64,000 nt of DNA from Callorhinchus milii. Taxonomy: Eukaryota. The notes under the pieces were generated by a model, which saw nothing but the letters and a program-made list of their open reading frames with translations, was not told where the DNA came from and made no database searches. The translations under genes were made by a program, and so were the position numbers. Location: positions 310,001 to 374,000 of the forward strand of contig NW_024704744.1 in the NCBI RefSeq assembly GCF_018977255.1, written 5' to 3'. Below, piece after piece: positions 1-64,000 of the stretch; within the stretch, counting starts at the first letter, position 1; the number at the start of each line of letters is the position of its first letter.

Positions 1-3000
1 GCGTCCCGGAGGGTTTCAAAGTGCCAGAGTCTGACAACGAATCAGGGGCAGAGGGAGTGGGGAGGGAACGGATGTGTGGAAGAGAGGAAAGCTGGGGTTC
101 AATGAGTCTGAGGGTGAGCCCGAGGAGGTTGAGGAGTTCATTCCTGCAGGAGAGAAGACGTTGATGGCAGCCAAAGATTATGGCTTTTGCCTTGCCAACA
201 TTCAGCTGCAGGAAATTTACACTCTCGTGCTCTAACCACTGAGTCATCTGCATACATGTGAAGTTGACCCTATGTCTTTGGATGACACCACCGAGAGGGA
301 GCATGGGGATGAGGAAAAGAAGGGGTCCAAGGATGGAATCTTAGGGTACTCCACAGGTGATCTGATGGGGGTAAGAGGAAAAACTATTGGCCAACATGAA
401 GTGCTGGCGATTGGTTAAGTAGAACTCTAAACCATACGAGTGTGGTCCCACTGAGGTGGATGAAGGAGGAGTTGGGACAAAGGAGTGTAGGTTGGGGCCC
501 ATGGTAGGAGCCGTGGGAAGAGGGGTAGGTGATGGAGAGGGAATGGAGGTGTTGGTCGGAACAGAGGAATTAAAGGTTGCAGAGGTGATCGTTTAGCAGC
601 TTGACGGCTGCATCGGGATCCCTGCATTTGGAAGGCCAGAGGGACAGAAGGATGGGTGGGAGATATCCAAGGATGGGTGAGAGCTTTTTCCATGGACAGA
701 AACATATGTTGGTGGGCTTTGAGGAGGAGAGGGGGATAAAGGAGGAGAGGGAGATGAAGAAGTGGTCAGAGATGGCCTTGCCCATGATGGACAGACCAGA
801 GATGTCTAGGCCATTGATGATGACGAGTCAAGGGGGTGGCCATGCTTGTGGGTCTGGGAACTAATAAGGGGGGTGCAGTTTAAATTGGAGAGTAGGGCAG
901 TGAAGTCAGAGGAAATGGGGCAGGAGGAGTTGAGGTAAAGGTTAAAGTCGCCCATGATGAACATGAGTTCATGTCTCCTCCCTATTTCTCTGCGCCCAGT
1001 GCAGTAGGACAGGGAGGAGACAGGAGGTATCCTTGAGAAGGAGCCAGGAGGATTGGGGGGGATGATAGACCAGGAGAATTTTGAGGGAGAGAGGGAAGAG
1101 ATGGTACAAGGTGAGCTGCTCAAATTGGGCAAATTTAGTAGTGTAGGCAGAGCACCAGCCTAATAAATAAGAGTTTGAGAAAGAGAATAATAATAATAAT
1201 AATTCTTGCATTTGATATAGCATCTTATCACATCTTTGAGAGGTCTCAAAGTGCTTCACAGAATATACTGTAAACTGAATTGACTGTATAATTTGGGGTA
1301 AAATGGGAGAGAAGGAAGGAGATTTCCGAGAGATGTGAAGCTCTTTGGGCAGTGGGTGTGTGGGAATTTGGTGCAGAGGGGAAAGGAGGTGCAGTATAGA
1401 CGCGGTTCACGTCCTCCAGACGTGAAAGGTGTCTATACTGCACTTCCTTTCCCCTCTGCACCAAATTCCCACTCTCACCAAATTCCTATTGGAGAGGCCT
1501 CACTCTGTTCCCAGTTTACTCTGTTCACAGTTTGCTCTGCTGGGCTCTCTGCTCCCAGCACCAGAAGAGGTCACGGGAAGTCAGAGGACAGTTGATCACA
1601 CAGACGGTTAATAGAGCAGCAGTTTCGTCACAAGGGGCCACTGAGACTGAGACCAGAAACAATTAAATACAATATAAAACATTCAGTGAAAGAGCAGGGA
1701 ATGGGATTTCGGATCCAAGTTGGTCGGGATTGGGGTGGAGGGCGGAGGGGAAGCAGGGAGTTTAAGTGGAGGGTCTTGAAGGAGGTAAGGGAGGGAGCGA
1801 GGCGGAGGGACTGCAGGATGTAGTTCCAGAGGGTAGGGGCAGAGTGGTAGAATGCACGCCTGGCAATGGTGGGCAGGCAAGGCGAGGGACATGAAGCAGG
1901 CCGGAGGCCACTGAGCGGAGGGAGTGAGCAGGATGGTAGGGGGTTAGGAAGTCGCAGAGGTCAGGGGGAGCAAGACCATGGAGGGCTTTGAAGATGAGGA
2001 ACAGGATCTTGAACTGCATAAATAAAAGGCAGAGAGGTAGAGTTGGGTGTCATCCATATACATGTGGGAGTTGACCCCATGTCCCCGGATGATGTCACTA
2101 AGTGGGAGCATGTAGAGGGTAAAGAGGAGGGGACGGAGGACAGAGCCCTGAGGAACACCGCACAAGACAGTGCGGGGGGTGGAGGAGAAGCCGTTTGCTG
2201 AGACGAGGTGGAGACGGTGTTAAAGGGAGGACCTGAACCAGTCAAGGACAGAATCTTGAAGGCTGAGGTGGGAGGAGAGGTGACGGAGGAGGATTGAGTA
2301 GTCCACAGTGTCAAAGGCGGCGGAGAGGTTGAAGAGGACGAGGAGGCAGAGGGAGCCCGGATCGCACATGGTCAAGATGTTATTTGTGACCTTGACCAGA
2401 GCAGTTTCCGCGCTGTGGGCAGTACGATTGGAGGGGTTCATTGAGGGAGTGAGAGGAGAAGAAAGAGCGAGGCAATGGCTCTCTCAAGGATCTTGGATAG
2501 GAAAGGGGATTTGAGATGGGCCGGTAGCTGGATAGCTGTGATGGGTCGAGGGAAGGTTTCTTCAAGGTGGGGGTGATGGTGGCTGTTTTGAGCGGGGAAG
2601 GAACAGTGCCAGATGACAGGGAGAGTGATGTCCATGAGTAATGGGGCAAGGAGGCGGAGCTGAGATTTAAGGAGAGGGGTAAGGATGCGGTCGAGGGAGC
2701 AGGTGGTGGGCTTCATGGAGGTTACCGTATTGAAGACAGAGGAGGGGGTGACAGGTTCGAAGGAGGGATGGATAATTGTCGGATGGGTGATTGTGTGGGG
2801 TCGGTGTAGAGAGGGGGTGGAAGTTTGGAGGGCAGTGACTGCTGAGCGGATTCCCTCGATTTTGGACTTGAGTAAGTCCAGCATTTTCTCGCAGTGAGAT
2901 TCAGAGGAAAGTATCTGCGAGGTGTGTCGGGGAGGGCGGAGGAGCTGTTGATGGTGGAGAACAGGAACCTGGGGTTGTCCTTCGCCTCCAGAATTAACCT

Positions 3001-3090
3001 GGTACAGAAGGATGATTTGGCTGAGGCGAGAGCGGAGTGGAAGTTCTTGATGAGGTCCAGCCAGATGTGCCGGTGGACTTTGGAGAAATG
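1..3090 (-). mobile_element. Nested L2 LINE fragments (APE and RT pieces) plus a SINE 3' tail at ~1190-1320
   Basis: Minus-strand ORFs with [29 protein letters not shown] and YMDDTQ. Confidence 0.85.
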
Positions 3091-3284
3091 AAGATGTGAC
3101 AAATGTAAAGTCTTTTTACACAGTTCCACACAGAACCTTCACACGTCATCTGATCAGAGACAGTGACACGAGGCACAAAGTCAAGGGGAAAGAAGCAACA
3201 ATTTAGAGAAGACATTTTACCGGCAGGGTTAACCATGGATTATTGAGGATAATCCTCACTTTGTGCCTCTAGTCACTGTCTCTG

Positions 3285-4000
3285 ACCATAGAAATATAGG
3301 AACAGGAGGAGGCTATTCAGCCCCTCGAGCCTGTTCCACCATTCTATAAGATGGCTGATCTGTACTTCAAGTCCAAGTACCCACGATACCCTGACCGAGC
3401 AAACATCTATCCATCTCAGTCTGGAAGATGTGAATGGATCCAGCTTCCACAGCCTTTTGGGGGAGAGAGTTCCACATTTGCACTATCCTTTGGGTGAAAA
3501 CCTGCCCCTGATTTCACTCCTAAATGGCCAAGCTTTAATTTTAAGATGATGCTCCTTGTTCTGGATTCCCCACCAGAGGAAATAATTTCTCTGTAGCTAC
3601 CCTATCGGATCCCTTTATTATCTTAAAAATCTGAATCAGATCACCCCTCAACCTTCCAAACTGAAGGGAATAGAGACCAAGTTTATGCAACCTGCCCTCA
3701 TACTGTAATCCTTTAAGCCCTGTTATCATTCTGGTGAATCTACACTGCACCCCCTCCAAAGCCAATACATCCTTCCTGAGGTGTGGTGCCCAAAACTGAA
3801 CGCTGTCTCCACATGGGGTGTGACCAAGGCTCTATATAATTAAAGCATCATTTCCTCTCCCTTATATTCCATCCCGCCTGAGATAAACACCAACATCCCA
3901 TTAGACTTTTTGATAACTTTTTGTAACTATGAGCTTGATTTTAGTGATTTGTGTACATGGACACCCAAATCCTTTTGGTCAGATGACGTGTGGAGGTGTG
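3285..4000 (-). mobile_element. CR1 3' fragment
   Basis: LEGVQCRFTRMITGL..RLRGDLI translation and CR1 tail. Confidence 0.8.
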
Positions 4001-4426
4001 GAACTTGGTAAAAAGACTCTTTATATTTGTCACATCTTCACTATCCCAAAGTTTGACAACTCGCATTCAGCTTGGTTTAGTTCAGGTAAAAGACAGAATT
4101 TGGAATTCCTGACCCAGGTGGCTGATCAAATAGATCCAGAATACTGTTTACAGGGAATTAGATACGAGAGGAAAATTATTAAAAGAATTGAGAAAGTAGA
4201 GGTCAATCGGATTGGAGAGCTCCAGGGGGAACGAGCACCAGCACAGACCTGATGGGGAGAGAGAAGGACTAGGGAAACAATGGTCTCCTCTTGTGCTGCA
4301 AACCTAGGATTGGTGACTGTGTAAAGACCTTGGAATAGAGATTAGAGTCTTAGATTGAGCTGCACCAGAAGCTGTGACTTTCCGATGTACCTGGAGAGAG
4401 ATTATGATGACTATTCAACAACAACA

Positions 4427-5893
4427 ACTTGCATTTATAGTGCCCTTCACACCGGACGACATCTCACAGAGCTTAACAATGGCGGAAGCCAAGCCAGGGG
4501 GAGGGGGAAGGTAACTGTAGGTGTGGTTGAAGAGAATGGTCTTCAGGCGCGATCTGAAGATGAGGAAGGAGGGGACGAGACGAAGGGGTTGAGGGATGGT
4601 GTTCCAAAGTTTCGGGGTGTAGTGGCTGAAGGCACGGCGGCCGATGGTGGAGCGGAGGATTTAGGGGACGTGGAAGAGGCCGGACCCAGCAGAGTGGAGG
4701 CAGAGTGTATTGCTGTGGGGAGAAAGGAGGTTAGAGAGATGGGAGGTCAAGGAATGGAGGGATTTAAACTCTAGAGTGAGGATCTTGAAGTGGATCCGTC
4801 CTGTGACAGGAGCCAGTGGAGTTTGGCAAGAACTGGAGTAATCGGGGTACGGAGTTTTGTGCGGGTGAGAATGCGAGCGGCAGAGTTTTGAATGACGATT
4901 TTGTGAATAGTGGAGGAGGGGAGGCCGGCGAGGAGGGGTTAGAGTCGTCCAACCTAGAGGAGAGAAAGGCACGGACAAGGGTTTCGGCAGCTTTAGGGGT
5001 GAGGTATTGTCGGAGACGGGCAATGTGACGGAGGTGGAAGAAAGCGGTGCTGGTCAGGGACCAGATATGGGAGAGGAAGAGTAACTGGGGTTCGAAGCTG
5101 ATGCCCAAGTTGCGCACGGGTTCAGAGAGTTTTAAGCACAGATTGTGTAGGTTGAGGAGCTCAGAACCGTTGTACAGAAGATGTTGGCGAGAGCCAAAGG
5201 CTATGGCTTCCTTCTTGTTGATGTTTAACTCCAGGAAATTTGTGCTCATCCAGCTCCCGATGTCCGACAGACAAGCTGACAGAACATCAGGGGACTGGGA
5301 ATCGCAGCTGGAAAGTAGAGTTGAGTGTCATCCGCATACATGTGAAAGTTAACCTCGTGTCTGCGGATGACATCACCGAGAGGAAGCATATAGATGAGGA
5401 AGAGAAGGGGCCAAGGATAGATCCTTGGGGTATCTGTCCCGCAGGTGACTGGGTGGAAGCGAGAAGAAAAGCCATTTGCAGAAATGTAGTGCTGGCGATT
5501 TGTAAGGTAGGACTCGAACCAAGCAAGTGGTTGGTTCCTCCACCTGTCCTCCACCATCTATCCCACTGAGATAGATGGTGGAGGACAGGCGGTGGAGGAG
5601 GATGGCGAGATCGACTGTGTCGAACGCGGCGGAGAGGTCCAGGAGGACAAGGAGGTAGAGGGAGTCCTGGTCACAGATAGAGAGGATGTCATTTGTGACC
5701 TTCACGAGCGCTGTCTCTGTACTGTGGTCAGTCAGGGTGGAAACCGGACTGGAGGGGCTTGAGTAGGGTATGGAGGGAGAGACATCCACAAAGTTGTTTG
5801 GCAACAACGTATTCCAGAACTTTGGCAAGAAAGGGCAGGTTTGAGATAGGGCGGGAGTGGCCGAGGTTGGAGAGATCAAGAGTAAGTTTTTTA
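4427..5893 (-). mobile_element. 5'-truncated L2 LINE inserted in the gene A intron
   Basis: RT motifs ([24 protein letters not shown]); it splits sequence that is contiguous in gene B (tattca|gacactttcc at ~45920). Confidence 0.85.
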
Positions 5894-5936
5894 AGACACT
5901 TTCCATTCAAAGCCACTGACATTGTTTATTTCACAG

Positions 5937-6009
5937 ACTTGTCTCAGACACCCCGGGACAGCAGCTCAACTCCAGAAGATATCACTGTCTTTGCTTCAGC
6001 ATCAAAATG
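5937..6009 (+). CDS. Gene A (paralog) stalk exon, (D)LSQTPRDSSSTPEDITVFASASK
   Basis: Acceptor ttgtttatttcacag| and donor atg|gtgagt; phase 1 in, phase 2 out; homologous to 45968-46038, including the flanking intron. Confidence 0.75.
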
Positions 6010-6110
6010 GTGAGTTCACCTCTTTTCAGTGAGTATTTGTTACAACACCAGGAGGTCCAGTCACTGGGTCAGGGTCCTGGTAACAGATATGTCTGTCTTT
6101 GAGGGTCACA

Positions 6111-6735
6111 GGGCCAATCACAGGGAGTGTTGGAGGCCTGTCACGGGGAGTGTTGGGGGCCTGTCAGGGGGAGTGTTGGGGGCCTGTCAGGGGGAGTGTT
6201 GGGGTCCTGTCAGGGGGAGTGTTGGGGGCCTGTCACGAGGAGTGTCAGGGGCCTGTCACGGGGAGTGTTAGGGGCCTGTCATGGGGAGTATTGGAGGGCT
6301 GTCACGGGGTGTGTGGGAGGCCTGTCATGGGGAGTGTTCGGGGCCTCTCACGGGGAGTGTTTGAGGCCTGTCACGGGGAGTGTCAGGGGCTTGTCATGGG
6401 GAGTGTCGGGTGCCTGCCACTGGGAGTGTCGGGGGCCTGTCACGGGGAGTGTTGGGGGCCTGTCACGGGGAGTGTTGGAGGTCTGTCATGGGGAGTGTTG
6501 GAGGCCTGTCATGGGGAGTGTCGGGTGCCTATCACGGGGAGTGTCGGTGGCCTGTCACAGGGAGTGTTGGGTGCCTGTCACGGGGAGTGTTAGGGGCTTG
6601 TCATGGGGAGTGTTGGGGCTGTCATGGGAGGTGTCTGGGAGTTGGGCCTGTCACGGGGAGTGTTGGTGGCCTGTCACAGGGAGTGTTGGGGGCCTGTCAC
6701 GGGGAGTGTTGGAGGCCTGTCAGGGGGAGTGTTGA
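6111..6735. repeat. 21-bp minisatellite (ggcctgtcacggggagtgttg)n, about 30 copies
   Basis: Direct inspection. Confidence 0.9.
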
Positions 6736-8902
6736 AAAATGCTTCTGTTCCTTTTGAAAGTACAAGACGATGTGATTGCTGATGAGCCGCGGCCGGTTAT
6801 GTTGGGCCGTCGTGAAGTGAGACAGCACTGTAGGGTAGTTAGATACCTACAGTAAGTGGCAGCATCAGTGGAGCAACAAGATGGTTGAGAGAGGGCAAAT
6901 GTGCATTGCCTTGTTATTTCAAACACTGGCTGGATTGTAGAATCTCCGGGTGTGTAAGGAACGAATGAGAAATTAATAACAGGATAAATCTAATTCAATA
7001 ATCATTTCACCATTTAATATTCGTTTTGAGAATTCCCCGATTCTCCAGCAGTATCCTGGAGATTAATGCTTACAACCTGGAGATGCCAGGACAATCCTGA
7101 AGGGTTGGTAACCCTACTTACTGTACCAAAATAGCTGCTACTTGGAAATACACAATCAGTACATTAGATAGTAGTGTTGAGGCAGCTTTACTGTGTCTAA
7201 CCTGTGCTGGATGGACAGTGTAGAGGCAGCGTTACTGTGTCTAACTGGTGCTGCAGGCAATGTAGAGGGGGTTTTGCAATGTTTGCAGCTCCAGACAATA
7301 AGGACAAGGTGGAGGGGAAGGGAGGCAGCAGTCACTGAGACCCCTCATGGATCTGTCGCAAACACCAGACTCGTCCAACACTCTCACCAACACAAAGGGA
7401 AGCTTCGAGCCATGAACGACAACAAACTTGCAATACAGTTAACATTTATACACTTTCATGTGGGGAGGACTCCCCAAGGCACCTCCTCGTTCTATCTGGG
7501 CTCCGAACCTGGGTGTGGGAGCCGAGGAAGTGCGGAGGGAAAATTTGGGGGTGTTAGGTTCGCGGAACCTGGGGCAGGAGACTTCAGCCAGCAGAAGGGG
7601 ATGGCTCTTGTGTAGTTGGGCTCTGTTATGGATTGATGCCACCCACTGATCCCGCTCCATTCCCAAATAACCTGCCTGGTTTATGCACAACAACAGTAGC
7701 ACTAAATGTGGCACCTTTCTATAGATGTCATTTTGTTGTTGTTGTTTCACGTCAGAAGGATGTCCCATGACGCAGAGTATTTTGGGGGGCAGGAGGAGTT
7801 AATGTGGAGGGGGAGGTTGTGGGATGAGAAGAGGGAGAAGGAGTCGGCAGAGGTGATAGGGGAGAAGTGGAGGTTGAAGTCACACAAGATGAGAAGGCGT
7901 TCAGAACAGAGGCAGAGACAAGGTAGGAGGGTGGAGATGTCAGAGAGGAAACTGCAGGCCAGTTTGGGGGACGAATGATGAGAATTTTAAGGGAAATATT
8001 GCAAGGATGATAGAGAATACAGTGCTTGAAGGAAGGGAAGAGTAACAGGAAAGAAGACTGAAAGGATCCAGATGAGAAAGGGTGAAGACCCAGTAAAGAT
8101 AATTGAGTCGTTGGGTGTGGTGAAATGAGTAACCGTATAGGCTGAGATATGGTCAACCCACTGACATGAGGAGTGATAAGGAGAGCAGTGCAGGAGGGTG
8201 GCAGAGCCTCGGGCACTGGGAACAGAGCTCATAATTTTCAGTTTTCAAAATGATGAGGGGATTCGATAGGGTGAACAAGGAGAAACTATTCCCACTGGCA
8301 GGTGGGTCGGTAACCCGAGGGCACTGATTTAATATAGTTGATAAAAGAAACAGAGGGGAGTGGAGGGAGGAGAAATGTTTTTACACAGCGAGTTGTTGGG
8401 ATCTGGAATGCATTGCCTGAAAGGCACGTGGAAGCCACTTCAATAACAACTGTTAAAGAAAGTAATTATTTGGGGAGGACAAGTTTGCAGGGCTATGGGG
8501 AGTGGGGTTGTTTTGGAAGCTCTTTTCAGCGTTAGCACACACACAATGGGTCGAATGGCCTCCTTCTGTATAATTCTATGATTCTATGATAATTGGAAAC
8601 AAGTTTAAAAATTATTTAGTACCTCCTCCCTCCTCTCTGAAATTCCCACTCTCGCCAAATTCCTCTACTGGAAGTCTCACTCTGTTCCCACCTCCCTGTT
8701 CTCAGCTTGCTTTGCTGGGCTCACTGCTGTTACATTTGCAGTGGTACTGACTTTCTCCAAGGAGGCTTCCAGTGTCTCTATAAAGGCCTCTGCTTTCATC
8801 TCATATCCCTCCTTCTCTTTTGGTTACCTTGACAGGACCCGATTAACAGCTGAGTGGCTTGTGGCTGTCGCCCCAGACTCATGACACCTTCATTTTCAGA
8901 AG

Positions 8903-11900
8903 CGATAATGTCCTGACCCGAGCCCCCTCACCCCTTCCCTCCCGCCACCCTCCTCTCTCCCCCCAAACCCTCCCCCCTCTGCATCTCTCCCGCTCTCTCC
9001 TCCTCTCTCTCCGTCCCTCTCGTCTTCTATCCCCACTTGACCCTCCCACAATCTCCCTCTGTTCCAGCCTGGGAATCCTCCGCCGGGCGCACCGTGGCAC
9101 TCGGCGTTGGCTGTCCAGCAGCAGCCACACCGACTGCCCCATTCCCCACCACACTCGCCACCCACCCCGGGCACAGACCCGGGGAGTCAACCTCTCCTCC
9201 CTCATCCCCATTCCCCCACCCCTGCCTCACAACCTGGACCCCCCTCCCCTCCCACACACCCTTCTGTCAACCGCTCCCTCCACATCGCACTGCAAAATGT
9301 CCGCTCCCTCTGCAACAAGGCTCTGGTCATCAACGATCTCATCCTTGATGAGAACGTTGATATCATGGCCTTGACTGAAACGTGGCTCACCCCAGGGACA
9401 CCTTCCCCCTCACGGAGGCCACGCCACCCGGCTACACCTCCCACCACATCCCCCGCCCCAACCGCCGTGGCGATGGTGTTGCCCTTATCTCAAGGACACC
9501 ACTTGCCCTATCCCCCTACTCCACTGGCTCTTTCCCCTCCTTTGAGCACCTCACCCTCTCCCACCCCTCATTCCTCTCACTCAAAATCCTCCTCCTCTAC
9601 CGGCCCCTAAAACCTCTCCCACCTTCATCTCTGACATTTCAACACTCCTCACATCTCTTTGCCTCTGCTCCGATCGCCTCATCATCCTGGGCGACTTTAA
9701 CCTACACTTCACCCCCTCCTGCTCCATCTCCACAGACTTCTCTTCCCTGCTCTCCTCACTCAACCTCTCCCTCCACATCAACTCCCTCACTCACAGTCAC
9801 GGCCACCCACTCGATTTGGTGATCACCCGGGGCCTCAGTGTCTCGGATGTCACTATTACCGACAAGGCCATCTCTGACCACCACTTCATCTCCTTCACCA
9901 CCTCCACCCCCCTCCCCACCTCCACCAGACCCACCACCATCTTCTACCGCTCCTGGAAGAAGTTAACCCCACAATCCCTAACCGATGCCTTGGAGTCCTC
10001 TGAACTCCTCTCCCTCTGGCCTTCAACCCTCACCGACCCCACTTCTCCTCTCTCCCTCCTCCACAATACCCTCTCCTCCACACTCGATACTCTTGCCCCC
10101 ATCACTTTCCGCACTGTCTCCTACTCCCGCTCCTCCCCCTGGTACACCACCCACCTCCGCTCACTGAAAAGCCAGGTGCGGGCTGCTGAACGCACCTGTG
10201 TCAAATCTGGCCTAACGGTCCACCCTCCAACTTCCACCCACCACCCACCCCTTCCCTCCCACACTCCGACTCCTACCCATCCTCCCCTACACACCTTCGT
10301 ACCCGTTTCCCCACCCTCTGTCACTGAACTCATCCTATCCCTAAAACCAACCACCTGCTCCCTTGACCCCATCCCCACTCCACTCCTTATCTCCCAGCTC
10401 CACTTTCTTGCCCCACATATCACTGACATCATCAACCTGTCCCTCTCCTCTGGCTCTGTCCCCATTCCATTAAAAACTGCCACCATCACGCCCACCCTGA
10501 AAAAACCCTCCCTTGATGCGTCGCAGCTATCAAGCTACCGGCCCATCTCCAACCTCCCCTTTCTCTCCAAGGTCTTGGAAAGAGTTGTCGCCTCCCAACT
10601 GCGCTCTTTCCTTTCCACCTATTCTCTTTTCGAACCCCTTCAGTCAGGTTTCCGTGCTGCCCATAGCACAGAAACTGCCCTGGTCAAGGTCACCAATGAT
10701 ATCCTGACCATCTGTGACCAGGGCTCCCTCTGTCTCCTCGTCCTCCTCGACCTATCGGCAGCATTCGATACGGTCGACCACGCTATCCTACTCCACCGCT
10801 TGTCCTCCCACCTCAACCTTCAAGGCACTGTCCTTGAATGGTTTAGGTCGTACCTTTCTCACCGTCTTCACTTTGTCTCGACGAATGGCTTCTCCTCCAC
10901 CCCCCGCACTGTCTCATGTGGTGTCCCTCAGGGCTCTGTCCTTGGTCCCCTCCTCTTCACCCTCTATATGCTCCCCCTTGGTGACATCATCCGCAGACAT
11001 GGAGTTAACTTCCACATGTATGCGGATGACACCCAACTCTACCTTTCCTCCTCTACTCTCAACTCCACGACCACCGATGTCCTGACAGCTGTCTGTCCGA
11101 CATCGAGTCCTGGACGAGAGACAACTTTCTTCAGCTCAACGTGCGAAAAACCGAGGCCCTCCTGATTGGCTCACGTCAGCGCCTCCGCACCTCAGGCGCT
11201 GACACCATCAGCATCCAAGGCTGCACTCTCCACCTCTCAAAGCCAGTCAGGAACCTCGGCGTTTTGTTCGACCCTGAGCTGTCCTTTCTCCCTCACATCC
11301 GCACCACAACTGGCACCGCCTTCCATCACCTCCGGAACATCGCCAGACTACGGCACTACCTCACCCCTCACGCTGCTGAAACTCTGGTTCACGCCTTTGT
11401 CACCTCAAGGCTGGACTATGGGAACTCTCTCCTCTCCGGCCTTCCCGGCCCTCCCTCCACACTGCAGGTCATTCAGAACTCTGCAGCTGTCCCGCACCAG
11501 GCTTCGGGACCACATCACTCCCACCCTCGCTCGCCTCCACTGGCTCCCCATCCCCCAGAGGATTGATTTCAAGATCCTCATCCTCACCTACAAGGCCATT
11601 CACGGCCTTGCTCCCTCCTACCTCTCCAACCTACTATCCCCCTACCTACCTGCCCGTACCCTCCGTTCCTCTGGCTCCGGTCTGCTCCACGTCCCCCGCC
11701 CCAACCGCCCTACCATCGGTGGTCGGGCCTTCAGCCTCTCAGCCCCAGGCTCTGGAACTCCATCCCCCAGTGCCTTCGCCGCTTCCTCCCTTTCCTCCTT
11801 CAAGGCCGGTCTCAAAACCTTTCTCTTTGACCGTGACTTCAGCTCCCCTCTCGACTCTCTTCCCCTCCTCGCTCCCTCCCTTCCCTCCCCTCACCCTGAC

Positions 11901-12055
11901 CATTTCCCCCCTCCTCTCTCCCTCCCTTCCCTTCCCTCACCCTGACCATTTCCCCCCTGCTCGGGTCATGACCCAACTGTGCAGCACCTTGGGACGTCCT
12001 CCTGACGTGAAAGGCGCTTTATAAATGGAATCTTGTTGTTGTTTTTGTTGTTGTC
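8903..12055 (+). mobile_element. Near-complete L2-clade LINE ORF2 (APE endonuclease + reverse transcriptase), frameshifted, (TTG)n tail
   Basis: QNVRSL..DIMALTETWL and GDFN-type APE region; [35 protein letters not shown] and YADDTQ in ORF 9816-11165; HWLPI..RIDFKI; 3' tail. Confidence 0.93.
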
Positions 12056-12060
12056 CTCAG

Positions 12061-12136
12061 CTCCATCATCATATTTGTTGTTGTGACTGTGCTGTGTCCA
12101 GCCATCGGGGTCTTGATGCTTAGACTTGGGAGTTAG
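12061..12136 (+). CDS. Gene A terminal hydrophobic exon, (C)SIIIFVVVTVLCPAIGVLMLRLGS* (TM or GPI signal)
   Basis: Acceptor ttgttgtcctcag|; phase-2 entry matches the 6009 donor; 19 hydrophobic residues, then RLGS and stop. Confidence 0.7.
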
Positions 12137-12520
12137 CAAGTGGTGACATCGCTGTCACCTCCTCCACCTTCAGACACTCAACTGCTTCTCCTGTTGTGAA
12201 TCCATGGTTTGGGTCTTGTCAGTGTCCAGTGTCTGGTCCGGCTCTGCAGGTGATGGTGAGCTACACCGCGGTGAGTGACCCACACACAGTCACCACTGCC
12301 CATGTTATTACCTTTTGTTGGGTTTGAAGGCACGGTTGGCAGTGGAGGTAACCACTCTTTAAAATCTGAGATGAATGTTGTTGCCAGAAAAGACCAGTTT
12401 ATTCTGTTTGCTGCAATTTTATATGAGAACCCGTGAACAAGGGAACCAAAGTTACTTGAATCTTATAGTTTAAAGCTCAATTAATTGATAAGGAGGAGGC
12501 ATATACCTTTGCATTAGTTC

Positions 12521-12526
12521 AATAAA
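12521..12526 (+). terminator. Candidate polyadenylation signal of gene A
   Basis: AATAAA about 385 nt after the TAG at 12134-12136. Confidence 0.35.
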
Positions 12527-15500
12527 CATAGCTACAATAGGCAGGGTTACGACAGACAAAATTGTCTGTGGCTGTTATGCTCGTGTGTAGCAATGTCACT
12601 GTAATGACAATATCAAAGTTCATAAACTGTGGGTAAACATCTCGTTTCTCATTTCTCTGGAACTGGCTGCTCATAATAGCAGCCATCACATTAAGGAACC
12701 AGAAGACGTGTTGGTGTTGCAGCTGTATTCCTATGTTCTCGTTTTTCTTCTCTTTTACTTTCTTCCAATGTTACTGGACTTTTTGTTTTGGTCAGCCTGG
12801 TGTCCTGACACGTGCAGAAATCCACCACCATGCTTACCCAAACCAAACTGAGAATTCCACAGATCCCACCTGCATATGGAAATTACAGAGGTAGATTGCT
12901 GGAATGGATGCTCCCCCTCTCCCAGATGGACCATCCTGTTTACCTAATGCTGGAAAGTATTAGGTGTAAGTTGGCAAGAATTAAGGCTAAGGGACCCCAA
13001 AGTGTGCGTTGGGGTAACTGCTGGAGTCTAACCAGCTAAAACCACATAGTTTGCCATTGAAAGCACTGTCTGGCCAGCTTTCCCGCTGCTTTTCCAGCTA
13101 CGACCTGTCACGGAGCTTTGTATTTTATACCCAGTGCTTCAATGGTTAGAGTTGGGGCTTCTCAAGTCGGGAGGACATAACCAATATCCCGTTTCTATTA
13201 AGAAATTTAAAATACATACTTCTCGAAATAACTTTAAAACATTTAATGGACATGAATTCATAATTTTACATTACTCAAAGCCTTAAGGTAAGTCAGAGTT
13301 GTCATACATAAAATGCTGGGATTTACGGTTTGAGCAGAGGAGTGAGATGACCCACTTATTTTTTACAAGGCCTTCCAAGCTGTGACTTTATTAAAACCTA
13401 ACAACCCGAGGCTACCTTGCATATAAGGAATACAATATTTTAAGATGTACAACAACAGGAGCAAATATAACAATCACACCTAACGATAACAACTGGCAGC
13501 ACAATACTACATCAATAAAATAATTCCCGTACTAGTACCCACGTGTTATATTACTCTGCAGGCTGCTGGTTAGAGCTTCTTAGCTGACTGTCAATCGAGC
13601 CGCCCTGGATCAATACATCCTTGCACATGTGTGTAGGCTGCTCCCCCCCTCTCTCCCCATGGTCCTGATCAACCCCACTCCCCCGCGCTCTCACCATAGC
13701 CCTGATCAAGCCCTCTCGCCTGCTCTCCCCATAGCCCTGATCAACCCCACTCTCCCGCTCTCTCCCCACAGTCGTGATTTATCGGTATTGGGACCACTGC
13801 TCGCTAACTCTGTGCTGCAAAGCAGCCTCTGCAACATGGAATCTTATGGAACAATAACAACAACAAAATGATATTTATGGAGCGCCTTTCACGTCGGGAG
13901 GACGTCCCAAAGCGCTGAACAGTCAGGTGTCGGGGCCCGAGCATGGGGGAGGGGTGGGGTGAGGGAAGGCGGAGAGGTGGGAGGGAGACCAAAGGTGCGG
14001 TCGAAGAGAAGGGTCTTGAGACCGGCCTTGAAGGAGGCAAGGGAGGAAGCGAGGCGAAGGGACCATGGGATGGAGTTCCAGAGTGTGGGGACAGAGAGAC
14101 TGAAAACCCGGCCACCGATGGTATGGCGGGTTGGGCGGGAGACATGGAGCAGCCCGGAGCCCGCTGACTGGAGGGAGCGGGCAGTTTGGTAGGGAGTCAG
14201 CAGGTCAGAGAGGTAGGAGGGGGCAAGGCCTTGAAAGTGTCCAGGGAACCCATTTAAAGGGACAGACTTGCCCATTTCCCTTCGATAGTATTATTTACAC
14301 ATGACAAAAGACTGCAAGAATAGGGTAACCATGACAAACGAGTTTGCCAGTTCCCTGGTCATGACATCACCACTGCTCTTCGTGGGTTGGAAGCACAGTG
14401 ATCAAGCCATCAAGTGTATCACATCCCTTCCTCCCACATGCAGCCAAAACTGAATCAAGATTCACTTTAGTCACCGGGCAAGGATCTGGACACACTGATG
14501 GTGAACGGAGGATACGAGGTACAAGAAGGAGGTGGGAGGCAGTCGAGCAGAGGCAGTGATTTTCCTTCCTGCTTCAGAGAATAAGCCGGACAGAGAGGTA
14601 GAGAGGTGCCATCAGGGATTTCAAGATGAGTGTGAGGATCTTGAAATCGATCCATTCGGTGACAGGGAGACTGTGGAGCCTGGCTACACCTAATGTGATG
14701 GGAGTATGGAGTTTAGTGAGGGTGAGTATGTAGGTGGCGGAGTTTGGGATTAATAATAATAATTCTTCAGGTCTTCGGTACGTCTCAAAGCTCTTCACAG
14801 AATATACTGTGAAGTTACATAGAACCACATAGCATATGCAGCACAGAAACAGTCCATTCGGCTTAATTGGTCTTTGCCGGTGTTTATGCTCCACATGAGC
14901 CTCTCCTGCCCTTCCTTAACTAAGCCTTCAGGCATCACCTTCTACTCCTTTCTCCCTCATGTACCTCTCCGGCTTCCCCTTAAATACATCTGTGCTGTTT
15001 GCCTCCACAACTCCTTGTGGCAGCACGTTCCACATTCCCACTACCGTGTGTGTGAAGAAATGTCTCCACGTATGTTTCGCGGAACGTGCATTTGTAATTT
15101 GTCCCGTCATTTGCTGCATCTACCGTTATCTTATCCTTATACTCCAGTAGAAATTAACTCCCAAGTTCTACATCAATGTCCTCGAGCCCCGCGTTGGCCA
15201 CCAAGTGCGACGGTTCTCACTCCTTGTCAGTGCTCAAAGGTGTCGCTGTCCAATGGTCGAGTCACAATTAGTCGCTTAGACAGGTATTCCCAGATACTCC
15301 AATGCCCGGTAACTGGGATGTCTAATCGGGGTCTGCTCGCGCTACCAGAACTTCGATGTCGACAGCTACTCTCTGAAGTGCTTACTCCTTTTCTTGTTTT
15401 AAATTATTACAGAGACTCGAGGATACATTCGGTAACAACAACAGCTGTTTATTAAGACCTAATAACCCGAGGCCACCTTGTATATAAGGAACTCAACAAT

Positions 15501-16879
15501 GTGAGATAAAAAATAATGGGATCAAATATAACAAATACTCATTACTATCACAACTGGAAGCACAATCCTACATTAGTATAAAGCAATTACAAATCTTACC
15601 TAACAAATCTAACAGAATGTTTTGAAGAGGTGACTGCGAGGATTGATGAGGGAAATGCGGTGGACGTTATTTATTATTTACATGGATTTCAAAAAGGCTT
15701 TTGACACAGTACCGCATAAGAGATTAATAAAAAAAGTAGAGGCCCACAGTATTAAGGGAACAGTGGCAGTCCTGATCAAACCCACTCCACCCCTCTCTCC
15801 CCATAGCCCTGATCAACCCCACTCCCCAGCTCTCTCCCCATAGTTGTCATTTTATTAGTAAACATTATTTGACCCATCAGAGCTCCCAATACCGCTCATC
15901 ACTGTCAATCACCCTGAGAAAGGAAAAATCCTGCACTCCCAACTCTCCAATTGGCTCCAGATGTCACGCTTCCATTGGCTCCTTTCCACCCACCCTGCCG
16001 CCCACTGTTACGTCAGCCCATCGCGTACGCTGGTGGTGAAGTCCCATCCTTCCCACCACCCACAAAGCAAAACACAAAACTGCCATACATGCGTGATGGG
16101 TTTGTTTTTGATTGGCTCGCGCCAGTGTCTCTGCACCTCAGGGTCTGACAGCATCAACCTCCACTGTTGTGCACTATAACTCACCGCCATCCAGGAATCG
16201 AGGTGTCTTTTTCGACCCTCAACTGTCTTTTCTCCCCCACATCCAAGCCATGACCCGCTCTGCCTTCCCTCACCTCCGTAACATCGCCCGACTCTGCCAC
16301 TACCTCACCCCTCAGGCCACTGAAACTCCTGTTCATACCTTCATCACCTCAGGCTGGACTATGCGAACCTTCCTGGTCGGCCTTCCCACCTCCCTCCACA
16401 GCTGCAGATAATCCAGAACTCTGCAGCCCGTGTCCTCTCCCGCACCAAACTCCGTGACCCCATCTCCCCCACTCTCGCCCGACTCCATTGGCTATCTACC
16501 AACCCACCGCTCCCTCTGCTCAGCCGGCTCTGGCTGCTCCACGTCCCCCGACCCACCCGCTCCATCATTGACAGGAGAGCCTTCAGCCACTCTCCCCCAA
16601 CCTCTGGAATTCCATCCACCAATCACTCCTCCTCGCCCCCTCCTTAGCCTCCTTCAAATCCTGCTTCAAAACCCTCCTCTTTGACCAGCCATCAGTTCCC
16701 ACCCTTCCCCTCCCTGACCCCAGCGCCGTGGGCCGTCCTCCCGATGTGAAAGGTCTACACTGGTAATCTGGATGTTGTTTAGGTCATTGCTCATCAACTG
16801 TAGGAGATCCAATCAAAGGGTTATAGCTCATGAAGAAGAGAAGATCTTATCAAAGTTACGCGAACTGAAGGGGTTTACT

Positions 16880-17173
16880 TCACATTCCCTCTCTCTCTCT
16901 CTCTCTCTCTCACATTCTCTCTCTCTCACATTCCCTCTCTCTCACATTCCCCCTCTCTCTCTCTCCCTCACATTCCCCTTCTCTCTCTCTCTCTCTCTCT
17001 CACATTCCCCTCTCTCTCTCTCTCTCACATTCCCTCTCTCTCTCTCACATTCCCTCTCTCTCACATTCCCTCTCTCCCTCACATTCCCTCACTCCCTCAC
17101 ATTCCCTCTCTCTCTCCCCCTCTCTCACATTCCCTCTCTCTCACATTCCCTCTCTCTCACATTCCCTCTCTCT
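16880..17173. repeat. (CT)-rich / cacattccctctct repeat adjacent to the gap
   Basis: Direct inspection. Confidence 0.85.
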
Positions 17174-17198
17174 NNNNNNNNNNNNNNNNNNNNNNNNN
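17174..17198. other. Assembly gap (25 N)
   Basis: Run of n. Confidence 1.
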
Positions 17199-20100
17199 AA
17201 CCCTCCCACAGGAGCCCTCCCACAGGAGCGCTAACACTCCAACAGGAGCCCTCCCACTGAGCGCACCAACAGGAGCCCAACCACTGAGCCCTCCCACAGG
17301 TGCCTTCCCACTGTGTCCAACTACAGGAGCCCACCTACTGAGCCATCACACAGAGCCCACCCACTGAGTCCCCTCACAGAGGCCTCCCAATGAGCCCTCC
17401 CACAGGAACCCTCCCACTGAGCCCTCGCACAGGAGCCCTTCCACTGAGCCCTCCCACAGGAGCCCTCCCAATGAGCCCTACCACAGTAGCCTTCCCACAG
17501 GAGCCCTCCCAATGAGACGTCCCACAGGAGCCCTCCCACAGGAGCCCTCCCACTGAGCCCTCCCACAGGAGCCACCCCGCAGCTGCCCTCCAACAGATCC
17601 CTCCCACAGGTGCCCTTCCACTGAGCCCTCCCACAGGAGCCCTCTCACAAGAGCCCTCCCACTGAGCCCTCCCGCAGGAGCCCTCCCACTGAGCCCTCCC
17701 ACAGGAGCCTTCCCACTGAGCCCTCCCACAGGAGCCCTCCCACAGGAGCCATCCTACGGGTGCCCTCACACTGAGCACTCCCACAAGAGCCTTCCCACTG
17801 AGCGCTCTCACAGGAGCCTTCCAACTGAGCAATCCTACTAAGTATTCCCACAGGGGCCCTCCCACAGGAGCCCTAAGCCTCCCACAGGAGTCCTCCCACA
17901 GGAGCCCTAACCCTCCCACAGGAGCCCTCCCACAGGAGCCCTAACCCTCCAAAAGGAGCCCTCCCACAGGAGCCCTCCCACTGAGTCATCGCACTAAGCC
18001 ATTCCACAGTAGCCCTCCCACTGAGCCCTCCCACAGGAGCCCTCACACTAAGACCTCCCACGAAGCCCTCCCACAGGAACCCTCCAACTGAGCACTCACA
18101 CAGCAGCCCTCCCACTAAGCGCTCCCACTAAGCTCTCCCACAGCAGCCATCTGGTGTTTAGAGGCCAGTGTTTAGTGGCTGCAGCTTGTGTTCAATGGCC
18201 GGTGTTTATCAGCTGCAAGCTCGTGTTCAGTTGCCGGTGGTCAGTGGCTGCACTCTGGTGTTCAGTGCCCGGTGTTTAGTAGCAGCTTCTGGTGTTTGTG
18301 TCTGCTGACAGAGTGCACCTCTATATCGTCTGATGTTACAACGTGTATGTAGATCTTTATATGTGTGTGTCTGTGTATGTGTGTCCGCGTGTCTTTGTTC
18401 CTTTGTCAGTGTGTGCGCATCTGTTGCTGGTGTTCAGTGGCTGTAGCTGCTATTCAGTGCCAACTAACTGGTGTTTGGTGGCCGGTGTTTAGTGGCTGGT
18501 GTTTCGTGGCTGCTTGCTGGTATTTATTGGCAGCCAGCACTCCCACTGTGCCCAACTATAGGAGCCCACCAACTGAGCCCTCACACAGAGCCCACCCACT
18601 GAGTCCTCTCACAGCGGCCTCTCACTGAGCCCTCCCACAGGAGCCCTCCCACTGAGCCCTGGCACAGGAGCCCTCCCACAGGAGCCATCCCACAGGAGCC
18701 CTCCCAAATGAGCCCTCCCACAGGAGCCTTCCCACTGAGCCCTCCCACAGGAGCCGTCCAACTGAGAACTCCGACTAAGACCTCCCACAGGAGCCCTCCC
18801 ACAGGAGCCATCCCACAGGAACCCTCACACTGAGCCCTCCCACAGGAGCCTTCCCACTGAGCCCTCCCACAGGAGCCTTCCAACTGAGCACTCCGACTAA
18901 GTCCTCCAACAGGAGCCCTCCCACAGGAGCCCTAAACTTCCCACAGGAGCCCTCCCACAAGATCCCTCCCACTGAGCCCTCCCACTGAGCCCTCCCACAG
19001 GAGCGCTCCCACAGAAGCCTTCCCACTGAGCCCTCCCACAGGAGCCCTAAGCCTCCCACAGGAGCCCTGCCACAGGAGCCCTAACCCTCCCACAGGAGCC
19101 CTCCCACGGGAGCCCTAACCCTCCAAAAGGAGCCCTCCCATAGGAGCCCTAACCCTCCCACAGGAGACCTCCCACAGGAGCGCTAACCCTCCCACAGGAG
19201 CCCTCCCACTGAGCACACCAACAGGAGCCCAACCACTGAGCCCTCCCACTGGAGCCCTCCCACTAGAGCCCTTCCACTGAGCCATCCCGCAGGAGCCCTC
19301 CCACTGAGTGTTCCCACAGGAGCCTTCCCACTGAGCCCTCCCACAGGAGCCCTCCCACAGGAGCCCTATTCCTCCCTAAGGAGCCCTCCCACTGAGCCCA
19401 CCAACAGGAGCCCAACCACTGAGCCCTCCCACTGTGCCCTCCCACAGGAGCCCTCCCACTGTGCCCAACAACAGGAGCCCACCCACTGAGCCCTCACACA
19501 GAGCCCTCCCACTGAGTCCTCCCACAGAGGCCTCCCACTGAGCCCTCCCACAGGAGCTCTCCCACTGAGCTCCCCCACTGAGCCCTCCCACAGGAGCCCT
19601 CCCACAGGAGCCCTCCCACTGAGCCCTCACACAGAACCCACCCACTGAGTCCTCCCACAGAGGCCTCCCACTGAGCCCTCCCACAGGAGGCCTCCCACTT
19701 AGCCCTCCCACAGGAGCCCTCACACTGAGCCCTCCCACAGGAGCCTTCCCACTGTGCCCTCCCATAGGAGCCTTCCAACTTAGCACTCCTACTCAGTCCT
19801 CCCGCAGGAGCCCTCCCACAGGAGCCCTAAGCCTCCCACAGGAGCCCTCCTACAGGAGCACCAACCCTCCCACAGGAGCCCTACCACAGGAGCCCTAAAC
19901 CTCCCACAGGAGCCCTCCCACAACGTCCCTCCCACTGAGACCTCCCGCTGTGCCCAACTACAGGAGCCCACCCACTGAGCCCTCACACAGAGCCCACACA
20001 CTGAATCCTCCCATAGAGGCCTCCCACTGAGCCCTCCCACAGGAGCCCTCCAACTGAGCCCTCCCACAGGAGCCTTCCCACTGAGCCCTCCCACAGGTGC

Positions 20101-22072
20101 CTTCCAACTGAGCACTCCTTCTAAGTCTTCCCAACAGGAGCTCTCCCACAGGAGCCCTAAGCCTCCCAAAGGAGCCCTCCTACAGAAACACAAACCCTCC
20201 CACAGGAGCCCTCCCACAGGAGCCCCATCCAAGGCTGCACTCTCCAGCTTTCAGAGCCATCAGGAACCTCGGGGTTCTGTTCGACCCTGAGCTGTCCTTT
20301 CTCCCCCATATCCGCGCCACAACTGGAACCGCCTTCCATCACCTCCGGAACATCGCCAGACTACGGCACTACCTCACCCCTCACGCGGCTGAAACTATGG
20401 TCCACGTCTTTATCACCTCAAGGCCGGACTATGGGACCTCTCTCCTCGCCGGCCTTCCCGGCCCTCCCTCCACACTGCAGGTCATCCAGAACTCTGCAGC
20501 TCGTGTACTGTCCCGCACCAGACACCGCGCCCACATCACTCTCACCCTCACCCTCACCCTCACCCTCGCCCTCGGCCTCACCCTCGCCCTCACCCTCGCC
20601 CTCGTCCTCACCCTCACTCCCACCCTCACCCTCACCCTCGCCCTCGCTCGCCTCCACTGCTCCCCATCCCCCAGAGGATCGAATTCAAGATCCTCACCCT
20701 CACCTACAAGGCCATTCACGGACTCGCTCCCTCCTACCTCTCCGACCTACTATCCCCCCATGTACCTGCCCGTACCCTCCGTCCCTCTGGCTCCGGTCTG
20801 CTCCACATCCCCCGCCCCAACCGCCCGACCATCGGTGGCCTTCAGCCTCTCAGCCCCGAGGCTCTGGAACTCTATCCCCAGTGCCTTCGCCGCTTCCTCC
20901 CTTTCCTCCTTCAAGGCCGGTCTCAAAACCTTTCTCTTTGACCGAGCCTTCAGTTCCGTCTCGACTCTCCCCCTCCTCGCTCCCTCCCTTCCCTCCCCTC
21001 ACCCTGACCATTCCCCCCTCCTCGCTCCCTCCCTTCCCTCCCTCACCCTGACCATTTCCCCCTCCTCGCTCCCTCCCTTCCCTCCCCTCACCCTGACCAT
21101 TCCCCCCCTCCTCGCTCCCTCCCTTCCCTCCCCTCACCCTGACCATTTCCCACAATGCTCGGGTCCTGACCCAATTGTACAGCGCCTTGGGACGTCCTCC
21201 CGACGTGAAAGGCGCTCAATAAATGGAATCTTGTTGTTGTTGTTGTTGTTGTAACCCTCCCACAGGAGCCCTCCCACTGAGCCCAACAACAGGAGCCCAA
21301 CCACTGAACCCTCCGACAGGAGCCCTCCCACTGTGCCCAACTACAGGAGTCCACCCACTGAGCCCTCACACACACACCCACTGAGTCCTCCCACAGAGGC
21401 CTCCGACTGAGCCCTCCCAGAGGAGCCCTCACACGTAGCCCTCCCACAGGAGCCACACCGCAGCTGCCCTCCCACAGAGCCCTCCCACAGGTGCTCTCCC
21501 ACTGAGTCCTCCAACAGGAGCCCTCCCATAGGAGCCCTCCCACTGAGCCCACCAACAGGAGCCCAACTACTGAGCACTCCCACTGAGCCCTTCCACAGGA
21601 GCCCTCCCACAAGTTCCCTCCCACTGAGCCCTCCCACAGGAGCCCTCTCACAGGAGCTCTACCACTGAGTCCTCCCACAACAGCCCTCTCACAGGAGCCC
21701 TCCCACAGGATCCCTCCCACAGCAGACCTCCCACAGGAGCCCTCCCACTGAGCCCTCCAACAGGTTCTCTCCCACTGAGCCCTCCCACAGTAGCCCTCCC
21801 ACTGAGCCCTCCCACAGGAGCCCTCCCAAAGGAGCACTTCCACTGAGCCCACCAACAGGAGCCCAACAACTGAGCTCTCCCACTGAGCCCTCCCACAGGA
21901 GCCCTCCCACTGAACCCTCCAAAAGGAGCCCTCCCATTGAGCCCTCCCACAGAAGCCCTCCCACAGGAGCCCACCCACAGGAGCCCTCCCAATGAGCCCC
22001 CAAAATGAGTCCTCCCACAGGAGCGCTCCCACTGAGCCCCGAAAAGGAGTCCTCCCTCAGGAGCCCTCCCAG
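17199..22072. repeat. 13/14-bp C-rich satellite (gagccctcccacag / gagccctcccact)n in three blocks, split by a different repeat (~18150-18540) and an L2 piece
   Basis: Direct inspection; begins right after the N gap. Confidence 0.92.
20233..21253 (+). mobile_element. L2 3' fragment embedded in the satellite, with a (CCCTCA/CCCTCG)n expansion
   Basis: Colinear with the 3' part of 8903-12055; (TTG)n tail. Confidence 0.85.
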
Positions 22073-22599
22073 ATGAGTATAGATAAAGATGACGTCTGTC
22101 TGTGTGTTATTCTACATTCCGTATAAGGATCCTTCGGCTGCAAGTGAAGCTGTAACAGTAGTATACAGTATATGTCAGTTTAACATTGGTGGGAGGAAAG
22201 ATAGTGGAATCCTTACTGAAAGAGGTGATAGAAAAACATCCAGAAACCAAAAATATAACAAAGAATAGTCAGCACGGACTTCAAAAAGGAAGGTCCTGCT
22301 TGACCAACCTCATTGAATACTATTGAAGAGGTAACAGGAAGAGTAGACAAGGGTAGTGCAGTCGATGTAATATATTGGGATATCCAAATGGCGTTTGATA
22401 AGGCACCGCATAATAGATTAATTGTCACGGTACCTCTCAGTAAACTGTAAATGATATATATAACTATATAATATTTAAGCCTTTCCCTTTAACTGGATTG
22501 TGGTTAAGGAAATGATTTAGTTACAAAAGCTGTTTGCAATATCTGGGCTGGAGGTTGCCTGATTGACAGGTAACAGTCAGCAAACTGTCAGCAGAATAT

Positions 22600-23600
22600 T
22601 CATAGATTCATAGAATGTTCCGGCACAGAAGGAGGCCATTCGGCCCATCGAGTCTGTGCGGCTCTTTGACAGAGCGTCACTTTCACTGACCCCAATCACC
22701 AGCTTTCTCCCCATAACCCCACAAACCCGTCTTCCCCGATACCTGTCCAGTTCTCTCTTAAAAGCTGTTATCGAATCGGACTTCACTGCCCTTTCGGGCG
22801 GATCATTCCAAATTCCAACAACTCGCTGAGTGAAAACATTTCTTCTAACCCTCCCCTCTGCTTCTTTTGGTGATATCTTCAGACTGTGACCGCGGGTCAC
22901 AGACACACCGACCAGCGGAAACAGCTTGTCCTTATCTCGCCTGTCGAAACCTTTCATGATCTTGAAGACCTCTATCAGGTCCCCGCGTAACCTTCTCTGC
23001 TCTAATGGGAAAAGTCCTCACTTCTCCCGCCAGTCCTCATAGCTAAGGTTCCCCATTCCTGGTATCATTCTCGTGAATCTCCTCTGTACCCTTTCCAGTG
23101 CCTTAATGTCCTTCCTGAGGTAATGTGCCCAGAACTGGACGCAGTCCTCCAGCTGAGGCCTCACCAGCGTTTTGTACAGATTAACCATAACCCCTACTCT
23201 TATACTCTATGCCCTACTAATGAAGCTCAGTACACCAAATGCCCTTTTTACTGCCCTATCTACCTGTCCCACTACCTTTAATGATTCGCTTACTTGAACA
23301 CCCAGATCTCTCTGTACGTTCAACCCCCTTAAGATTGAGTTCCAAGTCTATATTGCCTCCTATCATTTTTCCTCCCTAAGTGTATCACCTCACACTTATC
23401 CTCATTGAAATCCACCTGCCACCAGTCAGCCCATTCCACCATTCTGTGTGTGTCTGCCTGCAGTTGGTTACAGTCCTCCTCATTATTTCCTTCCCGACCT
23501 AACTTGGTATCATCTGCAAACTTGGAAATAGTGCTCCCTGTGCCCCATTCCAGATCATTAATATATAGTAGAAAGAGCAGTGGTCCCAATACCGATAAAT
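22600..23600 (-). mobile_element. CR1 RT 3' portion, nearly identical to 38690-39690
   Basis: Translation nearly identical (ISPKEAEGRVRRNVFTQRVV). Confidence 0.9.
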
Positions 23601-24559
23601 CATGACTGTGGGGAAAGATCGGGAGAGTGAGGTTGATCAGGGCTATGGGGAGAGAGCGTGGGAGTGGGGTTGATCAGGGCTATGGGGATAGAGTGGGGGA
23701 GTGGGGTTGATCAGGGCTGTGGACAGAGCGGGGGAGTGGTGTTGATCAGCGCTACTGGGAGAGTACGGGGGCGTGGGGTTCATCAGGGTGTTTGTGTGTG
23801 TGTGTTAGCCACAATCTCAATAACAGATTGACGTAGAGAGATGATTTATACGTCATCGGAAAGGTCTTGCAAGTTGGAGTGTCGTGGGCATATTAGTGCG
23901 GGGATCTCCTATCATTTGGTGAGCTATGACCCAAAAAGCTCATAACACATGTATGGCAGTTTTCATTTTCGCTGCACCTCGTGGCCGTGCTGACTCCACG
24001 TGGTATGGTGGAATTGTGCGTCAGAGAGCACATACATATGCAGATGAAGCCAAGCGGCGGGAACAAGATAAACAACAACAAGAAAATTACATTTGTACAG
24101 AGCCTTTCACGTTGGGAGGAAGTCCCTGTGATTATGAATTTATATTGATCATTGTAAGATAGTTAAGATAACAACAACAACTTGGATTTATATAGCACCC
24201 CCCACGCCGGACAGCGTCTCAGAGCGCTTCACAGTAACGAATCCTGGGGCCGAACCAAGGGGAGGGGGAGGAGCCAGGACAGGTGAGGAGCCAGGGGAGG
24301 GGGAGGAGCCAGGGGAGGGGGAGGAAGGTGATCAAAGAAAGGTCTTCAGCAGAGACCTGAAAATAGGCGAGGGGGCGAGACGAAGGGAGTGAGGGAGGCA
24401 GTTCCAGAGCCTCGGGGCATAGTGGCTGAAGGCACGGCCACCGAGAGTGGAGCGGAGGACTCGGGGGTCGAGGAGTAGGCCAGACCCGGAGGAACGAAGG
24501 CAATGAGTACTGTTTTGAGGAGAGAGGAGGTCAATAAAAGGATCAATAAAAATGCTGAG

Positions 24560-26460
24560 CAATGGAGAGAAGGCTGATTAAATGAAACTGAAGAACAAAG
24601 AACAACATGGCTGGACTTCATTGCTGAAAGGACTGCAAGAGCAAGGCAAATTGAGTTTCCCACTCAAAGAATAGCACAGCTGGATCTCAATGCTGAAAGC
24701 ACTGCAAGAACGCGGCAAAGTGAGTTGCTCACTCAAAGAACAGCACTGCTGGACGTCGATGCAGAAAGGCATGCAAGATCACGGCAAAATGACTCCCAAC
24801 ATCAGAGGTCACTCCATTTAGCTGGGCTCAACTATGATCCAGGCAGAGACTACGAACTAGATGGCGTCCATCATATTGGGAATATGTGGAACATATGTGC
24901 CCATTTGGAGCCATGAATGGTCAAAAGAAGTTCTTTCCATGTGTTGCTCGCTTGGCAAGGTGAAACCAAAGCGACTCACAGAGCCACTGAAAAGTCTGCT
25001 GGATGGCACATCAAGTGATTCTTGACATTTTCCAGCAAACCTTAAGAAATATAATTCATGCTTCCAGGTGACCTCTTTTGGTGCAACTAGAGAAATTATA
25101 GAGCCAGGCTACATGCCAACATTTAACATAACATATAGGAGCAGGAGGAGGCCATTCGGCCCTTCGAGCCTACCCCACCATTCAATCATGGCTGATCTTC
25201 TAATCTAACTCCAGTTAATACCATAACACTGCCTTATCCCCATATCCCTTAATCCCTTTTGCAATAAGAAATATAACTATCTCAATCTTGAATATGTTCA
25301 AGGACTGAGCGTCAACAGCCCTTTGGGGTGGTGAGTTCCATACATTCACCGCCCTTTGAGTGAAGAAGTTCTTCCTCAACTCAGTGTGAAAGGGTTGGCC
25401 TCTGATTTTAAGGTTGTGAGCCCTGGTTTTAGTTTCTCCAACCGGGGGACACAATCTCCCACTATCCACTCTATCATGGCCTTTGATGATCTTATAGGTT
25501 TCTATAGCATCCCTCTAATTCTTCTATATTCTAGAGAATATAGGCCCAAATTGGTCAGCCTCTACTTGTAACTCATCCCCTTCATTCCTGGCACTAACCT
25601 AGTAAATCTATGCTGCACCCCCTCCAAGGCAAGTACATCCTTACTTAAATATTTAAAGTATAAGGCCAAGAGTATCACTTATTGGGATCTCTAAACATTT
25701 TGCCTAAGGAGTCGCCAAAACTCTTACAGATCTACTTAATGACGAACTGAGAAGAATAAGCCATGTAGCATGGAATCAATTTTCTGGTGTTGAACAAAGT
25801 CTTCATACTAGAGCTGCAAGACATGCTTCATAATAGTGATACGTACCTCAGGAGTTTCAAGTCTATGCAGACAACACACCTACTGACCAGCACGAGCGAC
25901 GATACAATACACTTAACTACTGACGAAGTAGCCATCCTGATTGTGGGTGAAGAACATGGTAAACGGGACATTGTGTTGCAGCAGCGTGACAACAAACTCA
26001 AACGTGTGTGAGATTAACTGGGCATACGATGCCCTCCAGTATCCAATCTTACTCCCAGAAATGGCAAACATATCCCAGCACTGGACAGTCAAGGCCTGAC
26101 ATAAAGGTGACTTCTATGGATCTTTATGCACACAGGTTGCTTCAACCTAAATGCAATTACAACATTCTTCTGCAGTCAATTCATTGTAGCATGTGGTGCC
26201 AAGATCAAACCAGAGAGACTTCTTTTTTTGCGCTTGAACCAGAAGAAACTCGGCTGAGGAGTACATTCATTTGCGCAATGAACTTATAGACGATGGTGAC
26301 ACCAGCAACGTAGGTCAACTGGTCATCTTGCCATCCAGTTTCACTGGGAGCCATAGTTTATGTGCAAAAGAACTCAGAATGCATTGTGCTATGTGCGAGA
26401 ATATGGGCAACCTGACCTGTTCATCATATTCATCTGCAACCATAATTGGAAGGCGATCAA
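24560..26460 (+). mobile_element. Decayed Helitron Rep/helicase N-terminal fragment, interrupted by a CR1 piece (~25130-25640)
   Basis: Helitron Rep motifs across frameshifts: NYDP..DY..IGNM..C, KYNSCFQVTSFGA (25041-25085), ELQDMLH, EVAILIVG..RDIVL, VILPSSFTGS (26322), YVREYGQPDLFIIFICNHNW. Confidence 0.85.
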
Positions 26461-26814
26461 TTTTGGACCCTCTAGCACTTTGCCCCTTTCCAGGGCCGTA
26501 ACCATGTCTTTAATCAATATTGCCACACCCTCCCCACACCCTACTTTTTTCCCTTCCTTATCCCTTCTGAATACATTATAGCCAGGAGTATTCAGCTCCC
26601 ATTCCTGCCCTTGTTTGAGCCAAGTGTCTATTATCCACTACATTATAATCCCATGTGGCATCTTGAGCCGCAGCTCACCAATCTTATTTATCACACTTTG
26701 CAATTCTCCCCTGTCTAATCCCTCCTTTTTCTGGATTACTCCTTATTGCATTGCTGTTCATCTCTCCCAGTCCGCTATGGAACTTGTTTCTCTGCTCTGA
26801 TGCTGCATCCTCGT

Positions 26815-27143
26815 GGAGTCCTGTAGCTCAGTGGTTAGAGCACTCGCTTTGCAAGCAAGATATCTGAGTTCAATTCCAGGCAGAGGGCCAAACCTTGGGC
26901 AAGTTTCCTTACTCCACACAGAGCCTAATAGTAATCCCTCCAAAACCAAAAACAATAATAAATTGGTCATTTTCAATCTACGACTGTTTGTGGGACATTG
27001 CTGTGCGCAATTGGCTGCCGCATTCGCCCACAAATATACAGTCAATTCACTTTACAGTGTGTTCTGTGAAGCGCTTTGGGACGTCCTCCCGACGTGAAAA
27101 GCGCTATATCAAATGCAAGCATTATTATTATTATTATTATTAT
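26815..27143 (+). mobile_element. tRNA-derived SINE with L2-like 3' tail and (ATT)n end
   Basis: A-box tagctcagtggttagagc, tRNA-Ala(TGC)-like loop ctttgcaa, B-box gttcaattcc, body, and a tail shared with L2. Confidence 0.9.
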
Positions 27144-27199
27144 CATCCTGATTTCTCCCCCCGCAAAATTATTTTAAAGGCTTTCCCACAGCACTAGTT

Positions 27200-28330
27200 A
27201 ACCTCTCTGCCAGCCCTGTTCAAGTGTAACCCATCCCACCTTGTACAGGTCCCATCTGCCCCAAAACTGACCAGATCCACTGATCCCAATGTTCCAGGAA
27301 CATGAAGCGCTCATTTCTGCAACTTGCATTCATGTGTTTGATTCTGATGTTTTGATATTCACTTGCACGAGGCACTGGGAGTAATCCAGAGATTAGATCC
27401 TACTATTTAGCTTTTTCCCTAGCTTCTGATACTCTCTCTGTAGGATCTCAGCCCTTTTTATTCCTAAGCCATGCATCCCAACATGAACCACAATTTCTGG
27501 ATGTTTTGCTTCCTCCTGTAGAATGTTTTGCACCCATTCTGTGATGTCTTCACCCCTGACACTAGGGAGGCAACATACCAATCGAGAATCACGTCTTTGG
27601 TAGCAGAAACGTCTGTCCACTCCTTTCACTGTTGTGGCCGTAACTACCTTGACAGTCTTCCCTGCACCCACCTGAGCATCCATTTGCTTTTGACTCCTCT
27701 CCCCTAAGGTGTCAACACCCTGACCGGTATTCAGTACAGAGAACTGGTTTGTGATTGCCACACTCTCAGGGGATTTCTGCACTGTCCGTCCCCTCTTCCT
27801 AACATGCCTGGTGGTCACCCTCTCATTCTCCTTCTGAAACCTCTGCAGCTGTGGGGTGACCAACTCCTGAAACGTTTGATCCATGAACTCTTCGAACTTT
27901 TCAGCCTCTCCTCAAGCTCAGAAATCCTGAGCTCAAGCTCGAGCATCCAGAGGCACTTCTTATACACATGTTTGTTCAGGCCACACGCAGCATCCTGGAG
28001 TTCTGATATGGCACACATTATGCATTCAGCTGCCCTGCCATATTCCCAGACATGTTTATATTGTATTTTAATGTAAAGTTTATATGTTTTTATAATTATG
28101 TACCTCTTTCCCCCTCTGCACCAAATTCCCACTCTCACCAAATTCCTGCACAGAATTCCAAACTCACTCAATTACCTCCTCATGCTCCTGGGCTCTCTGC
28201 TTGAGTGGGGCTCTTGCACCTCTTTCTCTTTATATAAGCCTAAGACTCACCCAGTTTCAACTGGTCAGCAAACTTACTAATCCCCAACATCTGACTAGTG
28301 ACTAACTGCCAATTTGACTTGTTTACTTGC
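27200..28330 (-). mobile_element. CR1 ORF1 fragment (zinc-finger/leucine-zipper region + esterase-like domain)
   Basis: C-x2-C ... C-x2-C-LELELRISELE, and DRRFC..RDSRLVCCLP...PEIVVHVG typical of CR1 ORF1. Confidence 0.75.
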
Positions 28331-28619
28331 TCAAGTGAAAGGTTGTCTCTTCCTCAAAAAAGATTTGCCACTCTTCTGCTGAATGGAAGGAAGAGATACC
28401 AGAGAGCAAGAGAGTTCTTGCTTGCTCTCTGGTATCTCGCTTGCTGAAGAATTCATACATTCACCAAATTCCTGCACAGAATTCCAAACTCACTCAGTTA
28501 CTTCCTCACACTGCTGGGCTCTCTGCTTGAGTGATTGATTAATGATTTGTTATATCGGATGGATAATCACCGACAATCTGGCAAAACGCAATACAAATCC
28601 TAGTGCCCCAGTTTTGTGA

Positions 28620-30825
28620 GTGCTACACTCTTAGGGGATTTCTGCATTGCGCTCGGGATTTCTGCAACGCCGCACTGCCTCACCCCATAGGCTGCCAAAT
28701 CCCTCACCCACGCATTCATCACATCAAGGCTCAATTATGGAAATTCCCTCCTGGTTGGCCTTCCCAACTGTTCCCTTCACAAGCCGCAGATCATCCAAAA
28801 CTCTGCAGCTCGTGTACTCTTGCGTAACAGGCTCCGTGACCCCATCACTCCCACCCTCGCCCAACCCCATCACTCCCACCCGCGCCCAACTCCACTGGCT
28901 CCCCATCCCCCAGAGGATCGAATTCAAGATCCTCATCCTCACTTTCAAAGCCATACATGGCCTTGCCCCCTCCTACCTCTCTGACCCACTCTACCATCTG
29001 TGGCTGGCCTTTCAAAGCCTCTCTGCCCCCACACTCTAGAGATCCATCCCACAGTCCTTCGCCTCATTTCCTCCCTTGCCTCCTTCAAGGCTGGCATCAA
29101 AACCCTCCTTTTCAATCGTGCCTACGTTCTCCCTCCCACCTCTCTGCCTTCCCTCACCCCTCCCCCATGCTCAGTTCCTGACCGCTGACTGTCCAGCGCC
29201 TTGGGATGTCCTCCTGATTTTGTTGTTGTTGCATTGCTTGTGAATTGACTGTATTCTGTGGGCGAAACACGACAGCCAATTGAGCACAGACTCTTAGCCA
29301 TAGCCCTGCAAATGTTTCCTTTTAAGTACCTATCCAATTACCCTTTTGAAAGCTATTATTTCAGAGAACTAGCACCCCCTGAAATAGATATAATCCTCAA
29401 GATATTTTCCTCGTCACATTTATCTTGATGGAGTTCCAGAGGGTGGGGGCAGAGTGGCGGAAGGCCTGCCCGCCAATAGTGGGGCGAGTGAGGTGGGGGA
29501 ACATGAAGCAGGGTGGAGCCCACTGGCGGAGAGAGCGAGCAGGATGGTCAGGGGTTAGGAAGTCACAGATGTAGGGGGTAGCAAGACCGTGGAGGGCTTT
29601 GAAGGTGGGACAGGATCTTGAACTGTATCCTGGGAGGCCAGTCGGGTTGGGTGAGGATTAGCGGATAGGGTTGCGGAGCCTAGTGGGAGAGGACACGGGC
29701 TGCAGAGTTCTGGATGATCTGCAACCTGTGGAGGGAGGAATTGTGGAGACCGACAAGCAGGGAGTCTGCATAAATGAGCTTCGACGTAATGAAGGTGTCT
29801 ATGAGAGTTTCAGTAGCCTGTGTCGTGAGACAGTGGTGGAGACGGGCAATGTTGCAGAGATGGAGAAAGGCTGAAGTGGGTCATGGCACAGATATGGGGT
29901 AGAAAGGACAGTTGAGGGTCAAAGAAGACCCCCCAAGGTTCTGGACTGGCTTAGCAAGGTGGAGTGTGAAACCATTGATGGTGATGCTGTCAGGTAAGGA
30001 GGTGCTGAAGAGAGCCAATCAGGAGAACCTCGGTCTTCTTGATGGTCAACTTAGAAAGTTGGCTCTCATCCAGATTCCCAATGTTCTGTCAGCTTGTCTG
30101 GCAGACATTAGTGCTGGATGACAGCAAACTTCTTGCAACTGAATGTTGTCAAGACAGAAGTCCTACTCCTTGGCACCCATCAATTTCTTCTCTCCTACGA
30201 CTATGACCTCCTCAACATTCCCGGCCTATCTCTCAGACTCACATAACCTAGGTGTCAGGGTCACCCCACAACTGTCCTTCCTGCCCCACATCCGGCCTCT
30301 GACCAGGACTACTTTCCTACTTTCCTCCACCTCCACCACATTTCCAAGTTCCAAACAGCTGAAACATTTATCCATGTGTTCATCACCTCCTGCCTCGACA
30401 ACTCAAACCCCCTCCTCACCGGTCTCCCCAGCTCCACAAAATGCATCTCTGCCATCCACATACTCACCCGCACCATAGCCCCATCACACTAGTTCTAGCC
30501 AGGCTCCACTGGCTCCCAGTCACCAAACAGATTGACTTTAAGATTTTCACACTTGTCTTCAAATCCTGGCAAATTCCTACTTCTCTGATCCGCTGCCTCC
30601 GCTCGACTGCCTCTGGCCTCCTGCTTCTCTCTTGTGATCTCTGTTCCACCATCGTTGGTCACATTTTGAGCCACTATGCTCCAAAGCTTTATCCCTCTGC
30701 CTGACGCCTCCTCCCCCTTTCTCTTCAACCGTGCCTACGGTCACTCCCTACATCTCGGCGACATGCTCTGCCACTGTCAAGCTACCCTGAGTGAGGTGTG
30801 CTATAAAAATGCAAATTGTTGTTGT
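28620..30825. mobile_element. Cluster of old L2 3' fragments in both orientations
   Basis: [16 protein letters not shown]-type translations and L2 tails. Confidence 0.75.
30809..30816 (+). promoter_or_regulatory. Octamer ATGCAAAT about 190 nt upstream of the gene B ATG
   Basis: Perfect octamer, located inside the 3' tail of an L2 copy. Function unproven. Confidence 0.25.
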
Positions 30826-31006
30826 AAAAAGGTATCAATCTGTTGTGGTCTGTGTTGCTGTGACAGGTTGGCACATTCTCTCTCTCTCTCTGGCTGTTTC
30901 GTCCTCTTTACATGAGGTACAATGAGTGCTACAGGGAAAGGGAATTTGACTGAGCTCCATCACAGCTTCTCCACATTTCTCAACATGTAACCTGAGCATT
31001 GCTGAA

Positions 31007-31055
31007 ATGAACACGATTCTCTTTACTGTGAGGCTGCTCCTATGTGTTATGGCAG
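31007..31055 (+). CDS. Gene B exon 1: signal-peptide (leader) exon, MNTILFTVRLLLCVMA+G
   Basis: ATG at 31007; 16 mostly hydrophobic codons plus 1 nt, then donor ag|gtaagt. This is the phase-1 leader exon layout typical of Ig/TCR-like genes, and it splices in frame to 31952. Confidence 0.85.
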
Positions 31056-31951
31056 GTAAGTGAGGTGGGGAGGCAGGGAGAGGAGATGCTTTGTTGTGTG
31101 TGGGTGTTGGGAGTCTGTGTTATCTTGTATATGAGACGAGCTGAAAGATTTCAGGATGTCACTGAGTACTAATGACAATGCTCTCACCCTACTCCTCTAC
31201 TCGTTCACTTCGCTCAACGGGCTCCGGCCTCCTGCATATTCCCCGTCTCCTCTGCTCTAACATCGGCGGCCGTGCTTTCAGGCACGACACCCCAAGTCTC
31301 TGGAACTCACTGCCTCAATCATCTAACCGCTCCCTCCTTGTCCATCTTCAGATCATACCTGAAACGCTTCCTGTTTGACCCTGCCTACAGTCACTTCCGC
31401 GCTCTCTCCACTCACACCCTTGACACTCTACAGTAAAGCCAGGTCAGGCTGCTCACTGGGAGGAGATTGACCACCATGTTTGGGACCACCCTGTGTGAGC
31501 TACAGCCTACACAAGAACTAGACTGATGCTCAGAGTCAGTGTGTTGAGGAATTCCAGCCACTGATGTGGATGTGGTGTAATAGGAAGCAGTGTTTGGAGC
31601 ACAGCACAGATTGCTGGTGTGTGCTAAGAGGCTGTATACTGTGGATACAGGAGAGCCAGCCCTGACCAGCTGACACTGAGATTCAGTCCATATCAATGGC
31701 TATTTGTCACTGAATAAACAACTCTTGTTTATTTTTGAGCATGCCTTTTCCAATTGAAACTTGCATGCTTTAAATATTTTTACATACTCTCTACTCCTTA
31801 AAAATGTAAATAAATAACGTGGTCACTCAATCCACGATTGTTTCTGGAACAGCACTGTGGCTTTAATCATAGATAGGTGTTAAATCTGCTGCTCTGTATG
31901 TGTGTCTGACTCCTCGCCCTGTGACAGTTTGTACCTGTTCACTGTTTAAAG

Positions 31952-32293
31952 GGGGAACAGCAGATCCTGTCCTGACTCAGTCACCGGCCCAAGTAACTGT
32001 GAGAGTGGGGCAGACCGTCCACTTACTGTGTGCCATGAAGAACGGTGAAATGGAGAAAATACATCTACACTGGTACCAGCGGCGGCCTGGACAAGGAAAT
32101 CGACAAATTATAACTCATTATCAAAATCACGTTCAGAGGTACGATGTTACTGAACGTTTTGGGTCAAAGAAAAATCTCACTGACAACAGCTGTACTCTGA
32201 CGATCACTGATGTACGTCTCACAGACTCTTCTATCTATACCTGTGCTGTGTACTCAACTATCTTTGGAACTGGGACTGTGGTAACTGTGATCG
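31952..32293 (+). CDS. Gene B exon 2: germline-joined VJ-type Ig V-set domain V1
   Basis: Acceptor tttaaag| and donor g|gtaagt; 342 nt, phase 1-1. Translation shows VLTQSP, C(B strand), WYQRRPG, TLTI, DSSIYTC and FGTGTVVTVI within one exon. No RSS between V and J parts. Confidence 0.93.
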
Positions 32294-32789
32294 GTAAGTG
32301 AACCATCAAATCAATTGAGAGAGAGTGAGTGAGAGTCACACAGGGAGAGAATCATAGAATTATACAGCACAGAAGGAGGGTATTCGACTCATCGTGTCCG
32401 CCCCGGCTCTTTGAAAAGGGCTATGTAAATCAATCCCACTCCCCTGCTCTCCCCATAGCCCTGCAAACTTGACCTCCCAAATAATTATCTACTTCTGTCT
32501 TAAAAGTTGTTATCAAACCAGGAGTTGAGGGTGGGGGCAGAAAGATAGAGTTGGGTGTCATCTGCATACATATGGAGGTTGACCCCATGTCTGCGGATGA
32601 TATCACCAAGGGGGGAGCATGTAGATATTAAAGAGGAGACAGGGCCAGAGCCCTGGGGGACGCCAGACGTGACAGTGCAGGGACTGGAGGAGAAACTGAT
32701 AAAAGTGGAGGCGTGAGAGAGATAGGAATCGAACCAGACAAGGGCAGGTCCGCGAAGATTAGGTAAAGACAGGGACACAGGGACAGAGA

Positions 32790-35500
32790 GTGTCACACAG
32801 AGAGAGACAGAGAGAGAGAGAGAGTCACATGGAGCGAGATAGAGAAAGTCACACGGAGAGAAAGACAGAGTCACATAGGGAGAGAAAGTCTCACAGAGAG
32901 AGAGAGTGACACAGAGAAAGGGAGATTCACACAGAGAATCACAGAGGGAGAGTCAGAGAGAGAGAGAGAGAGAGAGAATCACACAGGAAGAGTGACAGAG
33001 AGAGAGAGAGTGACAGAGAGAGAGAGAGAAAGAGAGTCACATAGGGAGAGAAAGTCACATAGAGCGAGAGAGAGAGTCACAGAGAGTGTCACACAGAGAG
33101 AGAGTCACAGAGAGAGATAATCACAGGTGGAGTCACACAGAAAGAGAGTCACACAGGGAGAGAAAGAGTCACACAGGAAGAGAGAGTGTCACACGGAGAG
33201 AGAGTCTCACGGAGAGAAAGAGTCACACGGAGAGACAGAGTCACACTGGAAGAGAGAGAGTGTCACACGGAGAGGGAGAGTCACACACGGAGAGAGTCAG
33301 TGAGAGTCTCACAACGAAGGAGAAAGAGAATCACACGGAGAATGAGTGAGAGTCACTCAGGGAGTGAAAGAGGGAGAGAAAGAGTTACACAACGAGAGAG
33401 TGAGACAGAGAGAGAGAGAGAGAGTGAGTGAGAGTCACACAGGGAGAGAGAAAGAGAATCACCCAGGGAAGCGTGAAAGACAGAGAGAGTAAGACAGAGT
33501 CACACAGGAAGAGAGGGTGAGTGAGTTACAGAGAGAGAAAGAGAGTCACACAGGGAGTGCGAGAGAGTCATACGGAGAGAGAGAGTGTCGCACAGGGAAA
33601 GAGTGAGAGACAGAGAGAGAGAGATTCACACAGGGAAACAACAAAAACAAGGTTTCATTTATAGAGCGCCTTTCACATTGGGAGGACGTCCCAAGGCGCT
33701 GGACAGTTGTGTCGGGACCCGAGCATTGGGGGGAAATGGTCAGGGTGAGGGAAGGGAGGGAGCGAGGAGGGTGGAAATGGTCAGGTTGAGGGGAGGGAAG
33801 GGAGGGAGCGAGGAGGGGGTAGAGAGTCGAGAGCGGAGCTGAAGGCTGAAGGTCAAAGAGAAAGGTCTTGAGACCGGCCTTGAAGGAGGAAAGGGAGGAA
33901 GCGGCGAAGGCACTGGGGGATAGAGTTCCAAAGCCTCGGGGCTGAGAGGCTGAAGGCCACCGATGGTAGGGCGGTTGGGGCGGGGGACGTGGAGCAGACC
34001 GGAGCCGGAGGAACGGAGAATACGGGCAGGTAGTTAGGGGGATAGTAGGTCAGAGAGGTAGGAGGGAGCGAGGCCGTGAATGGCCTTGTAGGTGAGGATG
34101 AAGATCTTGAAATCGATCCTCTGGGGGATGCGGAGCAGTGGAGGCGAGTGAGGGCGAGGGTGAGGGCGAGGGCGAGGGTGAGGGTGGGAGTGATGTTGGC
34201 GCAGTGTCTGGTGCGGGACAGTACACGAGCTGCAGAGTTCTGAATGACCTGTAGTGTGGAGGGAGGTGGCGGGAAGGCCGCGAGGAGAGAGTTCCCATAG
34301 TCCAGCCTTGAGGTGATAAAGGTGTGGACCAGAGTTTCAGCCGCGTGAGGGGTGAGGTAGTGCCGTAGTCTGGCGATGTTCCGGAGGTGATGAAAGAGTG
34401 TGAGTGAGAGTCACACAAGAAGAGAGAAAGAGTATCACTCAGGAACAGAGTGAGAGACATAGAGAGAGTGAGAGAGATTCACACAGGGAGAGAGTGTGAG
34501 TGAGAGTCACACAATGAGAGAGAAAGAGAATCACACAGGGAGAATGAGTGAGAGTCACTCAGGGAGAGAATAAAGAAGAGAAAGAGTAATACAAGGAGAG
34601 AGTCTCTGGGGAGAGTCCCACAGAGAGAGAGAAAGAGAGTCACACAGGGAAAGAGTGAGACAAGGAGAGAGAGTGAGAGTCACACAAGGAGAAAGAGAAT
34701 CACCCAGGGAAGAGTGAAAGACATAGAGAGTGTAAGAGAGAGTCACACAGGAGGAGAGAGTGAGTGAGTTACAGAGAGAGAAAGAGAGTCAAACAGGGAG
34801 AGAGAGAGTCACACCGGGAGAGAGAGAATCACACAGGCAGAGAGTCACACAGGGAGAGAGAGAGAGTCACACAGGGAGCGAGAGAGAGAATCACTCAGGG
34901 ACAGAGTGAGACAGAGAGTGAGAGATTCACACAGGGAGAGTGAGTGAGTGAGATTCACTCAGGGAGTGAGAGTCACAAAGGGCGAGAGTGACAGTTACAC
35001 AGTGAGAGACTGTGAGAGTTACAGAGACAGAAAGAGTCACATAGGGGGAGAAAGAGTCACAAGGAGATAGAGAGAGTCACACAGGGAGAGAGAGAAAATC
35101 ACAGTGAGAGAGAGAGGGGGAGAGAGAGAGAGAGTCATTCAAGGAGAGCGAGAGAGAGATGGGGAGAGAGAGTCACACAAAGAGAGAGTCTCCAGAGAGT
35201 GAGTTGCTGGAGAGAGAGTCACACAAGGAAAGAATGAGAGTCACACAGAGAGAGAGCGAGAGAGAGCGAAAGACAGAGAGAGAGAGAGTGAGAGTCACAC
35301 AGGTAGAGAGCGAGAGAGAGAGAGCGAAAGACAGAGAGAGAGAGCGAGAGAGAGAGTGAGAGTCACACAGGGAGAGAGCGAGAGTCACATGGGGGCGGGG
35401 GGCGAATACCCCTATTTCTGTTTGAGAAACTGCAGGGGACCTGGCCCCGAGGGACATTAGGAGAGAGACTGAGAGATAGCAAGAGAGAGAGACAGAGACT
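32790..35500. repeat. GA-rich (gagagagtcacacagg)-type low-complexity array, unit 1
   Basis: Direct inspection; interrupted by an L2 fragment. Confidence 0.85.
33630..34395 (-). mobile_element. L2 3' fragment present only in duplication unit 1
   Basis: Reverse complement of the L2 3' end; absent from unit 2. Confidence 0.8.
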
Positions 35501-35697
35501 GAGAGAGAAATATATAAAAAGGAGCCCTCCCACAGGAGCCCTCCCATTGAGTATAATGTCAAAATGTGTAAATCTATAATGTCTGTCTGTGCGTCTGTCT
35601 GTCTGTTAATCTGCATTCCATATTGGATCATTTGGTCGCAAATGAAGCTGCTACAGGTACAGCTTGTAATTTAATATAATGTTAGTGACAATATTGT

Positions 35698-35913
35698 GGA
35701 GTGCTGTAGCTCAGTGGTTAGAGCACACGCCTTGCAAGTGAGACACGTGGGTTCAATTCCAGGCAGAGGGCGAAACCTTGGGCAAGTTTCCTTACTCCAC
35801 ACAGAGCCTAATAATAATCCGTCTAAAAAAAATAATAAATTGGTCATTTTCAACCCACGGCTGTTTGTGGGACATTGCTGTGCGCAATTGACTGCCGCGT
35901 TTCACAAATATAC
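35698..35913 (+). mobile_element. Same SINE family, truncated by the duplication breakpoint
   Basis: Head and body present, tail replaced by the start of unit 2. Confidence 0.85.
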
Positions 35914-36098
35914 GCTTTAAATATTTTTACATACTCTTTACTCCTTAAAAATGTAAATAAATAACGTGGTCACTCAATCCACGATTGTTTCTGGAACAGC
36001 ACTGTGGCTTTAATCATAGATAGGTGTTAAATCTGCTGCTCTGTATGTGTGTCTGACTCCTCGCCCTGTGACAGTTTGTACCTGTTCACTGTTTAAAG

Positions 36099-36440
36099 GG
36101 AGAACGGGAGTTCCTGTCCTGACTCAGTCACCGGCCCAAGTAACTGTGAGAGAGGGGCAGACCGTCCACTTACTGTGTGCCATGAAGAACGGTGAAATGG
36201 GGAAAATACATCTACACTGGTACCAGCGGCGGCCTGGACAAGGAAATCGACAAATTATAACTCATTATCAAAATCACGTTCAGAGGTACGATGTTACTGA
36301 ACGTTTTGGGTCAAAGAAAAATCTCACTGACAACAGCTGTACTCTGACGATCACTGATGTACGTCTCACAGACTCTTCTATCTATACCTGTGCTGTGCAC
36401 ACAACTATCTTTGGAACTGGGACTGTGGTAACTGTGATCG
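36099..36440 (+). CDS. Gene B exon 3: germline-joined VJ-type V domain V2 (recent duplicate of V1)
   Basis: Same splice sites and length (342 nt, phase 1-1) as V1; 8 nt differences from V1; open frame. Confidence 0.9.
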
Positions 36441-36965
36441 GTAAGTGAACCATCAAATCAATTGAGAGAGAGTGAGTGAGAGTCACACAGGGAGAGAATC
36501 ATAGAATTATACAGCACAGAAGGAGGGTATTCGACTCATCGTGTCCGCCCCGGCTCTTTGAAAAGGGCTATGTAAATCAATCCCACTCCCCTGCTCTCCC
36601 CATAGCCCTGCAAACTTGACCTCCCAAATAATTATCTACTTCTGTCTTAAAAGTTGTTATCAAACCAGGAGTTGAGGGTGGGGGCAGAAAGATAGAGTTG
36701 GGTGTCATCTGCATACATATGGAGGTTGACCCCATGTCTGCGGATGATATCACCAAGGGGGGAGCATGTAGATATTAAAGAGGAGACAGGGCCAGAGCCC
36801 TGGGGGACGCCAGACGTGACAGTGCAGGGACTGGAGGAGAAACTGATAGACATAAAAGTGGAGGCGTGAGAGAGATAGGAATCGAACCAGACAAGGGCAG
36901 GTCCGCGAAGATTAGGTAAAGACAGGGACACAGGGACAGAGAGTGTCACACAGAGAGAGACAGAG

Positions 36966-37165
36966 AAAAAAAAAACAATAATAAATTGGTCATTTTCAAT
37001 CCACGACTGTTTGTGGGACATTGCTGTGCGCAATTGGCTGCCGCGTTCGCCCACAAATATACAGTCAATTCACTTTACAGTGTGTTCTGTGAAGCGCTTT
37101 GGGACGTCCTCCCGACGAGAAAAGCGCTATATCAAATGCAAGGATTATTATTATTATTATTATTA
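36966..37165 (+). mobile_element. 5'-truncated SINE, unit 2 only
   Basis: Matches the 3' two-thirds of 26815-27143. Confidence 0.85.
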
Positions 37166-40100
37166 AAGTCACATAGAGAGAGAGAGTACACCGAGAGAGA
37201 GAGAGAGAGTCAGAGAGAGAAAGTGTCACACAGAAAGAGAGTCACAGAGAGAGAGAGAGAGAGAGAATCACAGAGACAGAGTCACACAGAAAGAGAGAAT
37301 CAAACAGAGAGTGTCACACAGGCAGAGAAAGAGTCACACAGGAAGAGACAGAGTAAGAGTCACACAGGAAGAGAGAGTGTCACACAGGAAGAGAGAGTGT
37401 CACACAGGGAGAGAGAGTGTCACACGGGGAGAGAGAGAGGGTCACACGGAGAGAGAGAGAGAGAGAGAGTCACACAGTGAGAGAGAGAGAGTCACACAGG
37501 GAGAAGGAGAGAGAGAATCACACAGGGAAAGAGAAAGTCACACGGAGAGAGAGAGACACACAGAGGAAGAGAAAGTCACACGGGGAGAGAGAGTCACATA
37601 AGTAGAGAGTCTTGAGAGAGTCACACAGGGAGAGAGAGAGAGTGAGTGAGAGTCACACAAGGAGAGAGAAAGAGAATCGCACAGGGAGAATGAGTTAGAG
37701 TCACTCAGGGAGAGAAAGAGGGAGAGAAAGAGTTACACAAGGAGAGAGTCTCTGGCGAGAGTCCGCAAGAGAGAGAGAAAGAGAGTCACACAGGGAAAGA
37801 GTGAGACAAGGAGAGAGAGAGAGAGAGAGAGTGAGAGTCACACAAGGAGAAAGAAAATCACCCAGGGAAGAGTGAAAGACACAGCGAGAGTAAGAAAGAG
37901 TCACACAGGAGGAGAGAGTGAGTGAATTACAGAGAGAGAAAGAGAGTCAGAGAGTCAAACAGGGAGTGAGTGAGAGTCACACAGGGAGAGAGAAAGAATC
38001 ACACAGGAAAGAGTGAAAGACAGAGAGAGAGATACACACGGGGAGAGAGAGAGTGAGCCGTAGTCACACAAAGAGAAAGAGAATCACACAGGGAAAGATT
38101 GACTGGGCTCAAAATTGATAAGTCCCCAGGACCAGATGGGTTTCACCCAAAGTTGCTGTGGGAGATATGGGTTCAAATAGCGGAGGCTTTGGCCATTATA
38201 TTTCAATCTTCATTGGACACGGAGTGGTGCAGAGAGACTGGGGAGTGGCTAATGTTACCCCACTCTACAAAAAGGGGCAGAAAGACAAACCCGGAAATTA
38301 CAGGCCAGTCAGCCTAACCTCGGTAATAGGAAAGCTACTGGAGACCGTAATCCGGGACAGAATAGATCTCTACTTAGAGGAACACGAGGTAATTAGAGAC
38401 CCCCAACATGGATTTGTTAAAGGCAAATCTTGCCGAACAAATCTAATAGAAAGTCTTGAAGAGGTGACTGTGAGGGTTGATGAGGGAAATGCGGTGGACG
38501 TTATTTACATGGATTTCAAAAAGGCTTTTGACACAGTTCCACATAAGAGATTAATAAAAAAATTAGAGGCTCACAGTATTAAGGGGACAGTGGCAGTTTG
38601 GATTAGGAACTGACTGAGTGACAGAAAGCAGAGGGTGGTGGTTAATGGGTGTTTCTCGCAATGGGAGGAGGTGTGCAGCGGTGTCCCCCAGGGATCGGTA
38701 TTGGGACCACTGCTCTTTCTAATATATATTAATGATCTGGAATGGGGCACAGGGAGCACTATTTCCAAGTTTGCAGATGATACCAAGTTCGGTCGGGTAG
38801 GAAATAGTGAGGAGGACTGTAACCAACTGCAGGCAGACACACACAGAATGGTGGAATGGGCTGACATGTGGCAGATGGATTTCAATGTGGATAAGTGTGA
38901 GGTGATACACTTAGGGAGGAAGAATGATAGGAGGCAATATAGACTTGGAGCTCAATCTTAAGGGGGTGAACGTACAGAGAGATCTGGGTGTTCAAGTAAG
39001 TGAATCATTAAAGGTAGTGGGGCAGGTAGATAGGGCAGTAAAAAGGGCATTTGGTGTCCTGAGCTTCATTAGTAGGGCATAGAGTATAAGAGTAGGGGTT
39101 ATGGTTAATCTGTACAGAACACTGGTTAGGCCTCAGCTGGAGTACTGCGTCCAGTTCTGGACACCGTACCTCAGGAAGGACATTAAGGCACTGGAAAGGG
39201 TACAGAGGAGATTCACGAGAATGATACCAGGAATGGGGAACCTTAGCTATGAGGACAGTGGAGAAGTTAGGACTTTTCCCATTAGAGCAGAGAAGGTTAC
39301 GTGGGGACCTGATAGAGGTCTTCAAGATCATGAAAGGTTTCGACAGGCGAGATAAGGACAAGCTGTTTCCGCTGGTCGGTGTGTCTGTGACCCGCGGTCA
39401 CAGTCTGAAGATATCACCAAAAGAAGCAGAGGGGAGGGTTAGAAGAAATGTTTTCACTCAGCGAGTTGTTGGAATTTGGAATGATCCGCCCGAAAGGGCA
39501 GTGAAGTCCGATTCGATAACAGCTTTTAAGAGAGAACTGGACAGGTATCGGGGAAGACGGGTTTGTGGGGTTATGGGGAGAAAGCTGGTGATTGGGGTCA
39601 GTGAAAGTGACGCTCTGTCAAAGAGCCGCACAGACTCGATGGGCCGAATGGCCTCCTTCTGTGCCGTAACATTCTATGAATCTATGAAAATGAAAGAGTG
39701 AGCGAGAGAGAGAGAGTCACACAGGGGGAGAGAAAGAATCACCCAGGGAGAGAGAGAGAGGGTCATGCAGGGAGAGAGAGAGTCACACAGGGAGAGAGAG
39801 AGTGTTACACAGGGAGAGAGAGATAGTCACACAGGAGAAGAGAGAGAGAGATACACAGGGAGAGAGGGAGAGTTGTAGGGAGAGAGAGTCACACAGTCAG
39901 AGAAAGAGACTCACACAGAGCGAGAGAGAGAGAGAGTCAGAGAGAGAGAGAGAGAGAGCGAGAGAAAGTCACACAGGGAGAAAAAGAGTCACACAAGGGG
40001 TGAGAGAGTCACACAGTGAGAGAGTGAGTGAAAGTCACACAGGGATAGAGAGAGTGATTGAAACAGATAGAGAGAGTCACATGGGGAGAACGAGCGAGAG

Positions 40101-40590
40101 CCACTCAGGGAGAGAGTGAGAGTCACACAGGGAGAGAGAGAAAATCACATTGAGAGAGAGAGGGGGAGAGAGAGTCATGCAAGGAGTGAGAGAGAGAGAG
40201 TCACACAAGGAGAGAGAGAGAGAGATGGAAAGAGAGAGTCACACGAGAGAGAGAGAGTCACACAAGGAGAGAGAGAGAGAGAGTAACACAAGGAGAGAGA
40301 GGAGAGAAAGAGTCACACAAGGAGAGAGTCTCCAGAGAGTGAATTGTTGAAGAGAGAGTCACACAAGGAAAGAATGAGAGTCACACAGAGAGAAAGAGAG
40401 CGAAAGACAGAGAGAGAGAGCGAGAGAGAGAGTGAGAGTCACACAGGGAGAGAGCGAGAGTCACATCGGGGCGGGGGGCGAATACCCCTATTTCTGTTTG
40501 AGAAACTGCAGGGGACCTGGCCCCGAGGGACATTAGGAGAGAGACTGAGAGATAGCAAGAGAGAGAGACAGAGACTGAGAGAGAAATATA
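37166..40590. repeat. GA-rich array, unit 2
   Basis: Direct inspection; interrupted by CR1. Confidence 0.85.
38095..39690 (+). mobile_element. CR1-clade LINE RT 3' portion, present only in duplication unit 2
   Basis: [60 protein letters not shown], and a (tctatgaa)n-type tail. Confidence 0.93.
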
Positions 40591-40773
40591 TAAAAAGGAG
40601 CCCTCCCACAGGAGCCCTCCCACTGAGTATAATGTCAAAATGTGTAAATCTATAATGTCTGTCTGTGCGTCTGTCTGTCTGTTAATCTGCATTCCATATT
40701 GGATCATTTGGTCGCAAATGAAGCTGCTACAGGTACAGCTTGTAATTTAATATAATGTTAGTGACAATATTGT

Positions 40774-41094
40774 GGAGTGCTGTAGCTCAGTGGTTAGAGC
40801 ACACGCTTTGCAAGTGAGACACGTGGGTTCAATTCCAGGCAGAGGGCGAAACCTTGGGCAAGTTTCCTTACTCCACACAGAGCCTAATAATAATCCGTCT
40901 AAAAAAAAACAATAATAAATTGGTCATTTTCAATCCACGGCTGTTTGTGGGACATTGCTGTGCGCAATTGGCTGCCGCGTTCGCCCACAAATATACAGTC
41001 ACTTCACTTTACAGTCTATTCTGTGAAGCGCTTTGAGATGTCGAGAAGACGTGAAAAGCGCTATATCAAATGAAAGGATTATTATTATTATTAT
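40774..41094 (+). mobile_element. Full-length SINE at the end of unit 2
   Basis: Head, body and (ATT)n tail. Confidence 0.9.
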
Positions 41095-41139
41095 ATTTAG
41101 TTTAGTCACTTATTTGAATCAGTGACTAAACAAATTGTC

Positions 41140-42770
41140 TGTGATCAGTGTAGGAATGTTCAACCCCTCTATAATCACCACCATATCCTCCATGAAGCCC
41201 ACCACCTGTTCCCTGGATCCCAACCCCACCCCTCTCCTCAAATCTCAGCTCCAGCTCTTTGCCCCACTACTTGCCAATATCATCAACCTCTCCCTGTCAT
41301 CTGGCGCTGTTCCTTCCCTCCTCAAAACAGTCATTATCAACTCCACTTTGAAGAAATCTTCCCTCGATCCATCACAGCTATCCATCTACCGCCACATGCT
41401 CTGGTCAAAGTCACAAGCGACATACTGACCATGTGTGACCAGGGCTCCCTCTGCTTTCTCATCCTCCTCAACCTCTCCGCCACCTTTGACACCGTGGACC
41501 ACTCAATCCTCCTCCACCGCCTCTCCTTCCACCTCAACCTTCAAGGTTCTGTCCTTGACTGGTTCAGGTCCTCCCTATCACACCGACTCCACCTCGTCTC
41601 AGCAAACGGCTTCTCCTCCACCCCCCGCACTGTCTTGTGTGGTGTTCCTCAGGACTCTGTCCTGGGTCCCCTCCTCTTCACCCTCTACATGCTCCCCCTT
41701 GGTGACATCATCTGCAGACGTAGGGTAAATTTCCAAACGTATGCGGATGATACCCAACTCTATATTTCTGCCTCCACCCTCAATTCCAGGACTACTGGCG
41801 TCCTGGCCGATTGCCTGTCTGACATCAAGTCCTAGACGAGGGACTTTCTCCAGCTGAACTTTAGCAAGACCGAGGCCCTTCTGATTGGCTCGTGCCAGCG
41901 CCTCCGCACCTCGGGCACTCGCAGCATCAGCCTCCACGGTTGCACACTCAACCTCACTAAGCCAGTCAGGAACCTGGGAGTCTTGTTTGACCCTGAACTG
42001 TCCTTTCTCCCCCATGACCGGCGCTGCCTACCACCACCTCCGCAACATTGCCACTGCCTCACCCCTCAGGCTCCCCCTCACCCACACATTCGTCACCTCG
42101 AGGCTCGATTACGAAAACTCCCTCCTCATCGGCCTTCCCAACTCTTCCCTTCACAAGCTGCAGATCATCAAAACTCTGCAGCTCATGTACTCTCTCGCAC
42201 CAGGCTCTGTGACCCCATCACTCCCACCCTCGCCCGACCCCATCTCTCCCACCTTCGCCCAACCCCATCACTCCCACCCTCGCCCGACTCCACTGGCTCC
42301 CCATCCCACAGAGGATTGAGTTCAAGATCCTCATCCTCACTTTCAAGGCCATCCATGGACTTGCCCCCTCCTACCTCTCTGACCTGCTGACTCCCTACCA
42401 ACCTGCCCGCTCCCTCCATTCAGTGGGTTCCGGTCTGCTCCATGTCTCCCGCCCGACTCACCCTACCATCGGTGGCCAGGCTTTCAGCCTCTCTGCCCCC
42501 ACACTCTGGAACTCAATCCCACGGTCCCTTCACCTCGCTTCCTCCCTTGCCTCCTTCAATAATAATAAAAATAATAATAAATAATAATTCAAGGCCGGTC
42601 TCTAGACCCTCCTCTTCGACCGTGCCTTCGGTCACCCTCCCACCTCTTTGCCTTAGCTCAGCCCTACCCCACCCCTCCCCCATGCTCGGGTCCTGACCCC
42701 TGACTGTGCAAAGCCTTGGGACGTCCTCCCAACGTGAAAGGCGCACTATAAATGTAATTTTGTTGTTGAT
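41140..42770 (+). mobile_element. L2 RT 3' fragment ending about 50 nt upstream of the V3 acceptor
   Basis: NLSATFDTVDH, GVPQDSVLGP, YADDTQ and L2 tail. Confidence 0.85.
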
Positions 42771-42820
42771 GTTGTTCCCTCCAGGCTGGACTGTAACTGA
42801 CAGAGATTTTTCCCTTACAG

Positions 42821-43165
42821 GTACGACTGATCCTCTCCTCATTCAGTCCCCGACCCTGGAACGTGTCGCAGTGGGATACCCGGCCCGGTTACAGTGCTCC
42901 ATGGAGAACGCAGACGTGAGCCGCAACGATGTACACTGGTACCGACAACTCCCGGGACAGCAGAGGGAGTGGATTTTAACACATGATACAAATGGCAGGA
43001 AAACAGATCACGAAGATGTTAATCAGCGTCTCCAGCCGTCCAGAGTCACCTCCAATAACACCTACATTCTGATACTCAGACGAGTGACAGTCAGTGACGC
43101 TGCCGTCTATCACTGCTGTGTGTGGGGAGATGTCTGTGGGAACGGGACCCGACTGAACGTAACAT
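42821..43165 (+). CDS. Gene B exon 4: divergent germline-joined VJ-type V domain V3
   Basis: Acceptor tttttcccttacag| and donor t|gtgagt; 345 nt, phase 1-1. LIQSP..LQC..WYRQLPGQ..DAAVYHCCVWGDVCGNGTRLNVT. Confidence 0.93.
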
Positions 43166-43234
43166 GTGAGTAAACTTATACTGTGTCCAGATTTTACTGT
43201 CAGATTTCAGCTTCTCAAATGTCCTCAGGAGCTT

Positions 43235-43868
43235 TGTGTAGGTACACACACTAAACTCTCACTGTGTGTAGGTAAACACCCTAAACTCACACTGTGTGTA
43301 GGTACACACACTAAACTCTCACTGTGTGTAGGTACACACCCTAAACTCTCACTGTGTGTAGGTACACACCCTAAACTCTCACTGTGTGTAGGTACGCACC
43401 CTAAACTCTCACTGTGTGTAGGTACACACCCTAAACTCACACTGTGTGTAGGTACACACCCTAAACTCTCACTGTATGTAGGTACACACCCTAAACTCAC
43501 ACTGTGTGTAGGTACACACCCTAAACTCACACTGTGTGTAGGTACACACCCTAAACTCTCACTGTGTGTAGGTACACTCCCTAAACTCTCACTTTGTGTA
43601 GGTACACACCCTAAACTCTCACTGTGTGTAGGTACACACCCTAAACTCACACTGTGTGTAGGTACACACCCTAAACTCTCACTGTATGTAGGTACACACC
43701 CTAAACTCTCACTGTATGTAGGTACACACCCTAAACTCTCACTGTATGTAGGTACACACCCTAAACTCTCACTGTGTGTAGGTACATACACTAAACTCTC
43801 ACTGTATGTAGGTACACACCCTAAACTCTCACTGTATGTAGGTACACACCCTGAACTCACACCTAAAC
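43235..43868. repeat. 30-bp minisatellite (ctgtgtgtaggtacacaccctaaactctca)n, about 21 copies
   Basis: Direct inspection; each unit carries the inverted repeat gtgtgta-gg-tacacac. Confidence 0.93.
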
Positions 43869-43954
43869 ATTAACCTGGGAGTGAATGGAAGGTATTTACA
43901 ATGAGTCTGTTCATTGCACCAAAACATGGGAGAGATTCAGAGTAGTAATGTATT

Positions 43955-44910
43955 CATAGATTCATAGAATGTTACGGCACAGAAGGAGGCCATTCGGTCC
44001 ATCGAGTCTGTGAGGCTCTTTGACAGAGCGTCACTCTCACTGACCCCAATCACCAGCTTTCACCCCATAACCCCACAAACCCGTCTTCCCCGATACCTGT
44101 ACAGTTCTCTCTTAAAAGCTGTTATCGAATCGGACTTCACTGCCCTTTCGGGCGGATCATTCCAAATTCCAACAACTCGCTGAGTGAAAACATTTCTTCT
44201 AACCCTCCCCTCTGCTTCTTTTGGTGATATCTTCAGACTGTGACCGCGGGTCACAGACACACTGACCAGCGGATACAGGTTGTCCGTAACCTTCTCTGTA
44301 ACCTGCTCTAATGGGAAACGTCCTACCTTCTCCCGCCTGTCCTCGTAGATAAAGTTCCCCATTCCTGGTATCATTCTCGTGAATCTCCTCTGTACCCTTT
44401 CCAGTGCCTTAATGTCCTTCCTGAGGTACGGTGCCCAGAACTGGACGCAGTACTCCATCTGAGGCCTAACCAGTGTTTTGTACAGATTAACCATAACCCC
44501 TACTCTTATACTCTATGCCCTACTAATAAGGGGAGTCCTGTAGCTCAGTGGTTAGAGCACTCGCTTTGCAAGTGAGACACCTGAGTTCAATCCCCGGCAG
44601 GTCAGGGCCAAACCTTGGGCAAGTTTCCTTACTCCACACAGAGCCTAATAATAATCCCTCCAAAACCAAAAAAAAACAATAATAAATTGGTCATTTTCAA
44701 TCTACGACTGTTTGTGGGACATTGCTGTGCGCAATTGGCTGCCGCGTTCGCCCACAAACATACAGTCAATTCACTTTACAGTGTGTTCTGTGAAGCGCTT
44801 TGGGACGTCCTCTCGACGTGAAAAGCGCTATATCAAATGCAAGGATTATTATTATTATTAAAGCTCAGTACACCAAATGCCTTTTTTACTGCCCTATCTA
44901 CCTGCCCCAC
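43955..44910 (-). mobile_element. CR1 3' fragment interrupted by a SINE (44532-44860)
   Basis: Same subfamily translation (ORF 44060-44494); CR1 sequence resumes after the SINE tail. Confidence 0.85.
44532..44860 (+). mobile_element. Full-length SINE inserted into CR1
   Basis: Head, body and (ATT)n tail. Confidence 0.9.
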
Positions 44911-45967
44911 TATAGAGTTATCATCGTCTGGGAAATGTACACACCCTAAACTAAGCTGATCGTAACAATAACAAATTGCATTTACGTAGCACCTTCATGT
45001 CGGGAGGATATTCTAAGGCGATTCCAACTCCAATTGGAGTTGCGGCACAGATCAGCCATAATCTAATGTAACGGGGAACAGACTCGAGGGGCTGAATGCC
45101 ATACTCCTGTTCCTACTGTCATTTGTGTCAAAGGCACTCTGTAAATGTAAATTTATATTGTAATGTCTCTTGCATTGTGATTACATTTGTAAATGTCTGT
45201 TGTTTGAAGCTCTGATTCTCTCATTCTCTCCACATTGTCTGGACACAGGGAGCAGAGAACAGGTCTGGATCAACATGGGGACAGCTCTGGGAGTCCTGGC
45301 CTGTGTTGGAGCAGCTTTTCTTACCTACAAGATGTGTAGTTTGTGAAGAAACAGTCCTGTACATTTGCCTCCATGTTTTACCTGAACTAATCCACACTGA
45401 AGGCGACTTGTCAGACTTTGGGGAAATGAAGATGTGACAAATGTAAGGAGTCTTTTTCCCAAGTTCCACACAGGACCTCCACACGTCATCTGATCAGAGG
45501 CAGTGACACGAGGCACAAAGTCATGTTATCATCAGGGGAACGTGTCAATTTAGAGGAGATATTTTACAGACGGGGTTAGAGTGTGGAATGCCTCGCCCAC
45601 ATGGCTCTTCAAACCAGAATAGTGTTTACTGGGCATTAGATAAATACAGGAGGAATTATATGCAAGGATTTGAGAAGGTGGAGGTTAATGAAGAGCTGCA
45701 GTGGGGAGTGAGCACCAGCACAGACACGATGGGGAGCGATCAGGGTAAAGGGATTACAGAGTTCCAGTGGTGCCTTCTCTTGTGCTGGAAACCTAGTGTG
45801 AGTTGGTGACTGTGTAAAGACCTGGGAATAAAGAGATTAAAATCAGCCTCAGGTTCAGCTGCACCCGATCAGAAGCTGTGACTTCCCAATGTGCCCGGAG
45901 AGAGATTGTGACGAATATTCAGACACTTTCCATTCAAAGCCACTGCATTTTATTGTTAAGTTCACAG

Positions 45968-46038
45968 CCGTTTCTCAGACTCGGGACCGCAGCTCAGCTC
46001 CAGATGCCGTCAATGTCTCTGCTTCAGGGATCAGGCCG
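45968..46038 (+). CDS. Gene B stalk/hinge exon (SVSQTRDRSSAPDAVNVSASGIRP)
   Basis: Acceptor ttcacag| and donor ccg|gtgagt; continues the V3 frame; clear homolog of exon 5937-6009. As assembled it ends in phase 0. Confidence 0.75.
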
Positions 46039-46089
46039 GTGAGTGCACCTGGGGCTGGTTTTCAGTGTTTGTCACAACATCAGGGGGTC

Positions 46090-47520
46090 CCAACAACAAG
46101 ATTACATTTGTATAGCGCCTTTCACATCGGGAGGACGTCCCAAGGCGCTGGACAGAGTACAGCGTTTCAGACCTGAGCTGGGGTTGGGGGGGGTAAGGGA
46201 GGGGAGGGGAAGGGGTGTGGCCGATGGCACAGTCGAAGAGGAGGGTCTTGAGGCGGGACTTGAAGGAGGCTAAGGAGGGGCCCAGGCAGAGTGCCTGGGG
46301 GATGGAATTCCAGAGGTTGGGGGAAGAGTGGCTGAAGGCTCTCCCGCTAATGGTGGGGCAGGTGAGTCGGGGAACTTGGAGCAGCCAGAGCCGGCTTAGG
46401 GGAGGGAACGGGTGGGTTGTTAGGGGGTTAGGAGGTCGCAGAGGTAGGGTGGGGCGAAGCCATGGAGGCCTTTGGATGTGAGGACCAGGATCTTGAACTG
46501 GATCCTCTGAAGGATACGGAGCCAATGGAGTCGGGCGAGAGTGGGGTGATGGGATCACAGAGTTTGGTGCGGGAGAGGACACGGGCTGCAGAGTTCTGGA
46601 TTATCTTCAGCCTATGGAGGGAGGAGTTGGGAAAGCCGACAAGCAGGACGTTTCCATAGTCGAGCCTCGATGAGGGCAAATTTCCTACAGTTGACTGTAG
46701 GAACAAGACTGAGGCCTTCCTGATTGGCTCGCGCCAGCGCCTCCGCACCTCAGGCTCTGGCAGCATCAACCTCCATGGTGTACACTACAACTCACCGTCA
46801 GTCAGGAACCAAGGTGTCTTGTTCGACCCTCAACTGTCTTCTTCCCCACATCCAAGCCATGACCCGCTCTGCCTTCCCTCACCTCTGTAACATCGCCCAA
46901 CTCCGTCACTACCTCACCCCTCAGGCGCTGAAACTCTGGTTCATGCCTTCATCACCTCCAGGCTCGACTATGCAAACGCCTTCCCAACTCCTCCCGACAC
47001 AGACTGCAGATAATCCAGAACTCTGCAGCCCGTGTCCTCTCCCGCACCAAACTCCGTGGCCCCATCTCCCCCACTCTCGCCCGACTCCATTGGCTCCCTA
47101 TCCTTCAGAGGATCCAGTTCAAGATCCTGGTCCTCACATCCAAAGCCCTCCATGGTCTCGCTCCACCCTACTTCTGTGACCTCTTAACCTCCTACCAACC
47201 TGCTCATTCCCTCTGCTCAGCGGGCTCTGGCTGCTCCACATCCCCCGACCCACCCGCCCCACTATTGGCAGGAGAGCCTTCAGCCACTCTCCCCCAACTT
47301 CTGGAATTACATTCCCCAATCATTCTGCTTCACCCCCTCTTTAGCCCCTTCAAGTCCCACCTCAAAACCCTCTTCGACCATGCCATAGGTCACCCTCCCT
47401 TCCCCTCCCCTCCCTTCCTCCCCCCCCCTGACCCCAGCTCAGGTCTGAAATGCTGTTTTCAGTGCTTTGGATAGTCGTCCTGACGTGAAAAGCGCTATAC
47501 AAATGTAATCTTCTTGTTGT
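46090..47520. mobile_element. Two L2 3' fragments (minus ~46090-46670, plus ~46700-47520)
   Basis: L2 3' coding motifs and tails. Confidence 0.75.
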
Positions 47521-48387
47521 TGTCCATGCTGTTTGTGCAGCTCTACTGTTAGCAAAGCAGCTGCTCCTTAGCCACACAGTCACTACATTGGTAGCACAGT
47601 GTAGAGGGAGCGTCACTGTTAGAGTTGCCAACTCTGGTTGAACATATTCCGGAAGGTTTCAGCAGATGACATAATGCCGTTAAGGACTGAGTTACTGCAG
47701 AACAAATTCACGCCACAATCATCCATTTTGAAAAATGCTTCAGTTCCTTTTAAAGGTGTAAAACACGGGGGATGAAGCTGCGGGTGGGGGGGGGGGGAGG
47801 AAAGATGACCAATAGTGCGATCAATGAGCTACATGTTGAGAAATGCTGTGAACGAGGAGAGGGATGGGGTGAGTTGGAGGGACACTGGCTGGAGTTCCTG
47901 AGAGTGGGGGCAGGATGGTTGAAAGCTCGATGGCTGATGGTGGGGGGAGCCCGGGACATGAAGTAGGCTGCTGCTCACCGAGCGGAGAGTGCGGGCAGAT
48001 CGATAGGGCTAAAGGAGGTCACAGAGGTCAGGTGGGGCAAGACCGTAGAGGGATGTAAAGGTGAGAACAAGGATCTGGAACTGGATCCACTGGGGTTGAG
48101 GAGCCAGTGGAGCCGGGTGAGGACAGGGGTGATAGGCTCACGGAGCCTGGTGCAGGAGACTTCAGCCAGTGGGAGATTTGGGACTGTCCTTGTGTAGTTG
48201 GGCTCTGTTATGTCGTGAAGCCTCCCAATGTTCTTGCTCACTCCGAGGCTTCTAGTATCACTTCAAAGGCCTCTGCTTTCACCTAATTGCTCACCTTCCC
48301 TTTGTGGTTACCTTGACAGCATCCAGACTGAGAGCTGAGTGGCTTGTGGCTTTAGCCCCAGATTCATGACGGCCTCAGCTTCAGAAG

Positions 48388-48454
48388 GTCTATCGTTGTA
48401 TTTGCTGTAGTGACTGTGCCGTGTCCTGCCATCGATACTTATACTTGTGGATAG
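48388..48454 (+). CDS. Gene B terminal exon coding part: hydrophobic tail SIVVFAVVTVPCPAIDTYTCG* (needs phase-2 entry)
   Basis: Homologous to 12061-12136, with TAG at the same aligned position; followed by an AT-rich 3'UTR and AATAAA at 48736. Out of frame with the stalk exon as assembled. Confidence 0.6.
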
Positions 48455-48735
48455 CGAGTGGTTCACCTCCTGCACCTTCACGTCGGTGACTATTTGAGTT
48501 TGTTAACATAGGCGGTTGCAAGTGACAATAGATATTTGCGATTAAAGTTTCTGTTCCGTGTATTTACAATTATTTTCATTGATTTATTTTTTTAATAGTC
48601 ATAGTAATCTTCTTGTTGTTAATTCCAATTCCTAAACCGTTTATTTACGAGTATTTTTGTGACCTTATTTACAAACATTTCCTGAACTTATTGACAAAAA
48701 CAGTCCCGTTACAGTCTGCTGTCCACATCAGTGGT

Positions 48736-48741
48736 AATAAA
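48736..48741 (+). terminator. Candidate polyadenylation signal of gene B
   Basis: AATAAA about 280 nt after the stop, preceded by an AT-rich tract with several ATTTA motifs. Confidence 0.5.
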
Positions 48742-49862
48742 CAATGTCTTAAAAAAAGGCAAAATTCTGCGGATGCCGGAAATCTGGTATAAACACAGAA
48801 GTCATTGGGAACGCAGCAGGTCAGGCAGCATCCATGGAGAGAGGAAATGAGTTAACGCTTCAAGTCTATGACCTTTCATCAGAACAGGCTCTATGTCGAT
48901 ATCGACAGTAAGCTCTTAGTATTAATGTGCGCAGAAGGACGAGGACTTGACTTGTTTGACAGTGGAAGTGGGATGTTGACATAAACAGGTTCGAGAGAAG
49001 TGGCTCGGACTGTATCATGTGGAGCGTCACTCCCCTCTCCTGGCGGGAATGTCACTGCAGCAGCTGAATCCCAACCTCAGCACAATCCGTCACTGACCAC
49101 AATCAATGTAATATCGACAGGGAATAAAGTACCAAACAGTCAAAACAAATCAACAGAGAGACAGCGATTTACCAGCAAAATCACTGGATAATGTCACTGA
49201 ATCTAACACCAACTCAGTCCAACATGTGGAGCGGTGCAGCAGCTGAACACGCAGCGGGAAAGCTTCCCGGGCAGGGATTCAATGACAAGCTGTGCTGTTT
49301 TAGATGGTTAAACTCCAGCAGTTACCCCAATGCACTCTCTGTGGTCGCCAAGTCTTGGCTCTTACCAACCTGTGCCTCATACTCTCCGGCATTAGGTCAG
49401 CACAATGCGTCCCTCCAGGGAGGGAGTGCACGTTCCATTCCAATACGTGGGAATATCATTGTGCCGATGAAATACGTGGAATTCTCGGTTTGGTTTGGAT
49501 ACTCTCAGCACGGGGCTGCTTTTCCACATCTGTCAGACACCTGGCTGACCAAAAAAACCTCTTCCTCCCAGTCCAACCCCACCCCCCCCCTTCCTCCCCA
49601 ATCAAAGCCCAGTCTTCCCTCCAGTAAACCAACAACAACAAATTACACTTGTATAGTGCCTTTCATGTCGGGAGGACGTCCCAAGGCAATGGACAGTCAG
49701 GGATTTGGACAAACCACTCTCATCACTCCCAGTGTAAACCAACTCTCTACAAACTCCATCTCCACTCATACCCTCCAGCTGATCTAGTTCCACATCAGGA
49801 GGACATCTCAAAGGCTATTTAATATATTTGTAGGATATTGACCGTCTGCCGAGTGGGGAGTG

Positions 49863-51226
49863 CATTAACAACACTGCAGAAAACAGTAAGAGCAACATCT
49901 CAATAGTATGAGGAGAGCAGAGGGGCAGCGTTGGTCATTGAATAAGGCAGGAAGCACAGAAATGTCACCAAGCAGATTGTTCCTGGGAGTCGCTGTCTTC
50001 CCTCCTGCAGGAGTGGGCAATGTGAGACGGGAGATGGTCCGTGCGTGTCCACAGAGGGACTGAGCACCGCCATCTTACGCCATCTTGGTACAGGTCAGGA
50101 TATGTGTGGCAGAGTTTTGAATCAGTTGGATTATATGGGAGGTGGAGCTCAGGAGACGGGCGAGGAGGGCATTGGAGAAATCGAGGTGGGAGGAGCTGAA
50201 AGTGTGGATCAGGGTGAGGTTTGGTGAGAAAGACATTGACGGGAGCCAAGGATTCTGTCTTAACATTCAACTGCAGAAAGTTGGTGCTGGTCCAGGGCTT
50301 GATGTGTGACAAGCGAGAGGACAGAGCATCAGTGACCTGGGGTTGTGCTGGAGGAGGTTTCATTTACTGTGTGTGAGGTCAGGCCGGCCACAGGGTTTAT
50401 TTTTACTGCAGTGAAATCTCATCTTGTCAGAGCCTCGGTCTGAGCTGGATGTTCATGTCCTCACTGACCCCCAGAAGCCGCTCAAGACAATCTGCCACCC
50501 ATGGCCAACCTTCAGTGCTGCCCCCTCCTACCACCTTAGACATCGGTGAGGGGATCGCAGATCACTGGGGCTTTCACTGGTCTAAGGGCCAAACTGGGAC
50601 CCTCAGCCCTGCCCCACCTGTCAAATATGGACTGATGACCTGAGGGTGGGGCTGGCTGGCACAGCAGCTGGCGGGGTAGTTCCCAGCCCCCAACCACAGC
50701 CTCCCCTTCAGTTTCCTATCTACAAGGTGCTCAGAAGTAGGGTTCGTCTACGCTTTGTAGATCGACTGTTGTAGCTCAGTGGGTAGAGCACTGGCCTCGC
50801 AACCGAGAGGGCTCGGGTTTGATTCCCGGGCAAAACGTTGGGCAAATTTCCTTAGGCCACACTCCTCTGTTTACCTAACAGTAAGCAGGAGCCCGGTTTC
50901 CCTCTGCCTCCACCTTTGACTCCAGGACCCTCTGCTGCCCTGACACAATGTCTGTCATATTTCAATGAGAGCTAACATTCCTCAGTTGATTGAACATCAA
51001 CAAGACTGAGGCTCTGCTGATCGGCTCCCGTCAGCGCCTCCTCACCTCAGGCACTGACAGCATCACCATCCATGGGGCTCACTCCCCCTCACTGAGCCGG
51101 TCCCGAACCTTGGGGTCTGGTTTGACCCTCAACAATCCTTTCTCCCCCATCACCCCCATCCTCACTGTGCTCCACTGCTGCACTGCTCCCCATACCCCAG
51201 AACATAAAGTTCAAAATCCTCGTCCT
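49863..51226 (+). repeat. Left arm of inverted duplication
   Basis: Reverse complement matches 55847-59158; near-identical short ORFs appear on opposite strands (49965- vs 58677+, 50449+ vs 58391-). Confidence 0.85.
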
Positions 51227-51380
51227 AACAGTAAGCAGGAACCCGGTTGTCAGGCGTTGGGCAGATTGTTTTTCCCGGGAAATAATCCCTCGAAAAGATA
51301 TTGGTGACTCAATCTATGATTGTTTGTGGGACATTGCTGTGCGGAATTGGCTGCTGCTTTTCGCCCACAAGATACAGTTA
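50757..51380 (+). mobile_element. Older tRNA-SINE variant split by an insert (~50900-51226) containing an L2 fragment
   Basis: tagctcagtgggtagagc head; acagtaagcagga(g/a)cccgg occurs on both sides of the insert; body resumes at 51227. Confidence 0.6.
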
Positions 51381-54300
51381 ATTTCCACCCCCCCCCACCA
51401 AATCTCTTTCTCTCCCACTCAGCCGCGGGGCAATCCCTAGGTGCAGTGCAGGAGCCGGCAATTGCTACGGATAAGAAGTGCTTGGCTTCCCCTCAGCTCG
51501 GGTACACACTGCAGCCCCCACCCCACCCCACCCCGCACCAACCTCGGGTTCCTGTCGCTGTGATGGGAGGATGTTCACCCGGTGGGAGGGGAGTTGGAAA
51601 TGGTGTCGGGCTGGATACAATCACTTGAGGGGCCAGGTGCGGCCCATGGGCCGCCAGGTGGACCACGCGATTCGAAGTCCCTATGATTGCGATGTGAGAG
51701 GCCAGCGGGAGGGGCGGCGGGGGGGGGGGCGATGGCAGTGGAAGCACTGGGGGATTTGGCGACTGTCACCGCGAGCAGAGGCTCCCAGAGGGACCGCGCT
51801 TCAGCTTCAAACCGGACTCGGCGGCGGCCGGGAACCGGGATCAGAGAAAACCACAAACCACGTCAATGCTCTGCACAGGTGATCCTGAAGCCGTTATACA
51901 ACAACACCCGCGGTGTCGGTGCGGAGTTACCGGGAGTGTTGGCGCTGACAGTCTGCACATCGCTCGTGCACCGAACCAACAATAATATGTTCAACGATCA
52001 CAAACACCTTCGCGGAAAGTCGGCGCCACAGCCCAACAGAATCAGGTTCAGATGTGGACTAAAAGAGGGATCAGTGGACACACCGTCTGGTGACCGAAAG
52101 GGTCCGTTTAAGGCTTTGGGATGAAGTGTCCAAACTTCTCTAAAGGGTCCGCTCCCGGGAGCTGAAATTCCGCAATCCGCTCCTGTCCACGTGGGCGGTT
52201 CCAGTTCAGTAGTTGGGGGTAAAAACCTGTGGATTTGAAGTTTGCCCGAGACACTGATGTGGGAGATTCCCACAATGTTTTGGAACGACTTTGTGCAGTG
52301 GGAGCGCAGTGTCCACACACTACAGCTGTGCAGCTGCTGCGCTGGAGCCACTGCAGCAGGTAACCGCTCACCTGACTGTGCAGAGGACATGGAACATTGT
52401 TGTTGTGGAAAATAGCACAAACTTTGACTACAAACTGAAGCTATTGGCACAAACTAACCCGGACTTCGATCAAAAAATGCTGAAATAACTGAAGAGTCGG
52501 TCCAGAGACCATTGAGATCTGTTCAGTCATTGGAAGATGTAAGTACAGAGGTTGCAACGACGTTAACAGAAATAGCCATTGCTGGTTAAACGTGATCAGA
52601 GAAAACTGGTACTCACATGAACAACCCTCTGGAGGGATTTATTAAAAAAGGGTATAAAAGAATGTTGCAGTTACAAAATGACCGATAAGGTTATGTGTTT
52701 TCTGTTTTTATGTCTCAGTTTTGTTCCATGTATTTTGTCTTTAAATATAAGATAACGACCAGGGAAAGAAAGGAAGGCTGTGCAGCAGAGACTGTGATGA
52801 GCTGAAAGGGAGAGAGAGAGAGAGAACAGGTGAATTGAGAAAAGACACGAATAAGAGAAAGAGATTCAGTGTGAAACTAATAACTGAAAAGACAGACGTT
52901 TAAAAAAAATGATTTAAAATGTCCTTTGGAAAAATTAGCTTCGTGCTGAAAAGCTTTTATTAACAGCGACTGTCATGAAACCCTCCACGTTCCCCACCGT
53001 CTCCCCTCTCTCTCCTCCCTGTACCACTGACTTAAACCTCTCAGAGACGTCGCTGTAGCTGTAGTTTTATTTTTGGCGGGTTATGAGCCTGAGCCGCTTG
53101 ACACACTTGATTTTAAGGCTCTTTTGTATAGTTTGGGAATTTTAATACAGTTGTTTCCAATGATTGAAAGTCCAAGAAAAAAACAGACGATCGAAAACCA
53201 AACGTACATTGATAAAGAATTTTAAAAAGGTAACTCGTTTAAAAGTAATAATCAGAGGTTTTTTTAAACAATTAGTAGAACACAAACAGCAGTCAGATGC
53301 CTTTACAATTTGTATAGCTCCTGGCTGGGAATCAGTTTTTTTTATTCAGTAGTGTGCAAAAAAACACGTAAACTTAACCGTCTCTAAAACTGGTTGACCA
53401 AAAATATTAACTACAAATTTGCTCACATGTGAGCAAAGGCTAATATGGTGTGAGCCAAGAACCCCATCTGCAGACGTTCATAACAAAAATTTTGGCTACA
53501 GAAAATATTTTGACAAACATTCCGATAAACACAATAATCAAAAATTATTCCAAAAAATGGCAATTGGCCAGCCACAGAAATGACAAATTTAGACAAAATT
53601 AAATTGATCAAAAACAAATTGATCTCTAAATTCATATGACCGGCATGAGGAGTTTCCAAGCTCTCGATGGAGTATGTTAAAGACCCTTCGAATGAATATT
53701 TGGGAAAGACCATCAGTCACAGCATGAGTTTGAGCCCACGCTATAGAGTTGGCTGATCAGGGCCGCCCTAACTATTCTTTGAAAAGACCAATCCGAACAG
53801 TCACAATATTTCTGATTACTCCTAAGTTGTTCCCCACAGGACGTTGTGACTAAAGGGTCCATGAGAATACCTGAGCACAAGGTGTTACCCTTTTTAAATT
53901 GTGAAAAGGACATTACTATAGGATTTAGCGTAAGCTGGTAGCAATTAAAGTTTGCACAAATAAGTAAAGAAAGTGAAGGTTGTCTGTATATGTTTATGTA
54001 ATTAATGTGTTAAAAAGAGGACTGTGGTGGGTCTGACTTTGCTTTGGGCGCAGAGTATAAACCAGATCCTACCCACGTTCCATGTGTACTGAATAATAGC
54101 AAAATAAACAATAAACACAGTGAGGGATAGTTAAAGAATCTGCATGGAATTACAAATAAGACCAAATAATTTGGGGCATGTGATGTGAGCGCAAAATGAC
54201 AGGGTAAACATTGATAGATACAAGAGAGAAAAGTACACTAATCAATAATGTCAAATACATTCACATTTTAGATTTCATTGTTATAAATGTTCGTGTCAAT

Positions 54301-55846
54301 TACCTCAATATTACTGGATTTATTCTGATTTTATTTTATGTATCATTTATTTTGTGTATTCCAATATTTAATCAAAATGATGTTTGTACAAATTAAATAT
54401 CGATACATTTATTGGAAATTTTAAATGATATTTTGAAAGAAAAGAAATGTGCCCATAAAAAAGGAACACCCACTGAAGCAATATCTTATTTTTTAATACA
54501 ACTTAAGTACAACCTTATCACTTTACAACTAATTCCATGTGGATTCCGTCTCCTCTCCCTCCCAACACGCCCCAGTTCTGACGAAAGGTCGTGTACCCGA
54601 AACATTGACTAACTTTCCTTTCTCCATAGATGCTGCCTGACCCGCTGAGTGCTCCCGGCCACGTCTGTTTTTGTTTCTTATCACTTTATTTTTGTTTATA
54701 TAATTATTAATAATGATTTATTATAATTGGTGGATTATGTGTCGAATAATTTTTTTAACGTAAAATGTTTTATGAACAATTAAGAATCACAAAAATATTA
54801 GAATAGGTTGGAGATTGAATGTGGTGAAAGAGATGGAGAGGAATGGCACTGATTTTACATTAATTACAATAATAAAAGTGGGTTTACATTTGTAACCTTA
54901 ACCCACTTCAGGGTGGACTGTAAGATTCTGTGATTAATGTGTTAAATAATATCTCAAATTCTATTAGCAATGTTAATATATTTGAGACACATGATTAATC
55001 TCATATGATGGGGCGATGGCTGTGACGAGCTTCTCAGAAGAAACAAAAGACTGTTTATAAACAACAAACTGTTTTCAGTCCTTATCAGTCATTTTCACAT
55101 GAAAAATGTTCTGCAGTTGGAGGGAGAGCCGTGTTGCATTTTTTTACAAAGGAACCATTTTGCAAAAGACAATATGTGAAGGTCACATAATCAATGGTAT
55201 AAATGGAGATCCATTCGGGAGAGAATCGGGAGGAAGAATTGAAGGAGAGGGATTGATTTGGACGTACCATAATAGAATTGGACGTGTCATGATACTTTCG
55301 GGTAATCAAACTGAGAAACGTAAAACAATACTTGGATACCTTTTGATGGACATATATATTTAGATTAAAATGGATACATTAAAATGGGCATTAAATTGGA
55401 CATTGCTCCTCTATCTCTTCCACAGCATTTGGTTAGATCAACTTAAATCGTTGTGAACTATACGTAAGTATTATTGTGATGTATTCTTTTAATTATTTAC
55501 AACTATTACTAATCTAAATTAGTAAACATATTTTGGTACAACATTTGTGTCAGTCCTTACTTAACTGCAGAATCGTGAATTTAAATGAACCCTTACAGGG
55601 TGGCTGAAAGCGCGGTCGAAAAGGAGGGTCTTGAGACACGCCTTGGAGGAGGAAAGGTGAAGGGACTCTGGGATGAAGTTTCAAAGGGTGGGGGTACAAA
55701 GGCTCAAGGCCCGATCGCCGATAGAGGGGAGGGCTAGACGGGGGACATGGAGCACACCAGTGCCCACTGTGCAGAGGGAGCAGACAGGTCTACAGGGAAT
55801 TAGCAGATCATAGAGGTTGTGAATGACATGGAGGGATTTGACGGCG

Positions 55847-58800
55847 AGGACGAGGATTTTGAACTTTATGTTCTGGGGTATGGGGAGCAGTGGAGCAGTG
55901 GAGCAGTGGAGCACGGTGAGGATGGGGGTGATGGGGTGGAAAGGATAGTTGAGGGTCAAACAAGACCCCAAGTTTCTGCTTCGCGACCACATCACTCCCA
56001 TCCTCACCCTCGCTCACCTCCACTGGCTCCCCATCCCCCAGAGGATCGAGATTCAAGATCCTCATCCTCACCTACAAGACCATTCATGGCCTTGCTCCCT
56101 CCTACCTCTCCGACCTACTATCCCCCTACCTACATGCCCGCATCCTCCGTTCCTCTGGTTCCAGTCTACTCCACACTCCCCGCCCCAACCGCCCTACCAT
56201 CGGTGGACGGGCTTTTAGCCTCTCAGCCCCGAGGCTCTGGAACTCCATTCCCCAGTGCCTCCTTTTCCTCCTTCAAGGCAGGTCTCCAGACCTTTCTCTT
56301 TGACCGTACCTTCATCCGCAGACATGGGGTTAACTTCCACATGTTTGCGGATGACACCCAACTCTACCTTTCCTCCTCTACCCTCAACTCCACGACCCCC
56401 GATGTCCTGACAGCTGTCTGTCCGACATCGAGTCCTGGACGAGAGATAACTTTCTCCAGCTCAACGTACGCAAAACTGAGGCCCTCCCGATTGGCTCACG
56501 TCAGCGCCTCCGCACCTCAGGCGCTGACAGCATCAGCATCCAAGGCTGCACTCTCCACCTCTCAAAGCCATCAGGAACCTCAGGGTTCTGTTCGACCCTG
56601 AGCTGTCCTTTCTCCCCCATATCCGCGCCACAACTGGCACCGCCTTCCATCACCTCCGGAACATCGCCAGACTACGGCACTACCTCACCCCTCACGCGGC
56701 TGAAACTCTGGTCCACACCTTTATCACCTCAAGGCTGGACTATGGGAACTCTCTCCTCGCGGCCTTCCCGGCCCTCCCTCCACACTGCAGGTCATTCAGA
56801 ACTCTGCAGCTCGTGTACTGTCCCGCACCAGACACCGCGACCACATCACTCCCACCCTCGCCCTCGCCCTCACCCTCGCCCTCACCCTCGCCCTTGCCCT
56901 CGCCCTCGCCCTCACCCTCGCTCGCCTCCACTGCTCCCCATCCCCCAGAGGATCGAATTCAAAATCCTCATCCTCACCTACAAGGCCATTCACGGCCTCG
57001 CTCCCTCCTACCTCTCCGACCTACTATCCCCCTACCTACCCGCCCGTACCTCTGGCTCCGGTCTCCTCCACATCCCCCGCCCCAACCGCCGTACTATCGG
57101 TGGCCTTCAGCCTCTCAGCCCCGAGGCTCTGGAACTCTATCCTCCAGTGCCTTCGCCGCCTCCTCCCTTTTCTCCTTCAAAGCTGGTCTCAAGACCTTTC
57201 TCTTTGACCGAGCCTTCAGCTCCCCTCTCGACTCTCTACCCCCTTATCGCTCCCTTCCTTCCCTCCCCTCACCCTGACCATTTCCCCCTTGCTCGGATCC
57301 GGACCCAACTGTACAGCGCCTTGGGACGTCCTCCCGACGTGAAAGGCGCTCAATAAATGGAATCTTGTTGTTGTTGTTGTTGTTCAGTTCCCCTCTCGAC
57401 TCTCTACCCCCTCCTCGCCCCCTCCCTTCCCTCCCCTCACCCTGACCATTCCCCCCTTCCTCACTCCCTCCCTTCCATCCCCTCACCCTGACCATTTCCC
57501 CCCCTGCTATGGTCCTGACCCAACTGTCCAGCGCCTTGGGACGTCCTCCCGACGTGAAAGGCGCTCTATAAATGGAATCTTGTTGTTGTTGTTGTTGGAC
57601 CGGCTCAGTGAGGGGGAGTGAGCCCCATGGATGGTGATGTTGTCAATGCCTGAGGTGAGGAGACGCTGACGGGAGCCAATCAGCAGAGCCTCGGTCTTGT
57701 TGACATTCAACTGAGGAAAGTTAGCTCTCATTGAAGTCTGACAGATATTTGTGGAGTCCTGTAGCTCAGTGGTTAGAGCACTCGCTTTGCAAGTGAGAGA
57801 CCTGAGTTCAATCCCCGGCAGGTCAGGGCCAAACCTCGGGCAAGTTTCCTTAGTCCACACAGAGCCTAATAATATTCCCTCCAAAACCAAAAACAATAAT
57901 AAATTGGTCATTTTCAATCTACGACTGTTTGTGGGACATTGCTGTGCGCAATTGGCTGCCGCGTTCGCCCACAAATATACAGTCAATTCACTTTACAGTG
58001 TGTTCTGTGAAGTGCTTTGGGACGTCCTCCCGGCGTGAAAAGCGCTATATGAAATGCAAAGATTATTATTATTATTATTATTATATTGTGTCAGGGCAGC
58101 AGAGCGTCCTGGAGTCAAAGGTGGAGGCAGAGGGAAACCGGGCTCCTGCTTACTGTTAGGTAAACAGAGGAGTGTGGCCTAAGGAAATTTGCCCAACGTT
58201 TTGCCCGGGAATCAAACCCGAGCCCTCTCGGTTGCGAGGCCAGTGCTCTACCCACTGAGCTACAACAGTCGATCTACAAAGCGTAGACGAACCCCACTTC
58301 TGAGCACCTTGTAGATAGGAAACTGAAGGGGAGGCTGCGGTTGGGGGCTGGGAACTACCCCGCCAGCTGCTGTGCCAGCCAGCTCCACCCTCAGGTCATC
58401 AGTCCATATTTGACAGGTGGGGCAGGGCTGAGGGTCCCAGTTTGGCCCTTAGACCAGTGAAAGCCCCAGTGATCTGCGATCCCCTCACCGATGTCTATGG
58501 TGGTAGGAGGGGGCAGCACTGAAGGTTGACCACGGGTGGCAGATTGTCTTGAGCGGCTTCTGGGGGTCAGTGAGGACATGAACATCCAGCTTCAGCTCAG
58601 ACCGAGGCTCTGACAAGATGAGATTTCACTGCAGTAAAAATAAACCCTGTGGCCGGCCTGACCTCACACACAGTAAATGAAACCTCCTCCAGCACAACCC
58701 CTGGTCACTGATGCTCTGTCCTCTCGCTTGTCACACATCAAGCCCTGGACCAGCACCAACTTTCTGCAGCTGAATGTTAAGACAGAATCCTTGGCTCCCA

Positions 58801-59158
58801 TCAATGTCTTCCTCACCAAACCTCACCCTGATCCACACTTTCAGCTCCTCCCACCTCGATTTCTCCAATGCCCTCCTCGCCCGTCTCCCGAGCTCCACCT
58901 CCTTCAAAACTCTACCACACATATTCTGACCTGTACCAAGATGGCGTAAGATGGCGGTGCTCAGGTCCCTCTGTGGACACGGACCATCTCCCGTCTCACA
59001 TTGCCCACTCCTGCAGGAGGGTAGACAGCGACTCCCAGGAACAATCTGCTTGGTGACATTTCTGTGCTTCCTGCCTTATTCAATGACCAACGCTGCCCCT
59101 CTGCTCTCCTCATACTATTGAGGTGTTGCTCTTACTGTTTTCTGCAGTGTTGTTAATG
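55847..59158 (-). repeat. Right arm of inverted duplication, interrupted by L2 pieces (~55977-57596) and a SINE (57753-58083)
   Basis: Colinear reverse-complement match to 49863-51226 on both sides of each insertion. Confidence 0.8.
57753..58083 (+). mobile_element. Full-length SINE inserted into the right arm of the inverted duplication
   Basis: Absent from the left arm; head, body and (ATT)n tail. Confidence 0.9.
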
Positions 59159-59199
59159 TGTCGTTAACTGTCACTAATGTGTTGTTAACTGTCACTAAT

Positions 59200-61320
59200 G
59201 TCAGTAACTGCCCTAAACCTCACTCAGCCAGTCAGTAACCTGGGGATCTTGTCTGTCCCTGAACTGTCCTTTCTCCCCCACATCCGCACCATGACCGGCA
59301 CTGCCTACCACCACCTCCGCAACATTGCCAGTCTCCGCCACTGCCTCACCCCTCAGGCTCCCCCTCACCCACACATTCGTCTCCACCCCGCTTTATTCGA
59401 ACCCCTTCAGTCGGGTATCCGTGCTGCCCATAGCACAGAGACCGCCCTGGTCAAGGTCACCAATGACATCCTGACCATCTGCCACCAGGGCTCCCTCTGC
59501 CTCCTCGTTGTCCTCGACCTATCGGCTGCATTCGATATGGTCGACCACGTTATCCTCCTCCACCGCTTGTCCTCCCACCTCAACCTACAAGGCCCTGTCC
59601 TTGAGTGGTTTAGGTAGTACTACTCCCACCGTCTTCATTTTGTTTCCACAAACGGCTTTTCCTCCACCCCCGCACTGTCTCTTGCGGTGTACCTCAGGGC
59701 TTTGTCCTCCGTCCCTTCCTCTTCACACTCTATGACCGTGCCTTCAGCTCCCCTCTCGACTCTCTACACCCTCCTCGCTCCCTCCCTTCCCTCCCCTCAC
59801 CCTGACCATTTCCCCCCAATGCTCGGGTCCTGACCCAACCGTCCAGCGCCGTGGGACGTCCTCCCGACGTGAAAGGCGCTCAATAAATGGAATCTTGTTG
59901 TTGTATATGCTCCCCCTGTGGTGACATCATCCGCAGACATGGGGTTAACTTCCACATGTATGCGGATGACACCCAACTCTACCTTTCCTCCTCTACCCTC
60001 AACTCCACGACCCCCGATGTCCTGACAGCTGTCTGTCCGACATCGAGTCCTGGACGAGAGACAACTTTCTTCAGCTCAACGTGTGCAAAACTGAGGCCCT
60101 CCTGATTGGCTCACGTCAGCGCCTCCGCACCTCAGGCGCCGACACCATCAGCATCCAAGGCCGCACTCTCCATCTCTCAAGGCCATCAGGAACCTCGGTA
60201 TTCTGTTCGACCCTGAGCTGTCCTTTCTCCCCCATATCCGCGTCACAACTGGCACCGCCTTCCATCACCTCCGGAACATCGCCAGACTACGGCACTCCCT
60301 CACCCCTCACGCGGCTGAAACTCTGGTCCACGTCTTTATCACCTCAAGGCCGGACTATGGGAACTCTCTCCTCGCCGGCCTTCCCGGCCCTCCCTCCACA
60401 CTGCAGGTCATCCAGAACTCTGCAGCTCGTGTACTGTCCCGCACCAGACACCGCGCCCACATCACTCCCACCCTCACCCTCGCCCTCACCCTCACTCCCA
60501 CCCTCGCCCTCACCCTCGCCCTCACTCACCTCCACTGGCTCCCCATCCCCCAGAGGAACGAATTCAAGAGCCTCATCCTCATCATTCACGGCCTTGCTCC
60601 CTCCTACCTCTCCGACCTACTATACCCCTACCTACCTGTCCATGCCCTCCATTCCTCTGGCTCCGGTCGGCCCCCCATCCCCCGCCCCAACCGCCCTACC
60701 ATCGGTGGCCTTCAGCCTCTCAGCCCCGAGGCTCTGGAACTCTATCCCCAGTGCCTTCTCCGCTTCCTCCCTTTCCTCCTTCAAGGCCGGTCTCAAGACC
60801 TTTTTCTTTAACCGTGCCTTCAGCTCCGTCTCGACTCTCTACGCCCTCCTCGCTCCCTCCCTTCCCTCCCCTCCCCCTGACCATTTCCCCCCAATGCTCG
60901 GGTCCTGACCCAACTGTACAGCGCTTTGGGACGTCCTCCCGACATGAAAGGCGCTCTATAATGAAATCTTGTTGTTGTTGTCACATCAGGGCTCGATTAC
61001 GGGAATTCCCTCCTCATCGGCCTTCCCAATTCTTCCTTTCACAAGCTGCAGATCATCCAAAACTCTGCAGCTCGTGTACTCTCGCGCACGAGGCGCTGTC
61101 ACCCCATCACCCCCACCCTCGCCCGACCTCATCACTCCCACCCTCGCCCGACCCCATCACTCCCACCCTCGCCCGACTCCACTGGCTTCCCATCCCCCAG
61201 AAGATCGAGTTCAAGATCCTCGTCCTCACTTTCAAGGCCATCCATGGCCTCGCCCCCTCCTACCTCTCTCCCACCAACCTGCCCGCTCCCTCCGTTTGTC
61301 AGGCTCCGGCCTGCTCCATG
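59200..61320 (+). mobile_element. Tandem mosaic of L2 RT/3' fragments
   Basis: [28 protein letters not shown] and repeated tails. Confidence 0.8.
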
Positions 61321-64000
61321 GCTCCCACTGAACCCTCCTTCTGAGCCCTCCCACAGGAGCCTTCCCACAGAGCCCTCCCACAGCAACCCTCCCAAAGGAG
61401 CCCTCCCACAGGAGCCCTCCCACTAGAGACCTCCCACTAAGCCCTCCCACTAGAGCCCTCCCACAGAAGCCCTCCTACTGAGCCCTCCCATAGCAGCTCT
61501 GCCACCGGAGCCCTCCCACGGAGCCCTCCCACTGAGCCCTCCCATAGGAGCCCTCCCACAGGAGCCTTCCCACTGAGCCCTCCCATAGCAGCCCTGCCAC
61601 CGGAGCCCTCACACTGAGCCTTTCCACTGAGGTCTCCCACAGGAGCACTCCCAAAGCAGCCCTCCCACTGGAGCCCTGCCACAGCAGCCCTCCCACTGGA
61701 GCCCTCCCAAAGGAGCCCTCCTACAGCAGCCGTCCCACTGAGCCCTCCCACAGGAGCCCTCCCACAGAAGCCCTCTCACAGGAGGCCTCCCACAGGAGCC
61801 CTGCCACAGGAGCCTTCACACTCAGCCCTCCCAAAGGAGCCCTCCCACTGAGCCCTCCCACAGGAGCCCTCCCACAGGAACCCTCACACTGAGTCCTCCC
61901 ACAGGAGCACTCCCACTGAGCCCTCCCACAGGAGCCCTCCCACAAGAGCCCTCCTACAGGAGCCCTGCCACAGCAGCCCTCCCACAGGAGCCCTCCCACT
62001 GAGCCCTCCCACAGGAGCCCTGCCACTAAGCCCACACACAGGAACCCTCCCACAGGAGCCCTGCCACTGAGCCCTCCCACAGGAGCCCTCCCACTAAGCT
62101 CTCCCACTAAGCTCTCCCACAGCAGCTATCCCACAAGAGCCCTCCCACTAAGGCCTTCCACAGGCGCCTTCCCACTGAGCCTGAGCCCTCTCACAGGAGC
62201 CTTCCCACTGAGCCCTCCCACAGGAGCGCTCCCACAGGGGCCCTCCCACAGCAGCCCTCCCATAGGAGCCCTCCCACTGGATCCCTGCCACAGCAGCCCT
62301 CCCAAAGGAGCCCTCCCAAAGGAGCCCTCCCACAGCAGCCGTCCGACTGAGCCCTCCCACTAAGCCCTCCCACAGGAGCTTGTCACAGGAGCCCTCCCAC
62401 TAAGCCCTCATACTAAGCTCTCCCACAGCAGCCATCCCACAAGAGCCCTCCCACATTTGCCCTCCCGCAGGAGACCTTCCACTAAGCCCTCCCACAGGAG
62501 CCCTTCCACAGGAGCCCTCCCACTAAGCCCTCCCACAGGAGCTTGTCACAGGAGCCCTCCCACAGGAGGCCTCCAACGGAGTCCTCACACTGCACCCTAC
62601 AACAGGTTCTCTCCCACTGAGCCCTCCCACCGGAGCCCTATCACTGAGCCCTCCCTCACTAGCCATCCCACAAGAGCCCTCCCACATTTGCCCTCCCGCA
62701 GGAGACCTTCCACTAAGCCCTCCCACAGGAGCCCTCCCACAGAAGCCCTCCACTGAGCCCTTCCACAGGAGCCCTCCCACAGCAGCCCTCCCACTGGATC
62801 CCTGCCACAGCAGCCCTCCCAAAGGAGCCCTCCCATAGCAGCCGTCCAACTGAGCCCTCCCACAGGAGCCCTTTCATAGGAGTCCTCCCACTAAGCACTC
62901 CCACTAAGCTCTACCACAGCAGCCATCCCACAAGAGACCTCCCACTAAGGCCTTCCACAGGCGCCCTCCAACTGAGCCCAAGCCCTCTCACAGGAGCTTT
63001 CCCACTGAGCCCTCCCACAGGAGCGCTCCCACAGGAGCCTTCCTAATAAGCCCTCCCACAGGAGCCCTCCCAAAGGAGCCCTCCCCTAGCAGCCCTCCCA
63101 CAGCAGCCCTCCCACTGAAGCCCTCCCACATGAGCCCTCCAACAGGAGCACTCCAACAGCAGCCCTCCCACTGGAGCCCTGCCACAGCAGCCCTCCCAAA
63201 GGAGCCCTCCCACAGCAGCCGTCCCACTGAGCCCTCCCACAGGAGCCCTCCCACAGAAACCCTCCCACAGGAGGCCTCCCATAGGAGCCCTGCCACAGGA
63301 GCCTTCACACTCAGCCCTCCTAAAGAAGCCCTCCCACTGAGCCCTCCCACAGGAACTCTCACACTGAGGCCTCCTACAGGAGCCCTCCCAATGAGCCCTC
63401 CCATAGGAGCCCTCCCACAAGAGCCCTCCTACAGAAAGCCCTCCCACTGAGCCCTTCCACAGGAGCCCTCCCACAGCAGCCCTCCCACTGAAGCCCTCCC
63501 ACATGAGCCCTCCAACAGGAGCACTCCAACAGCAGCCCTCCCACTGGAGCCCTGCCACAGCAGCCCTCCCACAGGAGCTCTCCCATAGGAACCCTCACAC
63601 TGAGTCCTCCCACATGAGCCCTCCCACTGAGTCCTCCCACAGGAGCCCTCCCACAAGAGCCCTCCCACAGTAGCTTTCCCACTTAGCCCTCCATAAGGAG
63701 CCCTCCCACAGGAGCCTTCCCACAGGAGCCCTCCCACAGGAGCCCTCCCACTGAGCCCTCCCACAGGAGACCTTCCACTAAGCCCTCCCACAGGAGCCCT
63801 CCCACAGAAGCCCTCCCACTGAGCCCTTCCACAGGAGCCCTCCCACAGGAGCCCTCCCACTAAGCCCTCCCACAGGAGCTTGTCACAGGAGCCCTCCCAC
63901 TAAGCCCTCCCACTAAGCTCTCCCACAGCAGCCATCCCACAAGAGGCCACCCACTAAGCCCTTCCATAGGATACCTCCCACAGGAGCACTCCCACAGCAG
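61320..64000. repeat. Same 13/14-bp satellite, running off the window end
   Basis: Direct inspection. Confidence 0.92.

What the first reader, a model, noticed from the sequence alone, without database searches (positions are those of the whole stretch)
31007..48760. Non-rearranging receptor made of three tandem germline-joined VJ domains, with no C domain
Seen: L-V1-V2-V3-stalk splice in frame through canonical AG/GT sites. Each V exon has the Ig/TCR V signature plus a J-like G strand (FGTG, FGTG, CGNG) in one exon, a short CDR3-like loop (AVYSTI, AVHTTI, CVWGDV), no RSS, and I found no C1 exon. Established: germline VJ exons occur in NKp30, CD8, NITR/XMIV/PRARP-type genes and the TCR-mu supporting V, and are viewed as candidates for the pre-RAG antigen receptor ancestor. 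Inference: a V-V-V-stalk-anchor architecture (about 404 aa if the anchor frame is used) differs from Ig L and TCR chains and from single-V NKp30. It may be a little-described chondrichthyan innate receptor or ligand family.
Basis: partly seen in the sequence, partly recalled or inferred. Interest (0 to 1): 0.9.

Follow-up and report, generated by a model that had tools for sequence, protein, structure and literature searches.

The report
Elephant-shark receptor of three tandem V domains
This is a real, intact elephant-shark gene for a cell-surface protein made of three antibody-like variable domains in a row and no constant domain; it belongs to a family found in all cartilaginous fishes that databases list only as 'uncharacterized'.

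Summary
All are phase 1-1, with canonical splice sites, a fused J-like G strand, no RSS and no C exon anywhere in the window.

The 'stalk' (45968-46038) and the 'anchor' (~48.6 kb) have no support. The real last exon is 45249-46346's first 98 bases, 45249-45346, encoding stalk, transmembrane helix, a 5-residue tail and the stop.

The corrected 391-aa product is identical to RefSeq XP_042188803.1, 'uncharacterized protein LOC103172099' of Callorhinchus milii.

It belongs to a family present in sharks, rays and chimaeras: leader, 2-5 abutting single-exon VJ domains, a transmembrane segment, then either ITIM/ITSM tails or short tails.

The family lies outside the NKp30/NCR3 clade (support 97/94). 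In white shark and sawfish it sits on a different chromosome from the MHC-linked NCR3 cluster. Its V domains score closer to Ig/TCR V domains than to NKp30.

V1 and V2 are a recent 1,053-bp exon duplication. It has 8 exon substitutions (7 nonsynonymous) against 1 in the introns (p = 8e-4).

I found no paper describing the family, but two key papers were not readable. Function is inferred only.

The parts
31007..31055 (+). Leader exon (start codon; signal peptide MNTILFTVRLLLCVMA-G; phase-1 donor GTAAGT)
   Evidence: It is the only such exon in the window. It is the first exon of the model that equals XP_042188803.1.
31952..32293 (+). V1 exon: complete V-set domain with fused J-like G strand (…YTCAVYSTIFGTGTVVTVI), phase 1-1
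   Evidence: (V-set E 1.2e-17). It is 38-41% identical to family domains of sharks and rays.
36099..36440 (+). V2 exon: near-copy of V1 (…CAVHTTIFGTGTVVTVI), phase 1-1
   Evidence: E 6.1e-18. It differs from V1 by 8 substitutions, 7 of them nonsynonymous.
31767..32813 (+). First copy of the 1,053-bp tandem duplication that carries the V1 exon and its flanking intron
   Evidence: 98.6% identity to 35914-36966; position of the differences.
35914..36966 (+). Second copy of the duplication, carrying the V2 exon; it does not include a leader exon
42821..43165 (+). V3 exon: 'type B' family domain (…YHCCVWGDVCGNGTRLNVT) with two extra cysteines flanking the CDR3-like loop; phase 1-1
   Evidence: E 1.5e-12. 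It is 60% identical to the elasmobranch type-B domain and 91% to paralogue P0008. AlphaFold2 pLDDT is 91.4. The best Foldseek matches are VH/VHH at TM 0.88.
45249..45346 (+). Last coding exon: stalk (W)SREQ, transmembrane segment VWINMGTALGVLACVGAAFLTY, tail KMCSL, stop TGA
   Evidence: tblastn hit of P0008 residues 203-235, 94% identical; sequence read; in-frame model; exact RefSeq match. The region is 97% identical over 565 bp to paralogue locus L001.
45347..45860 (+). Probable 3' UTR with AATAAA at 45827 and ATTAAA at 45836 (inferred)
   Evidence: Homology to the paralogue's 3' region runs to about 45745.

Best explanation
The region is one intact protein-coding gene of Callorhinchus milii, LOC103172099. 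It sits at MU249834.1:341,007-355,346, about 0.34 Mb from the end of a 99-Mb scaffold.

Its five coding exons encode a 391-aa type I membrane glycoprotein. In order: a signal peptide; three V-set domains, each from a single phase 1-1 exon that already contains the J-like G strand, so no V(D)J recombination is needed or possible; a few stalk residues; an uncharged transmembrane helix; and a 5-residue cytoplasmic tail.

It is the holocephalan member of a chondrichthyan-wide multigene family of 'tandem-VJ' receptors. Members have 2-5 abutting V domains and no C domain. The shark and ray members mostly carry cytoplasmic ITIM/ITSM motifs.

Inferred mechanism. The V domains act as autonomous ligand-binding modules strung end to end. 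Linkers are about 4 residues, and the positions that pair VH with VL are polar here. Family members with long tails would deliver inhibitory signals through SHP-type phosphatases. This short-tailed copy would be a non-signalling or partner-dependent counterpart, in the way SIRP-gamma relates to SIRP-alpha.

The family diversifies by duplicating symmetric V exons and then changing their loop residues, as V1 and V2 show.

Shown: the gene model, the family, the architecture, exclusion from the NCR3 clade, and the excess of exon change. Inferred: expression, ligand binding, signalling and immune function.
For: Gene model:
- Exon sequence, reading phases and splice sites were read directly.
- The 391-aa product is identical to XP_042188803.1, and the CDS span of 14,340 bp is the same.
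- Pfam finds three V-set stretches in that product (E 1.8e-46).

Family:
- 72 chondrichthyan proteins match, with E down to 1e-158.
- Domain parsing gives 2-5 V domains, then a transmembrane segment and a tail, with no room for a C domain.
- Each V domain is one exon in white shark, sawfish, zebra shark and the C. milii paralogue.
- Tails carry TVYA(S/T)V, LYYADI and TIYAAV motifs, or SIYSEL.
- V3 is 60% identical to the elasmobranch 'type B' domain.

The window holds no C exon, no extra V exon and no second leader, and no RSS next to the exons.

Diversification:
- 8 of the 9 substitutions in the 1,053-bp duplicate fall in the 342-nt exon. Seven are nonsynonymous, including CDR1- and CDR3-like positions (binomial p = 8e-4).
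- dN/dS is about 0.8-2.3 among C. milii V exons.

Fold and pairing surface:
- V3 is predicted with pLDDT 91.4 and best matches VH/nanobody structures.
- In the HMMER alignment to a nanobody, V3 has Y, Q and R at the positions of VH residues 37, 44 and 45.
Against: - No transcript data were available here. RefSeq models can rest on homology alone, so expression and the inclusion of both V1 and V2 in one mRNA are unproven.
- dN/dS near 1 for the V3-type exons would also fit relaxed constraint.
- This copy has no signalling motif and no charged transmembrane residue, so its output is unknown.
- The tree does not resolve whether V1/V2 belong in one clade with the other family domains. Family monophyly appears in 10% of bootstrap trees, although it is not rejected (AU p = 0.36).
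- The V1/V2 duplication could in principle be an assembly artefact.
Confidence: 0.78

Rival explanations
1. It is a member of the NKp30/NCR3 family, the known MHC-linked non-rearranging VJ receptor, in a multi-V form.
For: - The G-strand motif GNGTRLNVT of V3 resembles the GNGTRLVV of human NKp30.
- True shark NCR3-family proteins are also predicted with 2-5 tandem V domains.
- A tree that forces the family and NCR3 to be sisters is not rejected (AU p = 0.20).
Against: - A human NKp30 V-domain search of 1.84 billion representative proteins returned 252 hits. The best 150 include shark NCR3 proteins but no member of this family.
- The family's V profile scores antibody VL and a turtle V domain (RefSeq name 'TCR beta chain-like') at about 50 bits, against 14-31 bits for most NCR3 domains.
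- Shark and bony-vertebrate NCR3 domains form a clade that excludes the family (97/94; 96% of bootstrap trees).
- White shark NCR3 genes lie on chromosome 19 next to AIF1, PRRC2A and DDAH2, and sawfish NCR3 genes on NC_067438.1 (PMC10751288 supplement). The family members are on other, much larger chromosomes.
- The transmembrane segment has no charged residue.
Confidence: 0.07
2. The V exons are germline-joined Ig light-chain or TCR V(J) genes or pseudogenes of the shark 'cluster' type, and do not belong to one receptor gene.
For: - Cartilaginous fishes are known to have germline-joined Ig genes (established knowledge).
- The best solved-structure matches of V1 are lambda light chains, about 48 bits per domain.
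- V1/V2 are unresolved relative to VL/VH in the tree.
Against: - There is only one leader exon for the three V exons.
- Every V exon ends in a phase-1 splice donor rather than an RSS or a J-C intron leading to a C exon.
- No C1-like ORF exists in 64 kb.
- A transmembrane exon follows V3 by 2.1 kb.
- The joined product equals a RefSeq model.
- V1 is closer to family domains (38-41% identity, ~90 bits) than to any antibody.
Confidence: 0.03
3. The gene is real, but the mature protein usually has fewer than three V domains. Either V2 (or V1) is a rarely used or mutually exclusive cassette exon, or the V1/V2 duplication is an assembly artefact.
For: - The two copies are 98.6% identical over 1,053 bp.
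- All V exons are phase 1-1, so skipping any of them keeps the reading frame.
- Relatives in other species are annotated with isoforms of 1 to 4 V domains from one gene.
Against: - The differences between the copies are concentrated in the exon and are nearly all amino-acid changing. That is not the pattern of a collapsed or duplicated haplotype.
- The sequences between and beyond the copies differ.
- The paralogue locus L001 has an analogous tandem pair of V3-type exons.
- Only the three-V isoform, and none of six shorter ones, is on record in the protein collection.
Confidence: 0.15
4. The locus is a decaying or unexpressed gene copy in a repeat-rich, chromosome-end region.
For: - The window is dominated by LINE reverse-transcriptase fragments and satellite arrays.
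- dN/dS is about 1 for V3-type exons among paralogues.
- The tail lacks the signalling motifs of the shark and ray relatives.
Against: - All five exons are open, with intact canonical splice sites, a start codon, a stop codon and poly(A) signals.
- The V1/V2 exons have changed faster than their introns, which neutral decay does not predict.
- The paralogue keeps the same short-tail exon at 97% identity.
Confidence: 0.08

Closest known systems
NKp30 / NCR3 family (including the shark MHC-linked NCR3 genes and the frog NCR3-named proteins recovered here)
   Same: Both are non-rearranging receptors whose V domain is encoded with its J-like G strand in one exon. V3 shares the GNGT(R/Q)L motif. Both are type I membrane proteins. 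Non-mammalian NCR3 relatives are also predicted with tandem V domains and ITIM-type tails.
   Different: - The NCR3 clade excludes the family (97/94).
- There is no reciprocal retrieval between the two.
- The C-C' region is Ig/TCR-like here (WYRQ.PG), whereas NCR3 has W(Y/F)(K/R)...G.EVSN.
- The chromosome differs from the MHC/NCR3 cluster in white shark and sawfish.
- There is no charged transmembrane residue.
V domains of rearranging Ig and TCR chains, and single-domain VHH
   Same: These are the best sequence and fold matches. V1 scores about 48 bits per domain against a lambda VL, and V3 scores 36 bits against VHH. Foldseek TM is 0.88 at 28-33% identity. The family profile scores VL and a turtle V domain (RefSeq name 'TCR beta chain-like') at about 50 bits. 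The framework motifs and the G.GT.L.V J motif are conserved.
   Different: There is no RSS and no separate J segment, so no somatic rearrangement. There is no C domain. Several V domains sit in tandem on one chain. The protein is membrane-anchored directly after the last V domain.
SIRP family (SIRP-alpha / SIRP-gamma)
   Same: NCBI's pipeline names several relatives 'SIRP-alpha-like'. Both have a VJ-like N-terminal V domain. The shark members have ITIM-rich tails with YADI and EYA.V motifs. A short-tailed form with an uncharged transmembrane segment sits alongside long-tailed inhibitory forms, as SIRP-gamma does next to SIRP-alpha (my own knowledge).
   Different: SIRPs are V-C1-C1, whereas this family has no C1 domains.
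NITRs (novel immune-type receptors) of bony fishes
   Same: By function and architecture they are the nearest analogue: a multigene family of non-rearranging receptors with a V domain carrying a J-like motif, in inhibitory (ITIM) and other forms (established knowledge; PMC6795676 read).
   Different: NITRs have one V domain, sometimes followed by an I-type domain, rather than tandem V arrays. I know of no report of them in cartilaginous fishes (my own knowledge); the 2019 review read names none for them. Sequence relationship was not tested here, because no NITR sequence could be fetched.
UrIg / UrIg2 (non-rearranging shark VJ-C genes; Flajnik et al. 2023, 2025)
   Same: They are non-rearranging VJ exons in cartilaginous fishes that are closer to Ig/TCR V than NCR3 is (PMC12227049).
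   Different: UrIg and UrIg2 have V-C1-C2-C3 structures and lie in the MHC or the IgH/TCR-alpha-delta complex (white shark chromosomes 19 and 27). This family has no C domains and sits on a 239.8-Mb white shark chromosome.

Membership tests
Chondrichthyan tandem-VJ receptor family (unnamed; RefSeq 'uncharacterized protein' models such as LOC103172099) | Significant full-length sequence similarity to the other members | tested here: met
   72 chondrichthyan hits with E from 1e-158 to 1e-29. The product is an exact match to XP_042188803.1. V3 is 60% identical to the elasmobranch type-B domain and V1/V2 are 38-41% identical to family domains.
Chondrichthyan tandem-VJ receptor family (unnamed; RefSeq 'uncharacterized protein' models such as LOC103172099) | Each V domain, J-like G strand included, is encoded by one phase 1-1 exon | tested here: met
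   Shown for the window. The same one-exon-per-V layout holds in white shark, sawfish, zebra shark and the C. milii paralogue.
Chondrichthyan tandem-VJ receptor family (unnamed; RefSeq 'uncharacterized protein' models such as LOC103172099) | Two or more abutting V domains followed directly by stalk and transmembrane segment, with no C domain | tested here: met
   The window contains no C1-like ORF.
Chondrichthyan tandem-VJ receptor family (unnamed; RefSeq 'uncharacterized protein' models such as LOC103172099) | Cytoplasmic ITIM/ITSM motifs (present in most but not all members) | tested here: not met
   The tail here is KMCSL. Short-tailed members also exist among elasmobranchs (P0033, P0036, P0072), so this feature varies within the family.
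Chondrichthyan tandem-VJ receptor family (unnamed; RefSeq 'uncharacterized protein' models such as LOC103172099) | All V domains form one clade apart from other V families | tested here: inconclusive
   Monophyly appears in 10% of bootstrap trees but is not rejected (AU p = 0.36). V3 groups with type B; V1/V2 are unresolved.
NKp30 / NCR3 | V domain falls in the NCR3 clade and is retrieved reciprocally with NKp30 | tested here: not met
   The NCR3 clade (97/94) excludes it. No family member is among the best 150 hits of human NKp30.
NKp30 / NCR3 | Linkage to MHC class III genes (AIF1, PRRC2A, DDAH2) | tested here: inconclusive
   Not met for the white shark and sawfish relatives, which lie on different chromosomes. 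For C. milii itself, I could not establish whether scaffold MU249834.1 corresponds to any of the scaffolds listed in that paper.
NKp30 / NCR3 | Charged transmembrane residue for pairing with CD3-zeta or FcR-gamma (mammalian NKp30) | tested here: not met
   The transmembrane segment VWINMGTALGVLACVGAAFLTY has no charged residue.
NKp30 / NCR3 | Binds B7H6 | not testable with these tools
   Needs a binding experiment.
Germline-joined Ig light chain / TCR cluster | Own leader exon for each V, and a C1 exon downstream | tested here: not met
   One leader serves three V exons. No C1-like ORF is present in the window. The V exons end in splice donors that join them to each other in frame.
SIRP family | V-C1-C1 ectodomain | tested here: not met
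   Neither the window protein nor its relatives have C1 domains.
NITR family | Sequence membership in the NITR V clade | not tested

The most novel reading that the evidence does not exclude
This family is the closest surviving non-rearranging relative of Ig/TCR V domains, closer than NKp30. It would be either a relic of the un-split V(J) exon lineage that the RAG transposon invaded, or a germline-rejoined antigen-receptor V that was turned into an innate receptor. In either case its tandem, autonomous V domains would work as a natural multivalent 'string of nanobodies' that diversifies by exon duplication and loop substitution rather than by recombination.
Probability: 0.2. Interest if true: 0.8.

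Novelty: new variant of a known kind. Interest (0 to 1): 0.55.

Why it matters
Non-rearranging VJ-type V exons are the main material for reconstructing what antigen receptors looked like before the RAG transposon split a V exon. So far the discussion rests on NKp30/NCR3, PRARP and UrIg/UrIg2.

This is a second VJ family present throughout the cartilaginous fishes. Its V domains score closer to Ig/TCR V than NKp30 does. It lies outside the MHC, and in white shark apparently outside the IgH/TCR complex as well. It is built only of V domains, with inhibitory tails in sharks and rays.

If it is expressed on lymphoid or NK-like cells, it would give cartilaginous fishes a counterpart of NITR, KIR or SIRP-type paired receptors, which have not been described for them. 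It would also offer a natural example of multivalent single-domain binding modules.

The V1/V2 pair shows the family's mode of diversification caught at an early stage.

Tried and rejected
1. Neither matches any family protein. The upstream flank of the 'stalk' looks like a repeat that also occurs at about 4355 (not followed up). Both were replaced by the exon at 45249-45346.

2. My first placement of that exon's acceptor, at 45243, gave a frame error. I corrected it to 45249.

3. NKp30 membership was tested and rejected. The exhaustive representative search supplied those sequences instead.

4. Kinlein et al. 2021 (PMC8273117) and Flajnik et al. 2012 (PMC3709836) are not held. I therefore could not check whether any of the eight nurse shark 'NCR3 family' subtypes is in fact this family.

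5. Supplementary coordinates for the IgH/TCR complex in PMC12227049 are not held.

Only the V3 exon was modelled.

7. Look-ups of two zebra shark isoforms found nothing on record.

8. P0078 from a Logan run turned out to be a genomic contig, not a transcript, so it gives no expression evidence.

9. An RSS scan found only weak heptamer/nonamer-like matches inside the 30-bp minisatellite and none at exon ends.

10. A search for tail exons like those of the shark members found none in the window at E < 1e-3.
Full report
**What is in the sequence.**

The region was read directly and translated.
- A 49-nt leader exon runs from 31007 to 31055. It starts with ATG, encodes MNTILFTVRLLLCVMA-G and has a GTAAGT donor.
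- Three V exons follow at 31952-32293, 36099-36440 and 42821-43165.
- All three V exons are phase 1-1 and are bounded by AG and GT.
- Each is a Pfam V-set domain (E 1.2e-17, 6.1e-18, 1.5e-12).
- Each ends with a J-like G strand inside the same exon: FGTGTVVTVI, FGTGTVVTVI and CGNGTRLNVT.

A tblastn of family proteins against the window gave no match at the proposed 'stalk' (45968-46038) or 'anchor' (~48.6 kb). It did give a 94%-identical match of the C-terminus of a C. milii paralogue (P0008) at 45245-45343.

Reading that stretch shows an exon at 45249-45346 with a good polypyrimidine tract and AG acceptor. Joined in phase to V3, it encodes:
- stalk WSREQ;
- transmembrane segment VWINMGTALGVLACVGAAFLTY;
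- tail KMCSL, then a stop.

AATAAA and ATTAAA signals lie about 480 nt downstream.

The corrected product is 391 aa. An exact-sequence look-up found this protein as RefSeq XP_042188803.1, 'uncharacterized protein LOC103172099 [Callorhinchus milii]'. It is encoded at MU249834.1:341,007-355,346 of a 99.09-Mb scaffold. None of six shorter exon-skipping isoforms is on record. The window is therefore elephant-shark DNA, and the gene is annotated but unnamed.

**Negative checks.**
- The leader exon is unique in the window.
- A family V profile found only the three V exons among all 951 stop-to-stop ORFs of at least 40 aa. Antibody CL/CH1 and the C regions of two turtle Ig/TCR-like chains found nothing better than E 0.8. 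No C1 hallmark pattern is present.
- No RSS-like heptamer/nonamer abuts a V exon.

One leader, three V exons and one transmembrane exon, all on one strand and in one phase, make a single gene the simplest reading.

**The family.**

A search with the joined protein returned 72 chondrichthyan proteins (E 1e-158 to 1e-29). After them come only antibodies and two turtle Ig/TCR-like chains, at E no better than 4e-11. The species cover galeomorph and squalomorph sharks, skates, rays, sawfish and the chimaera.

Parsing their domains gives one architecture: leader, 2-5 V domains separated by about 4 residues, a short stalk, a transmembrane segment and a tail.

The tails fall into a few classes:
- KKWACFQ…NTVYATV…ELYYADIQF…(T)IYAAV, which are ITSM and ITIM consensus matches;
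- …ADYENI…ATYMAL…SIYSEL, which contains an ITIM;
- a related …NPVYATV…NYAEL…EYAVV class;
- short tails.

In white shark, sawfish, zebra shark and the C. milii paralogue, each V domain is again one exon. Elasmobranch domains fall into three types:
- type A, N-terminal;
- type B, with …KVWGDISGNGT…;
- type C, with …SVWSYIYGAGT….

The window's V3 is a type-B domain, 60% identical across the roughly 400-Myr holocephalan-elasmobranch split. V1 and V2 are 38-41% identical to family domains.

**V1 and V2 are a recent duplicate pair.**

V1 and V2 lie in a 1,053-bp tandem duplication of 98.6% identity that excludes the leader.
- Eight of the nine substitutions fall in the 342-nt exon, and one in the 711 nt of intron, which also carries a 6-bp indel.
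- Seven of the eight exon changes alter the protein. They affect the first residues of the domain, one A'-B position, one CDR1-like position, and two adjacent CDR3-like residues (YS to HT).
- The concentration of changes in the exon has binomial p = 8e-4.
- Nei-Gojobori dN/dS is about 2.3 for V1/V2 and 0.8-1.6 for V3 against the two V3-type exons of the paralogue locus. Counts are small.

The paralogue locus (WEZY01002071.1, L001) has its own tandem pair of V3-type exons and the same short-tail exon at 97% identity. Exon duplication followed by loop change is how this family grows.

**Is it NKp30?**

The GNGTRL motif suggested it, so I tested it. My typed human NKp30 sequence matched PDB 3PV6 exactly over residues 19-135.

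An exhaustive HMMER search with the human NKp30 V domain against 1.84 billion representative proteins found only 252 hits.
- The best 150 include proteins from Mobula, Heterodontus, Pristiophorus and Scyliorhinus that are the real shark NCR3 relatives. Some of these have 2, 3 or 5 tandem V domains. Frog, bichir and turtle proteins also appear.
- None of the 150 is a member of the window's family; the best identity to it is 25-34%.

A profile of the family's V domains gave these scores:
- antibody VL, 49.6 bits;
- a turtle V domain (RefSeq name 'TCR beta chain-like'), about 50 bits;
- VH, 38-41 bits;
- most NCR3 domains, 14-31 bits.

In a careful maximum-likelihood tree of 95 V domains, NCR3 of sharks and bony vertebrates forms one clade (97/94; 96% of bootstrap trees) that excludes the family. 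Deeper relations are unresolved:
- family monophyly is not rejected (AU p = 0.36);
- a family + NCR3 sister grouping is also not rejected (AU p = 0.20).

**Chromosomal location.**

The supplement of Verissimo et al. 2023 (PMC10751288) places the white shark NCR3 genes on chromosome 19 (NC_054485.1, 101.9-102.3 Mb), beside AIF1, PRRC2A and DDAH2. It places the sawfish NCR3 genes on NC_067438.1.

The family members map elsewhere:

| Species | Record (length) | Position |
|---|---|---|
| White shark | CM029966.1 (239.8 Mb) | 237.06 Mb |
| Sawfish | CM019857.1 (144.7 Mb) | 142.8 Mb |
| Zebra shark | CM060517.1 (99.3 Mb) | 96.4 Mb |
| Elephant shark | MU249834.1 (99.09 Mb) | 0.34 Mb |

Every position is within 3 Mb of a chromosome or scaffold end.

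The white shark chromosomes that hold the MHC, its paralogous regions and the IgH/TCR complex are 8, 16, 19, 27, 30 and 40. A 239.8-Mb chromosome is most likely none of these. That last step rests on chromosomes being numbered by size, so it is an inference.

**Fold.**

AlphaFold2 on the V3 exon, with 19 family domains as alignment, gave pLDDT 91.4. Foldseek against the PDB returned VH and nanobody domains first, at TM 0.88 and 28-33% identity.

In the HMMER alignment to a nanobody, V3 carries Y, Q and R where VH has V37, G44 and L45. These are the positions that camelid VHH domains make polar when they lose the light-chain partner. V1 likewise has R, N and Q at the positions of VL Q38, P44 and L46.

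With 4-residue linkers between domains, this points to unpaired V domains in a row. That is an inference and was not tested.

**How it most likely works.**

Shown: an intact gene for a secreted-pathway, membrane-anchored chain of three V domains.

Inferred:
- The V domains bind ligand through their CDR-like loops.
- Relatives with ITIM/ITSM tails recruit SH2 phosphatases and inhibit the cell that carries them.
- This copy has a 5-residue tail and no charged transmembrane residue. It is a non-signalling or partner-dependent counterpart, as SIRP-gamma is to SIRP-alpha.

Expression, cell type and ligand are unknown.

**Novelty.**

I found no paper describing this family in seven full-text searches. 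The two papers most likely to mention it could not be read.

The gene model itself is public. The kind of gene, a non-rearranging VJ receptor, is known, and tandem-V forms also occur in NCR3 relatives. What is new is this:
- a separate VJ family across the cartilaginous fishes;
- V domains that score closer to Ig/TCR V than to NKp30;
- an all-V architecture;
- a location apart from the MHC-linked NCR3 cluster in white shark and sawfish.

I rate it a new variant of a known kind, of moderate to good interest.

Noticed in passing
window 43235-43862: A 30-bp minisatellite (about 21 copies, 94% matches; unit TGTGTAGGTACACACCCTAAACTCTCACTG) starts 70 bp after the V3 exon. It is conserved at the same place in the paralogue locus L001 (13593-14065). 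Most units contain the heptamer CACTGTG, in some followed by a weak nonamer-like stretch.
   Followed up: partly
window 17201-22071, 61322-63997 and 6111-6734: Large satellite arrays with a 14/27/41-bp unit (GAGCCCTCCCACAG and variants) and a 23-bp array. They produce long spurious ORFs on both strands. A 25-base N run lies at 17174-17198 next to one array and was left untouched.
   Followed up: no
window 9816-11165; 38158-38961; 22596-23596 (minus strand); 43953-44288: LINE reverse-transcriptase fragments (Pfam RVT_1, E 4.5e-31, 2.7e-17, 3.6e-10). One sits inside the V2-V3 intron. It has a 97%-identical inverted copy at 22.6-23.6 kb and another piece in the V3-TM intron.
   Followed up: partly
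window 43105-43135 (V3 exon) and the C. milii paralogues: Holocephalan type-B domains have two extra cysteines (YHC-C-VWGDV-C-GNG) on either side of the CDR3-like loop, which shark and ray type-B domains lack. A loop-closing disulfide is possible.
   Followed up: no
window 32185-32190 and 36332-36337 (V1 and V2 exons): V1 and V2 each carry a third cysteine in the E strand (DNSCTLTI), with no obvious partner within the domain.
   Followed up: no
proteins P0209, P0210, P0225, P0232 (Mobula, Heterodontus, Pristiophorus, Scyliorhinus): The true shark relatives of NKp30 are themselves predicted with 2, 3 or 5 tandem V domains. Frog, bichir and turtle relatives show the same. Tandem-V arrays therefore appear to be a recurrent theme among non-mammalian VJ receptors.
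   Followed up: partly
loci L002, L003, L005 and L006: Family genes lie within about 0.3-3 Mb of a chromosome or scaffold end in white shark, sawfish, zebra shark and elephant shark, which hints at a conserved chromosome-end cluster.
   Followed up: partly
window 42024-42101 and the Ensembl-derived fragments P0079 and P0361: UniProt/Ensembl entries annotate single V exons of this locus, or of a near-identical copy, as separate small proteins. In one case the V exon is joined to a spurious exon inside a repeat. P0361 differs from V1 at three residues and could be an allele or a further copy.
   Followed up: partly
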